Assembly (NCBI GenBank): GCA_965649765.1
Contig: OZ287752.1
Coordinates: 12,958,001 to 13,022,000 of the forward strand
Direction: 5' to 3'
DNA from: Bispira polyomma
Lineage: Eukaryota
Length of the DNA: 64,000 nt
Below are positions 1 through 64,000 of the stretch, piece after piece; within the stretch, counting starts at the first letter, position 1; every line of letters starts with the position of its first letter. The notes under the pieces were generated by a model. That model saw only the letters and a list, made by a program, of their open reading frames with translations, was not told the origin of the DNA and searched no databases. A program made the translations under genes and the position numbers.

Positions 1-866
1 CCACATCCCAAGATCCGATGTTATAAACTCCATGGGAAACCAGCACCAGCTACAACAACCCAATAGGGTCACGCACTGCCGACAGAGTCCGCTACTTTAA
101 ACCTATCTGATTTTAGTGTAGTTACGAGCAGACATGATAACAAGTGTGAGACTGTAGAGAAATGCATTGTACCTAGTGATATTTTTAAAGTAGGAATGAA
201 TAATGAGTTTTTTCCAAAAAATAATAATTTAGACACTAAAAATAGACAGTTTCAGGTGTATGATTGTGAAAGTGAATGCAATAATATGAACAATGTAGTA
301 AACCCAGTGGTGAATAGTGAACTCTTCAGTGTTTACATTCAAAACGATAATACTGTAAAAGTAGATAATATAGTTGAACCAGTGGTGAACAGGGAACTCT
401 TCAGTGTTTACACTGAAAACGATAATACTGTAAAATTAGATAACGTGGATAACACGTACTGTTCTATGAAAGAAAACATTAAAATGTATTATAGGAATGA
501 ACAATATGAAAAAGTAATTAATACTGGATCGATAAATCATGACATGTATGATACTGTTTTGTCTAACCAAGTATTTGCATGCACTAACACTTCAAGTTCT
601 GTGTTTCATAATGTAGACGTATATGTCAGGAATGACTTCACTGTGAATGAAGTCAGTGATCTGTTTTATATATGTTGTACAAAAGAACCTAGTATATCAG
701 GGGTGTACAAACAAGTAGTAAACAAGGACAACATTTGGTGGAATAAAACAACACAGTCTATATCACAAATATGGCCTGTCCAATATACACACACAACAAC
801 CATACACACAAAAGTACACCACAAACACAAAAACACACAAAAAGGGAATGAGATCAGAGTGCATAC

Positions 867-889
867 ACACACACACACACACACACACA
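867..889. repeat. (CA)n microsatellite
   Basis: Direct reading of a cacacaca run. Confidence 0.9.
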
Positions 890-1159
890 AATAGGCCGTG
901 CAGACTACTATATCAACATTATTGATAAAATTTGTAAACAAGAGAGCAATAGCATGACTGTCACACAAAGTACAACCATAAACAAAATACACACAAAATC
1001 TACAAAACAGGACAATAACACACACGTGTTCAGAACAGAACAAACAAAACAAGCAATCACCAGGCACAACAATTACCTCATCAAGACGTTGTCAACATAT
1101 TAATTACAAACTTTGACGACAATACTGACACAGACACCAAACAGGAAAACCAGTTAAGG

Positions 1160-3390
1160 GATAGAACATTTGGTTTCACAGGACATGACCACAAACATGA
1201 ACAGTTCATTGGACCCAGTAGTACACATCAACACGTATGAGAAACTAATACAAGTGACAGACATTATTAAACTGACCGGATTGCCTAACTATAAAATGGC
1301 TAGAATCCCCATTAAGTCTAACCTTAATGTTGATGTGTGAAAACAATACTTAAGGGACTAATATGACAAGTCCTTGCTAGACTACATAGAATTTGAATTC
1401 CCAATATCACTTTACGATAGAAGTAAACTTAACACAAAAGTGATAAAAAATACCATTCTGCTATAATATTCCTAGAAAAGATTGACAAATATTTTACAGA
1501 GGAAACTGAGAAAGGTACCATTATTGGCCCAATTAGTGAGCCAATTAATCCCCTCTCCTCACCCGTCCAGAGGACAAACACCAGAGAAGGTTGATTCTAA
1601 ATCTATCACACCCTGAGGGTTCCTCAGTCAATGACTGGACTGTAAAAAACAAGTATGACGGCGTAGACTTCACCTTGAAATTGCCCAAAATCGACCAGAT
1701 CACAACAAAACTACTGACTTTAGGAGATAAGGCAACCTTAGCAAAGGTAGATGTCAAAAACGCATTTAGAAATATACGAGTAGACCAATATGACTGCGTG
1801 AAACTCGGTTATTCCTGGAACAACAAATATTACGTTGATCTTAGTCTGACATTCGGCCTCACACACGGCACATCACTATTTATGAAGATCAGTGACGCAA
1901 TTACTCATATTATGCAACACAAGGGTTTTTGCACTTTTAACTACATCGATGATTTTATCCTTTGTGAAAATGAAGATAGGACTACAGTAGCCTACAATAC
2001 TTTACAACAAGTACTAGTTGATTTAGGACTTCCCATCAATAAGAACAAACTTGTGGCACCGAGTAAAAGGGTCACATGCATGGGAATCACAATAGACATG
2101 AATAAACAAACACTTAGTATAGACGACGATAAATTGGCATCTGTAATTGAAACGTGTGTAGAATTTGTTACATTAAAAAGTGTGAGAAAGAATAAATACC
2201 AATCGCTTCTGGGAAAGCTACTGTATGTACACAGAGTAATTAAGCCCTATCGCTTGTTCATGAATTGAATGTTGGCACTTCAGCACAATTCAATAAGTAA
2301 CAAAATTATCACCCTCACAAGCGATTTCCATAAAGATTTAACAGCTGTGTGCCGTCTCTGTAATGAGCATGAAGAAACAATAATTCACTTGTTTGTCCAT
2401 TGCCAAGTATTAAGTTTAATTGTACTCCTAGTACATTGATCTTTGGAACTTGGGAATCTAAAATACCTAATATTCCTATAAATGTTATTTATATAACAGC
2501 AAAATTCTATATTCTTAAACGTTCAAGATCCAATGCATACTTAAATTTGTTTGAGTACCAAAAGTATCTAAAGAGTAAATATAACGAACAATATTTATTA
2601 TCTGAAATTGAAATGTGTGATAAAAAGTTTAGCAAATCATGGTCAGTGTTTGTAAATCTGTTGAAACAATAATTTATGTTACCATAAAAAATTGTTGTGA
2701 TCTAAAATTGAGCAATGGTCAGATTTGTTACATTTGTAGTTTTGATTTGTACTCGTACTGCGTATGAGACACTCTGTAACTAAACCTCGATGGGGGGTTG
2801 GCTACCCTCGCCCTCCCGAGGTGTTTCCTTTGTTGTAAAAAAAGGGTAAATAAAACATTATTGGGACGCGGAAAAAAAAAGAAAAAAAAGATTTAAATTG
2901 GTTCCTAACCTTTCTACACCAATTCAATGGTACTGCTAAATAGCAGTGACAACAGGGAACATGAGGAACTAATATACATGGATGCTTGCTTAACGGGGAT
3001 AGGCGGAGAGTGTAACACTAATGTGTTCAAGACTCCCATACCAACATTTAGTGCAGACTCTTTATCAATCGTACACTTTGAAATGTTGGGAGTATTATTA
3101 ACGTTAAAAACACGGGGTAAAGAACTCCAAGACAAGAAAGTAAAAATTAAATCAGATAATGCAGCAGTGGTTTCTGTCGTGCAGTCCTCTAGAATAAAAG
3201 ACGACTACCTTGCTTTATGCATTAGGAACTTATGTTTCATATCCGCGACACTTAACATTGACCTCGACATTGACCACATAAGGGGCAAGGACAATGTCCT
3301 TGCAGACACCCTATCAAAGAACTAATAGTAAACAATTTCACAAATCATAATGTTTCTGTGAACATGTTTTTAATGAACAATACCTTTTAA
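1160..3390 (+). pseudogene. pol: Element 1 RT/RNase H (pol), disrupted by stops, frameshifts and a LINE insertion
   Basis: ORFs 1591-2268 (RT) and 2927-3325 (RNase H). Removing 2342-2886 plus one TSD copy restores SDFHKDLNWFLTFLHQFNG. Upstream GLPNYKMARIPIKSNLN matches element 2 (FPNYKKARYPIISGLN). Confidence 0.85.
2342..2886 (+). mobile_element. 5'-truncated L1/Tx1-type LINE 3' end nested in element 1
   Basis: ORF2 C-terminal zinc knuckle CRLCNEHEETIIHLFVHC, then AKFYI...KKFSKSW*, a 3' UTR and a poly(A) tail. 10-bp TSD aaagatttaa at 2332-2341 and 2887-2896. Confidence 0.85.
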
Positions 3391-3396
3391 TTGCAG

Positions 3397-4517
3397 GAAC
3401 ATCTCCATCAGACCATTAGTACTACAAGCAGGGTGCCGCGGTGGCCTAGTGGTTAGCAAGCATTGCGCTTCACAATCACTGGTCTCTCACCTCTGGGCGG
3501 CATGAGTTCAAATCCCGTCAATGCCTATGTGGGAAAGGTGGTAGTTCCTTACTGTAGGTCGCTGGTTTCAGTGCAGAACCTTGATCAATTGTATGCAATG
3601 TTTCCTCCAGAATTTCCAACTACCCGTCCCAATATAACCTAAACAGGTACTAGAGTGGACGTTAAATATCCCAATTAAAAAAAAAAACAAAAAAAAAAAA
3701 AAATTACTACAAGCAGTACAGAGAATGACAGACAGCCAAAGACTAAGAACAAAGAAAATGTACGACAGACAATTTATACTATATATCTCATTTGTGACAT
3801 ATTACCAAATCACTGACACATTCAGCTTCAGCACAATTGTGTCCTTTTTAGAGTTGTTTCACCACTCAAACATATCAGTAAAAGCTATTAATAACTACCT
3901 GTCAGCAATTAGACATAATTGCAAGCTGCTAAATATACAGCACACTGACCTCTATGATCAAAGAATCTCACTCTACACTATATCTCTAGAACTCTCATCA
4001 CCTTTTACACCAAAGGAGTTTTTGACCTTCACCAGTTACATAATATATCCAAGGCATGCTCACACTCACATTTCCAAGAATTATACAGATCTGCTTTTCT
4101 CATAGCATATTTTGGTTTCCTCAGAATTTCAAACCTCACTCCTTCTTCAGGTCAGCTTTTTGACTCTACTAGACACATCACTAGATCAGACATTATTTTT
4201 GCACCACCAGGCATTCATCTCATCCTCAAATGGTCCAAAACTAACCAGACTAGAACCTCAACAAACATTATACAATTACCAAAGTTAAGAAACCCTTGGC
4301 TCTGACATTATTAAATATCCCTTTACAATGGCACTCCTTCCACTGTTTAGGTAGATCAGGGGCTTCTCTAGCCTTCAATCAGAACATAAAACTTCAAGAC
4401 ATCCAGAAACATGGGTGTTGGAAGTCAGATGCAGTCTGGGCCTACCTAGAGTCCACTTCACACGCGGCCTCTATAATTCCTTCCACTTTCGCCTCTATCA
4501 TCCCTCATTCTATTTAA
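3397..4517 (+). pseudogene. Element 1 tyrosine recombinase, disrupted
   Basis: ORFs 3725-4105 and 4296-4517 with YR motifs (FLRISN; HCLGRSGA; HGCWKSDAVWAY). Interrupted by a SINE, frameshifts and an internal deletion relative to element 2. Confidence 0.85.
3431..3704 (+). mobile_element. tRNA-derived SINE (copy 1)
   Basis: A box TGGCCTAGTGG 3442-3452, B box GAGTTCAAATCC 3504-3515, poly(A) tail, TSD tactacaagca at 3420-3430 and 3705-3715. A similar copy lies at 37704-37957. Confidence 0.9.
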
Positions 4518-5101
4518 ACTTCCTTTGGCTTTGGCATGTTTTTAAAATGTAATATTTTAAAATTCTGTAAAGTTGTAAATAGAAATCTGTAAAATAAATT
4601 CCCAAACCTGCATCTGACTTCATCACTTATAAAAGGTCACTTACCAATACTTACCTACTAGCCTCACAAGGCAAGTTCAACTGGCCCTACAAGGCAAGTG
4701 GAACTACGGTGACCCATAACGGTCAAACTATCCATGATGAATTATAAGGGACTGGCTGTCTTACGATAAATGGCTTTTACATATTGGTCATTATCGGTCC
4801 TAAAGATTTGGGATATGAAACCAATTTGCTAGGAATTTTCTGAGCAGGTCAAATTCAACCCGTTCTTCAAATTCAAAGGTGTGTGTCCATATTGTCTCAC
4901 ATATTATTTTTGAAAACTGGTAAAATATTAAAAACTATGATTGAAGCTCATATATTGCAGTTTAAATGATTTAGGAACATAAAAAGACTACAATATTGTA
5001 TTGCATTTTGTATTTTAATGTGCCTTATTAATGTGAGACACAACAACAGAATCAGTAAACCAATCAACAAGTCAAAAAACAAGAAGTGTATAGGAAGGAA
5101 A

Positions 5102-5330
5102 CTAAGGTGAATAAGCAAATTTGAAGAGATAGGTCTTAAGTATTTTTCTAAACTCAGAAAGTGTTTCAAGTGATCTAAGCTCAACTGGGAGAATACTCCA
5201 TAACATAACGGCAATAGAGAACATCTCCAGATTGGTAGATGTCACAGCAGAAACGGCTGCTGAAGGAAAGATGAGCAGCAAGGTAGGAGGAATCTTGAGA
5301 TGACAGCTTTGAAAGTGGTTACATGGATTT
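5102..5330 (-). mobile_element. Old L2/CR1-type LINE 3' fragment, co-duplicated with the array (related copies ~41930-42170, ~55580-55830, ~61350-61590, ~63500-63730)
   Basis: Translation FSIAVMLWSILPVELRSLETLSEFRKILKTYLFKFAY resembles the LWNxLPxxLR...FKxxLKTYLF end of L2/CR1 ORF2. Confidence 0.6.
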
Positions 5331-8300
5331 AAGACAAAATTTGATAGTGAATAGGAAGCAAATGTAATTTGTTCAGGTAAAGAGAGATTTATGTACGGAT
5401 CCACAGAAAAAAAAAATGATTCCACACAGATATTTTGAATAGGCTGTAACTTGTGGCGGCCATCTTGTTTCTGAAATGAGGACAAAGTTCAACAGAAGCA
5501 AGAATTTATAGCGATAAACATAGTTTGAAACTTGAAAGGTGAGGCTACCTGCAAAAGTTTTGAGAGCATTAATGAAGTATAATCTCTCTGCGCCTAACTG
5601 CATCTGAACAAAAGTATCTACCAGATGTCAAAGACATTATGGCTTGGTTTAAATTTTATGAAAAATGTATTGTCAGACACTTGGCCGTTGCAAATTTGGA
5701 GTTAAAAAAGTTCCACAGAAAATTCTATGTGCTTTTACAAATATAGTTTCAACTTACATTTTAAAATCTTTGGCAGTAATGCTCATTCAAAAGTTTAAGC
5801 CACTGCAAATTATCTGTTTCTACATGGTATTGACTTCGGGGTGTGAGGTGGTCTGACTTTGACTAGTGTTGAGTCTCTGTGGGTGGTACAATGATTAGGT
5901 AATTCAAGTACTTTGGTGCCAGTTAATTCTAACATTGGAAAATTACATAATTTCTTTCGAAGTTAATTATTATTTTAAAAACAATTTAGCAGTCAAAAAC
6001 AGAAGCATAAATGACTATGAGCTCAAATGCTGCTCTAATAATGATGCATGAAGTTCCAGGTAGAAGAGTTTGGCTTAATGGCTAAAAATGTTATTTAATA
6101 TCAAGATTTTACAACAAAGTATGGTTATATGTATGGCATATTGTCATCTATGAACAGACTGAGGTCCAACTATTATTTAAGTGCTGTAATATGTTATTAC
6201 AAAAATGTTTCTAGCATCTAAGTATCTAAAGTTATTATCCTTAAGTATATACACAGTTGCTATCATTGTTATATATGTTTCGGTTAAGTTCTGTTCTTCT
6301 GTACAGCTTTAGGTTTCAAGCAGCAATTCGTCAGTTAATAGCTTCATATGTCCCTTGCTGGAATCACAATGTAATACACATTTATAGTATCTGACTAAAA
6401 ATAATATGTTGAGTTAAGTCGATTTTAACAAATCTTTGCACACAAAGTTATAATATTTAGATATAATTATTTGAGGAGTAACCATTATGTGATGGCCATA
6501 CCTTCAAATCAGTATACTCAGCTATTGGTGTTGGTACTTCCGGTTTTGTCATCTCATAGTTGCTGATTCCATGTGTAGATGTTACATTTTCATATGTTGT
6601 TGGACTTTGATTCTAAAAAATATGTTACAATTAAATAACAGCATGTCACAAGAAGAAATGTAAGTAATGTAAATTTAATAGAGAAGATCACACATTGCAC
6701 AAACTCTGTTTTCAAAGATACAAGTGTTTTAAGCATAATGTTATGTTTTTTATGACTTACTGAAGTCCCTTTGGTGGTGTCACTATTGTGGTTTTGTCTC
6801 CTTCTCAACAAAACAATCAGTATAATTAGAGCACCTGTGAGTAAACCAACTATGGTAGACAGAACTGCTATTCCTGCTATTAACTTTACAGATATGCAGA
6901 ATGGGCTGAAAAAAGAACTTCAAAATAAAGGATTACAATTCTTAACAATAATCTTGTTAGATTTCAAATTAATACAAATTATGTACTTTTGTAGTGTAGA
7001 CATTTTCTTATCCCATGTGTCAGATATGTTGTCTTTCACAGGTAAACTTACTTTTGTCAGTTATTGTAAATTGCTGGGCTATTACTTCATCAGTATCCTG
7101 ATATATTTCAAGGTGGTACTCCTCCCTATCATGTACTACATCTACTGCATACATTGTGACACTGGCATCAATAATCTTGTAAATTGAAATGCAATCTTGC
7201 CGTCCATTGTAACACTTTAATAAAGCAGCTCTTGTGTAGTTTCCATCTATCTGTTCCCAGTAAAGGACTACAATATCTACATATATTTTTGCCTCCAATA
7301 TCCCTCTCACTAATGATAGACCTTTGATCAAGTAAAATACAAAAATATGATTCTAAGCTGAATCATGTAATGATCATATATGCATTTAAATGTATTTATT
7401 TGCTTGTATTTAAAGTGTTTGTTTATAACACTTCTTGACTCCACAAGTACAGCCAATCAGTGACTGCCATTCTGCTTAAGACTGCTCAAGACAGAGGATT
7501 AACAATTTATTATGCTGCAATATGACAGTCTTTAAAGTGGTACATCTGAGCCACTATTTATGTGCCTGTGCCTCAGAGCCCAAGGCCCTGGTCAAATTTT
7601 TATCATCCGTGGACCTAAGCAAGTGGGATACACACTATGCCACAGTGGCAAATTTTTCATGATATTATTTTCTTTAACTTGACAACGCCATTTGCTTTGG
7701 ACCAATTGGTGTCTATGGCATATACATATATACTACCATACAGCATATTAAGAATATAAACAATATGGAGAATGTATCCTTGTTTAGAGGCTCTTTGGAT
7801 AATAATATGCCTTGCTTTAATAATAATAGTGACATAACTAAATAGCTGCTGGTACCTAAAGTTGTTACTGATATCTCTGACTGGTAATCACTTTCTCCAT
7901 ATTGGTTTTGAGCTTGAACCCTAAAGAAGTACTCTGTATCAGGTAATAAATTTGACACTTTGTACATAGTTCTCTTGCTATGTTCATTTGTCTGAATCCC
8001 ATCATAATACAGTATTTTAGTGTCCCCTTGATGCCGGTAATATACTGTAAATGTTTGTGTTACTGGACTCCTGCCAGGGATCCATGACATAGTCACTGAT
8101 ATGGCAGTTATGGATTCAAATATAAAGGAATATGGTGGCTCAGGAACACCTGAAACACAAAAAGTAGGAAATATTTACCAATAGACATAAAAATATTACC
8201 AGTAGGTAATAAAGTAGTGAGAGATTAAGACATCTGAAAATCTGTGCTGTTCTGTTGTCATGGATAAATAATATACTGGTAATTACTGGCAGAGAGGGGA

Positions 8301-11300
8301 ATATCTATGTTAGATGCCATACAAAATATGCCCAGCAAATAATATTTGTATCAAATATAAACTTCATCTGACAGTGATATATATTCTTGATATAAATACC
8401 ACATACTTACTGTTTCTAAAGTAATTCAACTGCATATCAGTCGCTTGGAAAATGCAGTAGGACTAACAATTATGTTGCAATTCCAACCAGGTGGAAATGA
8501 CAAACAAATGTCCAAGATGACAACTATGAATATTAACTATTACAAATAGTCCTTCAACCAGGGGCTTAAACTGTGGACCAGTTGAACAAAGAAAGTTTCT
8601 TGGTAGCATCTTGGGTTTTTTTAATTCCCTGACTCTGTTTTTCTAGATGAAATCACAATACCTTTCCAGGATGCAAACAGAATAGATATTTTATGAATTC
8701 TAAATTAATCCAATTTAAAATTGGAGCATTGTAAATAATACCTCTTTCTAGTAACTCAAGTGAAAAACTAACAGGCTGTTGAATACCATTAGTCACAGTA
8801 ACTGTGTACTCTGTGTAGTCTTCTATTTGCACAGTATTTATCACAAGTTCAGAAATAAATACTTCATCACTCATTTTTCTCGAATTTACACCATCAGTGA
8901 TACTTGATCCACCCACTTTGCTCCAGATAAAAGCTGCTTCAAGGTCACTAAACTCAGGAAAAGCTCTCACTGTGACAATAAGGGTGACTTGTTGATTTAG
9001 TCCTGCATAGAAAACCACAGTATCTCTGCTGAGAAAAATTGGTGGATCTGAAGGTACAGTGATATAAATTTAGTACAGCAAATATAAAACACATAGTTGG
9101 ACATAGTAGACCAATCAATTCCAAGTAATTTCTACAGTGCATCTATACAGTTACTTACAATGTATAACAACCTGTATTCCTGCTGTGTCACTCCCCACTG
9201 TATTCCCTGCTGTGCATCTATAAGTCGCTGCATCAGTGTACACTGCCTTCTCTATTATCAGCTCTGTGTTCTCTCTCTGATCTGGTAGAGCCTGAGATGT
9301 GGTATCTTCATATTTAGGTTCAAACTCCCATAATTGGCTTGTGATTTCCTCAGGGTTACCAACCTTAATGTTACAGCGAATAGCAAGTTCTGACCCTTCT
9401 TCTGTGGTGATTGACGCAGTTTGAGCTGCTATGTCTGGAGGATCTGATTGAAAAGAACATTACAATAAACATTTAATGTAATACAAAATATGGTAATAAA
9501 ACATGAAATGATCAGAGTATAATTTTTGTAAATATTTTTTCTGCCATTTAACGGCAGAAACATTTTCAGATTACATCTAATGACCGGCAATGCTTATAGT
9601 ATAAGGCAAAGTTTTCCAATATAATGTGTCTTGTTTCATCTAAAACAAAAATCTAGATTGTACAACTAATAATTATTCATAATAAACAGTATTGCAGAAA
9701 TGTTATATGTTTAACATCACCCTAAATTCAACAGTTTTACTTTTTCTTCAGTAACTGTTTCAAGATACATCCTGGCTAATATACTTTTGATATTAAAGTG
9801 GGTTCAAAATTTTCTATGGGATGTGGTAAAAATGTGGTGTTAATAACATTACTATTAAGAACCTCAACATAATGTAGATGACAGGTAACATGTAGTTAGT
9901 GACTTTTTATTCCTAAAAGTAGAACATGAGAATAGGTTTACATGTCTTTTAATTCCAAAATATGTAATTATTCTATCACTATATAATTATAATAGATGAA
10001 ACTTACACAATACACTAATTTTCAGGCTTTCAGACATTAAATGTCCACCCTGAGAGCATATTATTGTCATCAACTCTGCAGTAAAACTGGTCTCCATCGT
10101 CATCCTTGTCAACAATGAGCTCATACTCCAGTGTCTTGGCTATCACCACTGCTAGATGTACAGTTGTTCCAAGTCTGAACAACTTTAATCTACCGGCATG
10201 ATTACTGTCTACTTCACAAGTCAAGGTCAACAGAGTATTCTCATTTACTGTTGAGGATGGAGAGGCTGTAGGTTTACTCACTGATGATGGTACATCTGGA
10301 ATTTGAATAGTAGTTTACTGAATAAGGCACAATATTACCCTGAAACCTATTATAAGCCTACTAATTGATATCAACATTTGGTATAGCAAACTTCAAGTGC
10401 AAAGGTATGATTTAAGTCTTCATGAGCATTCAATGTGTATTAGTTGTTCTGATTAGAGAACCATCAAGAGATGATAATATAAACAAAAGTTTATTGTAAA
10501 TGAGAAACTCCAGCTATTCCACCAACCAAGTCAAGGTCCATTATTTCGTCGATAGTGTGCACACTCTCATTAAAGTCACCCTTAAGTGACTTCAGTTCAC
10601 AAAAACACCCACTACTCTAGTTTGTGTTGTAGGCTGGGGGGCTATTGTGGTCTCTGTTATATATTAGACAACAGTTGACCAAATTGATAAAACATTAACA
10701 ACAGAATCTGTGGGCATTTAGTATTCTCGTATTTATCTTTATCTAGCATTGAAACCACTAGTTATTTTATTTTACTTCTGAACACTATCATTTATCCTCC
10801 ATTTACCATTTTTAAATTCCAAATTCTAGTCATGGAGCGATATAAGTGTAGTCATATCATGTACTTTTTATCATGGAATAGGAAAGGATTACCAGTCAAA
10901 TTAATATGCCAAGTCAGGCTGATGCTTAAAAAGTTGTATTCTACAAACCAGAATATGACCACTAGTATAAAACTACTTGGGACAAGTTCAAACCATATAC
11001 GGTGTCATAAAAAGATACAGCATCTCAGAAGAATGACATAAGTCAGGGGGACTTTTAAATCCATATGCATACCACCTGCCTGTGATAACATCCATGCAGC
11101 TAGGTATTGTGAACTGATAACTGAGGCCTTAGGCCCTAATAGTTTTTCCCACCCCAGAAATGTACCTACAGTCTCGAGAAATGTGGTTATTTGAGATAAA
11201 ATATTGGAGATTAATTAACTATGTGCTATGTGTCATATTAAAACAAGTACTATTTTCGGACAGAACTTAGAACTTGTAACAACCTTATACAATCACATTA

Positions 11301-12677
11301 TGACATCATATTTCCTGGTGTCAATATTCACCCATATACGCCATTTAAAGTTGCAATACTATTTATTAATTTGGCATTACCTGCTTCCTCGTTTTTATTT
11401 TGTTAGTTCATATTTGCAGGATATAGAATTTTGAGACATTTACACTGCTTTGTTGTTTATTGTCCTTGCTGTTTTAAATGTAATTTGTTATTAAGTTTTG
11501 AGTACATATGATTTTAAAACTGATTCTAGCGAGTCTATAGTTCATATATGCAACCATTTTGAAACATTTTATGTAAAGCACTACCTTGTTATTTAGTAGC
11601 TCTACATAGTCTTCATGAATATCATATTTTCATGATTTATCATGGTTATTAGACTCTTGTCTAACACACCACCAAGTGACATATTAGTTTGTGATGACAC
11701 TTACAAACACAATGTTCAAAGAATGAGTCCTCTCCTCACACAGGAAAGTTTTGTAAAACAACTTCATGACATACTACACATCCAGAGTTTCAGTGTTTGA
11801 TGTCTTCACTACTTTTATTGGTCCTTCACCCCAGGTTAATTCACACTGTACTCCTTGACCTTGCTGACCACGATTAAAGATCAGTGTATGTGTATAAGTC
11901 ACTGTATAGGTCAGTCCATTACTCTCGTTACTCTCTGTCTCAACACCTCCACTGTAGTGCATTACCTATGGTACTAAGGCTCACAGAATCCGGGGCATCT
12001 GGAAGTTTAGGAAAAATAAATATGTTAACTATTATACAATATGTTTTATCAAACAGATGTAATGATTGATAACTGTATTTAAATGATAACATGCTTTAGC
12101 AAATGATAAATTAAGTGTTTATATTTTGTTTAACTTTCAAAAAATTATTTTTATTAAGAAATCATGTTGGCTTAGATTTGGTATTTAGAAATATAGGCAC
12201 AATTGTAAGTTAACTTGGTTTAAAAACTTGGTTTAAATACTAAATAAAAAAGATATCTTCCTTTATATGATTATTTATGTACATACTCCAGGGGTTATAC
12301 TTTGGGTCCCACTTAAATTCCAAATATTTTATTAGTGACAATTAAGCTGTCTACTTAAAATTCATCACAACATATATAATGTTTGATAGTACTATTTTTA
12401 AAGAAGATTAGTTATAATAGTAATTTCTTGCAAAATTTCTTGTAAAATTCTATGAATTTTATAAAATGTACAAATTGCGATAAAAATGTGTTTCCTTAGA
12501 TTTTATTAAGTTGTAAACAGGTCATATTCCTATGCCTTGTTGATATTTCCAGTCTATGGTTTGCTACTGCAAATATATGAGGAAATATATGTCCCTTAAG
12601 GTAGAATACACACAGGAATTTGGATTGGTATTTAACACTTTTTTCATGTATATTGATTAACAAACAAAAACACTCAC

Positions 12678-13079
12678 CATATACTTTGTTATTTAAGTCC
12701 AGGTATTTATTTCCGTAATCCCCAGGCTGGTTTTCAGCAAAACATCTGTATCTAATGGCATCAGTGAGGATGTTCACCTCGGATATAGTCAGTCTGTGTG
12801 ACGTGTCTGTGTAAGTCCAAGTCACATCTCTGTCTTCTAAAGTTCCTCCTACCAGTTCGTTACCAGGTGCAACTGCTTTAGAGAAAAGGTACACTTCATT
12901 GTTTGTCTGACTGTTGTACCAACTAACATCATACAATTCAGCTTCACTGAGTCCATATTCACACACTAGAGTAACACTCTTACCATTCAGCAAATAGTAT
13001 GTAGACCCATCTCTGTAGTCCGATTCATAGTGAGTTGTCACATTGATTTTACTCAATATGACAGACAGTAGCGACAAAA
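12678..13079 (-). CDS. Copy A exon 2: open V-set Ig domain (class I)
   Basis: ttgcag acceptor, G|GTGAGT donor, 402 nt, phase 1-1. Motifs VTLVC...VSWY...HRLTISEVNILTDAIRYRC. Confidence 0.7.
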
Positions 13080-13586
13080 CTGCAAACATGAGTTTCAAAT
13101 ATTTAAGGCAGATATAAATTTATCCTGAACTGAGCCAATTAAAATGTGTTGTAACAGTAAATATGTTCCTGGAATGTCCATTTTTTGTTTAAATTCTGTT
13201 GAATTTGAAATGTGTCTTGCAATATTCTATCGTTTGTGAACTGTCCGTGTTTTGGTGGAAAGTGCATATCTTTTTAATGTTTACATATTTACGTTTGTTA
13301 AAAACCACACAATTTTCAATGCTAGGAAGTGTGGCTGTTATTAAGTGTGTGAATGGTTTACACAATTATTAGATACATGTACATACTTTATTAAAACTGA
13401 AAACTTGGATAATAAATTAGCATCTGTAAAAATATCAAAAATGATTAATTTTAAAAATTGTGTTTATGTAAATGTAAATAGGTTTCCTTTTGTATAACAA
13501 ATGGAGTTAGATTAATAAAAGTTAAATGAATAAACCATCATCAAAGTAAATCTAAAAAATGCACTAAAACATAAAATTGTACTTAC

Positions 13587-13620
13587 TTAATGAAATTATG
13601 TACTGATAATTTCCACACAT
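13587..13620 (-). CDS. Copy A exon 1: signal peptide start
   Basis: ATG TGT GGA AAT TAT CAG TAC ATA ATT TCA TTA A|GTAAGT splices in frame to give MCGNYQYIISLILSLLSVILS-KINV. Confidence 0.65.
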
Positions 13621-14422
13621 TTTGCTATGAATCCATTACCAGTGTATAACTTTTAAGTCTATGTATATTACTTGTACAATAAATACTTCCAGTATATAAC
13701 CCATTACATTTAAGTCTATGTGTATTTCTTATACAACAAATACTTATTTGTGTTCATTATATACAGGAAGATTATTGTGAGTCGAGTGTCATGTGATCTT
13801 TCTATTCAAACAAGGGTTTCCAAATACGGTATCTGTGTATAAACAGGCTGGTATAAGTCCGATTTTATTATGCTACAGACTTCAAAGAAATACACGTTTC
13901 AATACTATAAAAAGCTGTTCATGAAAATTGTTAATATTGTGATTTTATACAGTTTTAATAGAAAATTTTGTGGTATTGTATACATGGCCCTTTGTAATCC
14001 TTTGCAGCAGACTTTGTGGGAGACAAGAAAATTAAACAGATATTTTAAAATCAAAAGTTTGTGAAGTCAGTCATACTAAACTAGAGCTAGAACATTTGGG
14101 GTTTTTTATCATCCATTAGTTTGTTTATACAAAAGTGAACAATTATGTCTGAGAAAATATATTAAGCGAAAAATAAAAATTGACATGTAATATATCCAAA
14201 CTTTGAGTTAAGCTATATAATTATATTTATAAATGGCTAATTAAGCTTATTTAGGGCAGGATAGACAAAACATATTTACATAATTTATAAATAATAACCT
14301 AAATAAGATGTTTTTGGGAAAAATAACACAAAAAAAAACCAGATCAGGTGATTTCTTGCTTTGCGAATACCGATTTTATTTAAGGGAACACTTGAAAGTC
14401 TGTTCTCAAATTTGATCTGATT

Positions 14423-15431
14423 TTGATCCTTGTTGATAAATACTGTTCCCCTGATCATTATTCGTAAATACTGTCCCCCTGATCCTTGTTCATAAATACT
14501 GTCCCACTGATACTTTTTCGTGAATACTGTCCCCCCTGATCCTTGTTCGTGAATAATTTCCCCCTGCCCCCTGTTCATGAATACTCTCACCCTGATCCTT
14601 GTTTGTGAATACTGTTCCCCTAATTTTTGTTTGTAAATGCTGTCCCTCTGATCCTTGCTTGGTAATACTGTCCCCCTGATCCTTGTTTGTGAATACTGTT
14701 CCCCTGATTCTTGTTTGTGAATACAGTTCCTCTGATCCTTGCTTGTGAATACAGTTCCCATGAATTTTGTTTGTGAATACTGTTCCCCTGATTCTTGTTT
14801 GTGAATACTGTTCCCTCGATTCTTGTTCGTGAATACTGTTCCCTCGATCTTTGTTTGTGAATACTGTTCCCCTGATTCTTGTTTGTGAATACTGTTCCCC
14901 TGATTCTTGTTTGTGAATACTGTTCCTCTGATCCTTGCTTGTGAATACAGTTCCCATGAATTTTGTTCGTGAATACTGTCCAATGATCCTTGTAGATGAA
15001 TACTGTTCCTCTGATCCATGTTCATGAATACTCTCCCACTGATCCTTGTTCATGAATACTGTCTGTCTGATCCTTGTTCGATCATGAATACTGTCCCATT
15101 GATCCTTGTTTGTGAATACTGTTTCACTAATCGTTGTTCATGAATACTGTCCCACTGAGCCTTATTTGTGAATACTGTTCCCATGAAGCTTGTTCGGGAA
15201 TACTGTCCCACTGATCCTTGTAAATGAATACAGTTCCATTGATCCTTGTTTGTGAATACTGTCACCCTGATCCTTTTTCATGAATATTGCCCCCCTGATC
15301 CTTGTAGATGAATACTGTCCCAATAATCCTTGTTCATGAATACTGTCCCCCTGATCCTTGTTTGATAGTGAATACTGTCCCCATGATGCTTGTTTGATTG
15401 TGAATACTGTCCCATTGATCCTGGTTCTGAA
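14423..15431. repeat. Minisatellite, ~28-bp unit (GAATACTGTCCCCTGATCCTTGTTTGT-like)
   Basis: Contiguous degenerate tandem units without unique spacers. Confidence 0.95.
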
Positions 15432-17192
15432 TGCTTTCTTACTTCACTTCAGTGGAACGATTCTGTTATTACCCTACCTGTGTATTATTGATACATATAC
15501 TTCTGTGTAGGAATTCATGTATTATAAGCCTATTCAGTATTTCGAGTGTGCATGTCCACATCAGGATAAATAACAACACATGTAAGTGATAACAACAGAG
15601 GATTTGGAAATCGCAAAAATGTTGACAATTTTTTTCACTTCATATTGTAGAAACAATTAAAATAATATAAAGCAATAATATAGGCAACCTTGGTATCTAA
15701 AAGAAGGTTTCGATGAGAGCTTCTCGATTATAAGTTCAGTTTTGCAATAATTATACGGTATAAAATTTAATTTAAGAAAATGTAAATATGTGATCTGTTT
15801 TAGTTAGCTTTCAATGGTTTGTTTATCCCGACCTGAAGCACACATACAGCTATTTATACATGCGCTCTCGAAATGCTGAATTGGCTTGTAGATATTTGAC
15901 GAAATACAGGCCAACAGGTCGATGGGTTGAAATGTAAAAAAATAAAAATTACTTATAGATATTTGATACAATAAAGTTCCTCTATATTATCATCATATAT
16001 AGGTTGTCATTGAAAAACAAATTTGTTAAAAATTAAACAATGAATAATTAAACATTAAAAAAAAACATTTGAAAAATGTTAATGACCTGTCTTCAAAAAT
16101 TAGGTCGGGTTTAGGTTGTATTTATGTCTGATTCAGGTAATGTTTTTCCAGCCAATCTATGTCACATAAAATTTATACTGCGGTACCGCTATTTTCTTTT
16201 GCCCCCTCTTCTTCTACTGTGACATGGCACATCACAGCAACGTCATAAAGATATGAATTTTGCAGCTACGTGAGAGCTTACATCAGCAAGTATGCAGTGT
16301 TTCTCACAATTCTGTATTCATTAACATAATATATTTATCACGAAACTGACATAAGCGGCTTTATTTTATTAGTAGCTTTTTATACTGGTCGGTCATTGCT
16401 CCATTAATCAACATGTAAATGCTGAAGACGTCTTCTTTTCATTAGTAGCTTTTTAAACTGTCCCGTCATTGCTCCATTAAACAATATTTAAATGCATAGT
16501 CAACAGAGACTGGCAACATTGGTAAATACTGCATTTTCAGATAAAATAAACATAAGCAATTTTAAAAACATAGCTAGTACATCAGATATATTAAATCTTA
16601 GTATATATTACAGGACAGGGTTTAAAATTTTTACTATCATGTTATTATTTTTCATTCTTGTTTAAACTATGAATATGTACAGGGCCACATACAGGGCCAA
16701 CTATAAAGGAAACAGTGTTGAAAGGTTCTTTAACAAGGGAATGTATGTATACAGAGGTGATTTCTGTTCTCTATTGATTAAAGGGGTCACTTTTGGAAGG
16801 AAAGATACCATGACTAATCCTGGCTGTAGTTTGAAGAAGGTACTACACGCAAATGGGCAATTTTTTTCAGAATATGACGTCAAAGACTGATACAATGAAG
16901 GTAAAGGTGTTTGATGTTCCAGGATAAAAATGTTTACTTTAAAGGTTTAAAAGTATTATTTAATATAAAGATTATACAACAATGTATGCAGATTATGAAT
17001 TACTGAAATTAAGATTATACAACAATTAGTAAATTACATGTATTACTTATTGTAATCTATGTGAAAAGTAGACTCAAGTCCAGTTACTAGTTGAGTGCAT
17101 GCAGTGTGTTATCACAGTTGTTATCATTGTTATGTATGTGTTGGTTAAGTTTTTTCTCTTCTGTACATCTGTAGGTTTCCAGCAGCAATTCG

Positions 17193-20100
17193 TCAGTTGA
17201 TGGTTTCATATGTCACTTGCTGCAATGACAATGTATTACATATTGAAAGTAATAAGAATAACAAGTTGAGTTAAAAACGATTTTAACAAATTTTAGCACA
17301 GTAGGTTATGCTATTTGGATGCAATTATTTGAGGAGTATCAATGATGTGATGGCCATACCTTCAAATCTGTATACTCAGCTGGTGGTGTATGTTCCTCTG
17401 GTTTTGTCATCTCATAGTTGCTGATTCCATGTGTCGGTGTTACATTTTCATATGTTGTATGGACTTTGATTCTTGAAAATATGTCAAAATTAAATAACAT
17501 GCCACAAGATGAAATGTAGGTCATATAAACTTACTAAAGAAAAGAACACACATTGCATATGGCACAAACTATGTTTTCAGTGATGCAAGTATGTCAAACA
17601 TCATGTTATGCTTTTAAAACTTACTGAAGACCCTTTGGTGGTGTCACCAGTTTGGTTCTCTCTCCTTCTGAACAAAACAATCAGTGTAATTAGGGCCATT
17701 GTAAGAAAACCAACCACGGTAGACAGAACAGCTATTCCTACAATTAGTCCGGTGTCTTTCTTTACATAAAGATCTGCTGAATGGGCTGAAAAAGAACCTT
17801 AAAATAAAGGCTTACAATTCTAAACAATAATCTTGTTAGGTGTCAAATTAATACAAATTATGTACTTTTGTAGTGTAGACATTTTCTTATCCCATGGGTC
17901 AGATATATTGTCTTTCACAGGTAAGCTTACTTTTGTCAATTATTGTAAATTGCTGGGCTATTACTTCATCAGTATCCTGATATATTATAAGGTAGTATTC
18001 CTCCCCATCATATACTACGTCTACTGCATACATTGTGACATTGGCATCAGTAATCTTGTAAATTGAAATGCAATCTTGTCGTTCATTGTAACACTTTAAT
18101 AAAGCAGCTCTTGTGTAGTTTCCATCTATCTGTTCCCAGTAAAGGACCACAATATCTTCATATATTTTTGCCTCCAATATCCCTCTCACTAATGGTAGAC
18201 CTTTGATCAAGTAAAATACAAAAATATGATTCTAAACTGAATCATGTAATGGTCATATATGCATTTAAATGTATTTATTTGCTTGTATTTAAAGTGTTTG
18301 TTTATAACACTTCTTGACTCCACAAGTACAGCAAATCAGTGACTGCCATTCTGCTTAAGACTGCTCAAGACAGAGGATTAGTAATTTATTATGCTGCAAT
18401 ATGACAGTCTTTCAAGTGATATATCTGAGCCACTTTTTTGTGCCTGTGCCTCAGAGCCCAAGGACCCTGATCAAACTTCTGTCATCCGTGTACCTAAGCA
18501 AGTGGGATATACACTTTGCCACAGTGGCAAATTTATACACGATACTATTTTATCTAACTTGACAACCCCATTTGCTTTGGACTAATTGGTGTCTATGGCA
18601 TATACATATATATTATATCTCTGGCTGATGATCACTTTCTCCATATTGGTTTTGAACTTGAACTCTAAAGAAGTACTCTGTATCAGGTAATAAATTTGAC
18701 ACTTTGTACATAGTTCTCTTGCTATGTTCACTGGTCTGAATCCCATCATAATACAATATTTTAGTGTCCCCTTGATGCCTGTACTATACTGTAAATGTTT
18801 GTGTTACTGGACTCCTGCCAGGGATCCATGACATAGTCACTGATATGGCAGTTATGGATTCAAATATAAAGGAATATGGTGGTTCAGGAACACCTGAAAC
18901 ACCAAAAGTAGGAAATATTTACCAATAGACATAAAAATATTACCAGTAGGTAATAAAGTAGTGAGAGATTAAGACATCTGAAAATCTGTGCTGTTCTGTT
19001 GTCATGGATAAATAATATACTGGTAATTACTGGCAGAGAGGGGAATATCTATGTTAGATGCCATACAAAATATGCCCAGCAAATAATATTTGTATCAAAT
19101 ATAAACTTCATCTGACAGTGATATATATTCTTGATATAAATACCACATACTTACTGTTTCTAAAGTAATTCAACTGCATATCAGTCGCTTGGAAAATGCA
19201 GTAGGACTAACAATTATGTTGCAATTCCAACCAGGTGGAAATGACAAACAAATGTCCAAGATGACAACTATGAATATTAACTATTACAAATAGTCCTTCA
19301 ACCAGGGGCTTAAACTGTGGACCAGTTGAACAAAGAAAGTTTCTTGGTAGCATCTTGGGTTTTTTTAATTCCCTGACTCTGTTTTTCTAGATGAAATCAC
19401 AATACCTTTCCAGGATGCAAACAGAATAGATATTTTATGAATTCTAAATTAATCCAATTTAAAATTGGAGCATTGTAAATAATACCTCTTTCTAGTAACT
19501 CAAGTGAAAAACTAACAGGCTGTTGAATACCATTAGTCACAGTAACTGTGTACTCTGTGTAGTCTTCTATTTGCACAGTATTTATCACAAGTTCAGAAAT
19601 AAATACTTCATCACTCATTTTTCTCGAATTTACACCATCAGTGATACTTGATCCACCCACTTTGCTCCAGATAAAAGCTGCTTCAAGGTCACTAAACTCA
19701 GGAAAAGCTCTCAGTGTGACAATAAGGGTGACTTGTTGATTTAGTCCTGCATAGAAAACCACAGTATCTCTGCTGAGAAAAATTGGTGGATCTGAAGGTA
19801 CAGTGATATAAATTTAGTACAGCAAATAAAAAACACATAGTTGGACATAGTAGACCAATCAATTCCAAGTAATTTCTACAGTGCATCTATACAGTTACTT
19901 ACAATGTATAACAACCTGTATTCCTGCTGTGTCACTCCCCACTGTATTCCCTGCTGTGCATCTATAAGTCGCTGCATCAGTGTACACTGCCTTCTCTATT
20001 ATCAGCTCTGTGTTCTCTCTCTGATCTGGTAGAGCCTGAGATGTGGCATCTTCTAATTTAGGTTCAAACTCCCATAATTGGCTTGTGATTTCCTCAGGGT

Positions 20101-23100
20101 TACCAACCTTAATGTTACAGCTAATAACAAGTTCTGACCCTTCTTCTATGGTGATTGACGCAGTTTGAGCTGCTATGTCTGGAGGATCTGATTAAAACAG
20201 AGAAAAGAACATTACAATAAACATTTAATGTAATACAAAATATGGTAATAAGACATGAAATGATCAGGGTATAATTTTTGTAAATATTTTTTCTGCCATT
20301 TAACGGCAGAAACATTTTCAGATTACATCTAATGACCGGCAATGCTTATAGTATAAGGCAAAGTTTTCCAATATAATGTGTCTTGTGTCATCCAAAACAA
20401 AAATCTAGATTGTACAACTAATAATTATTCATAATAAACAGTATTGCAGAAATGTTATATGTTTAACATCACCCTAAATTCAACAGTTTTACTTTTTCTT
20501 CAGTAACTGTTTCAAGATACATCCTGGCTAATATACTTTTGATATTAAAGTGGGTTCAAAATTTTCTATGGGATGTGGTAAAAATGTGGTGTTAATAACA
20601 TTACTATTTAGAACCTCAACATAATGTAAATGACAGGTAACATGTAGTTAGTGACTTTTTATTCCTAAAAGTAGAACATGAGAATAGGTTTGCATCTCTT
20701 TTAATTCCAAAATATGTAATTATTCTATCACTATATAATTATAATAGATGAAACTTACACAATACACTAATTCCCAGGCTTTCAGACTCCACATTAAATG
20801 TCCACCCTGAGTGCATATTATTGTCATCAACTCTGCAGTAAAACTGGTCTCCATCATCATCCTTGTCAACAATGAGCTCATACTCCAGTGTCTTGGCTAT
20901 CACCACTGCTAGACATACAGTTGTTCCAAGTCTGAACAACTTTAATCTACCGGCAGGATTACTGTCTACTTCATAAGTCAAGGTCAACAGAGTATTCTCA
21001 TTTACTGTTGAGGATGGAGAGGCTGTAGGTTGACTCACTGATGATGGTAAATCTAGAATTGAATAGTACTTAACTGAATAAGGCCCAATATTATCCTAAA
21101 AACCATTATGAACCTATTAATTGATATCAACATTTGGTATAGCAAACTTCAAGTGCAAAGGTATGATTGAAGCCTTTATGAGCATTCAATGTGTATTAGT
21201 TGTTCTGATTAGAGAAACATCAAGAGATAGTAATATAAACAAAATTTTATTGTAAATGAGAAACTCCAGCTACTCCGCAAACCAAGTCAAGGTCTGTTAT
21301 TTCGTCTATAGTGTGCACACTCTCATTAAAGTCACCCTTAAGTGACTTCAGTTGACAAAAACACCCGATACTCTAGTTTGTAAGGTAGCCGTGAGGGGGC
21401 TAGTGTGGTCTGTGTTATATATTAGAAAACAGTTGACCAAATTGATAAAACATTAACGGCAGAATCTGTTGGACATTTAGTATTTTTGAATTTATCCTTA
21501 TCTGCCATTCAAAACACTAGTTATTTTTCTGAACACTAAATGAACACTGATGCTAAAACAATTGTATGTAATAGAAACCAGAATAATACCACTATAAGAA
21601 AACTATTTGGAATAAGTTCATACCATATACAGTGTGATAAAAAGATACACCATCTCAGAAGAATGACTTGAGTCTGGGGGACTTTTAAAGATATAGTTAT
21701 GTATACCATCTGCCTGGCTTTTGGATGTGATAACATTCATCCAGCTAGGTATTGTAAACTGATATATAAGAAAAATGCCTGAGGCCCTGAGGCCTTAGAT
21801 CCTAATGAATTTGCCCACCCCAGAAATGTACCTACAGTCTCAAGCAATGTTGATATTTGAGATAAAATATTGGAGATTGATTAACTGTGTACTATGTGTC
21901 ATATTAAAACAAATACTATTCTCGGACAGAACTTAGAATTTTTAACAACCAATATAGATAGCCTTATACAAGCACATGACATCATATTACCAGGGTGTGA
22001 ATATTTACCTACATACACCATTTAAAATTGCAATGCCATTTATTAGTTAAGCATCACCTACTTTCTCGTTATTATTTTGTTGGTTCATATTTGTGAGAAA
22101 GCCTTGATTTAAAAGCTGCATGAAAACAGACATTAAATAGAATTTTGAGACATTTACACTGCCTTCTTGTTTGAAAACAATTTTGAAACATTTTATGTAA
22201 AGCACTACCTTGTGATTTGGTAGCTTTACATAGTCTACATGAATATCATATTTTCATCTTTTGTCATAGGTATTAGATTAATATTTAACAAACCACCAAG
22301 TGACATATTAGTTTATGATGACACACTAATAAAAATGTTGAAAGAATTAGCTCTCTCTTCACACGAGAAAGCTATGCAAAACAACTTTATGACAGATTTA
22401 CAGTACACATCCAGGGTTTTAGTGTTTGATGTTTTCACAACTTCTATTGGTCCCTCACCCCAGGTCAGTTCACATTGTACTCCTTGACCTTGTTGACCAC
22501 GGTTAAAGATCACTGTCTGTGTATAAGTCACTGTATAGGTCAGTCCATTACGCTCCTCACTCTCTGTCTCAAGACCTCCACTGTAGTACTCACTCCCTAC
22601 TTTTACTCTGAAGTCTGTCTCCTCTTTACCTGGATAGATGGAAGACACTCTACACTGGATAGATTTGGCTACACCCTCAATTACATTACCTATGGTGGTA
22701 ACGCTTACAGAATCAGGGGCAACTGGAAGTAAATATGTTAAACATTATACAATATGTTTATTAAACAGATGTAATGATAGATAACTGCATGTAAATAATA
22801 ACATGCTTTAGCAAATGATAAATTAAGTGTTTATATTTTGTTTAACTCTGACATAATTAATTATATCAAGAATTTATAAGCTATGATATTTAGTGGTAGT
22901 ATATTTTAGATGCGATATTATGTATAGGTTACTTTGATGAACATACCTTAATGTACTTGAAAATTATAATTTCCAATTATACTGTGTGCAAATATTACTC
23001 TGATAATACCACCTTGAAATTCAAATACTCAAAGTGTGTAAGAATTACAATTTCTAATTATATTGTGTGCAAATGTTACTCTGATAATATCACCTTCATA

Positions 23101-23703
23101 TGCAAATACTCTTATATAAGTCTTATACCTTAAAGCCCACTGAAATTTCATATATCTTATTGATGACAATTAAGCTACTTAAAATTTATTACAACATACC
23201 TAATGTTTTTATAGTACTATCTTTCAAACGATTAGTTAAGAGCAGTAATTTTTCAAGTTTTTCGACAATTTTTATTTGATTGAATGTCTTTCTTTAGACT
23301 TTATAAAGTTGTAAACAGGTCATGTTTTGTTGACTGTCTTCTGGACAAGTGTACATTTTTTTATTATATGCTCATGTGTGTTAAGAACTACAGATTTCAC
23401 ACATTTTTTTATATTAGGAATTGTGGCTATTATCAAGTTTGTAGATGATACCCACAATTATTAGGTACATATTTAATTAAAGTGAATGCTAGTGTGATAC
23501 ATTAGCATCTGTATAACTCTAAAAGATGAATAATTTTAAATATTTTGTTCATGTAATTTTTAATATGTCCCCGTTTGTATAATAAATGAAGTTGGATAAA
23601 TACAAGTTAAGCGAATAGATCCAAAAATATTTAATTAAATCTACAACTTTACTAAAAATATTTACTTACATATTGAAATTATGTACTAATAATTTCCACA
23701 CAT
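17193..23703 (-). pseudogene. IgSF receptor copy B (class-I leader, V exon deleted)
   Basis: Leader exon reads MCGNY* (TAG). The V exon is missing through a ~700-bp deletion near 23325 relative to copy A. The FN3 exon donor is deleted near 18615 and the first Cys of Ig3 is changed to Tyr. Other exons are recognisable. Confidence 0.85.
22955..23111. repeat. Imperfect tandem duplication (~80-bp period) in a copy B intron
   Basis: aattataatttccaattatactgtgtgcaaatattactctgataataccacctt...caaatactc occurs twice with few differences. Confidence 0.7.
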
Positions 23704-23755
23704 TTTGCTATGTATCCATTACCAGTGTATAACTTTTAAGTCTATGTATATTACT

Positions 23756-23966
23756 TGTGCACAACACGACTACTCTAGGGGTCTGTTAGTTCAGTCCAAC
23801 ATAAGATTTATCCAACCTTAAAAATTTTAGGTTACACATAACCTTTATTTTCCTGTTTATGTGATAACCTCCAATCAAATTCAAGTTTAGTCACCCATGA
23901 CCGCTCCCCTCCATTTTATTAGCATTATTAACTCGAGATTTGAACGAGCAACACAGACATTTTGAA
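23756..23966 (+). repeat. Left terminal direct repeat of element 2
   Basis: 211 bp, 3 mismatches to 29191-29401 (manual count). Confidence 0.95.
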
Positions 23967-24068
23967 AACTGGAATGTATATAGTATTTTTTATTTATTTT
24001 ATTTTAGTTTGTTTTTAGTTTTATACATCCAGTCATTATTTATGTATAGTGTGATCCATAAGAAGAAA

Positions 24069-25410
24069 ATGGGCAAAACAACGGAGAAAACGCCAGTTAA
24101 AAGGGCAGACAAAGCTAGGACAAAGAAGAGTACGGTAATTTTCACAGACCTCAGCAAAGGTCAGCAGGTATCAGACTTTATAGTTTCCGAGGTTCAAGCT
24201 CAGTTAACTGCCTTAGCGGCTAGACCTCTCGAACCGTCTCCAGAATTCTTATCCACAACTACTACCAACTCCAGGGCCGCTTATGGTCAGGTCACACCTC
24301 CACGTGCACCTAATAACATCACCACCGAGTCTTTACTGCCACATACTCTGGGCTACTCGACTGCAGACAGAGACCTTGCTTTTCATGGCGAGTCAACAGC
24401 CCATGTCGAGCGTTACTGCTAGTACAGACAGCTCATCAGAGATGCTGGCTATACTTAGACGACTGGAAACTTCGAACGCAGAACTCAGTCAGCAAATCAG
24501 TAAGGTTCAAACGACTCAGATCCAACAAGCGTTACTTACTAGGCCGGCTGCAGATATCACAGGAGCACACCACTCCACGTCAGCAGCTTCAGCGTCAATA
24601 GCTCCACCTCCGTTATGTCACATATGGGCGATGAATCCAGGTCCAACTGCATTACCCTCAGGTCATCAGGACTTTGCTAAGGACGACATGGTTCAACAAC
24701 TGGACACTCTTTGGGCGATACCAGCCATACAGGCGGCCATAGCCAGGCGGTTAGCGGGGTATGAGACCAATATCCAGAGAGACATTCTTCAAGGTAAGGC
24801 TCCAGTAAAACAGAAATCTGGGCGTTATAACAGTTCTGACATTTACACAACAAACCCCAAATTTCGATGGCCGAATGAGGGGTGGGTAGGCGCTAACGCG
24901 AAACGGAAACCGACTTTTGACGACTTGTCTTTGGTGCAATGGGCGGCTGGGCAGCTCAACAATGCTCTTCTAGTAGCAGACCCTGTCTTGATGAAAGGTA
25001 TGATCCAGCAAGTAGTTCACACACTCAGGGACGCGGCAGCTCTCCCCTGGCCAGTGGTTCGCACGGCCTGGGGCCACAGTATGCAGGAAATAGAAGAAGG
25101 GCGACTTACATGGGACAACCAAACGCAGTGGGCTTTAAATAGATTAAGTGCATCTCAAATGGCACTAGTAAGCAATACTGGTAACAATGGTAGCAATGAT
25201 CTGAGTAAGGGGAAACAAAATGAATTTAAGACGATCTGTAAGTTGTACAACAATGGGAAATGTTCTCACAAAACCGACCATGCTAACTACAGGCATATTT
25301 GTTGGCATTGTTCGAAAACATTTGGCAAGGATGCAGTGCACCCTGAGTTCAAATGCTTTAAATTTCAGGCCAATCTGAACAAGAACCCAGAACAGTCAAA
25401 TAATCATTAG
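24069..25410 (+). pseudogene. gag: Element 2 gag-like ORF (one frameshift near 24390)
   Basis: ATG at 24069 (MGKTTEK...) joins ORF 24283-25410. C-terminal Cys/His cluster CKLYNNGKC..H..YRHICWHC....H....C as in DIRS/Ngaro gag. Confidence 0.8.
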
Positions 25411-26144
25411 GGACAATAGCGTCAGCCAATCAGCGAATCGGAAGTGTATAGTATTAAGCAGGAAAGTTGTATAACTTGTGTCACCAGTAAGGAAGGTAAA
25501 GAAGTCAGTAGTAAAATAAATAATCATGATTTTAATGCCAAGACTAATTCTAACATTGCCAATAATGTTCGCATGCAGGTAGTGAAGAACACACCAAGGG
25601 AGCATTATGATACTGTGAATGATTTAAAAAATAGTAGAAAGGTTCTTGACGCTTTAACAAGTAATTGTTTACAGGAAAATTTTGAGGATACTAATCCTAC
25701 TTTATCAGTCAAGTCCTATGGTAAAGATACTGGTTGTACTACCGGTGAAACTATTCAAGTGCATATATCTGTTACAAATTTATCTGAAATTTCTAGTTAT
25801 GGGGGAGTCATGGCCCCAGTGGTTTATATTCAGAGTGAAAATAAGAACTTTAGCAAGGGCTTCTATTGCCTTTGCCACTGTGCTACATACAATTGTATGG
25901 TATATTCTCCAATATTAGTTGTTAATTCAACAGGTGAACTGCAGATTATAGATCTGCTAATTATTCTTATGATATCAGGAAACAAGCAAAAAATTGTTAC
26001 TATTACCATAAAAAAGATCTGCAGTCCTCTGTTCAACATAATTATAACTATACTTCTTATATAGAAAATGTAATTGATGTCTTAATTAAGCAATCACAGG
26101 CAGCAGATGTCTGTCATGTCAGAGATAGTCAAAATGTAAATAAA

Positions 26145-28011
26145 ATGATTGTTAATAAAAGCAAGCAGGTAAAGGTGAGTAGGGACGACTTACCGTATTC
26201 ACATACGCATCCGTCTGTCTTCCTCGAAAACTGTCATAGCACAAATATCCAGGTAGACAGAAATACTACCAGTTCTGGTAACACTGACATTAATAATCCA
26301 GACAAAACTACAGGTTTTATGGCACTTTCTTCTACAAAATTTGAATTTATAGGTCCTGACAGGAAACCTGTCAACATTGATTCAGTAGAAAAAATGATTG
26401 AAACCGGCAAGCTGGTTAGTGACACTGAGTTTCCTAACTACAAAAAAGCCAGGTATCCAATCATTTCAGGTTTGAACCCAAGTGCTTTGGAAAACATTTT
26501 TTCTGATTATCCTGACCAGCTGGTAATCCAGTATGTTAAATTTAGGCTTACTAATCCTGATAGCTTAAACAACATAAAAATAAAAAAAACTCTTCTCTGC
26601 TTTACAATACACTAAGGCTGTAGGGCAATATCTAGACAAAGAGAAAGACAATGAAGCTATGTTGGGCCCAGTCAAAGCCATTCACTCTACACAATTACAT
26701 TGTTCTCCATTATTAACCCGTCTGAAAGACGTTGACAAAAGGTGAGTAATTTTGCATCTCTCTTATCCCCAGGGCGATTCTCTGAATGACAATGTTAACA
26801 AAGTACAGTTTGACGGGGTAGAATTTAAATTAAAATTTCCAACCATAGATGATATTACACAGGCAATTCGTTGCACTCAGGAACCGACTTTGTTTAAAAT
26901 CGACATTTCGCGCGCATTTCGTAACCTTAGAGTCGATCCGGCTGAGGTCATAAAGTTGGGCATATCTTGGAACGACGAGTTGTATCTGGATCCGGCGTCC
27001 TGGATCCATTCGGGTGGGTTCATGGGAGCGGGGCGTTTCAGCGATGCTCAGACGCAGTAGCATTTTACATGAATAAGTCAGGTTTTAATTTACTTTGCTA
27101 CATCGATGACTACATATGTATTACACCTAAACATAAGACTAAGGAAGGCTTTGAAATTTTGACAGATTTACTATGTAAATTAGGTCTTCCCATGAACAGC
27201 GAGAAACTCACTCCACCCACACAGACTATGACATGTCTGGGCAAAAATATTGATATACAGAAGGGCACAATTTCTATCACCAAGGAAAAAATTACCCAAA
27301 TTGGAATCTATGTTTGGAAATTTATAATAAAAAATTCATTTCAAAAAACAAGGTAGTCTGCTGTACATACACAAATGTGTGAAGCCAGTGCGTACTTTCA
27401 TAAATAGACTACTAATAGCATTTAGAGGCAATACTGACAAGCGCATTGAGGTCAATGCGGACATGAAAAGTGATTTATAATGGTTTCTGAAATTTTTTCC
27501 TTCCTACAACGGAGTCACATATATTAACCCCACCATAGTTTCAGACGATAACAAACTACATCTGGACGTTTGCCTCATAGGTTTTGGAGGTGTTTGGGGT
27601 GACCAGGTATATGCAACTCCAATACATAATGTTTACAACCGAGACTTAAATATTGCACATCTCGAGATGTTAAATATTATAATAGCTATTAGAATCTGGG
27701 CGAATGACTGGGCCCACAGCAAATTAAACATTCATTGTGATAACATGGCTGTAGTATTGGTTGTCAGATCCCAAAAGACTAAAGATGACTTCTTAGCATT
27801 CTGTTTAAGGAACTTATGGCTAATAGCAGCAGTACATGGTATAACACTTACTATAGAACATATTCCTGGGAAATAAAATATTACAGCAGACGCTTTATCT
27901 AGAGTATACTCAGCTAACCCACCTTGTGTGGAAATGATGGAGGCATTAAACAAGAATTTTCAATGGAAACTAGTTCCATTGGAATACTTTAACCTTAATT
28001 TATCTGTGTAA
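26145..28011 (+). pseudogene. pol: Element 2 RT/RNase H (pol), disrupted
   Basis: FKIDISRAFRNL, FGWVHGS, CYIDDY, LHLDVCLIGFGG, HLEMLN, HCDNMAVV, HIPGK*NITADALSR, with several stops and frameshifts. Ends at TAA 28009-28011. Confidence 0.88.
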
Positions 28012-28017
28012 TTGCAG

Positions 28018-28994
28018 GCTCTACCAACCTCAGCAGCCAATTTGTAGCCTCAGCCTGGAACAGAATTGACACTGCCATCAGACCAAAGACAGCTAGTGCT
28101 TATAAGTCACAATTTAGTACCTTTCTGGCATTTAATTATTTTGTTGGCATTTATCAAGTAACTGTACATTCAGTACTGGTATTTCTAGAGTATCTGGTTC
28201 AAGCGGGGTTATCACCCAGGGCTATAAATAACTATGTAGCTGCCATTAAATACATGATACAAAAATAGCAACTAGACCCTACACCATTATCACACAAATA
28301 CATTCAATTATTCTTGAGAAACTTGAAACATAATTCAGTTTTCAAGCCAAAACACAAAGGCATTTTCGACATACAACAACTGGCTAGTGTTTCCAAGGCT
28401 TGCAATATCCTGGAAGATCCATTATTGTTCAGGGCTATATTCCTCATGGCATTTTTTGCATTTTTGAGACTGTTAAACATAGCAGCACATTCAAAATCGG
28501 CCTTTGACCCTACCAGACATTTCCTCAGGCAAGACCTATTATTTAGACCACCTGGGGCACATATAACACTTAAGTGGGCGAAAAACCTACAGAACAGATC
28601 TGACACAGACATAATACAAATTCCTGAACTTCACAATACTATATTGTGCCGTGTATTAGCTTTAAGGAAATTGCTTGCTTCCAGGAATCTTTCACACAAA
28701 GCACCATTATTTGCAATGGCTACCCCACCTTTCTACCCTGTGGTGGATTCTCACGTGAGGGCAGCTCTCCAAAATTTTTTAGAACACATTGGCATTGAAT
28801 ACAAATCACATGGCTTCCATACTTTTAGAAGATCTGGAGCCACATACGCATTCAACAATAATGTTTCATTACAGAACATAATGTCACATGGCTTATGGAG
28901 GTCTTCAGCTGTGTGAACCTACTTGCAACAGACATCAGAAGCAGCTTCTGTTGTCCCTCTCACTTTCGCTTCCACCATTCCTCCTTCCTCTTAG
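28018..28994 (+). pseudogene. Element 2 tyrosine recombinase (two in-frame stops)
   Basis: AIRPKTASAY, FFAFLRLLNI, HGFHTFRRSGAT, HGLWRSSAV*TY. No ATG at the N-terminus; preceded by an AG acceptor. Confidence 0.88.
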
Positions 28995-29190
28995 TTGGGC
29001 TTGGGTGTCAAAAAATTTCAAAATAATTTTAAAATTTTTATTACTTTACATCTTATCTGTACATGTACATATATACTAACGTGTAAAAAATAAAATCCTC
29101 AAACAGAGTTTCATTGACTTATAAACTTATTCCAACAAACTTCTTTGGGAATCATCTTAACTTATTGCTTTCACATCTTAGAACTTGGAC

Positions 29191-29401
29191 TGTGCACAAC
29201 ACGACTACTCTAGGGGTCTGTTAGTTCAGTCCAACATAGGATTTATCCAACCTTAAAAATTTTAGGTTACACATAACCTTTATTTTCCTGTTTATGTGAT
29301 AACCTCCAATCAAATTCAAGTTTAGTCACCCATAACCGCTCCCCTCCATTTTGTTAGCATTATTAACTCGAGATTTGAACGAGCAACACAGACATTTTGA
29401 A
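29191..29401 (+). repeat. Right terminal direct repeat of element 2
   Basis: Matches 23756-23966. Confidence 0.95.
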
Positions 29402-30126
29402 CTCTAAATACTTCCGGTATAAAACTCTTTACATTAAAGTCTATGCGTACTTCTAATACCACAAATACTTCCTTGAGTTCATTATATACAGGAAGATTAT
29501 TGCGAGACGCGTGTAATGTGATCATTCTGTTCCAAATACGGTATATGTACAGTGTCTGTATATAAACAGGCTGGTATAAGTCCGATTTTATTATGCTACA
29601 GACTTCAAAGAAATATACGTTTCAATACTATAAAAAGCTGTTCATTAAAATTGTTAATATTGTGATTTTATACAGTTTCAATAGAAAATGTTATGGCAGT
29701 GTATACATGGGGAGACTTTGTGAGAGACAAGAAAATTAAACAGATATTTCAAAATCAAAAGTTTGTAAAGTCAGTCATACTAAACAAGAGCCAAAACATT
29801 TGGGGTTTTTTATTATCCATCAGTTTGTTTATACAAAAGTGAACAATTATGTCTGAGAAAATATATTAAGCGAAAAAAAAAATTGACATGTAATATATCC
29901 AAACTTTGAGTTAAGCAATATAATTACATTTATAAATGGCTAATTAAGCTTATTTAGGATAGGATAGACAAAATATATTTACATAATTTATAAATAATTA
30001 CCTAAATAAGATGATTATGTGAAAAAGAACACAAAACAAACCCAGATCAAGTGATTTCTTGCTTTGTGAATACCGATTTTATTTTAGGGAACACTTGAGA
30101 GTTTGTTCTCAAATTTTATCTGATCT

Positions 30127-31758
30127 TGATCCTTATTGATGAATACTGTTCCCCTGATCCTTGTTGATGAATACTGTCCTTCTGATCCTTGTTCATGAAT
30201 ACTGCCCCCCTGATCCCTGTTTATGAATACTGCCCCCTGATCATTGTTCATGGATACTGTCCCCCTGATCCTTATTCATGAATACTGTCCCTATGATCTG
30301 TAATCATGAATATTGTCCCCTGATCCGTGTTCATGAAAATTGTCTCCTAATCCTTGTACATAAATAATGTCCCCCTGATCCTTGTTCATGAATGCTGTCC
30401 CCCTGATCCTTGTTCGTGAATACTTTCCCCCTGATCCCTGTTTATGAATACTGCCCCCTGATCCTTGTTTGTAAAAATTGTCCCCTGATCCTTGCAGATG
30501 AATATTGTTCCCTGATCATTGTTTATGAATACTGTCCCCCTGATCCTTCTTCGTGAATACTGTCCCCCTGATCCTTGTTTATGAATATTTCCCCCTGATC
30601 CCTGTTTGTGGATACTGTCCCCTGTTCCTTGTTTGTGAATACTGTCCCCTTGATCCTTGTTTGTAAATACTGCCTCTATGATCTGTGTGCATGAATACTG
30701 TCCCCATGATCATTGTTCGTGAATACTGTCAACCTGATCCTTGTTTGTAAATATTGACCCCTTGATCCTAGGTCATGAATACTGCCCCCTGATCCTTGTT
30801 TATGAATACTGTCCCCCTGATTTTTGTTTGTGAATACTGTTCCCCTGAGCCTTGATTGTAAATACACTAAGCTTGTTCGTGAATACTGTCCCACTGATTC
30901 TTGTTTATGGATACTGACCCACTGATCCTTGTTTGTGAATACTGTTCCCCTGATTGTTGTTTGTAAATATTGTCCCTCTGATCCTTGCTTGTGAATACAG
31001 TCCCCATGAAGCTTGTTCGTGAATACTGTCCCACTGATCCTTGTAGATGAATAATGTTCCTCTGATTCCTGTTCATGAATATTCTTCTACTGATCCTTGT
31101 TCGTGAATTCTCTCCTTGTTTGATCATGAATATTGCCCCCATGATGCTTGTTTGATCGTGAATACTGTCCTATTGATCCTTGTTTGTGAATACTGTTTCT
31201 CCGATCCTTGTTCATGAATACTGTCCCACTGAGCCTTTTTTGTGAATACTGTCCCCATGAACCTTGTTCGGGAATACTGTCCCACTGATCCTTGTAAATG
31301 AATACTGTTCCATTGATCCTTGTTTATGAATATTGCCCCCCCCCCTGATCCTTGTAGATGAATACTGTCCCCCTGATCCTTGTTCATGGAGATTGTCCCC
31401 CTGATCCTTGTTTGTAAATACTGTCCCTATGATCTGTAATCATGAATACTGTCCCCCTGATCCCTGTTTATGAATTCTGCCCCCTGATCCTTGTTCATGG
31501 ATACTGTCACAATGATCCTTGTTTGTGAAAATTGTCCCCTGATCCTTGTAGATAAATATTGTCCCCTGATCCTTGTTCATAAATACTGTCCCCCTGATCC
31601 TTGTTTGTGAATACTATTCCCCTGATTCTTGTTTATGAATACTGTCCAACTAATCCTTGTTCATGAATACTGTCCTCCTAATCCTTGTTCGATCGTGAAT
31701 TCTGTCCCCATGATACTTGTTTGATTGTGAATACTGTCCCATTGATCCTGGTTCTGAA
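30127..31758. repeat. Minisatellite, same ~28-bp unit, longer paralog
   Basis: Same unit and same flanks as 14423-15431. Confidence 0.95.
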
Positions 31759-33519
31759 TGCTTTCTTACTTCACTTCGACGGAACGATTCTGTTATTACC
31801 CTACCTGTGTATTATTGATACATATACTTCTGTGTAAGAATTCATGTATTATAAGCCTATTCAGCATTTCGAGTGTGCATGTTCGCATCGGGATAAATAA
31901 CAGCACATGCAAGCGATAACGACAGAGGATTTGGAAATCTCGCAAAATGTCGGTAATTTTTTTCCACTTCATATTTTAGAAACAATTAAAACAATTAATA
32001 TAAAGCAATAATATAGGCAACCTTGGAATCTAAAAGAAGGGTTTGATGAGTGCTTCTCGATTATAAGTTCAGTTTTGCAATAATTATACGATGTAAAATT
32101 GAATTTAAGAAAATATAAATACATGATTTGTTTTAGTTAGCTTTCAATGGTTTGTTTATCCCGACCTGAAGCACACATACAGCTATTTATACATGCGCTC
32201 TCGAAATGCTGAATTGGCTTGTAGATATTTGACGAAATACAGGCCAACAGGTCGACTGGTTGAAATGTAAAAAAATAAAAATTACTTATAGATATTTGAT
32301 ACAATAAAGTTCCTCTATATTATCATCATATATAGGTTGTCATTGAAAAACAAATTTGTTAAAAATTAAACAATGAATAATTAAACATTAAAAAAAAACA
32401 TTTGAAAAATGTTAATGACCTGTCTTCAAAAATTAGGTCGGGTTTAGGTTGTATTTATGTCTGATTCAGGTAATGTTTTTCCAGCCAATCTATGTCACAT
32501 AAAATTTATACTGCGGTACCGCTATTTCCTTTGCCCCCTCTTCTTCTACTGTGACGTGGCACATCACAGCAACGCCATAAAGATGTGAATTTTGCAGCTA
32601 CGTGAGAGCTTACATCAGCAAGTATGCAGTGTTTCTCACAATTCTGTATTCATTAACATAATATATTTATCACGAAACTGACATAAGCGGCTTTATTTTA
32701 TTAGTAGCTTTTTATACTGGTCGGTCATTGCTCCATTAATCAACATGTAAATGCTGAAGACGTCTTTTTTCATTAGAAGCTTTTCAAACTGTCCCGTCAT
32801 TGCTCCATTAAACAATATTTAAATGCATAGTCAACAGAGACTGGCAACATTGGTAAATACTGGATTTTCAGATAAAATAAACATAAGCAATTTTAAAAAC
32901 ATAGCTTGTACTCCAGATAGATTAAATCTTAGTATATATTACAGGACATGGTTTTAAATTTTTACTATCATGTTAGTATTTTTCATTCTTGTTTGAACTA
33001 TGAATATGTACAATTATGTACAGGGCCAACTATAAAGGAAACAGTGTTGAAAGGTTCTTTAACAAGGGAATGTATGTATACAGAAGTGATTTCTGTTCTC
33101 TATTGATTAAAGGGGTCACTTTTGGAAGGAAAGATCCTGTGATTAATCCTGGCTGTAGTCTGAAGAAGGTACTTCACACAAATAGGCAATTTTTTTACGA
33201 TATGACGTCAAAGACTGATACAATGACGGTAAAGGTGCTTGATGTTCCAGGATAAAAAGGTTTAGTTTAAAGGTTAAAAGTATTTTATAATATAAAGATT
33301 ATACAACAATGTAAGCAGATTATGAATTACTGAAATTAAGATTATACAACAATTAGTAAATTACATGTATTGCTTATTGTAATCTATGTGAACAGTAGAC
33401 TCAAGTCCAGTTACTAGTTGAGTGCATGCAATGTGTTATCACAGTTGTTATCATTGTTATGTGTGTGTTGGTTAAGTTTATTCTCTTCTGTACATCTGTA
33501 GGTTTTCAGCAGCAGTTCG

Positions 33520-33546
33520 TCAGTTGATGGTTTCATATGTCACTTG
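33520..33546 (-). CDS. Copy C exon 11: QVTYETIN* (ITIM-like)
   Basis: ttgcag acceptor, phase 0; present in all five copies. Confidence 0.75.
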   Translation of the reverse strand, partial: QVTYETIN

Positions 33547-36500
33547 CTGCAATGACAATGTATTACATATTGAAAGTAATAAGAACAATAAGTTGAGTAA
33601 AAAACGATTTTAACAAATTTTAGCACAGTAGGTTATGCTATTTGGATGTAATTATTTGAGGAGTATCAATGATGTGATGGCCATACCTTCAAATCTGTAT
33701 ACTCAGCTGGTGGTGTAGGTTCCTCTGGTTTTCTCATCTCATAGTTGCTGATTCCATGTGTAGATGTTACATTTTCATATGTTGTTGGACTTTGATTCTT
33801 AAAAATATGTCAAAATTAAATAACATGCCACAAGATGAAATGTAGGTCATATAAACTTACTAAAGAAAAGAACAGTTTTCAGTGATGCAAATATGTTAAA
33901 CATCATGTTATGTTTTTAAGACTTACTGAAGTCCCTTTGGTGGTGTCACCAGTTTGGTTCTGTCTCCTTCTGAACAAAACAATCAGTGTAATTAGCGCCA
34001 TTGTAAGAAAACCAACCATGGTAGACAGAACAGCTATTCCTACTATTAGTCCGGTGTCTTTCTTTACACAAACAGCTGCCGAATGGGCTGAAAAAAGAGC
34101 CTTAAAATAAAGGCTTACAATTCTAAACAGTAATCTTGTTAGGTGTCAAATTAATACAAATTATGTACTTTTGTAGTGTAGACATTTTCTTAACCCATGT
34201 GTCAGATATATTGTCTTTCACAGGTAAACTTACTTTTGTCAGTTATTGTAAATTGCTGGGCTACTACTTCATCAGTATCCTGATATATTATAAGGTAGTA
34301 CTCCTCCCCATAATATACTACGTCTACTGAATACATTGTGACATTGGCATCAGTAATCTTGTAAATTGAAATGCAATCTTGTCGTCCATTGTAACACTTT
34401 AATAAAGCAGCTCTTGTGTAGTTTCCATCTATCTGTTCCCAGTAAAGGACCACAATATCTTCATATATTTTTGCCTCCAATATCCCTCTCACTAATGGTA
34501 GACCTTTGATCAAGTAAAATACAAAAATATGATTCTAAGCTGAATCATGTAATGGTCATTGATGCATTTAAATGTATTTTATTTGCTTGTATTTAAAGTG
34601 TTTGTTTATAACACCTCTTGACTCCACAAGTACAGCCAATCAGTGACTGCCATTCTGCTTAAGACTGCTCAAGACAGAGGATTAGTAATTTATTATGCTG
34701 CAAGTCTTTCAAGTGGTACATCTGAGCCACTATTTATGTGCCTGTGCCTCAGAGCCCAAGGCCCCTGATCAAACTTCTGTCATCCATTTACCTAAGCAAG
34801 TGGAATACACACTTTGCCACAGTGGCAAATTTATACATGATACTATTTTATTTAACTTGACAATCCCATTTGCTTTGGACTAATTGGTGTCTATGGCATA
34901 TACATATATATTACCATATAGCATATTAAGAATATAAACAATGAGAATATATCCTTGTTTAAAGGCTCTTTGGACAATAATATGCCTTGCTTTAATAATA
35001 ATAGTGACATAACTAAATAGCTGCAGGTACCTAAAGTTGTAACTAATATCTCTGGCTGATGATCACTTTCACCATATTGGTTTTGAGCTTGAACCCTAAA
35101 AAAGTACTCTGTATCAGGTAATAATTTTGACACTCTGTACATCTGTCTTTTGCTATGTTCACTGGTCTGAATCCCATCATAATACAGTATTTTAGTGTCC
35201 CCTTGATGTCTATAATATACTGTAAATGTTTGTTCTACAGGACTCCTGCCTGCAATCCATGACATAGTCACTGATATGGCAGTTATGGATTCAAATATAA
35301 AGGAATATGGTGGTTCAGGAACACCTGAAACACACAAAGTAAGAAATATTTACCAATTGACATAAAAATATCACCAGTAGGTAATAAAGTAGTGAGGGAT
35401 TAAGACATCTAAAAATCTGTGCTGTTTTGTTGTCATGGATAAATAATATACTAGCAATTTCGGGTAGAGAGGTAAACATCTACGTTATATGCCATACAAA
35501 AAATGCCAAGTAAATAATATTTGCATCAAATATAAACTTCATCTGACAGTATTATATATATTTTTGATATAAATACCACATATTTACTGTTTCTAAAGTA
35601 ATTCAACTGCATATTAATCGCTTGGAAAATGCAGTATGACTAACAATTATGTTGCAATTCCAACCAGGTGGAAATGACAAACAAATGTCCAAGATGACAA
35701 CTATAAATATTAACTATTACAAATAGTCCTTCAACTAGGGGCTTAAACTGTAGACCAGTTGAACAAAGAAAGTTTCTTGGTAGCATCTTGGGTTTTTTTA
35801 ATTCCCTGACTCTGTTTTTCTAGATACAATCACAATACCTTTCCAGGATGCAAACAGAATAGATATTTTATGAATTCTAAATTAATTCAATTTAAAAATT
35901 GGACCATTGTAAATAATACCTCTTTCTAGTAACTCCAGTGAATAACTAACAGGCTGTTGAATACCATTAGTCACAGTAACTGTGTACTCTGTGTAGTCTT
36001 CTATTTGCACAGTATTTATCACAAGTTCAGAAATAAATACTTCATCACTCATTTTTCTCGAATTTACACCATCAGTGATACTTAATCCACCCACTTTGCT
36101 CCAGAAAAAGGCTGCTTCAAGGTCACTAAACTCAGGAAAAGCTCTCACTGTGATAATAAGGGTGACTTGTTGATTTAGTCCAGCATAGAAAACCACAGTA
36201 TCTCTGCTGAGAAAGATTGGTGGATCTGAAGGTACAGTGATATAAATTTAGTACAGCAAATGTAAAACACAGTTGGACATAGTAGACCATTCAATTCCAA
36301 GTAATTTCTACAGTGCATCTATATAGTTACTTACAATGTACAACAACCTGTATTCCTGCTGTATCTCTCCCCACTGTATTCTCTGCTGTGCATCTATAAG
36401 TCCCTGCATCAGTGTACACTGCCTTCATTATACTCAGCTCTGTGTGCTCTCTCTGATCTGGTAGAGCCTGAGATATGGCATCCTCATATTTAGGTTCAAA

Positions 36501-39500
36501 CTCCCATAATTGGCTTGTGATTTTCTGAGGGTTACCAACTTTAATGTTACAGCGAATAACAAGTTCTGACCCTTCTTCTATGGTGATTGATGCAGTTTGA
36601 GCTGCTATATCTGGAGGATCTGATTGAAACAGAGAAAAGAACATTACAATAAACATTTAATGTAATACAAAATATGGTAATAAGATATAAAATGATCAGG
36701 GTATAATTTTTGTAAATATTTTTTCTGCCATTTAACGGCAGAAACATTTTCAAATTACCTATAATAACCGACAATGTTTATAGTACAAGGCAAAGTTTTA
36801 AAATGTAATGTGTGTTGTTTCATCCAAAACAAAAATCTAGATTGTATAACTAATAATTATTCATAATAAACAGTATTGCAGAAATGTTATCTGTTCAAAA
36901 TCGCCCTAAATTCAGCAGTTTTACTTTTTCTTCAGTAATTATTTCAATATACATCCTGGCTAATATACTTTTGATGGGTTTAAAGTTTTCTATCGGATGT
37001 GGTAAAATATTGTGTCAATAACATTACTATTTAGAACCTCAACATAATGTGAATGATAGGTAACATGTAGTTAGTGACTTTTCATTCCTAAAAGTAGAAA
37101 ATGAGAATAGGTTTACATGTCTATTAAATCTAAAATATGTAATTATTCTATCACTATATAATTATAATAGATGAATCTTACACAATACACTAATTCTCAG
37201 CCTTTCAGACTCCACATAAAATGTCCACCCTGAGTGCATATTATAGTCATCAACTCTGCAGTAAAACTGGGCTCCATCATCATCCTTGTCAACAGTAAGT
37301 TGATACTCCAGTGTTTTGCCTATCACCACTGCTACACGTGTAGTCGTTCCAAGTCTGAACAACTTTAATCTACCGGCAGGATTACTGTCTACTTCACAAG
37401 TTAAGGTCAACAGAGTATTCTTATTTACTGTTGAGGATGGAGAGGCTGCAGGTTTACTCACTGATGATGGTACATCTGGAATTTGACTAATACTGAATAA
37501 CTGAATAAGGCACAATATTACCCTGAAAACCATTATGAACCTACTAATTGATATCAACATTTGGTATAGCAAACTTCGACTGCAAAGGTATGATTTAAGC
37601 CTAAAGAAGAATTCAATGTGTATCAGTTGTTCTGATTAGAAAAATGTATTTGGCTAAGCCTATACAAACAATGGTAATATAAACAAAAGTTTATTGTAAA
37701 TGAAGGGGCCACGGTGGCCTAGTGGTTAGCAAGCATTGCGCTTCACAATCACTGGTCTCTCTCACCTCTGGGCAGCATGAGTTCGAATCCCGTTGATGCC
37801 TATGTGGGAAAGGTGGTAGTTCCTTACTGTGGGCCTCTGGTTTCTCTGCAGAACCTTGACTGACTGTATGCAGTGTTTCCTCCAGCATTTCCAACTACCC
37901 GTCCCAATATAACCTACTAAAAGGTACTGGAGTGGACGTTAAATATTCAAATTCAAATTATTGTAAATGAGAAACTCCAACTACTCCACAAAACAAGTAA
38001 ATGTCTAGTATTTCGTCGATAGTGTGCACACTCTCATTAGAGTCACCCTCAAGTGACTTCAGTTCACAAAACACTCTATACTCTAGTTTGTAAGGTAGCC
38101 CGAGGGTGCTAGTGTAGTCTTTGTTATATATTGAATAACTGTTGACCAAATTGATAAAACTGTTGGACATGTAGTATTCTCGTATTCATCTTTATCTGCC
38201 ATTCAAACCACTAGTTATTTTATTTTATTTCTGAACACTATCATTTATCTTCCATTTTTTAAAAATGCAAATCCTAGTCATGGAGTGATATAAGTGTAGT
38301 TATGCCTATTTACTTTTTATCATGAAAGAGGAATAGAGTACCAGTAAAATTGATAGGCCGAGACAGGCTAATGCTAAAACAATTGTATTCTAGAAACCAG
38401 AATATGACCACTATAAGAAAACTACTTGGGACAAGTTCATACTTTTTTATAATGATGAAAAGACACACCTGGTGGGTAGATGTGCCAGCTAGGTATTGCG
38501 AACTGATATATAGAAAAAATGCCTGAGGCCTGAGGCCTTAGTCCCCAATATATTTTTCCGCCCCAGAAATATACCTCCAGTTTCGACAATGTGAGATAAA
38601 ATATTGGAGATTGATTAACTATGTGCTATGTGTCATATTAAAAGAAGTACTATTGTCTGACAGAACTTGGAACTTGTAACAACCAATATAGAAAGTCTTG
38701 AACAAGCACATTATGACATCATGTTTCCAGGGTGTGAATATTCACACATATACACCATTTATACACAATTTCAAATTGTAACACTATTTTTTAGTTAAGC
38801 ATTACCTACTTTCTTGTTATAATTTTGTTAGTCGATATATGCAACAAAACTTGATTTAAACGCCGCATAAAAATAGACATTAAATATAATTTTGAGACAT
38901 TTACACTGCCCTTGCTGTTTTAAATAGAATTTGTTATTACGTTTTGAGTACAATTAATTTTAAAACTGATTCTTCAGTGTAGTGAGTCTACAGTTCATAT
39001 ATGCAACAATTTAGAAACATTTTTTGTAAAGCACTACCTTGTGATTTGGTAGCTCTACATAGTCTACATAAATATCATATTTTCATGGTTTATCATGGTT
39101 ATTAGCTTCATCTCTAACACACCATTAAGTGACATATTAGTTTGTTGATGACACACTAAAAAACACAATGTTGAAAGAATGAGCTCTCTGCTCACACAGG
39201 AAAGTTATTTAAAACTACTTTATGACGAACTTACAGTACACATCCAGGGTTTCAGTGTTTGATGTTTTCACTACTTTTATAGGTCCCTCACCCCAGGTCA
39301 GTTCACACTGTACTCCTTGACCTTGCTGACCACGGTTAAAGCTGAGTGTCTGTGTATAAGTCACTGTATAAGTCAGTCCATTATTATCCTCACTCTCTGT
39401 CTCAACACCTCCACTGTAGTACTCACTCCCTACTTTTACTCTGAAGTCTGTCTCCACTTTACCTGGATAGATGGAGGACACTCTACACTGGATAATTTGG

Positions 39501-40395
39501 GTTACACCCTCAATTACACTACCTATGGTAGTGAGGCTAACAGAATCTGGGGCACCTGGAATAAATATGGTAATGTATATATATAATATATAGTTCAAAC
39601 ATTTTAATGTAACAAGAAAAATCAAAATATTTTATTTGATGTGACATTGTGGATTAATAAAAGCAATGTTAATATAAATTTTGACGTACATACTATTATA
39701 CTGCTTTATAAAACATATTTTTGTGAAATAATAATAGTTCAAAGTAGAGCTACTATACCCCATATTATCCCAGTCATATCCAACGCATTATTTCCTTGAT
39801 ATAGGTCTGGAGTCTGTATAGAACATTGATACTGTACACCATCGGTCAGTATGTTCACATCATTTACGGTCAGCCTGTGTTCTGTACCTTTGAACTCATA
39901 CTCTACATCTCTACCAATGAACGCATTCTCCAATTGACTCTGGTCCTGTGGTCCATAGTAACTGAACACACGACTTGAAGTAGCTTGATCATACCAGTCA
40001 AGTGTTCTTATGTCACTTTTAGGTAAACCAGAATCACAAACTAGGGTCATTGAGTCTCCGTGTAAGATGTAGAAAGTAGAGCCAGAAATGTAAGGACTTT
40101 CATAGTGTGCACTCACTGATACTTCTGCATATACTATTGACCTCTCTGAAATGGCAAGTTTGTGTAGAGTGATTACACATATTTGCTGGCTTCACTGAAT
40201 ACACATATGTGAACATGTATATGTTTAAGTAATATTGATCATGTAAGACAATATATGTTATAATCGTTACTAATCCTAAAATTAACACTAATAAATTAAC
40301 ACAATGCACATTATTAGATGTAATATAAATTATATGTTATATTTTAATTACTCACCGATGAAAAGTGTAAGCCAAAACAGACATTGGACCACCAT
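33520..40395 (-). CDS. IgSF type-I membrane receptor copy C, 11 exons, 831 aa: SP-V-Ig-Ig-Ig-Ig-FN3-FN3like-TM-tyrosine-motif tail (sidestep/nephrin-like architecture)
   Basis: Exons 40356-40395, 39759-40145, 39235-39555, 37182-37475, 36335-36619, 35920-36225, 35031-35324, 34234-34503, 33927-34087, 33687-33797, 33520-33546. All introns GT-AG, domain exons phase 1-1, total 2496 nt, no internal stop. Confidence 0.88.
33687..33797 (-). CDS. Copy C exon 10: cytoplasmic NQSPTTYENV...NYEM...EYTDLK
   Basis: 111 nt, phase 0-0, AAG|GTATGG donor. Confidence 0.8.
33927..34087 (-). CDS. Copy C exon 9: transmembrane
   Basis: GLIVGIAVLSTMVGFLTMALITLIVLF followed by RRR; TCA|GTAAGT donor. Confidence 0.85.
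34234..34503 (-). CDS. Copy C exon 8: membrane-proximal FN3-like domain
   Basis: 270 nt, phase 1-1; VVLYWEQ...Y...C....C...GEEYYLIIY. Confidence 0.8.
35031..35324 (-). CDS. Copy C exon 7: fibronectin type III domain
   Basis: VPEPP...SVTMSW...LLPDTEYFFRVQAQNQYGES. Confidence 0.9.
35920..36225 (-). CDS. Copy C exon 6: Ig domain lacking the canonical cysteines
   Basis: YPPIF...VTLIITVRAFP...FFWSK...SELVINTVQIEDYTEYTVTVTN. Confidence 0.85.
36335..36619 (-). CDS. Copy C exon 5: I-set-like Ig domain
   Basis: EGSELVIRC...GNP...W...DAGTYRCTAENTVG. Confidence 0.9.
37182..37475 (-). CDS. Copy C exon 4: Ig domain
   Basis: LTLTCEVDSNP...DDDGAQFYCRV. Confidence 0.9.
37704..37957 (+). mobile_element. 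tRNA-derived SINE (copy 2) in intron 3 of copy C
   Basis: A/B boxes and a short (attcaa)n tail. 13-bp TSD ttattgtaaatga at 37691-37703 and 37958-37970. Empty sites in copies A (~10491), B (~21247) and D (~46863). Confidence 0.92.
39235..39555 (-). CDS. Copy C exon 3: C-type (CD80-like C2) Ig domain
   Basis: IQCRVSSIYPG...YTV...LSFNRGQQGQGVQCEL. Confidence 0.88.
39759..40145 (-). CDS. Copy C exon 2: V-set Ig domain (class II)
   Basis: MTLVC...LDWY...HRLTVNDVNILTDGVQYQC; 387 nt, phase 1-1. Confidence 0.88.
40356..40395 (-). CDS. Copy C exon 1: signal peptide MVVQCLFWLTLFI
   Basis: G|GTGAGT donor; paralog at 54116-54155 (MMVQWLFWLTLFS). Confidence 0.8.
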
Positions 40396-41499
40396 ATTTA
40401 CTGGTTAAGAAATTATAAAAAAGTATTCATATTATTAGAATACATAAATCTATGTCCCTCGATGTGTGTGGTACATGTATTATGTTATATGTGGAACAAA
40501 TAAGGAAGTAAATAAATACTGGATATCCAAACGGATATCTTTATGTCAATAGGAATGTGAAGAAGGCAAATATTATACCTGACTGCGGGATATTTATATA
40601 TCCTGGGTTTAACATACAATAGTCTATTTCTTACACAAAATGAAGTAAGAAACAACATTCTTTGTTTCCCTTTAAAAATATTTGAATTCAAGTGTTTGCT
40701 GAAAAACTTTATTTGTTAATATAATTTATACTCTTTTGGTAAATTTTTTGGTTTCCATAAAATAATTCTCAATATTTACATCTGTACATTTTAAGTACAA
40801 CAGCAAAATACATACATGTAACCAGAAAAGCATATAATTAGCTATCAAAAAATACGAAGATTTTAAGGTGAAACTTACAAAGCACAATGTATAAGGCATC
40901 TATAATTTCGATGTAATTATTCATATACTGTTGAAAAATCTAGGCCCTAAAATGGTATTGTTAAAACATTAGGTTCAGGTCAAAAATAACGTTGGGGGAT
41001 TTATAAAGGTGCAAATTTATGGCAAATATAATAACATTATCATCAAAATAGGATTTTATCGCCTAAATAGCTAGATTAAATTAGATTTCTTTAGTGTCTT
41101 AAGCCACACATTTTAGGACCAAACACAACAATTTATGTTACTGCAATATTTAATTCCTAAATTATTTATATTATACATTGCATCACGAGATCTATGTGTA
41201 GAGTGTAAACTAATAATGGGCCCATAGCTAAAATAGTCTTTAAATTAGTCCATCTCATTAAACATTAGCAATAAAAGAAGTTGGTAATAATAGTGAAAGC
41301 TAAATTCAAAAGTATTTTTTTCGGCAGTATTATTTGCCACCACCTTAGATTTGTGTATTGGTGTCATACATGTGTGAACTATTCAGCCCTAAGAAATGAG
41401 AAATGTTTGCATTGTAGTACACATATGCCTTGTGAACTTTAAATTTAGGATGCATTCTGAAAACACTGTAATTTTAGGAAATGATCGACACAGAATGTG

Positions 41500-41790
41500 T
41501 TCAGCAGGTTACATTTGACCTTTGACTCCGGAATCAAGGTCAAATGGCTTATATCTTAATTATTATTGGTCCTTCACATTACGTGGCTGCATGAGAAACT
41601 GTTCAACAGGTAAAATTTAACCTTTGACTCCTCCTTGAAGGTCACAAGGCTGCCTCCATATGGATTTTATATATTGTTTATTATTGGTCAGAGAGATTTG
41701 GGATGTGAAACCAATTTGCTGGGATTCTTCTGAGAAGGTCAAATTTAACCCATTCTTCAAGTTCAAAGGCATGTGTCGATACTGGCTTGC
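41500..41790. repeat. Dispersed TGACCTTTGAC/CAAGGTCAAA-type repeat remnant (also ~4780-4890, ~55200-55370, ~62900-63330)
   Basis: Recurrent cagcaggtta...tttgacctttgac...caaggtcaaat modules; family not identified. Confidence 0.5.
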
Positions 41791-44700
41791 TTATTTTTTT
41801 AAAAACTGGTGAAACATTAAAAACTATATATTATTGTAGCTCTTATATTGCAGTTATAAATGATTTTGGAACACAAAAGAATACAATATTGTGTTGTATT
41901 TATTACCTTATTGATGCGAGAACCAACAAGAAAATTTGAAGAAATACATTTAAAGTCTTTTTTTTTCTAAACTCAGAAAGTGTTTCAAGTGATCTAAGCT
42001 TAACTGGGAGAATATTCCATAACATAATGGCAATGGAGAAAATCTCCAGATTCAGCCCTGTTGGTAGATTTCACAGTAGAAACAGAGAGTTTCTTTCCTT
42101 TCTTACGGTTGCTACAAGTTAGGAGGAACGTTGTGAGATGACAGCTTTGAATGTGGTTACATGGATTTAAAGCTAAATTTGATTGTGAATAAGAAGCAAA
42201 TGTAATTTGTTTCGGTAAAGAGAGATTTCAGTAAGGATGTACAGACAAAAAATGATTCTACACTTAGCTTCTAAGTATCTAAAGTTGCTATCATTAAGTA
42301 TATACACAGTTGTTATCATTGTTATATATGTTTCGGTTAAGTTCTGTTTTTCTGTACATCTGTAGGTTTCAAGCAGCAAATCTTCAGTTAATTGTTTCAT
42401 ATGTCACTTACTGCGATCACAATGTAAAACACATTTATAGCATCTGACTAAAAATAATTAATAAAGTTGAGTTAAAGGCGCTTTAAACACATCTTTGCAC
42501 AGTAAGTTTTGATATTTGCATGTAAGTATCCATTATTGGATGGCCATACCTTAAAATCTGTATACTCAGATAGTGGTGTTGGTTCTTCTGGGTTTGTCAT
42601 GTCAGAGTGGCCGATTTCATAGGTAGATGTTAAATTATCATATTTTGTTGCACTTTGATTCTAAAAAATATGTTACAATTAAATTATAGCATGTCACAAG
42701 AAGAAATATAAGTAATGTAAATTTAATAAAGAAAAGAACACACATTGCATTAACTCTGTTTCCAGTGATACAAGTATTTTAAGCATAAGGTTATGCTTCT
42801 TATGACTTACTGAAGTCTCTTTGGTGGTGTCACCATTGTGGTTTTGTTTTTTTCTCAACAATACAATCAGTATAATTAAGGCAACTGTGAGTAAACTAAT
42901 CATGATAGAGAGAACTCCTATTCCTGCTATTAGTCTGGTGTATTTCTTTACACAAAGATCTGCAGAATGGGCTGAAAAAAGAACTTTAAAATAAAGCTTA
43001 CAATTCTAAACAATAATCTTGTCAAATGATTACAAATCATGTACTTTTGTAGTGTAGACATTTTCTTATCCCATATGACAGAGATGGTGTCTTTCACAGG
43101 TCAACATACTTTTGTCAGTCATTCTAAATTTCTGGGCCATTACTTCATCGGTATCCCGATATATTACAAGGTAAAACTCCTCTCCATCATATACTGTGTC
43201 CACTGTATATATTGTATGATTGGCATCAGTAATATTGTAAATTGAAATGCAATTTTGTCTTCCATTGTTACACTTCAATAAAGCAGCTCTTGTGTAGTTT
43301 CCATCTGTGTGTTGCCAGTACAAGACCACAACATCTTCACATATGTTTGCCTTCAATAACCCTCTCACTGATGGTAGACCTTAGATAAAGTAAAAATAAT
43401 AACCAAAACTCTAAGGTAAATGATGTAATTGTTATTCAAATGTATTTATTTACTGGTATTTAAAGTGTTTTTTGACTCCTCAAGTACAGCAAATCAGTGA
43501 GTGGTGATCATTACCAATTGGTGTCTATGTCATATATAGAAATATCATAACATAGCATATTCAGTAAAAAAACTATTTTTGGAATATATTTGAGTTTTAT
43601 AGCTCCTTGATTAAAAATATACATTTATTGAATAATAATAGTTGCATAGCTAAATACATGCTGGTACCTAAAGTTGTAACTGATATCTCTGGCTGGTGAT
43701 CACTTTCACCATATTGGTTTTGAGCTTGAACCCTAAAGAAGTACTCTGTATCAGGTAATAAATTTGACACTTTGTACATAGTTCTCTTGCTATGTTCACT
43801 GGTCTGAATTCCATCATAATACATTATTTTAGTGTCCCCTTGATGCCTGTAATACACTGTGAATGTTTGTTCTACAGGACTCCTGCCTGCAATCCATGAC
43901 ATAGTCACTGATATGGCAGTCATTGAGTTCAATATTAAGGAATGTAGCAAGTAATATTTATACCAAACATTAACTTCTTTTACCAGTGATATATATTCTT
44001 AATATAAATATCAGACATTTATAATGTTGTAGCAATTCAAATGCATCTCAGTCAATTGAGCAAGGCGTTAGGATTGACAACTACACTACCATTTTAACCT
44101 GTCTAGCCAGGTGGTAACGAGAAACTAGTGTTCCTAATAACAACTACAAATGTTAACTATTTCAAATAGTCCTTTAACCAGGGGCCAAAACTGTTCACCA
44201 TGTGTTCCAAAAAAAGTTGCCTGGTCGAACATTTGTTCGTTTAAAGTCCATGATTTTTTAGATACAATCAAAAAACATTTGCAGGATGAAACAGATTACA
44301 TATTTTATGAACCCTAAAAAAATTAAATCAAATTTAAAAATTGACCATAGTGTAACAAACCTCAAGTACATCAATATCATAAAATAGCATATTTAGTATA
44401 TAAATAATATGGAGAATATATTCTAGTTTCATAGTCCCTTGGTCAAAAATACATTGATTGAACAATAATAGCTGCATAGCTAAATACAGGCTGGTACCTA
44501 AAGTTGTAACTGATATCTCTGGCTGGTGATCACCTTCCCCATATTGGTTTTGAGCTTGAACCCTAAAGAAGTACTCTGTATCAGGTGATAAATTTGACAC
44601 TTTGTACATAGTTCTCTTGCTATGTTCACTGGTCTGAATTCCATCATAATACAGTATTTTAGTGTCCCCGTGATGCCTGTAATACCCTATAAATGTTTGT

Positions 44701-47700
44701 TTTACAAAACTCCTGCCGGCAATCTATGACATAGTCACTGATATGGCAGTTATTGACTCAAAAATAAAGGAATGTGGTGGTTCTGGGAAACCTGAAACAC
44801 ATGCAATAGAAAACATTTACCAATAAACATAAGTAACACTAAAAATGTTAGTAATTAACCATATTAAAACTCAGTATGAGGGATTCGTTCACTACAATTT
44901 TGTATCGTTCTGTTAGCATACACAAATGTCATACTGGCAATTACTGGCATGTGGTAACGAGAAACTAGTGTCACTGATCACAACTACGAATGATAACTAT
45001 TACAAATGGTCCATTAACCAGGGGCCAAAACTGTTCACCATTTGTTAAAAAAAAGCTGCCCAGTCGAATATTTGTTTGTTTAAAGTCCCTGACCCTGGTG
45101 TTCTAAATACAATCAGAATACATTTGCAGGATGGAACAGATTACATATGTTATGAACCCTAGAAAATTCAATTTAAATATTGACCATAGTGAAACAAACC
45201 TCTTTCCAGTAACTCCACCAAAAAACTAACAGGCTGTTGAATACCATAAGTCACAGTAACTGTATATGCTGTGTAGTCTTCTATTTGTACAGTATTTATT
45301 ACAAGTTCTGTAATAAATACTTCACCACTTGTTTTTCTTAAATTTACACCATCAGTGATATGTGATCCACCCTCTTTGCTCTAGATAAAGGCTGCTTCCA
45401 CATCACTAAACTCAGGAAAAGCTCTCACTGTGACATTAAGAGTGACTTGTTGATTTAGTCCAGCATCGAAAACCCCAGTATCTCTACTGAGAAGAAGTGG
45501 TGGATCTGTAGGTACAGCGATATAAATGTAGTACAACAAATGTTAAAGACATAGTTGGACATGGTAGACCATTCATTGCAATGTAATTCCTACAGCACAC
45601 CTATATAGTTACTTACAATCTACAACAACCTGTATCCCTCTTGTATCATTCTCCACTGTATTCCCTGCAGTAAATCTATAAGTCCCTGCATCAGTGTACA
45701 CTGCTTTCTCTATAATCAGCTCTGTGTTTTCTCTTTGATCTAGTAGAGCCTGAGATGTGGCATCTTCATATTTAGGTTCAAACTCACAGAATTGGTTTGT
45801 GATTTCCGCAGGATTACTAACCTTAAAGTTACAGCGAATAACAAGTTCTGATGCTTCTTCTATGGTGAATGATGCATTTTCAGCTGCTATGTCTGGAGGA
45901 TCTAATTGAAACAGAAAAAAGAACATTACAATAAACATTTAAGTTAATACAAAATATGGTTATAAGACATGTAATGATCAGGTTATAATTTTTTAAAACA
46001 TTTAACGGCAGAAACATTTGCAGATCTATTACATCTGATGACCTGCAATACTTACATTATAATGAAAAGTTTTAAAATATAACGTGTGTTGTTTTATTGT
46101 TGCTAAATTCAACAGGTTTACTTTTTCTTCAGTAACTGTTTCAAAATAATTCCTGACTAATAAACTTTTAATTGATGTGGAGTTTACTATGGGATGTGGT
46201 AAAATATTGTGTCAATGACATCACTATTTAGAAGCCCAACATGATATGAATGACAGGTGACATGTAGTAAGTGACTTTTCATTCCTAAAAGTAGAAAATG
46301 AGAATAGGTTTACATGTCTATTAAATCCAAAATATGTAATTCTTCCAGCACTATATAATTATAATAGATGAAACTTACACAATATACTAATTCTCAGCCT
46401 TTTAGACTCAACATTAAATGTCCACCCTGAGTGCATATTATTGTCATCAACTCTGCAGTAAAACTGGGCTCCATCATCATCCTTGTCAACAGTGATACTC
46501 CAGTGTTTTTGCTATCTCTACTGCTAGATGTACAGTTGTTCCAAGTCTGAACAACTTTAATCAACCTGCAGGATTACTGTCTGCTTCACAAGTGAAGGTC
46601 AACAGAGAGTTCTCATTTACTGTTGAGGATGGAGAGGCTGCAGGTTTACTCACTGATGATGGTACATCTGGAATTTGAATAGTACTTAAATGAATAAGGC
46701 ACAATATTACCCTGAAAACCATTATGAACCTACTAATTGATATCAACATTTAGTATAGCAAACTTCGACTGCAAAGGTATGATTTAAGCCTTCATGAGTG
46801 TTCAATGTGTATTAGTTGTTCTGATTAGAGAAACATAAAAAGATGGTAATATAAACAAAAGTTTATTGTAAATGAGAAATTCCAGCTACCACACCAACCA
46901 AGTCAAGGTCTGTTATTTCGTCGATAATGTGCAGTCACCCAGTTAAAGTCACCCTTAAGTGACTTCAGTTCACAAAAACACCCACTACTCTAGTTTGTGT
47001 TGTAGGCTAGGGGCCACTGTGGTCTCTGTTATATATTAGACAACAGTTGACCAAATTGATAAAACATTAAGAACAGAATCTGTGCTCGTTGAGTATTCTC
47101 ATATTCATCTTTAGCTGGCATTCAAACCACTAGTTATTTTATTTTACTTCTGAACACTCATTTATCTTCCATTTACCATTTTTAAATTCCAAATTCTAGT
47201 CATGGAGCGATATAAGTGTAGTCATGTCATGTATTTTTTATCATGGAATAGGGAAAGAGTACCAGTCAAATTGATATGCCAAGGCAGGCTGATGCTTAAA
47301 AAGTTGTATTCTACAAACCAGAATATGACCACTAGTAGAAAACTACTTCGAACAAGTTCAAACTATATACAGTGTGTTAAAAAGATACACCGTCTCAGAA
47401 GAATAACATAAGTCTGGGGGACTTTTAAATCCATATGCATACCACCTGCCTGTGATAACATCCATGCAGCTAGGTATTGTAAACTCATATACAGGAAAAA
47501 TGCCTGACTGAGGCCTCAGGCCCTTATGCACTTCCCCACCCCAGCAATGTACCTACAGTCTCGAGCAATGTTGTTATTTGAGATAAAATATTGGAGATTG
47601 ATTAAATATGTGCTATGTGTCATATTAAAACAAGTACCATTTTCGGACAGAACTTAGAACTTGTAACAACCAATATAGAAAGCCTTATACAAGCACATTA

Positions 47701-49024
47701 TGACATCATATTTACAGGTGTCAATATACACCCATATACACCATTTAAAGCTGCAACACTATTTATTAATTAAGCAATACTTGCTTCCTCGTTATTATTT
47801 TGTTAGATCATATTTCCAGGATAGGTTTTAAAAGCCCCATGAAAAGGACATTATAAACATTTTATGTAAAGCACTACTTTGTGATTTGGTAGCTCTACAT
47901 AGTTTTCATATCATATTTTCATGTTTTATCATGGTTATTAGCTTCATGTCTAACACACCACTAAGTGACATATTAGTTTGTTGATGACACACTAATAAAC
48001 ACAATTCTTAAAGAGTGAGCTCTCGCCTCACACAGGAGAGCTATGAAAAACCACTTCATGGCATACTTACAGTACACATCTAGGGTTTCAGTGTTTGATG
48101 TTTTCAATACTTCGATTTGTCCAACACCCCAAGTTAGTTCACACTGTACTCCTTGACCATGCTGACCACGGTTAAAGCTCAGTGTCTGTATATAAGTCAC
48201 TGTATAAGCTAGTACATTACTCTCCTCACTCTCTGTCTCAACACCTCCACTGTGGTACTCACTTCCTACTTGTATTCTGAAGTCTGCCTTCATTTTACCT
48301 GGATAGATGGAGGACACTCTACAGTGGATAATTTGGGTTGCACCCTCAATTACCACTACCTATGATAGTGAGGCTCACAGAATCGTAATTGTAATGTATA
48401 AAAATAAAAATCATAATATTTTATTTGATGTGACATTGTGGATTAATAAAAGCAATGTTAATATAAATTTTGACGTATATACTATTATACTGCTTCATAA
48501 AACATATTTTTATAGAATAAGAATAGTTTAAAGTAGAGCTACTGTACCCCATATTTTCCCAGTCAAATCCAACGCATTATTTCCTTCATATAGGTCTGGA
48601 GTCTGTATATAACAATGATACTGTAAACCATCGGTCAGTATGTTCACATCATTTACGGTCAGCCTGTGTTCTGTACCTTTGAACTCGTACTCTACATCTC
48701 TCCCAATGAACTTATTCACCAATTGACTCCTGTTCTGTGGTCCATAGTAAGTAAACACACGATGTGAAGTAGCTTGACTATACCAGTCAAGTGTTCTTAT
48801 GTCACTTTTAGGTAAACCAGAATCACAAACTAGGGTCTTTGAGTCTCCGTGTAAGATGTAGAAAGTAGAGCCAGAACTGCAAGGACTTTCATAGTGAGTA
48901 CTCACTGATACTTCTGCATATACTACTGACCTCTCTGAAATGACAAGTTTATGTAGAGTTATTAAGCATATTTGCTAGCTTCACTGAATACACATGTGTG
49001 TACATGTATACGTTGAGTAATATT

Positions 49025-52000
49025 ATTATTTTTTTTTTTATTTTTGTCCTCATTTACATTATAATTACATACATTGTTTTCATACATAGAATATATAATT
49101 ATGGTTTCTTTTGTTACGGCTAAAGCCTATACATTTACATATTATTATTAATCCTCCTGACCAGGCAACTATTTAACTGTTCTAAGTTAAAGTCAAGAAA
49201 CCATATATTGACTTAATACAGAACTTATTTGTTTTCCATTTGTTCACTTTTACACTAGACAACACAGTGCCACATTTTGTCAGAGGCATTTTACTTGTAG
49301 TTTACAGAGAGAAGATTGGCTCCCACTTAATCCAAGATGTTTTAAATTTTTCTGCCTTATCCTGCAGCTGACATATTAAGAATTCATCGCAGTATAGCGC
49401 TTTTAATTTCTGTTTTAAGGCCTTTAAGGAGAGTCTTCCATTTTGATTGGTGGAATCAAAAATACACTTCTTTACTGTCATAATTAAAGCATTCACAGGG
49501 ACATTATTTTGGTCGTTCAACTGGTAGCCAAAGATTATTGTAAAGTCAGTAAAATTGACCTTAACTTTTATGATTTCATTTATATGTTCCGCAATAATTC
49601 TCCAAAACTTTTTTATTTCAGAGCATTCAACAAACATGTGCATCAAGGTTTCGTTTTCCATATTCCATCTAGCACAATGTGTATTATCAACAACATTTAA
49701 TTTCTTTAGATAGTTTCTCGTAGCTATCAATCTGTAAATTATTTTAAGCTGAAACCAAGTCAGACTATTATTGGTAATTGTCTTAAAGCAAAATCTAAAT
49801 ATGGCCCTCCAAGTTATATCGTTAATGTTTGTTTTTAAGTCAATATTCCATTTTAGTTTCATGTTATGGTTGTTTGTATCATTTATATTTAAGCATCGAT
49901 AAAAATCTTGTGCTAGATTTATACAAAATTTTGGAGTGACCAGGGAGAAAGGGTCTTTTAACTATATGACCTGTATTTATCCTTTTTCTTTTGATATATT
50001 CTTTGACATTGAGTTTCATTTGATGATATTGTAGATAGTTCTTCTTATCGAGACTGTAAATGTCTTTAAGTTTATCTAATGTCAAGAAAGATCCTGATTT
50101 ATTCAAAATGTCAGAAATTATCAATATTCCACTTTTAAACCATTCTGGTATTATAAGGGTCACACTTGATATTTCACTAATAAACCATAAAGGGCTTGCC
50201 AGTGCCTCCTCGTCTGTAAGCGCATGCTGGTTAATCAAAGATTCCCAGGCCTCGAAAACTTCTATCCAAAAAAATGTTTGAGATTTTTCCTTTCACATAC
50301 TTTAAATGAAGTTTTCAACCTTTTCATGTATACTAGCTTTGAAAAAGTCAACCTACGGGGAATTTGATCGAAGCAGTCTACGAAACCATGTGACCTTAAG
50401 GAAATTTATAGATTTTACCAATTTTATCATTTTTAGGCCTCCAATATTGTTGTCCAATGAAAGTACACTTCTGTTTATCTTGTCTGGTTTGTTATTCCAT
50501 ATAAATTTAAACAAGATAGAATTTAACTGGTCCAATAAAGATTCCTTTGGCATTGGTAGGCTTAACAATATATGATTGAGTTTAGCCAGTAGAAAGGTCT
50601 TTACAACAGTTATTTTACCCATTGGGGTCAAATTCCTTTTATTCCAGTAGTTAATACTGCCCTTGATTTCAAGAATTTTTGAGTGGTAGTTTAGTTTTGG
50701 CATGTGATCCAAATCGACAGAGAAGATCAAACCCAAAAGATCAAAAACAGTTACTCCCCAATCGAATAAACCCTTAGATAGTTTATCTTTGGAATGTCTT
50801 TTCTTACCAATCCATATTAATTTAGTTTTATCGGTGTTGATCCTTAAACCTGAGATTGTTCCAAAAATTTCGAGTGTGTTTAAAGCTGCTTCAAAAGAGA
50901 CATCGGTCCCATCCAAAAATAAGGCAGTATCATCAGCAAATTGTGTTAGTCTAAATTCGGTATTACCTACAGATAAACCTTTAATTTTTGGATTATTGGT
51001 TATTAAGAGACTTAAGACCTGGGTTGCTATTATAAACAAATAAGGTGATATAGGATCACCTTGCCTACAACCTCGTTGGATTTCAATAAAGTCTGACATA
51101 AAACCACTTTGCAAAATTGTTGCTTTGATATTATTATTAAAAAGGTAGATCCAATTCAAAAATTGTGGACTGAATCCTAAACAGCTTAGTATTTTGTACA
51201 AAAACTGCCAAGAGATAGAATCGAAGGCCTTTTCAAAATCTATCAACATAAGTAGCCCAGATATGCCATTGCTTTCTGCATAATGCATTAGGTCGTACAC
51301 TAAACGTGTGCATTCTCCTATGTATCTTCCTGGAATAAAGCCATTCTGACTATTATCTATCAAAAAATCCAAGACTGGTTTAATTCTATTTGCAATAACG
51401 GCTGAGGCTAATTTATACACTACTGACAGCATTGATAGAGGATGCCAGTTTTTTAGGTACTCTTTAGGTTTGCCTTTTTTTGGAAGGCAAGTATTTACAC
51501 ATTGTCTTAATGATAGCGATAGAACACCTTTTTCAAAACTGAAGTTTAATGCAGGTAATAATCAGTTTCCAAGTGACCTCCAGAAAACTTTAAAAAATTC
51601 CGCAGGAAATTCATCAATACCTGGTGTTTTGTTGTTTTTCGTATGTTTCAAGGCATTGCTCAATTCATTATAAGTCAGTGGGCCTTCCAAGGATTTAGAC
51701 TGTGTTACAGTAAGCTTTTTGGCCTTATAAGTACCAAGTAATGTGTCAAGATCAGTTTTTTTGAGTTGGTCATCTCTGGAATGAAACAGCCTACTATAAA
51801 ATGATTTTAATTCATTTAGGATCTCTTTCTGATGTGTCACCAGAACACCATTAGCTTTTACAACTCTTTTTACTGTCTTTTCAATATAGTTTTGATGTTC
51901 GAGAGCACAAAAGAATTTGGTAGGTCTTTCACCTTCAACTAGCCATTGAACCCGGGATCTTATCTTTTGACCTTTTAAGGCCTCATTTCTTAGGATCTCA

Positions 52001-53976
52001 AGTTCTTGTTTTTTACCATTTATCAAATCTAAATTTTCAGGTGTTTGACCTTCTAACTGTTCAATTTCACTTACAAGCAGTGTTTCCGCTGTGGCGTTTT
52101 TACGTTTTTTCAAACTTGAATATTTAATGGTTTCTTCTCTTCTTCTAAGTAAGAGCGTCTCTAGAAAAAGATCATCAGGGATTGTTAATTGTTTTTCACT
52201 AACTGCGATGTGGGAGAAATTTTCAAAGTTATACACTGGGATGGCATACTTAAATTCTTCTTAAAGAATATATTTGTTAATCAAGCACAAATAGTCTTTA
52301 TCTTTCAATAAATGACAGTTTAGCTTCCATAAACCCTTTCCTCTTTGAAATTTATTTATTAAGATGTGTATTTGTACCATTGAATGATCTGACCTGTATC
52401 CAGGGTTAATATCTACTGCACTTATTAAATCAGTTAAAGATGAAGAGACAATGATATAATCCAATCTGGCTTGTTTAATAGGATTTTTCTTGCGCCAAGT
52501 ATAACGTCTCATTTCTGGATGAAGATAGCGGAAAATATCCACCAAATTGCGTTTTGTTATAGTATTTAGTACTAGATTTCTATTTTTAGGATTGTTCAAA
52601 TTGACTTAGTTGTAGCTGTCCAAATCGGGGTCCAAGATCAAATTAAAGTCCCCACACCAAATAACATAATCTTGTTCAGATTTGTCCATGTAGTTTTCGA
52701 CTGATGTAAAGAATGGCTCATTTTCTGTGTTTGGGGCATATATATTAATTAATCGGATCTTAATATCGCTTATTTTTATATCCAGTATAATCATGTTGGA
52801 TTCCTCGTGACCTTAATGACCTTTAAAATTTTGTATTCAAAATTATTTCGAAGCAATATTGCCACTCCTTGTGCATTACTACGATCACCATTTAAAATTA
52901 TATCTCCATCCCAATAATTCAAAATATTTGACTAGTCCGATTTAACTAAATGTGTATCTTGTAAACACACATAATATTTACCATCGTATCTTTTAGATAG
53001 TTTAGGACATCATATCTCTTTTCCTTACTAGCTAGTCCGTGGCAATTTAGGGATATTAACTTTAGTCTTTCTCCCATTCTATAATTATTGTACATATTAA
53101 CCGATAACCATAAGTGGGAGCCGCTACACAAATTGCTTCTAGAAAAACTAGCTGTTTCAAATGCCTCAGCTGGAAATGTAAGAACATGTTATTTGTAATA
53201 TTATGATTATTTATGAGCTCATGTATAATTACTTCATACACATACAAAATCAGTTTCAACAAACACGTACCTTGGCTATACTTTTCAAGTGCTTGAATGA
53301 TACTTTTGCAGTTGACTGCAACCCTGTATAACTCAACATTTTCTATGTTATAAAAGTGTAACAAACTTAATGTAATAGAGGACATTTGTATAACTTGATT
53401 AAAAATATATACACTTAAACATACAAAAATAAAAAAAAATTTAAAAATCAGTACTGACAGAAATATATGTGAGTTACTGTATATAACATAATAAGGCCAG
53501 GTTTCCTATCAGGCATTTTTAAACAGAATTATCTTAATAATCCTTTGGAAATTAAATGTTATTGTCAACATCAGTCCAACTTGACTGTAAATGAAAGACA
53601 AGATATTCTGAAACTTACTCTATATAATGTTACATTTCATTGACATGCAGACACTAGTAGTATCTACTTAAGCTTTAATGGTTTATTTTACTTCGCCAGT
53701 ATATTGTTAACTAAACGCTCTATTTCGATCTAGTGTTCATTTCTGCTACCTATATATTATGTAAGCATGCCTGATGGAGATTGTTGTTATACAGACATCA
53801 GTATTATGCACATACTTGTATATATATACAAAAATTGGTCAAAATTATATACGAGTCCCCAGTTAGGTTGCCATTTGCTGTAACAGTAATTATGACCGAA
53901 TAAACTGAATAGGTCTTGTGTTAATTTAAATACTTTATTCTACAACAAAATATTTTTTTATACTACCATGTCTAAT
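49025..53976 (-). mobile_element. L1/Tx1-clade LINE, decayed ORF2, no ORF1 seen
   Basis: APE endonuclease (SLNCHGL, INIYAPN, CGDFN, RLDYI, SDH), RT (IDFEKAFDS, RQGDPISPYLF, QFADDT) and a C-terminal Cys/His motif. Poly(A) at ~49025-49045. 16-bp TSD tacgttgagtaatatt at 49009-49024 and 53977-53992; empty site in copy C ~40220. Confidence 0.93.
49302..53100 (-). pseudogene. LINE ORF2 (EN-RT), fragmented
   Basis: Seven collinear ORF fragments in the ORF track between 49302 and 53131. Confidence 0.88.
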
Positions 53977-54375
53977 TACGTTGAGTAATATTGATCATAT
54001 AGGACAATACATGTAAAAATATTTACCAATCTTAAAATTAACACAAATAAATGAAACACAACACACATCATTAGATGGACTATAAATTATATGTTATCAT
54101 ATATTAATTACTCACCACTGAAAAGTGTAAGCCAAAACAGCCATTGGACCATCATATTTACTGATTAAGAAATTATAGAAAAATATTCACATTATTAGAA
54201 TACATAAGTCTATGTCCCTCAATGTGTGTGGTGAAGGTACATGTATTATGTTATACGTGGAACAAATAAGGAAGTTATTTCATAAATACTGGATATCCAA
54301 AGGAGTACCTTTATGTCAATAGGAATATGAAGAGGGCAAATGTTATACTTGACTCTTTGATATCTATACAAATGT

Positions 54376-54383
54376 ATACATAT

Positions 54384-54457
<74 letters not shown>
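54376..54457. repeat. (TA)n microsatellite upstream of the copy D start
   Basis: Direct reading; not expanded at the paralogous position upstream of copy C (~40595). Confidence 0.9.
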
Positions 54458-54459
<2 letters not shown>

Positions 54460-56869
54460 TGTGTTTATAATACAATAGTGTATTTTTCCCAGAAATTGAA
54501 GTACAATTACAAATATCAGAATTCAATATGTGCTGAAACACTTTGCATGTGAATATTATTATTATTATTTTTGTATATTTCTTGGTTTCCATAAAATAAT
54601 TCTCATAATGTAGATCTGTACATTTTAGTACAACATCAATATACATACATAGTTACTTATAACTATGTATTTTAAAGAAAAGCAAAGAAATTTAAGGTGA
54701 AACTTGCAAAGCACAATGTATAAAGCATGTAAAACTGATAAGTAACTATTTATATACTGTCAGTTACCCGGGACAATGTAGGTCCTATAAAGGTAATGTT
54801 AAGGCATTAGGTTTAGGTCAAAAGTATATGGCAACAAACGCTGGTGTATTTTTATATCCATCAAAATAGAATTTTAAAGCCTAAGAAGGACTAGATTAAA
54901 TTAGATTAATTCAGTGTTCAAATTTTAAGACCAATTTATGTTTACTGTTATATTTAATGTCATGTTTTTTATATCATACATTACATTCATTGATCAATGT
55001 GTACAGTGTAAACTAACAATGGGCTCATATCTAAATAAATAGACGTTAAATTAGTTGGTCTCATAAAACATTATTAATACAATACATTTGTAATAATAGT
55101 GAAGATACTGCAGATAAATCCTTAAGTATATTCGGCTGTCTCCAATAATATAAGGCAATTCTTGTTTTAGGGACGTAATGTCTTGCTTATTAATTATCCA
55201 AGAGGTTTGGGATGTGAAAGCAACTGCAAATCATAGTCTGGGAACCTTCTGAGCAGGTCAGTATGTTTGTGTCATGAAATTAGGTGATAGATAGTCATAG
55301 GTTCAATCTTTCCAGCAGGTTAGATTCGACCATTGACCCCTCCCTCAAAATCAAATAACTGTGTCCATACATTTCTTATATGAGCCTTATATGTTATTCT
55401 AGTATCTTAAAAACTTGTAAAATATTAAAAATATATATTATTGAAGCACATATTTTGTAGTTATAAATGCTTTAGAAACATAAAAAATTCAATATTGGCG
55501 AAATTGTGTTATATTTTTCATTCTTAATATGCCTAATTAATGTGAGGCATCTTCTAAAGCACAACAACAGAATCAATTAGTCAATCAAAAAGTCCAAAAA
55601 GCATAGCCAATGTTGTAAGGAAGGATGTATGTATGTGGGGAACTGATGTAAACCTCACGAAGTGTTTCAAGTGATCTAAGGTCAACTGGCGAAATATTTC
55701 ATAATAAAGGGGCAGCAATAGAGAAACCTCCAAATCCAGCCCTGTTGGTAGGCTTCCGTGAAAGAACGGCAAGTTGCAAGGTAGGAGGGATTCGGTGAGG
55801 TAACAGCTTTGCATGTGGTTACATGGATTTAAAATAGGATAAGAATCAAATGTTATTTGTTAAAACAGAGATAGACTTCAGGCCGATTTTTCTGACGAGC
55901 AATAACTCCACACAGGCAGCTTTGAAGGGACTGTAATGTGTGGTGGCCATCTTGTTTTTTAATAAGGCCAAAGTTCAGCAGAAGCAAGAATTTATAACAG
56001 TAAACATAATTTTAAATTTGCTAAGGCTACCTTCAATAGGTTTCCTGTGAGAGTGTTAATAAAATATAATCTCCTCGCTTAACATGTGAACAAAAGTATC
56101 AACCAGATATCAAACAGATTATGACCTGGTTAAAAAATCAGAAAAATGTATCGACAGACACTTTGCAGTTACAAATTTGGAGAGAGTTACAAAAATTCAC
56201 AAATAAGATTTCAACTTAGATTTTAAAATCTTTTAATATGGGAAGGAATCATTCTGAGACTGTCATTCCAAAGTTATAGCCCCTGCAAATTATCTGTTTC
56301 TACATGGCATTGACTTGGGATGTGATATGCCTTGATTTTGACCAATGTTGACTCTATGTGGGTTGTACAAAAATTAGATCACTCCAGTAAGTTGGTGCCA
56401 GTTAATTCTAACACTAGAACACTACAGAATTTACTTTAAAATCATTTATGAATCATAGAAAATATATTTACTTAACCTGTAGAATAAATAGTAAAATATG
56501 AGTCTCATGACCTCAAATGATGCTCCAATAATAATGTTAACTGTTCCAGGTTAACAAAGTTCAGCTTAAAGGTTAATAAAATTATTTAATATCAAGATTA
56601 TACAACAAAGTATGCAGATTATGAAATAATGAAAATAACAAAAATTAGTAAACTATATGTACAGCTTATTGTCATCTATGAACAGGATGCACAACAGACT
56701 CCAGTCCAGTTATTAATTAAGTACATGTAATATGGTATCACAAAATGTTTCTAACATCTAAGTATCTAAAGTTCATTAAGTATATACACAATAACTTTCC
56801 TTGTTATAAATATATGTTTTGGTCAAGTTCTGTTCTTCTGTACATCTCTAGGGTTTAAGCAGCAGATCC

Positions 56870-59800
56870 TCAGTTAATTGTTTCATATGTCACTTGCTGC
56901 AATGACAATGTTATTCTATTTGAGTTAAAGTAATAAGTTGAGTTAATATCAATTAAAACAATTCTTTGCACTCGAGTTATGATATTTAGATATGATTGTT
57001 TGAGGAGTATCAATTATTTCATGGCCATACCTTTAAATCTGCATACTCAGCTGGTGGTGTATGTTCCTCTGGTTTTGTCATCTTATAGTTGCTGATGTCA
57101 TGGGTAGATGTTACATCTTCAAATGTTGTTGGACCTTGGTTCTTCAAAATATGTCACATTTAAATAACAACATGTTACAAGACATAACTAATGTAAAAAT
57201 GCCCAAACAAAACTAGTATGTAAGTGTATTAAAGATAATGTTGTGCTTTTCATGACTTACTGAAGTCCCATTGGTAGTGTCATCATTTTGGTTCTGTCTC
57301 CTTCTGAACAAAACAATCAGTACAATTAAGGCAACTGTAAGGAAACTAACCATGGTAACTGATATTGCTGCTATTGCTACAACATCTGCAGAAGTGGATG
57401 AAAAGGAAACATTAAACCTTACAAGGCTTATAGTTCTAAACAATAATGTGTTGAGTGTTAAATTATATACTTTTGTAGTGTAAACATTTTCTTTTCCTAT
57501 ATTACAGATATGTTGTCTTTCAGAGGTCAACTTACTTTTGTCAGTTATTGTAAATTGCTTAGCTGTTACTTCATCAGTATCCTGATATATTACAAAGTAG
57601 TACTCCTCTCCATCATATACTGTGTCCGCTGTATATTGTAACATTGACATCAGTAATTTTGTAAATTGAAATGCAATTTTGTCGTCCTTTGTAACACTTT
57701 GATAATGCAGCTCTTGTGTAGTTTCCATCTATGTGTTCCCAGTACAAGACCACAATCTCGTCATATATGTTTGCCTTTAATAACCCTCTCACAGATGGTA
57801 GACCGTAGGTAAAGTAAAAATAATAACTACATGTCTAAGGTAAATCCTGTAATGGTGATTCCTTCATATTTGCTTTCAAATGTATTTATTTACTAGTATT
57901 TAAAGTGGTTTCATGACTCCTCAAGTACATCAATATCATAAAATAGCATATTTAGTATATAAATAATATGGAGAATATATTCTAGTTTCATAGTCCCTTG
58001 GTCAAAAATACATTGATTGAACAATAATAGCTGCATAGCTAAATACAGGCTGGTACCTAAAGTTGTAACTGATATCTCTGGCTGGTGATCACCTTCCCCA
58101 TATTGGTTTTGAGCTTGAACCCTAAAGAAGTACTCTGTATCAGGTGATAAACTTGACACTTTGTACATAGTTCTTTTGCTATGTTCACTGGTCTGAATTT
58201 CATCATAATACAGTATTTTAGTGTCCCCGTGATGCCTGTAATACCCTATAAATGTTTGTTTTACAAAACTCCTGCCGGCAATCTATGACATAGTCACTGA
58301 TATGGCAGTTATTGACTCAAAAATAAAGGAATGTGGTGGTTCTGGGAAACCTGAAACACATGCAATAGAAAACATTTACCAATAAACATAAGTAACACTA
58401 AAAATGTTAGTAATTAACCATATTAAAACTCAGTATGAGGGATTCGTTCACTACAATTTTGTATCGTTCTGTTAGCATACACAAATGTCATACTGGCAAT
58501 TACTGGCATGTGGTAACGAGAAACTAGTGTCACTGATCACAACTACGAATGATAACTATTACAAATGGTCCATTAACCAGGGGCCAAAACTGTTCACCAT
58601 TTGTTAAAAAAAAGCTGCCCAGTCGAATATTTGTTTGTTTAAAGTCCCTGACCCTGGTGTTCTAAATACAATCAGAATACATTTGCAGGATGGAACAGAT
58701 TACATATGTTATGAACCCTAGAAAATTCAATTTAAATATTGACCATAGTGAAACAAACCTCTTTCCAGTAACTTCGGTGAAAAACTAACAGGCTGTTGAA
58801 TACCATTAGTCACAGTAACTGTATACACTGCGTAGTCTTCTATTTGTACAGTATTTATTACAAGTTCTGTGATAAATACCTCATCACTTGTTTTTCTTGA
58901 ATATACACCATCAGTGATATGTGATCCACCCTCTTTGCTCCAGATAAAGGCTGCTTCAACATCACTAAACACAGAAAAAGCTCTAACTGTGACATTAAGA
59001 GTCACTTGTTGATTTAGTCCAGCATAGAAAACAAGACTATCTCTGCTGAGTAGAAGTGGTGGATCTGAGGATACAGTGATATAAATCTAGTACAACAAAT
59101 GTTAAAGACATAGTTAGACACATCCCCACTACATTCCCTACAGTACATCTACCTAATTACTTCCAATATACAACATCATGTATTTATCCTGTTTCACTCA
59201 CTATTGTATTCCCTGAAGTACATCTACCTAAGTACTTACAATGTACAACAACCTGTATCAGACACCACTGTATTCGCTACAGTACATCAACCTAATTACT
59301 TACTTTTTACAACAATCTGTATCTCTCCTGTATCACTTCCCACTGTATTCACTAAAGTACATCTACATAATTACTTGCAATGTGCAACGTTTGGGATTTC
59401 TTCTCTATCACTCCCCAGTATATTTCCTGGAATACATCTACATAATAACTTACAATGAATGTATAATAATCTGTGTTTCCCCTGTATCACTACCCACTTT
59501 ATTCCCTGCTGTACATCTATAAACCCCTGCATCAATGTACACTGTACTCTCTATCACCAGTTCTATATTCTCTCTCTGGTTTGGTAGAGCCTGAGATATG
59601 GCGTCTGTATATTTAGGTTCAAACTCCCAGAATTGACTGGTGATTTCCACAGGGTTACCAACATCAATGGTATAGCCAATAACTAGCTCTGATCCTTCTT
59701 GTAAGGTGTCTAATGCACTTTGAGCTGATATGTCTGAAGGATCTGTTTAACACAGAGAAAGGAACATAAAACTAAACCAAAATAAAGTAATGGTAGCACA

Positions 59801-61160
59801 ATAAATATAGTTTTGGTAACACCAGCGACTATGTAATTCATGTTTTACTGTATAATTTTAACAGACCAAACTTACATAATACACTATTCGTCAGCTTTTC
59901 AGACTCATCTTATTCATATTCCCACCCCAAGTACAGATCATTGTCATCAGCTCTACAGTAAAACTGGGCTCCATTATATATCATCCTTGTTAACAGTGAG
60001 CTCATACTCCAGTGTTTTGGCTGTCATCTGTGTTAGATGTGTAGCTACTCCCTGTCTGTACAACCTCAGTCTACCTTAGGATTACTGTCTACTTCACAAG
60101 TCAAGGTCAACAGTGTATTCACAATCACTGATGACGATGGAACAGCTGTAGGTTTACTCACTGATGTTGGAATATCTGAATAATGTATAGTATTTAAAAG
60201 TAAAATACATTTTAGTGAAAAAATCAAATAAGTTTTGTCAAACCCATATAACCCTCTGAAACTATTTATTCACAATATTTCATACTGCAATACGTAGACT
60301 GCAATCTACAACGTTCTTAAGCTTGCTTTGATTATATTAATAACATTTTTACCCAGCACACAATCTGTCACTTTTATGCATAACCAATATAAATTGCAGC
60401 ATGTAGAGTCACCTGAAATACAGATTTGTAAAAAACATAGTATGCTTTGAGTGCAAGTAACAAACATTCTACAATGCCAATATTATTTCTGTTGTGTCAT
60501 AGATGTATATATAATATATCCACGCACTTCTATACTTTCTATAATTATAGTATAATCCAGGGTTTCTATGATGTTTTCACTATTTCTATTGGTCCCTCAC
60601 CCCAGGTCAGTTGACATTGTACTCCTTGACCTTGCTGACCATGATTAGAGTGTATGTGTATAAGTCACTGTATAAGTCTGCCCATTACTCTCCTCACTCT
60701 CTGTCTCAACACCTACACTGTAGTAGTCACTACCTACTTTTTCTCTATAGTCTGTTGATTCTTGACCTTGATAGATGGAGGACACTTCACACTGGATGGT
60801 TTTGGGTGCACCCTCAAATACAATACCTATTATAGAAAGGCTCACTGAATCTGGGACAACTGAAATAAATATGATTATATGTAATATATATTTCAAACCT
60901 TTCAATGTCACAATATAAAACAAAAGATTTTATATGATGTAACATTGTAAATTTCAAAAGTAAAACTCAAACTTATTTCCTTGTTGCAGGATTGGAGTAT
61001 CTACACAACATAAAAATTGTACACCATCGGTCAGTATGTCTACATTATTTACAGTCAGCCTGTGTTCTGCACCATTGAACTCATACTCTACATCTCTCCC
61101 AATGAACTCATTCTACAATGTACTCGACTTGACGTAGCTAGATTATAGCAGTCAAGTAAT
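56870..61160 (-). pseudogene. IgSF receptor copy E, most degraded; V exon only a fragment (~61017-61160), leader not found
   Basis: Exons 3-11 recognisable, with frameshifts in exons 3, 4 and 8 and TAG in FN3. The V remnant is class-II-like. Confidence 0.82.
59115..59520. repeat. Tandem ~78-bp repeat (about 5 units) built from the 3' end of Ig exon 5 plus its splice donor
   Basis: On the minus strand the units read tagatgtac..gggaatacagtggg..gatacagg..ttgtacatt|gtaagtaatta. Confidence 0.75.
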
Positions 61161-61606
61161 CTGACCCCTACTGTGTCCAAACTTTAAAGGCTTTAAAATA
61201 TAGTATAAAACTGAACTTATGTATTATTAAATATATTGGAGTTATGAATTCTTTTGGAACATAACAAAAATTTAATATTGTATTGTAATTTTCATTTTTA
61301 ATGCGTCATATTGATGCAAGGCATCTTCTAAAGCAAAACAACAGAATCAATTAACAATCAAGAAGTTTAAAAAACATAGCTATTGTCATCAGGAAGCATG
61401 TGGGGTGTACAGGGAGGGAATTAAGGGGATAACTGAGTTTGAAGAGATAGGTTTTAAACTTTTTTCTACACTCAGAAAGTGTTTGAAGTGGTCTTAGCTC
61501 AATTAGGAGACTATTGCATAACACAGCGGCAGCGAAAAAAAAGGTAAGTAGGATGTTGAGAGATAACAGCTTTGAATGTGGTTCCATAGATTTGAAACAA
61601 AAATAA

Positions 61607-62199
61607 ATAGAGTACTTTTAGAGTACTTCAGTAACTGTGGAGAGCAAAGGTTCGTTTCTCAGTGGGTTTGTCTTCTATGAAGGTTAAATAAAAATTTAGC
61701 CCCCATGCCCCTCGCAAAAATGTGGGCTAAATCTGTGAGAGCTGCAAATCCTAATATTACCTTTTTAATGGTTTGGCCTACAATGCTGCATAGTTTCTGG
61801 GGCTTGTTGGGGTCACGAAATTTCATATTTTACTGTCTATAACACAACTGAACATAATCAGAGCTTTCATAATTGAGCTTTCAGAGTTAAAAATTGGCAG
61901 CCATCTTGGATTTGAAGGTCAAAAATAGGTCAAATCATCAAAAAAAATCAAAAATGAATTCCTTGACCCAAAAAGTCCCAGAAATGATGTACTATGCAGC
62001 ATTGTAGGCCAAACCATTAAAAAAATCAAAAATGGCTGCCGACGGCCATTTTTGATTTTCAGCTCTTACAGATTTAGCCTGCATGTTGCGAGGGGCATGG
62101 GGGCTAAAATTATTATTTAACCTTTATAGAAGACAAATTCACTTAGAAATGAACCTTCGCTCTCCACTGTTAGGGCAGTACTCTAAATGACCCAACTAT
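61607..62199. mobile_element. Palindromic non-autonomous DNA transposon (MITE)
   Basis: ~140-bp imperfect terminal inverted repeats (tttagagtact...ggagagc.aaggttc.tttct...cccccatgcccctcgc) plus an internal IR 61762-61794/61991-62024. Interrupts sequence that is contiguous in paralogous flanks (e.g. ~5330-5370). Confidence 0.8.
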
Positions 62200-64000
62200 G
62201 AAGCCAATGTAATTTGTTGAGGAATGGGGGACATCAGTACTGTAGCTGGTTTATTCAGAGATTTTTATCCCAAACAGAAGGGAATTGCAGTAGTCAGTAT
62301 GGCTACTTACAAGGAATTTATCCACAGTGATGGGAGTTCTCTAGTGACAAGTGATTTCTGAATCTTTTGATACCAGGAATGTGATAGTAACAAGAGCAAC
62401 AAATGTTATTGATGTGTGCATCAAATGGGAAAGTGGGATCAATAGTGACACCGAGGGCTATATGTCATTGCCTAGTAGTGTAATGGGGAATAATAATCTT
62501 AAGTACTTACTGTGTTTGTTGCTAACAATAAGAATAAATTTAGTTTTGTCAGGATTTAATTTCAATTTAAAGCTCATATTTTAATCTCATGAAACATTAG
62601 TAATACAAGAAGTTTGTATAATATTTTGAAATAGTTGATAGTTTTAATAGTTTGAATAATGTAGGCACTGCAGAGACTTAGTATATTCGACTTTAATAAA
62701 AATAACAATGCAGATAGTTTTATTAGCTACCACCTATGATTTGTGTAATGGTATAATACATGTGTGCTCTATTTTGCTATGGGAAATACTAAATGTTAAC
62801 GATTTAGTACACAATGCCTTGTACACTTCAAATTTAGTGTATTCAGGTTCTTTAAAAACACTGTATAATTTTTTTTAATTATTGACTGAGAATCTTTTCA
62901 GCAGGTTAGATTTGACCTTTGACTCTTTCCTCAAGGTCAATTGGCTTATAACTTGCTTATTATGGGTCGTTTACATTAGGAAATAATGGCTGGGAATTTG
63001 TTCAGCAGGTAAGGTTTGACCCTCCGTCAAGATCAAATGGCTGTCTCCAATTATGTAAGGCCCTTCTTGTTTTAGGGACGTAATGTCTTGCTTGATAATG
63101 GTCCCAGAGGTTTGGTATGTGCAACCAATTAGCTGCAAATTGTAGTCTGGGAATCTTCTGAGCATGTCAAATTTAACCCGTTCTTCAAGTTCAAAAGAGT
63201 GTGTCCATACTACTTATTGGTCAACAGGTATGTGTCATAAAATTATGTTATAGAAAGTTATAGGCTTAATCTTTTTTGCAGGTTAGATTCGACCCTTGAC
63301 CTCTCCCTCAAGGTCAAATAACTGTATCCATACATTAAGAGCCTTATATCTTCTCTGAGTTAAAAATAGTATCTTAAAACTGGTAAAAACTATATATTAT
63401 TGAAGCTATAAATGCTTAAGAAAATTTAAAAACTTCAATATTGGCCAAAATTGTATTGCATTTTTTTAGGGGGGGGGGGGGGGGGGGAGAGGGGAACTTA
63501 AGGTGGCCAAGAGAATTTGAAGGGATAGGTTTTAAGTTTTTTCTAAACTCAGGAATTGTTTCCAGTGATCTAAGGTCAACTGTAAACATATTTCATAACA
63601 AAGGGGCAGCAATAGAGAAAGCTCCATATCCAGCCCTGTTGGTAGGTTTCCCTTCTTAAGTTTGCTGAGAGAAAGGCAAGCAGCAAGGTAGGAGGGATGC
63701 GGTGAGATAACACATTTGAATGTGGTTACATGGATTTAAAACAAGTAATCATTCTGAGACTGTCATTTTAAAGTTATAACCAGTGTAAAATATCTGTTTC
63801 TACATGGTATTGACTTGGGATGTGATATGCCCTAATTTTGACCAGTGTTCACTCTATGTGGGTTGTACAATAATTAGATCACTCCAGTTAGTTGGTGACA
63901 GTTAATTCTAACACTAGAACACTACAGAATTTACTTTAAAATTATTTATAAATCATAGATGACTATGGTTATACAGATTGCTGAATTTTTTGTGAAATAT

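Follow-up and report, generated by a model that had tools for sequence, protein, structure and literature searches.

An intact V-domain immunoglobulin superfamily gene with an inhibitory-type tail among pseudogenes of a large, recombining family in the annelid Bispira polyomma

Large, positively selected clusters of immunoglobulin superfamily (IgSF) genes with inhibitory tails are known in vertebrates, Hydractinia and Botryllus. None was found described for annelids, and the literature that we searched, the coverage of which was incomplete, held no description of a comparable annelid receptor family. The vertebrate SIRP, CD33-related Siglec, CD300, LILR/KIR and NITR families combine a selected V-type tip and a tail with ITIM and ITSM motifs with birth-and-death evolution and gene conversion by which twins of opposite signalling come to share ectodomains. 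The Hydractinia Alr complex spans several megabases and encodes single-pass receptors with V-set/I-set and FN3-like domains, ITIM or ITAM tails, pseudogenes and exon shuffling (10.1101/2022.03.04.482883). The fester/FcoR system of Botryllus consists of more than 35 germline IgSF receptors, with intergenic recombination, ITIM versus hemITAM tails and variable copy number (PMC12582321). In lophotrochozoans, the oyster proteins CgNCAM1 (PMC11841013) and CgIgIT2 (PMC11999971) join Ig or Ig-FN3 ectodomains to an ITIM or ITAM. Sidestep and nephrin/SYG-2 have an N-terminal V-like Ig domain, C2-type Ig domains and a membrane-proximal FN3 domain (PMC10084454). The locus described here resembles each of these systems in the features named.

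The window, that is the whole 64-kb stretch of DNA that was analysed, corresponds to C5:12,958,001-13,022,000 in a genome of 1.035 Gb. Self-comparison revealed five related units within it, all on the minus strand, which we call copies A to E. An earlier reading made from the sequence only had described them as five paralogs of a single 11-exon gene; their number and coordinates stand, but they are not all 11-exon copies of one gene, as A, B, D and E differ. As that reading had proposed, only copy C gives a full 831-aa open reading frame, the other four copies all being damaged. It consists of 11 exons (40395-33520, minus strand) in which every intron is GT-AG, and the spliced sequence of 2496 nt encodes 831 amino acids and a stop codon with no internal stop. 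Its exons are as follows.

40356..40395, minus strand: exon 1, start codon and signal peptide; 90% identical in copy D
39759..40145, minus strand: exon 2, V-set Ig domain with C50-C121; selected sites T61, Q82, Q84, Q120, S122 and P126
39235..39555, minus strand: exon 3, Ig2 (C1/C2-like; Pfam)
37182..37475, minus strand: exon 4, Ig3 (Pfam)
36335..36619, minus strand: exon 5, Ig4 (I-set; Pfam)
35920..36225, minus strand: exon 6, Ig5, with no cysteines (Pfam)
35031..35324, minus strand: exon 7, FN3 (Pfam)
34234..34503, minus strand: exon 8, FN3-like by its model and diagnostic for the family; the Cys pair is conserved
33927..34087, minus strand: exon 9, uncharged transmembrane (TM) helix and basic stop-transfer
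33687..33797, minus strand: exon 10, tail with TTYENV (ITSM), YEM and EYTDL
33520..33546, minus strand: exon 11, a stretch of eight codons that includes the ITIM VTYETI and is followed by the stop

Searches and structure predictions were made exon by exon. In Pfam, exons 2-6 match Ig domains, exon 7 matches fn3 (E 3e-12) and exon 8 has no match. The model of exon 8 is an FN3-like sandwich (pLDDT 90) with a tenascin FN3 domain as its best match (TM 0.65, E 2e-3). The model of exon 2 is a V-set domain with strands A', B, C, C', C'', D, E and F (pLDDT 71, the ends being poor), and its best structural matches are VHH/VH domains. The V profile has weak matches to T-cell receptor V domains, Sidestep and butyrophilin, and the domain retains C50, W64 and C121. 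The Ig and FN3 exons are in phase 1, and the TM segment lies at about residues 746-770. Pfam and the exon models together agree with the proposed layout of five Ig domains led by a V domain, FN3, FN3-like and TM, in the order signal-V-4Ig-FN3-FN3like-TM-tail. Copy C is the intact member of the array, and it can be expressed and tested directly.

Each of the other four copies has several lesions, namely frameshifts, stops or lost splice sites. These copies are listed here with the mobile element and the repeats that lie between the copies.

6331..13620, minus strand: copy A, pseudogene, with frameshifting deletions in exons 3, 4 and 9
17193..23703, minus strand: copy B, pseudogene, with an A-type exon 1 containing a stop; V exon deleted
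42384..54155, minus strand: copy D, pseudogene, with a C-type exon 1 and an intact V exon (93% nucleotide identity to copy C)
56870..61160, minus strand: copy E, pseudogene, without exon 1 and with the 3' half only of the V exon
23756..29401, plus strand: DIRS/Ngaro-like retrotransposon with 211-bp direct repeats that are 98.6% identical
14424..15394, no strand: 28-bp minisatellite in the spacer between copies B and A, within the duplication unit
30127..31759, no strand: 28-bp minisatellite in the spacer between copies C and B, homologous to the one between B and A

Copy A has its own signal exon (13620-13587), unlike that of copy C, and an intact V exon (13079-12678) of a second class that is 35% identical to that of copy C; its stalk exons 4-8 are 91-97% identical to those of copy C. 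Copy B has in addition a stop and a lost donor in exon 7 and a +1 frameshift in exon 10. The retrotransposon is inserted about 50 nt upstream of its start codon; we take one open reading frame of this element to be recombinase-like by its motifs, and Pfam returned no match for it. Copy D has lost the acceptor of exon 3, has frameshifts and stops in exons 3, 4, 6, 7 and 11, a duplicated FN3 exon (44791-44498 and 43957-43668) and a LINE within intron 1. The lesions of copy E are in exons 2-5, 7 and 8. In copies A and D the signal exon and the V exon are both intact; secreted V-only products are not claimed, as this would happen by chance with a probability of roughly 0.16 given the number of lesions. 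An artefact of assembly was ruled out by the 80-97% identity among the copies, by their distinct insertions and by read depth. Contigs from three short-read DNA runs match copy C exactly, at a depth of 15-18 in X1, where one contig that equals A as well as B reaches a depth of 35. Since this is about twice the depth of the C-specific contigs, the copies are real. The joints in these runs are all genomic, with no splice junction among them.

The family extends far beyond the window. The genome contains 73 matches to the FN3 exon of copy C, 70 to exon 8, 49 to the tail exon and at least 146 to exon 3. The family thus counts at least 70 copies, most of them at C5:10.6-27.4 Mb; C2, C4, C6, C9 and C11 carry outliers, and the clusters at 17-25 Mb are known from coordinates and identities only. 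The 90 kb beyond the window contain several further copies, which are mostly broken. Outside this genome, the exon 8 profile found only unnamed exon-sized proteins from ENA assemblies. In one of these, ERZ22147071, from a second species, megabase host contigs carry many copies of like architecture with 5 or 7 Ig domains, the number across the family being 5 to 7. Searches for named homologues returned none for the V exon, the exon 8 profile or the kinase-like exon described below. Three long matches to the exon 8 profile (P0003, P0011 and P0012) were set aside; they comprise many short stretches, and the one that was read is a frog FN3-repeat phosphatase. The suggestion of a lineage-restricted birth-and-death locus is therefore borne out on a larger scale than stated, with 70-73 FN3-exon matches and an exon 8 found elsewhere only in ENA assemblies. 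A conserved single-copy orthologue, which had been named as evidence to the contrary, does not fit a family of this size.

We compared codon site models M1a and M2a with 6-7 paralogues per exon. The V exon showed positive selection (2dL=25.8, p=3e-6) with omega of about 4.7 on 13% of sites, values to be read with the small number of sequences in mind (7 paralogues, some of them pseudogenes) and with the knowledge that gene conversion can inflate site tests. The same test was not significant for exons 3-8 and 10, and in exons 6-7 selection is purifying (omega 0.26-0.32). The signal in the V exon was retained when pseudogene D was left out (p=2e-6), when the four local copies were analysed alone (p=0.006) and when a separate tree was used for each half of the exon (p=0.03 and 6e-4). 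In the model, the sites with support, which in protein numbering are T61, Q82, Q84, Q120, S122 and P126, are on strands C, C'' and F and on the FG loop. Because they alternate around the core residues W64 and C121, they lie in the model on the outward GFCC'C'' face. This face is the usual ligand-binding interface of V domains, both homophilic and heterophilic.

The tail of copy C contains four tyrosines, in TTYENV (ITSM), SNYEMR, AEYTDL and VTYETI (ITIM), where an ITIM is defined as [ILVS]xYxx[ILV] and an ITSM as TxYxx[IV]. At least two ITIM/ITSM motifs were present in 0.3% of shuffles of this tail (p=0.003). The tyrosines of YENV, YEM and EYTDL recur in most of the copies read, also in those from the second species and from a more distant subfamily located at 19.0 Mb. 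The last exon in relatives is eight codons long, its tyrosine being codon 4 and the stop codon 9 (QMTYEAIS, HAPYESVG, HIHYDNIN and HVTYEVIG), and its size and tyrosine are kept across subfamilies and in the second species. The inhibitory-type motifs noted at first sight, an ITSM and an ITIM, are thus present and conserved in relatives. An ITAM in the tail of copy C itself was rejected, as the spacing of YTDL-x4-YETI is too close.

The nearest neighbour of copy C changes along the gene, from copy D in the V exon (93%) to copy B in exon 8 (98%). Likewise, copies D and E are 99% identical in exon 7 and 79% in exon 5, and copies A and B are 96-100% identical in exons 4-7 and 85% in exon 9. The spacer with its 28-bp minisatellite has been duplicated in one piece with the tail of the gene on one side and the head of its neighbour, as unequal crossover predicts. 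At C5:70.654-70.673 Mb, a gene that was read contiguously has V, Ig2 and Ig3 domains 74, 87 and 71% identical to those of copy C, with homologous introns, followed by two extra Ig exons, a stalk with 29-40% (about 33%) identity, a TM without charges and a tail of another type. At C6:14.47 Mb, a head like that of copy C precedes a tandem run of four C2 exons, and the alternative tail is the same. By their coordinates, stalks at 17.0-17.55 Mb that are 75-84% identical to that of copy C bear exon 3 copies with 30-83% identity. As one stalk and tail carries different heads and the same head is found on others, head and tail evolve separately. Unequal crossover and exon swapping have moved heads between stalks and tails.

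The alternative tail has a tyrosine pair, YEVL-x12-YQDL or YEQL-x11-YTDL, that is spaced more widely than the x6-9 of the ITAM consensus. The TMs that were read, in copy C and in relatives with the alternative tail, are uncharged. On C6 the alternative tail is followed by an exon that begins with IVIYETIR, in the same phase as the last exon of copy C and with 14 consecutive nucleotides in common. This 57-aa exon runs on into a sequence with a degenerate Gly-loop/VxVK pattern, which we presume, by that pattern, to resemble a degenerate kinase N-lobe. There are 10 close copies of this exon in the genome, most of them just downstream of divergent FN3 exons; kinase-like exons lie at C5:70,653,524, C5:18,896,677 and C6:14,472,020. 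Searches of Pfam, PDB and the Atlas and for homologues were blank for the 57-aa piece, and in a genome-wide search with PF07714 its loci were absent among the best candidates scored, the only ones scored. We tentatively suggest, as a possibility that we hold to be less than even, that a 17-Mb germline complex shuffles positively selected V heads between ITIM/ITSM receptors and pseudokinases with an ITAM-like tail. The inhibitory tail would then result from a stop that arose long ago after the eighth codon of the kinase exon, and the terminal ITIM would be the juxtamembrane tyrosine of the kinase. If this were true, a paired-receptor system would have originated from a receptor kinase rather than with DAP12-type adaptors.

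We propose that copy C is probably a single-pass inhibitory-type recognition receptor, a member of a germline-encoded birth-and-death IgSF family with a role in defence or in the distinction of self and non-self; that this role is an immune or allorecognition one is what we infer. Its V face would bind a fast-changing ligand such as a pathogen, a parasite or a polymorphic self molecule, with the stalk keeping the V tip off the membrane. A Src-family kinase may phosphorylate the ITSM and the ITIM, and an SH2 phosphatase of the SHP2 or SHIP type may be recruited to damp cell activation. The chimeric relatives, in which the same head is joined to a YxxL-x11/12-YxxL tail and the kinase-like exon, might give an opposite or different output. 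The genome has 38 SH2 matches. In oyster, CgNCAM1 (3 Ig + FN3 + 2 ITIM) binds microbes and recruits SHIP2, and signalling from an Ig-FN3-ITIM receptor to SHIP2 is thus workable in lophotrochozoans (PMC11841013). [quoted passage not shown]

Adhesion receptors such as nephrin carry tandem tyrosine motifs too, which there bind Nck, and this counts against the inhibitory reading. The genes could be an expanded nephrin- or Sidestep-derived code for wiring or adhesion, which gives cells of the nervous system or of sensory or filter organs their identity and in which Nck-type adaptors dock on the tyrosines. One C2 exon, from a relative, gives a match to SYG-2 (E 1e-8), the V profile has a weak match to Sidestep VI (E 0.3), and the architecture is near that of Side, with 5 Ig and FN3, and of nephrin (PMC10084454). 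The resemblance to both noted earlier holds for the V-like Ig/FN3 layout and the SYG-2 match, but as evidence it is weak, given 5-7 Ig domains, a second FN3-like domain and no PDZ-binding end. Side has 5 Ig and one FN3, copy C has 5 Ig and two FN3-type domains, and relatives have 7 Ig. Nephrin is defined by nine Ig and FN3, invariant and in few copies, which describes neither copy C nor the family. The C-terminal PDZ-binding motif of Side and nephrin (PMC10084454) was not found, copy C ending in ETIN and relatives in EAIS, EVIG and DNIN. A single-copy Side or nephrin orthologue is ruled out by this and by the 70 or more copies. Moreover, wiring families usually keep their copy number and evolve under purifying selection, whereas most copies in this neighbourhood are dead, heads move between genes and the V exon is positively selected. 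We therefore regard a wiring or adhesion code as unlikely, although Sidestep and nephrin/SYG-2 are, judging by these matches, probably the source clade.

It is also rather unlikely that the family serves allorecognition proper, with V tips as polymorphic allodeterminants that bind homophilically, as do Alr1 and Alr2, and decide fusion and rejection or self-incompatibility. The selected face is the one by which V domains usually interact, homophilically and heterophilically, and the multi-megabase layout with a V-set tip, FN3-like domains, ITIM/ITAM tails, pseudogenes and exon shuffling is that of the Hydractinia Alr complex (10.1101/2022.03.04.482883). However, the exon 8 profile revealed no sequence relation to Alr, and the V domain retains the Cys pair and Trp that are absent from many Alr domains. 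The diversity, furthermore, is between paralogues, as all three DNA runs, which come from at most two samples and maybe from one individual, match copy C perfectly.

That the array is merely decaying under relaxed selection, with unequal crossover piling up copies and copy C as the latest survivor without special function, appears improbable. Four of the five copies in the window and most of those in the next 90 kb are indeed broken, and omega under M0 is near 1 for the V exon and exon 8. Yet the site class with omega 4-5 is found in the V exon only, exons 6-7 are under purifying selection, and the second species keeps the tail motifs and the position of the stop. A role in gamete or species recognition, in which sperm-egg interaction in a broadcast spawner drives the selection, is very improbable, since positive selection at the surface tip is typical of gamete recognition proteins but 70 or more paralogues with inhibitory-type tails are not.

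We therefore return to an inhibitory-type recognition receptor and to the known systems. The layout features of Alr, namely a V-set first domain, I-set domains, an FN3-like fold and a single TM, are present here in broad outline. Unlike Alr, the family has 5-7 Ig domains and a pair of FN3 domains, retains the canonical Cys and Trp residues and has a head in common with a kinase-like tail, and its exon 8 profile finds no named cnidarian protein. FcoR differs in combining Ig-like and sushi domains in gene pairs, whereas here the stalk is Ig/FN3 and the window has no partner gene. CgNCAM1 and CgIgIT2 are described as single genes with another domain order and not as a positively selected complex of 70 or more. 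From Sidestep and nephrin the family is set apart by the extra FN3-like domain, the variable Ig number, the large expansion and the pseudogenes. With vertebrate paired receptors it shares conserved ITIM/ITSM motifs and positive selection on the V face. A possible twin has the head of copy C on another tail, the YxxL-x11/12-YxxL of which is longer than the x6-9 consensus. Activating twins in vertebrates have a charged TM residue and signal with DAP12 or FcRgamma; here the TMs are uncharged, the alternative tail brings a tyrosine pair of its own along with a kinase-like exon, and the origin is independent. The parallel that was drawn with Alr, SIRP, Siglec and CD300 hence stands for the features of the cluster but not for membership, as no homology to Alr was found with the exon 8 profile and the likeness to vertebrates is one of kind that is not shared by descent. 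The family is apparently not a member of Alr, Side or nephrin, and it looks as though it works in the manner of the Alr, FcoR and SIRP/Siglec/LILR clusters.

The cytoplasmic end of copy C, the intact gene of the array, carries a terminal ITIM exon of eight codons, which match the initial eight codons of a kinase-N-lobe-like exon (57 aa, its kinase identity assigned by pattern recognition) found elsewhere in the genome:

L013 (genome stretch at C6:14.47 Mb) 1850-2028, kinase-N-lobe-like exon bearing the match
Other sites of this exon: contig C5 at 18.47, 18.61, 18.76, 18.90, 19.34, 70.65 and 70.69 Mb; C2 at 91.10 Mb; C9 at 24.42 Mb

The short tail of copy C may have originated by truncation of such an exon. 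Relatives also vary in the stalk. One family member (L013 4667-6178; C6:14.4747-14.4762 Mb) contains four near-identical C2-type Ig exons in tandem with a period of 391 bp, so that its stalk length has been altered very recently. Many genes at C5:20.6-22.4, 25.0 and 27.4 Mb each contain multiple tandem Ig exons resembling exon 3 of copy C at about 50% identity; these genes apparently constitute a further subfamily.

Pseudogenes A (window 13620-12678) and D (window 54155-48548) each retain an intact signal and V exon. Their retention in both copies is not in excess of chance; these pseudogenes could be a source of secreted V-only products or could themselves serve as gene-conversion donors.

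Several mobile elements lie in the window:

23756-29401, retrotransposon resembling DIRS/Ngaro elements; ORFs for RT and for gag-like and recombinase-like products; 211-bp direct repeats
196-4517, second DIRS-like element, degraded; RT match (PF00078), RNase H-like and recombinase-like ORFs
About 49030-53980, minus strand, LINE in intron 1 of copy D; RT (PF00078, E 5e-28) and zf-RVT
37703-37957 and 3432-3680, SINE-like repeat of about 250 bp, very high copy number

The first element sits just upstream of the start codon of copy B and inserted recently, since its direct repeats are 98.6% identical. DIRS-like elements with long open frames also occur in introns of family members at L016-L017 (C5:70.6636-70.6682 Mb) and L019. 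The SINE-like repeat, whose contig depth sums to about 1e6, is inserted in intron 3 of copy C and is missing from A, B and D; a relative (74%) is present in a second species (L023).

What the first reader, a model, noticed from the sequence alone, without database searches (positions are those of the whole stretch)
12000..13620. Two highly divergent promoter+leader+V modules grafted onto near-identical constant regions
Seen: the V domains of copies A and C share only about 44 of ~120 residues (~37%, manual count). They have different leaders (MCGNYQYIISL vs MVVQCLFWLTLFI), different intron 1/2 sizes (~510/~680 vs ~210/~200 bp) and non-alignable upstream DNA. Exons 4-10 are mostly ~85-95% identical at the protein level, and similarity switches within intron 2 close to the exon 3 acceptor. 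Inference: recombination in phase-1 intron 2 swaps recognition module and promoter while the stalk and signalling tail are homogenised, a germline V-shuffling mechanism.
Basis: partly seen in the sequence, partly recalled or inferred. Interest (0 to 1): 0.8.

Follow-up and report, generated by a model that had tools for sequence, protein, structure and literature searches.

The report
Two old V modules, shared receptor body
A tandem cluster of invertebrate immunoglobulin-type receptor genes carries two very old, very different front ends on a rear part that ordinary recombination between copies keeps similar, and four of the five copies here, including both carrying the first front-end type, are broken genes.

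Summary
Copies A and C share 38% of V-domain residues. Their leaders, intron sizes (507/679 vs 210/203 nt) and upstream DNA differ, yet from 5 nt before exon 3 onward they are about 90% identical, introns included.

Two V classes exist genome-wide: V1 at 8 sites and V2 at about 18, including fragments. No third class was found on this constant region. Synonymous difference is saturated between classes in V (0.71) but only 0.20 in exon 3.

A second species has both classes. Its exons 3 and 4 group by species (support 100/100), while V groups by class. So the constant exons evolve in concert and the front module escapes.

Inside the window the nearest relative switches at least three times along the constant region, with stretches that are 100% identical. 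A and B join a V1 front to a V2-lineage body. E is the reverse. All junctions lie in or at exon 3.

This is unequal crossing-over and gene conversion, as in KIR, chicken BG and CEACAM genes. It is not a dedicated V-shuffling device. A, B, D and E are pseudogenes; only C reads intact. No RNA data exist. The scan had not noted this pattern on other DNA.

The parts
13587..13620 (-). Copy A exon 1. Class 1 leader MCGNYQYIISL, phase 1 donor.
   Evidence: Sequence read. The same leader type occurs at class 1 genes at 17.29, 17.47 and 13.029 Mb.
12678..13079 (-). Copy A exon 2. Class 1 V-set Ig domain (V1), open frame.
   Evidence: It is 69-80% identical to seven other V1 exons in the genome and 35-38% identical to V2.
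11999..12677 (-). Copy A intron 2 (679 nt), class 1 type right up to the acceptor.
   Evidence: Alignment. A and B group with the 17.x, 19.x and 13.029 class 1 genes. Quartet sites upstream of exon 3 split AB|CD 42:0:0.
11775..11998 (-). Copy A exon 3 remnant. It carries a 95-nt frame-shifting deletion at 11958/11959 and has lost its donor. The junction between the class 1 front and the alpha-type (V2-lineage) body lies within it.
   Evidence: Contigs from independent runs span it with 0 differences.
6496..11774 (-). Copy A intron 3 to exon 10. About 90% identical to C including introns. Exon 4 has a 5-nt deletion; exon 9 has 4-nt and 12-nt deletions.
17354..23703 (-). Copy B. It has a class 1 front (exon 1 at 23703 carries an in-frame stop) and its V exon is deleted. 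Exons 3-10 are alpha type. The exon 7 3' end is damaged and exon 10 has a +1 frameshift.
23758..29405 (+). Retroelement inserted about 60 nt upstream of copy B's start codon. It has gag-like, RT and tyrosine-recombinase-like ORFs.
   Evidence: The A-B alignment breaks at A 13675/13680. ORFs listed.
40356..40395 (-). Copy C exon 1. Class 2 leader MVVQCLFWLTLFI.
   Evidence: The class 2 consensus leader MMVQWLF.L.LFS occurs at 10 other loci.
39759..40145 (-). Copy C exon 2. Class 2 V-set Ig domain (V2).
   Evidence: AF2 model with pLDDT 89.8. Foldseek top hits are antibody, VHH and MOG V domains.
33687..39555 (-). Copy C exons 3-10: four Ig domains, FN3, an FN3-like domain, TM and a tyrosine-motif tail. 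All frames are open and all splice sites are AG/GT.
42544..54155 (-). Copy D. Class 2 front with exon 1 at 54155 and V at 48934-48548, and a 5-kb insertion holding a non-LTR retrotransposon in intron 1. Exon 3 acceptor lost, exon 4 5-nt deletion, exon 6 stop, exon 7 duplicated.
57025..61157 (-). Copy E. Decayed class 2 V and class 2 intron 2. Its intron 3 is the beta type otherwise seen only in class 1 genes at 17.29 and 17.47 Mb. Many frameshifts. 98-100% identical to D over intron 6 and exon 7.

Best explanation
The window holds five tandem copies (A to E) of a type I membrane receptor gene of the immunoglobulin superfamily. Its layout is V-set Ig, four Ig domains, FN3, an FN3-like domain, a transmembrane segment and a tail with tyrosine motifs. 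The array runs from 12.96 to 13.17 Mb of the chromosome.

The family has two old versions of the front module (promoter, leader exon, intron 1, V exon, intron 2). Both descend from one ancestral V exon, since motifs are shared along the whole domain. They split before this species separated from a second one.

The rest of the gene is kept similar within each species by exchange between copies. There are two layers. Inside the array, long conversion or crossover tracts include introns. Between dispersed copies, similarity is confined to exons. Inferred: exchange cannot run into the front module because homology ends at the exon 3 acceptor. That is why every class 1 vs class 2 comparison switches there.

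Recombination in or at exon 3, the first homologous stretch, has at least twice joined a front of one lineage to a body of the other. A and B are V1 plus a V2-lineage body. E is V2 plus a V1-lineage body.

Shown: the mosaic structure, the age contrast, concerted evolution in two species, and the decay of A, B, D and E.
Inferred: the molecular route (unequal crossing-over plus gene conversion) and an immune-type recognition role.
For: Two classes genome-wide:
- V1 occurs at 8 sites and V2 at about 18 sites including fragments. Each class has its own leader and intron sizes.

Age contrast:
- V pS is 0.71 between classes (0.75 for A vs C), against 0.35 within V1 and 0.17 within V2.
- Exon 3 pS is 0.20 between class-1-linked and class-2-linked genes, the same as within each class.
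- A vs C over exons 3-10 gives pS 0.13.
- The exon 3 tree is a star without class structure.

Second species (ENA assembly ERZ22147071):
- It has V1-like and V2-like genes.
- V groups by class with 100/100 support.
- Its exons 3 and 4 are 89% identical to each other but 70-77% identical to ours, and group by species with 100/100 support.
- pS over exons 3+4 is 0.20 within that species against 0.44-0.48 between species.

Patchwork inside the window:
- Quartet-informative sites run AB|CD, then AD|BC, then AB|CD, then AD|BC. There are 39 runs against 90 expected (p<1e-4).
- A equals B at 100% over about 600 nt including intron 6. D and E are 98-100% identical over intron 6 and exon 7. B and C are 95-97% identical at the 3' end.

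Hybrids:
- A and B have class 1 intron 2 but the alpha intron 3 of V2-lineage genes.
- E has class 2 intron 2 but the beta intron 3 of the 17.x V1 genes.

Divergence does not track V class:
- C's constant region is 91-94% identical to A and B. It is only 75-88% identical to its class 2 neighbours, and 70-89% identical to dispersed V1 genes.
Against: - For dispersed genes I hold sequence only for exon 3 and its flanks.
- The second species contributes one gene per class and only exons 3-4.
- Its V2-like V exon (P0001) sits on a long branch, so it could be a third class.
- The AU test does not quite reject a clade of class-1-linked exon 3 (p=0.052).
- Exon-limited similarity between dispersed copies could owe something to selection.
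- No RNA evidence exists for any copy.
Confidence: 0.8

Rival explanations
1. A selected, recurrent germline mechanism recombines within phase 1 intron 2 to move recognition modules and their promoters between receptor bodies, generating recognition diversity.
For: All exons from 2 to 8 are phase 1, so module swaps keep the frame. At least two independent front/body re-assortments exist, A/B and E. The same two-module arrangement occurs in a second species.
Against: Intron 2 shares no homology between classes, so it cannot host homologous exchange. Junctions map to exon 3. Only two V classes sit on this constant region. The hybrids seen here (A, B, E) are all pseudogenes. No recombination signal or special sequence was seen at the boundary. 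The same patchwork occurs throughout the constant region, where it has no bearing on V choice.
Confidence: 0.1
2. No exchange at all. The genes are simple old duplicates in which V evolved fast under diversifying selection while the constant part was held by purifying selection.
For: pN/pS in V2 exons is high, 0.139/0.167. Between dispersed copies similarity is limited to exons.
Against: Synonymous sites and introns show the same contrast: pS is 0.75 in V against 0.13 in constant exons, and introns are 90% identical between A and C. Constant exons group by species while V groups by class. The phylogenetic signal along the gene is blocky.
Confidence: 0.04
3. Assembly artefact. Tandem copies were collapsed or mis-joined, creating false chimeras.
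For: Tandem arrays of 85-100% identical units are hard to assemble. One short-read contig joins 12228 to 12784.
Against: Contigs of three runs from two samples match the A junction stretches exactly. A and B carry the same combination independently, with 10-20% divergence in their front parts. The class boundary is the same at dispersed loci and in another species' assembly.
Confidence: 0.03
4. The V modules are alternative first-exon cassettes spliced to shared constant exons, as in protocadherin or UGT1A clusters.
For: Each module has its own promoter and leader. A stray V2 fragment without a body lies just beyond the window's end, at 13.022 Mb.
Against: Every full V module is followed within 0.2-5 kb by its own exon 3 and constant exons.
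Confidence: 0.03

Closest known systems
Chicken BG (butyrophilin-like) tandem gene family (Salomonsen et al. 2014, PMC4046983)
   Same: A tandem IgSF family with a V-type domain, two kinds of promoter/5' end, and many hybrid genes formed by recombination or deletion. The array expands and contracts (abstract read).
   Different: In BG the two 5' types differ mainly in promoter and 5'UTR and go with tissue expression. Here the V domain itself is dimorphic at 38% identity, and expression is unknown.
KIR hybrid genes by non-allelic homologous recombination (Traherne et al. 2010, PMC2816608)
   Same: Head-to-tail Ig receptor genes in which unequal crossing-over makes genes with the front of one locus and the rear of another. 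I took this from the paper's title and abstract as listed, and from general knowledge.
   Different: KIR introns are alignable throughout, so junctions can lie in introns. Here homology between classes starts only at exon 3. Haplotype variation was not examined here.
CEACAM, Siglec-11/16 and CD300A/C concerted evolution (PMC7042247, PMC8860441, PMC5701461, PMC12447643)
   Same: Interlocus gene conversion homogenises part of an IgSF receptor gene while another part escapes (titles and abstracts).
   Different: In those families the ligand-binding N domain is usually the converted part and the tail differs. Here the body and tail are homogenised and the V module escapes.
Hydractinia Alr allorecognition gene family (PMC9546547)
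   Same: An invertebrate tandem family of receptors with V-set-like domains and tyrosine-motif tails (abstract). The language-model neighbours of the V2 exon are unnamed cnidarian Ig clusters.
   Different: No sequence homology was tested or shown. Domain number and FN3 content differ. Resemblance is at the level of kind only.

Membership tests
V-set immunoglobulin domain | Nine-strand Ig sandwich with C' and C'' strands | tested here: met
   The AF2 model of C exon 2 has mean pLDDT 89.8 and nine strands. The best Foldseek PDB hits are all VHH, antibody V and MOG V domains, with E about 1e-7 and TM 0.6-0.68.
V-set immunoglobulin domain | Cys(B)-Cys(F) about 70 residues apart, Trp in strand C, D-x-x-x-Y-x-C before strand F | tested here: met
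   Invariant C36, W50, D101, Y105 and C107 in the alignment of 20 V1 and V2 exons.
V-set immunoglobulin domain | Score above Pfam PF07686 gathering threshold | tested here: not met
   A's V exon scores 16.4 bits against a cut-off of 26. C's V exon has only a weak Ig_3 hit. It is too diverged for the profile; the fold evidence stands.
Multigene family under concerted evolution | Paralogues within a species are more alike than orthologues between species | tested here: met
   Exons 3 and 4 group by species with 100/100 support. pS is 0.20 within species against 0.44-0.48 between. V groups by class.
Multigene family under concerted evolution | Blocky, switching phylogenetic signal along aligned paralogues, with identical tracts that include non-coding DNA | tested here: met
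   There are 39 runs against 90 expected (p<1e-4). A and B are 100% identical, and D and E 98-100% identical, over tracts that include intron 6.
Hybrid genes by unequal crossing-over (KIR/BG kind) | Front of one lineage and rear of another joined at a single point | tested here: met
   A and B have class 1 intron 2 with alpha intron 3. E has class 2 intron 2 with beta intron 3.
Hybrid genes by unequal crossing-over (KIR/BG kind) | Copy-number or hybrid polymorphism among haplotypes | not tested
   Only contigs of two samples were laid on 3.8 kb of copy A.
Variable-exon cassette cluster (protocadherin/UGT1A kind) | Many variable first exons share one downstream set of constant exons | tested here: not met
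   Each V module has its own exon 3-10 directly downstream.
Inhibitory ITIM/ITSM immune receptors | Cytoplasmic TxYxx(V/I) and (I/V/L/S)xYxx(L/V) motifs after a TM segment | tested here: inconclusive
   C exon 10 reads TTYENV, which fits the ITSM pattern. It also reads AEYTDL, which is YxxL but with A at -2. Signalling cannot be tested here.

The most novel reading that the evidence does not exclude
The array, mostly pseudogenes, is a standing reservoir. Templated conversion and exon 3 crossovers repeatedly re-assort two trans-species recognition modules, each with its own promoter, onto a species-specific signalling body. The exon-limited homogenisation seen between copies megabases apart, on other chromosomes and in a second species reflects an unusual conversion route that is targeted to exons or templated from spliced RNA, rather than ordinary DNA-level exchange.
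Probability: 0.08. Interest if true: 0.75.

Novelty: new member of a known kind. Interest (0 to 1): 0.4.

Why it matters
It gives a clean invertebrate example of a rule known from vertebrate immune receptor clusters: part of a tandem Ig receptor gene evolves in concert while another part escapes. Here the escaping part is a whole promoter+leader+V module that has been kept in two forms since before a species split. That points to two long-maintained recognition specificities or expression programmes on one signalling body.

It also warns annotators. Most copies in the array, including the striking chimeras, are dead genes. Protein-level similarity hides this.

Tried and rejected
Per-exon trees of exons 4-10 for dispersed genes could therefore not be built. 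I used identity tables from two DNA searches instead.
- The word-index protein search with the V2 exon found nothing, because its length window excludes full-length proteins.
- The exhaustive search gave only 23 hits. The frog titin-like, FcR-like and hemicentin-like hits match 30-40 residues of generic Ig and were set aside.
- No run on record as RNA holds the locus, so splicing, expression and exon 3 skipping in A could not be tested.
- The exon 3 tree is too star-like to place the A/B junction inside the exon.
- Literature searches found no description of this family.
Every search was made exon by exon, by reference.
- I first assumed a bivalve. I have no evidence for the phylum.

Full report
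**What is there**

The window (chromosome piece C5, 12,958,001-13,022,000 of a 1.04-Gb, 75-contig invertebrate assembly) holds five head-to-tail copies of one gene on the minus strand. Their spans are:
- A: 6496-13620
- B: 17354-23703
- C: 33687-40395
- D: 42544-54155
- E: 57025-61157

Copy C gives a clean ten-exon model. Every acceptor is AG and every donor is GT. Exons 2-8 are each a multiple of three in length and are flanked by phase 1 introns. The exons encode:
- a leader
- a V-type Ig domain
- four further Ig domains
- an FN3 domain
- an FN3-like domain with no Pfam hit
- a transmembrane segment
- a short tail carrying TTYENV and AEYTDL

The V exon folds with confidence. AlphaFold2 gives a mean pLDDT of 89.8 and nine strands. 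Its best structural matches are antibody, nanobody and MOG V domains. It does not reach Pfam's V-set threshold.

I never joined exons into a spliced protein. All searches and the fold were run exon by exon, by reference.

**Check of the observation**

| Feature | Copy A | Copy C |
|---|---|---|
| Leader | MCGNYQYIISL | MVVQCLFWLTLFI |
| Intron 1 | 507 nt | 210 nt |
| Intron 2 | 679 nt | 203 nt |

- The V domains share 38% of residues.
- BLASTN finds no similarity between A and C upstream of exon 3. From 5 nt before the exon 3 acceptor onward they align, introns included, with 4.2 kb at 90.7%.
- With C's frame imposed, A's exons 4-10 are 79-96% identical in protein.

- Exon 3 has a 95-nt deletion that shifts the frame and removes the first cysteine.
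- The exon 3 donor is gone.
- Exon 4 lacks 5 nt.
- Exon 9 lacks 4 nt and 12 nt.

The other copies:
- **B:** stop codon in exon 1, no V exon, a retroelement about 60 nt upstream of the start codon, a damaged exon 7 end and a +1 shift in exon 10.
- **D:** lost exon 3 acceptor, frameshifts, and a 5-kb insertion (holding a retrotransposon) in intron 1.
- **E:** riddled with indels.
- **C:** the only copy that reads intact.

Short-read contigs from three DNA runs (two samples, one study) match A's intron 2/exon 3 stretch, including the deletion, with no differences. They also match its exon 3/intron 3 stretch with no differences. The chimera is therefore not an assembly error.

**Two classes, genome-wide**

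Six-frame searches of the whole assembly found both kinds of V exon at many sites.
- **V1 (like A), 8 sites:** C5 at 12.97, 13.03, 17.29, 17.47, 19.39, 19.50 and 19.73 Mb, and C11 at 48.17 Mb.
- **V2 (like C), about 18 sites including fragments:** most lie in the 12.96-13.17 Mb array. Others are at 11.41, 16.93, 19.03 and 70.67 Mb and on C6.

Each class keeps its own features across these dispersed loci.

| Feature | V1 | V2 |
|---|---|---|
| Leader | MCG.YQY... | MMVQWLF.L.LFS |
| Intron 1 length | about 500-620 nt | about 200-215 nt |

The two classes align along the whole domain with shared motifs such as THYES, TLVC, RDV, HRLT, VNILTD and Y.C. They are therefore old versions of one ancestral V exon, not unrelated domains.

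No third class sits on this constant region. Every exon 3 of the family that the DNA search found is preceded by a V1 or a V2 exon, or in B by a V1 front whose V exon is deleted. More distant V-like exons (26-31% identity) come with equally distant exon 3 (39-46%).

**Age contrast**

| Comparison | pS |
|---|---|
| V exons, between classes | 0.71 |
| V exons, A vs C | 0.75 (saturated) |
| V exons, within V1 | 0.35 |
| V exons, within V2 | 0.17 |
| Exon 3, class-1-linked vs class-2-linked genes | 0.20 |
| Exon 3, within class-1-linked / within class-2-linked | 0.21 / 0.17 |
| Exons 3-10, A vs C | 0.13 |

The exon 3 tree is a star with no class structure. A forced class 1 clade costs 5.3 log-likelihood units (AU p=0.052).

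**Second species**

The exhaustive protein search with the V2 exon returned few relatives. The informative ones come from a single other assembly, ENA ERZ22147071:
- P0003, P0004 and P0016 are V1-like, about 57-63% identical to A.
- P0001 is V2-like, 47-48% identical to V2 and 36-38% identical to V1.

In a V tree the V1|V2 split has 100/100 support with members of that species on both sides. P0001 is on a long branch.

The DNA around one gene of each kind (L054, L055) contains exons 3 and 4.
- Those exons are 88.7% and 89.0% identical between the two genes of that species.
- They are only 70-77% identical to any copy in this genome.
- Both exon trees group by species with 100/100 support.
- pS over exons 3+4 is 0.20 within that species and 0.44-0.48 between species.

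This is the classic signature of concerted evolution. The constant exons have been homogenised within each species after the split. The front modules have not.

In that species, as here, homology between the two genes is confined to the exons plus about 10 nt of splice signal.

**Exchange inside the array**

I aligned the constant regions of A to E and looked at which copy is nearest along the gene.
- In the middle of intron 3, A is closest to D (92%).
- From exon 4 to exon 7, A and B are 96-100% identical, with 100% over about 600 nt that includes intron 6.
- D and E are 98-100% identical over intron 6 and exon 7.
- From exon 8 to the 3' flank, B goes with C (95-97%) and A is at 85%.

Quartet-informative sites form long blocks:
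- AB|CD upstream of exon 3 (42:0:0)
- AD|BC in the middle of intron 3 (19 of 26 sites)
- AB|CD from the end of intron 3 to exon 7
- AD|BC from intron 7 onward (76 of 84 sites)

Within the constant region there are 39 runs against 90 expected by permutation, p<1e-4. Long conversion or crossover tracts that include introns are therefore active in the array.

**Hybrids**

The start of intron 3 comes in three types.

| Intron 3 type | Genes carrying it |
|---|---|
| alpha | C, D, the V2 genes at 13.081, 13.097 and 13.172 Mb, C6 14.48 Mb, and weakly 70.67 Mb; also A and B |
| beta | V1 genes at 17.29 and 17.47 Mb; also E |
| gamma | V1 genes at 19.50, 19.73 and 13.029 Mb |

A and B have class 1 intron 2 joined to an alpha, V2-lineage body. 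E has class 2 intron 2 joined to a beta, V1-lineage body. The junctions lie in or at exon 3, and the events are at least two and independent.

In line with this, C's constant region is 91-94% identical to A and B. It is only 75-88% identical to its class 2 neighbours, and 70-89% identical to the dispersed V1 genes.

**Mechanism**

The most likely account has four parts:
1. An old duplication gave two front modules. They diverged until no homology was left in the promoter, intron 1, intron 2 or the synonymous sites of V.
2. Unequal crossing-over and gene conversion keep mixing the homologous remainder.
3. These events cannot extend past the exon 3 acceptor because homology ends there. That is why every cross-class comparison switches at that point.
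4. Crossovers in exon 3 make hybrid genes.

Parts 1 and 2 rest on the data above. Parts 3 and 4 are inferences from the junction positions.

This is the behaviour described for KIR hybrids (PMC2816608), for chicken BG genes with two promoter types and many hybrids (PMC4046983), and for CEACAM and Siglec families.

It is not a dedicated V-shuffling device, for these reasons:
- Intron 2 cannot be the site of homologous exchange.
- Only two modules exist.
- The hybrids in view are pseudogenes.

**Open points**

- Similarity is confined to exons between dispersed copies and in the second species. Exon 3 is notably more alike (88-92%) than exons 4-6 (81-82%) between C and the 17.x genes. Short conversion tracts limited by homology are the simplest reading, but I did not test it.
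- Expression and function are unknown, because no run on record as RNA holds the locus.
- The organism is unidentified. I saw many matches to exons 7-10 at 17.0-17.55 Mb that lack V1 or V2 exons.

**Verdict**

This is a new example of a known evolutionary process. The notable feature is a trans-species dimorphic promoter+leader+V module.

Noticed in passing
window 23758-29405: A retroelement of about 5.6 kb with gag-like, reverse-transcriptase and tyrosine-recombinase-like ORFs (DIRS/Ngaro kind). It is inserted about 60 nt upstream of copy B's start codon. A related element lies at 1591-4517.
   Followed up: partly
window 14388-15420 and 30119-31700: Arrays of a 28-nt satellite sit at the same relative place upstream of copies A and B. 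The flanks A 13680-14399 and B 29405-30102 are 88.8% identical, so the satellite is part of the duplicated unit.
   Followed up: no
window 49302-52599: A non-LTR retrotransposon (RT and endonuclease-like ORFs, minus strand) lies within a 5-kb insertion (49024-53981) in intron 1 of copy D. The insertion separates D's leader exon (54155) from its V exon (48934).
   Followed up: partly
window 37703-37959: A SINE-like repeat of about 255 nt in intron 3 of copy C. It is 96% identical to copies on at least nine chromosomes and is absent from A and B, so it is a recent insertion.
   Followed up: no
window 43663-43943 and 44386-44832: Copy D carries two copies of the FN3 exon (exon 7) about 830 nt apart.
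   Followed up: no
window 12228 to 12784: One short-read contig in each of three DNA runs joins 12228 to 12784, skipping 555 nt that include the 3' end of A's V exon. Only 30 letters lie on the shorter side. It may be a repeat-induced join or a deletion allele.
   Followed up: no
G000 C5 17.0-17.55 Mb (outside the window): About 20 places match exons 7-10 of the family at 72-86%, but no V1, V2 or exon 3 match was found beside most of them. The membrane-proximal part and the tail may be shared with a wider family that has other front ends.
   Followed up: no
window 33687-33797 (copy C exon 10): The tail holds three tyrosines: TTYENV (ITSM pattern), SNYEM and AEYTDL. The exon may either end at a stop after VWPSHH or splice on from AAG|GTATGG.
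   Followed up: no
L054 10355-16005 and L055 11235-16211: In the second species, intron 2 of the V2-like gene is 5.6 kb and its intron 3 is 355 nt. In the V1 gene, intron 2 is about 400 nt and intron 3 is 5.0 kb. Intron sizes are not conserved between species.
   Followed up: no

Follow-up and report, generated by a model that had tools for sequence, protein, structure and literature searches.

The window analysed here, 64,000 nucleotides of Bispira polyomma DNA, contains a retrotransposon whose tyrosine recombinase (YR) lies at the far end of the RNA without a start codon, and the question that it raises is how such an enzyme is made; a ribosomal frameshift is the one proposal found in print, in the portions of the literature consulted. 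A first-pass annotation suggested that YR is expressed from a subgenomic spliced mRNA, and the comparison of related elements described below supports this as a strong inference. We put at about 85% the probability that these Ngaro-type elements express YR by splicing, with the N-terminal half of Gag fused to the whole enzyme.

The copy at 23756-29401 (element 2) is a decayed Ngaro-type YR retrotransposon (Table 1). Its gag, RT/RNase H and YR follow one another on one strand, as they do in Ngaro-like retrotransposons (order DIRS; PMC9210276, PMC4157794, PMC3783388, PMC8547959, PMC6681497 and PMC13465315, each in excerpt), and the split direct repeats A1 ... B1 A2 B2, together with the lack of a methyltransferase, likewise agree with those descriptions. 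The repeats are complete in loci L041, L056, L108, L129 and L145, and the window copy has A1, B1 and A2 without B2; no more than about 40 residues separate RNase H from the pol stop, and four of four full pol ORFs have no Pfam methyltransferase match. Differences from the Ngaro-like elements described in those excerpts are that we saw no SGNH hydrolase ORF and that the A2-B2 spacing here is about 0.7 to 1 kb. Two other identities were rejected: a DIRS1-like element needs inverted terminal repeats (those found here are direct), and a PAT-like element needs the methyltransferase domain. The aligned YR catalytic motifs (FLR, HxFRRSGA, HGxW and VWxY) give the pattern R...H-x-x-R...H/W...Y; Pfam PF00589 (Phage_integrase) reaches its cut-off in one copy and falls below it in the others, and YR relatives have Pfam SAM-like matches.

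Table 1. Features of the two elements in the window (positions count from the first base of the window; a slash marks a predicted splice junction)
Feature	Position	Strand	Remarks
Element 1 acceptor	3382..3397	+	AG at 3395-3396
Element 1 YR, decayed	3397..4520	+	4-base gap after acceptor, insert 3431-3715, further frameshifts
Split direct repeat A1, element 2 5' end	23756..23966	+	211 nt, 99% identical to 29191-29401
gag-like ORF1	24069..25410	+	ATG 24069, TAG 25408-25410; frameshifted here, deletion near 24381
Predicted 5' splice site AAG/GTAAGG	24791..24799	+	phase 1, within gag Gly-Lys codons
Predicted GT-AG intron	24794..28017	+	3224 nt; spans gag C-terminal half, zinc finger and entire pol
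Cys/His zinc-finger-like end of gag	25237..25356	+	from translation; invariant Cys/His columns; lost in the predicted splice
gag stop TAG-G, predicted readthrough site	25408..25411	+	pol continues in the same frame
pol (RT, RNase H)	25411..28011	+	broken in element 2; without methyltransferase domain
Family RNase H stop TAA	28009-28011	+	end of pol
Predicted 3' splice site ...TAATTGCAG/G	28003..28018	+	phase 1
Tyrosine recombinase exon	28018..28994	+	325 codons; premature stops 28266 and 28914 in element 2
Repeat B1	29002..29190	+	B2 partner in relatives, not in window copy
Split direct repeat A2	29191..29401	+	pairs with A1

The strong donor that the first-pass annotation had placed in element 2 gag (CAAG/GTAAGG, cut at 24793/24794) is present in phase 1 and splits the GGT codon of gag ...DILQ-G-K after its first base, and the acceptor at 28017/28018 leaves two bases ahead of the YR frame (GSTNLSSQFVASAWNR); gag and YR would therefore join in frame, bearing out the in-frame join described for this copy. 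The string said to be shared at the acceptor, TAATTGCAGG, occurs exactly twice in the window (3388-3397 and 28009-28018) and is found in both elements, but its exact letters are not conserved, the families reading TT-N-Y-AG instead. It had also been taken to include the RNase H stop, which is correct in so far as its TAA is the family stop, lying 8 bases 5' of the junction codon in most relatives, but both window copies now end RNase H earlier. YR homology does begin at the junction without an ATG, the first in the YR frame lying 78 codons downstream at 28254. Element 2 is unable to make the fusion today, because its gag is frameshifted and its YR is interrupted by premature stops. For element 1, an acceptor one base off phase, possibly through decay, and a donor outside the window had been noted, and both hold: a 4-base gap lies just 3' of the acceptor when it is compared with three of three aligned relatives, and the donor, CACG/GTAAGC in phase 1, lies 535 bases upstream of the window (locus L070).

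We evaluated the acceptor over 149 loci in 31 families and three clades (YR identity between clades about 30-38%), anchoring its position on a conserved YR Tyr with queries that lacked the junction. A phase-1 AG lies exactly 28 codons before this Tyr at 126 of the 149 loci, most copies of 28 of the 31 families have it, and so do 63 of the 67 copies whose YR frame is open (the background AG frequency at the same codon boundary is 63/837), indicating that the acceptor proposed for the window is conserved and in phase among family members; 19 of the 23 loci without the AG have broken YR frames. Among the families having the AG, positions -6 and -5 are T and position -3 is C or T in 29/29, and -4 takes all four bases (profile TTNYAG); the codon formed across the join encodes G, D or A, and seven different residues occur just before it. 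The constraint is therefore on nucleotides. Predicted YRs of other genomes that reach this position have S, V, T or L at residue -1 (24/27) and G, D or A at residue 0 (21/27), which match what TT-N-Y-AG-N would encode. A candidate branch-point stretch resembling T-T-T-R-A-Y often occurs at about -30 to -25, but it overlaps RNase H codons. Third-clade acceptors are 24-84 nt downstream of the RNase H stop, and with a scoring matrix trained mostly on the other clades they ranked only 6th to 32nd. In a held-out test of 20 loci (8 clusters, 7 of them new), the acceptor was present in 20/20 and the donor in 16/16 of those where it could be located.

The donor is regular too. All 98 loci in which we could place the Gly-Lys/Arg motif keep the donor, and they keep it in phase, as the window copy had suggested; no donor was located in 51 of the 149, and G/GTAA is found in 25/25 families. 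The donor glycine codon is GGT in all 19 families with an open segment (59 of the 149 loci), compared with 7/14, 5/15 and 4/19 at three other conserved gag glycines (16/48 together). A donor at the gag stop was rejected, GT following the TAG in only 3/20 families. The predicted intron is 2.6-4.2 kb long in the 38 relatives listed. By these alignments, then, a U2-type GT-AG donor and acceptor consensus is conserved at the nucleotide level, although counts taken over related families are not independent (the YR tree holds this genome's YRs alone), and the phase match of donor and acceptor, which arose once in an ancestor, carries a weight of only about 3 to 1. We infer that donor and acceptor are used as a pair.

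Could ribosomes reach YR without a splice? In copies with an open YR frame no ATG is conserved, in keeping with the window: their first Met is scattered between codons -18 and +228. Nearly all of them have an in-frame stop 1-27 codons upstream, and homology among aligned relatives starts at the junction. In 17 families the start of YR, in the -1 frame, overlaps the last 7-70 nt of RNase H, and in 6 families of the third clade the two share one frame with a stop between them and no overlap; Ngaro-like elements show the same two arrangements in the accounts available in part. The overlap would suit a programmed -1 frameshift at the RNase H end that yields Gag-Pol-YR, as Poulter and Butler proposed for Ngaro YR in 2015 (quoted in the accessible part of PMC13003380), and one decayed copy (L271) has an open Pol-YR frame. 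A slippery heptamer falls within the overlap in only 3 of the 17 families, however, and such signals are visible where present, because the third clade shows an obvious A-AAA-AAC site where gag meets pol; its 6 families just mentioned offer no overlap at RNase H, and the invariant YAG and the GGT donor codon are left unexplained. Because matching splice signals are kept across dozens of diverged families, we favour splicing over a ribosome slip, which we consider very improbable. Stop-start coupling occurs in other elements and viruses, and YR might instead arise by termination-reinitiation, or be initiated internally, where a start overlaps the stop of RNase H: TAATT combines a stop with the near-cognate AUU (ATGA in some families), the spacing of the stop is constant in two clades and their YR frame reads ATT there, an ATG lies three codons before the junction in family 14 and directly after it in family 8, and several predicted YRs of other genomes begin M-I-S-G. 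This route, too, has very little chance of being correct, since the third-clade stop is tens of nucleotides away, position -7 varies, the first Met positions scatter, and neither Y-AG at -3 to -1 nor the gag donor is accounted for.

The remaining alternatives accept the motifs and differ on their role. Both sites might be real with other partners or jobs, the acceptor joining another donor and the gag donor splicing elsewhere or binding U1 against early polyadenylation; for Ty1/Copia, the part of PMC5580714 consulted refers to U1 binding as a block to premature termination, and some elements carry a second donor-like site of similar score. We consider this very unlikely, given that these second sites differ between families, that no shared phase-1 acceptor at the pol start is among the top five sites of the elements scanned, that donor and acceptor phases match, and that the gag donor ranks first or second in 12 of 14 elements scanned (ranks only partly independent, because the scoring matrices derive from these same families). 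It is hardly credible that the motifs follow simply from protein conservation and common descent and have no splicing role: Gly-Lys is indeed conserved as protein in other genomes and the families are related, but conserved Gly, Leu, Arg, Pro and Ala columns elsewhere in this gag stretch draw on their full set of codons, and the bases before the AG, which would be coding in neither frame, are nevertheless fixed or restricted at four of six positions in 29/29 families. These comparisons, with the held-out loci, refute the by-product explanation in large part.

We also searched for spliced products. Three exact junction motifs, representing intron-less genomic copies, gave 0 matches, and two broad junction patterns (their exon-2 parts match 86/129 and 14/20 known loci) returned 2 and 9 matches, each either an unspliced element or unrelated DNA; the exon-1 end was joined to YR at 0 of 60 fetched loci. 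Among 276 fetched proteins, from libraries that appear to be gene calls made without splicing, there was no Gag-YR fusion, the exon-1 profile matching gags and no YR N-terminus, and a search for long proteins returned two RT/RNase H-YR fusions. Four loci with long YR frames were rejected as intron-less copies: L170 and L171 both keep gag and pol upstream, L271 is a Pol-YR fusion that arose by decay, and the upstream stretch of L272 is altered. The three sequencing runs listed for this stretch (at most two samples, one study) read as DNA, because all element parts are evenly covered and copy-specific deletions are seen; no donor-acceptor joint is among the joints listed (15 of 51 and 15 of 31, on DNA-like contigs), and metagenome scans gave no match.

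In the mechanism that we propose, the host spliceosome would remove an intron of 3-3.5 kb (the C-terminal half of Gag, zinc finger, RT and RNase H) to give a protein of roughly 420-660 amino acids, and the unspliced RNA would be both the template and the message from which Gag and, by recoding, Gag-Pol are translated. Pol is likely made by UAG readthrough, predicted in two clades, or by a -1 frameshift, predicted at A-AAA-AAC in the third; no strong hairpin was seen 3' of the gag TAG. The label 'Gag' rests on position and the zinc finger, because a Foldseek search with the Gag model gave no match at E<=0.001; a Pfam search of gag gave no match, the ESM Atlas returned unnamed clusters only, and gag homologs were found in other genomes. 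A coiled coil is predicted in the N-terminal half, which also has a helical motif that stops exactly at the donor; in a weak model of Gag the donor sits in a low-confidence linker right after helix 229-251. Speculatively, this shared half could recruit YR to the same particle as Gag and Gag-Pol. It seems somewhat probable that animal Ngaro elements draw three products from one transcript (Gag, recoded Gag-Pol and, by splicing, a Gag(N)-recombinase), that the N-terminal half of Gag packages or targets the recombinase, and that the splice is ancestral to a wide animal Ngaro lineage; the annotated stand-alone YR ORF would therefore be only exon 2 of the actual enzyme.

Retroviral env and foamy-virus pol are expressed by splicing, and Gag-Pol is made by UAG readthrough in gammaretroviruses and by A-AAA-AAC frameshifting in betaretroviruses. 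As in those viruses, the downstream ORF would be reached by splicing from a 5' donor and Gag-Pol by recoding; in contrast to them, the donor here lies in the middle of gag and contributes 100-330 coding residues, a recombinase is what would be produced, and the elements studied here have neither env nor a DDE integrase. The plant Ty1/Copia element EVD (PMC5580714, in the same excerpt) likewise has a conserved, regulated intron that gives a subgenomic mRNA and a protein balance, but its spliced RNA makes Gag alone, whereas the Ngaro splice would skip pol and give a Gag-fused integrating enzyme. The published Ngaro accounts, in the portions available, describe no splicing, although the papers of Poulter, Goodwin and Butler and Repbase may mention it.

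A conserved splice gives an exact junction that is testable with one RNA-seq set. If it is true, it would redefine which protein to express for YR biochemistry and would give Gag a possible means of directing integration (loss of ORF1 in Cafeteria accompanies a changed target preference, according to the part of PMC8547959 consulted), and it would add a retrotransposon that keeps a 3-kb regulated intron despite copying through RNA.

The acceptor predicted ahead of the tyrosine recombinase (YR) was evaluated in 149 loci, namely the window copy and 148 loci of approximately 8-9 kb fetched from the same genome by DNA and protein searches (top-ranked matches, not a random draw). Clustered on YR at 80% nucleotide identity, they fall into 31 families. 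A YR tree of 23 of these families (8 were excluded for short frames) has three well-supported clades, and YR identity of the reference family to the other two clades is 29-38%. Each locus was anchored on the conserved YR tyrosine, using queries that exclude the junction. In 126 loci a phase-1 AG lies exactly 28 codons upstream of this tyrosine; 28 families have it in the majority of their copies. Of the 67 copies whose YR frame is open, 63 carry it, and of the 23 loci without it, 19 have a broken YR frame. The background (AG at the same codon boundary over the next 27 codons) is 63/837. The 29 families that have the AG invariably read T at -6 and -5 and a pyrimidine (C or T) at -3; at -4 all four bases occur. 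The join residue is Gly in 22, Asp in 5, and Ala in 2 of them. Restriction at -6, -5, and -3 with a free -4 is the consensus pattern of a 3' splice site; judged by sequence, the conservation here is that of a predicted splice site and not of a conserved peptide.

The first-pass annotation had placed the RNase H stop inside the acceptor string TAATTGCAGG, which does occur twice in the window. This holds in two clades, where the stop falls inside the acceptor tract, but in the third the stop lies 24-84 nt upstream; the string is therefore clade-specific and the acceptor general. In family 8 (L107-L119) the acceptor is immediately followed by an ATG, from which YR could also start on the second exon.

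At the predicted donor in gag, the Gly codon is GGT in all 19 families with an open gag segment (59 loci); GGT is used at three other conserved gag glycines in 7/14, 5/15, and 4/19, and other conserved columns use all their codons. The chance of 19/19 at one third per family is approximately 1e-9, a figure that is overstated, the families not being independent. GGT is present in 98 of 98 loci with a locatable Gly-Lys/Arg motif (excluding 51 with a deleted or mutated motif, including G-to-A changes in L064 and L137), and G/GTAA (slash, cut) in 25 of 25 families.

A held-out set of 20 loci, retrieved once the rule had been fixed and falling into eight clusters (seven of them new families), follows it at all acceptors (20/20) and at all donors that could be located (16/16); one locus has AAG at the acceptor with an altered upstream stretch. 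Other genomes were compared at the protein level: Q-G-K/R is kept at the donor in four gags, and 27 of 122 predicted YRs reach the junction, with S/V/T/L at residue -1 in 24 and G/D/A at residue 0 in 21, while called starts scatter in the remainder. This fits, indirectly, a putative acceptor shared across genomes.

Decay has affected both copies in the window. The annotated donor of element 2, whose gag is frameshifted by a deletion and whose YR has two stops, is CAAG/GTAAGG. It splits a gag Gly codon, one base staying with gag and the acceptor supplying two ahead of the YR frame, so that a join is in frame; as proposed, YR has no start ATG at the acceptor, the first in its frame being 78 codons downstream. 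Element 1 carries insertions and deletions. Its donor, expected outside the window, does exist 535 bases upstream of it, in phase, and its off-phase acceptor, suspected of decay, traces to four bases missing in comparison with three relatives. The 285-nt insert looks SINE-like by eye, and ARAGORN called no tRNA in it. Contigs of all three runs (read sets with a DNA-like pattern) hold the empty site of element 2, and this decayed copy, which lacks B2, therefore seems polymorphic.

Features in the window and their coordinates
Feature	Position	Strand	Remarks
Acceptor string, element 1	3388-3397
Acceptor string, element 2	28009-28018
Donor, element 2	24793/24794
Gag-pol junction	25408-25411
Terminal repeat, element 2	211 nt from 23756; copy 29191-29401		repeat comparison
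Empty site, element 2	23758 joined to 29405
Insert, 285 nt	3431-3715		poly-A tail, 11-nt target duplication; breaks element 1 YR
Insert, ~550 nt	~2341-2890		A-run at its end; breaks element 1 RNase H; codes for Cys/His stretch resembling LINE 3' end
Minisatellite array, 28 bp	30099-31755		just downstream of element 2
Broken LINE-type element	49302-52260	(-)	RVT_1 and zf-RVT matches

Relatives code for a gag-like ORF with a Cys/His finger, reverse transcriptase and RNase H (RT/RH), and YR; several have the complete order A1, ORFs, B1, A2, spacer, B2 (A and B being split direct repeats), and a methyltransferase domain is absent. Judged by these features and the definitions given in PMC4157794, PMC9210276, and PMC13465315, the element is Ngaro-like. 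This assembly (1.04 Gb in 75 contigs) is very rich in YR retrotransposons, and these are highly diverse: one YR query gave 13,697 first-look candidates, and at least 38 families were sampled, several having copies >99% identical. In two families (L041 and L133) a strong acceptor-like pyrimidine tract ending CTACAG lies in the A2-B2 spacer, possibly the sign of an additional splice at the 3' end.

Gag of the first two clades terminates at TAG, usually with G as the next base, in 19 of the 20 families that gave data; pol continues in that frame and lacks a conserved Met (14 families showed long frames). In four third-clade families gag stops just past A-AAA-AAC and pol is open in the -1 frame. 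We read these gag-pol junctions (window 25408-25411; L130-L169 and L180-L199) as predicted readthrough and predicted frameshift, putatively two recoding modes within one superfamily. No acceptor shared for pol was found among the top-scoring sites in 14 elements.

For YR, Poulter and Butler (2015), as quoted in PMC13003380, considered translation by programmed frameshifting in the RT/RH overlap probable. A -1 overlap of YR with the RNase H end exists in 17 families, but only three have a slippery heptamer inside it and six families have no overlap. Fungal Ngaro YRs can lie either in frame or frameshifted in every group (PMC3783388), which would be compatible with splicing but not with a fixed frameshift. 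One locus, L271, has lost the RNase H stop, so that Pol-YR is open over 1121 codons, and still has both splice sites intact; this is probably decay. Neither pattern searches nor exon-1 loci gave an intron-less genomic copy among the matches listed, 276 fetched proteins included no fused Gag-YR, and none of the contig joints shown linked donor to acceptor; the null results weigh little, since they cover the matches listed and spliced RNA would not have to return to the genome. The sequence evidence supports, with a probability of about 0.85, the original interpretation that YR is expressed from a spliced RNA fusing it to the gag N-terminus, with the zinc finger and pol removed.

Neither literature searches nor the available portions of PMC7192593, PMC9341512, PMC6681497, PMC9210276, PMC8547959, PMC4157794, PMC2685390, PMC3783388, PMC13003380, PMC13465315, and PMC5580714 yielded a description of a spliced Gag-YR fusion (key reviews lie outside this set). 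The element is of an established type; its expression route appears to be new. One transcript would likely have two fates, the unspliced RNA giving Gag, Gag-Pol, and the reverse transcription template, and the spliced RNA giving Gag(N)-YR (~100-330 Gag residues plus ~325 YR residues). In a weak Gag model (mean pLDDT 57), a long helix (137-170) and helices at 222-251 precede the donor at residue 253 and a helical core and the finger follow it, so the cut would fall between domains; speculatively, the N-terminal half of Gag may tether YR to the particle.
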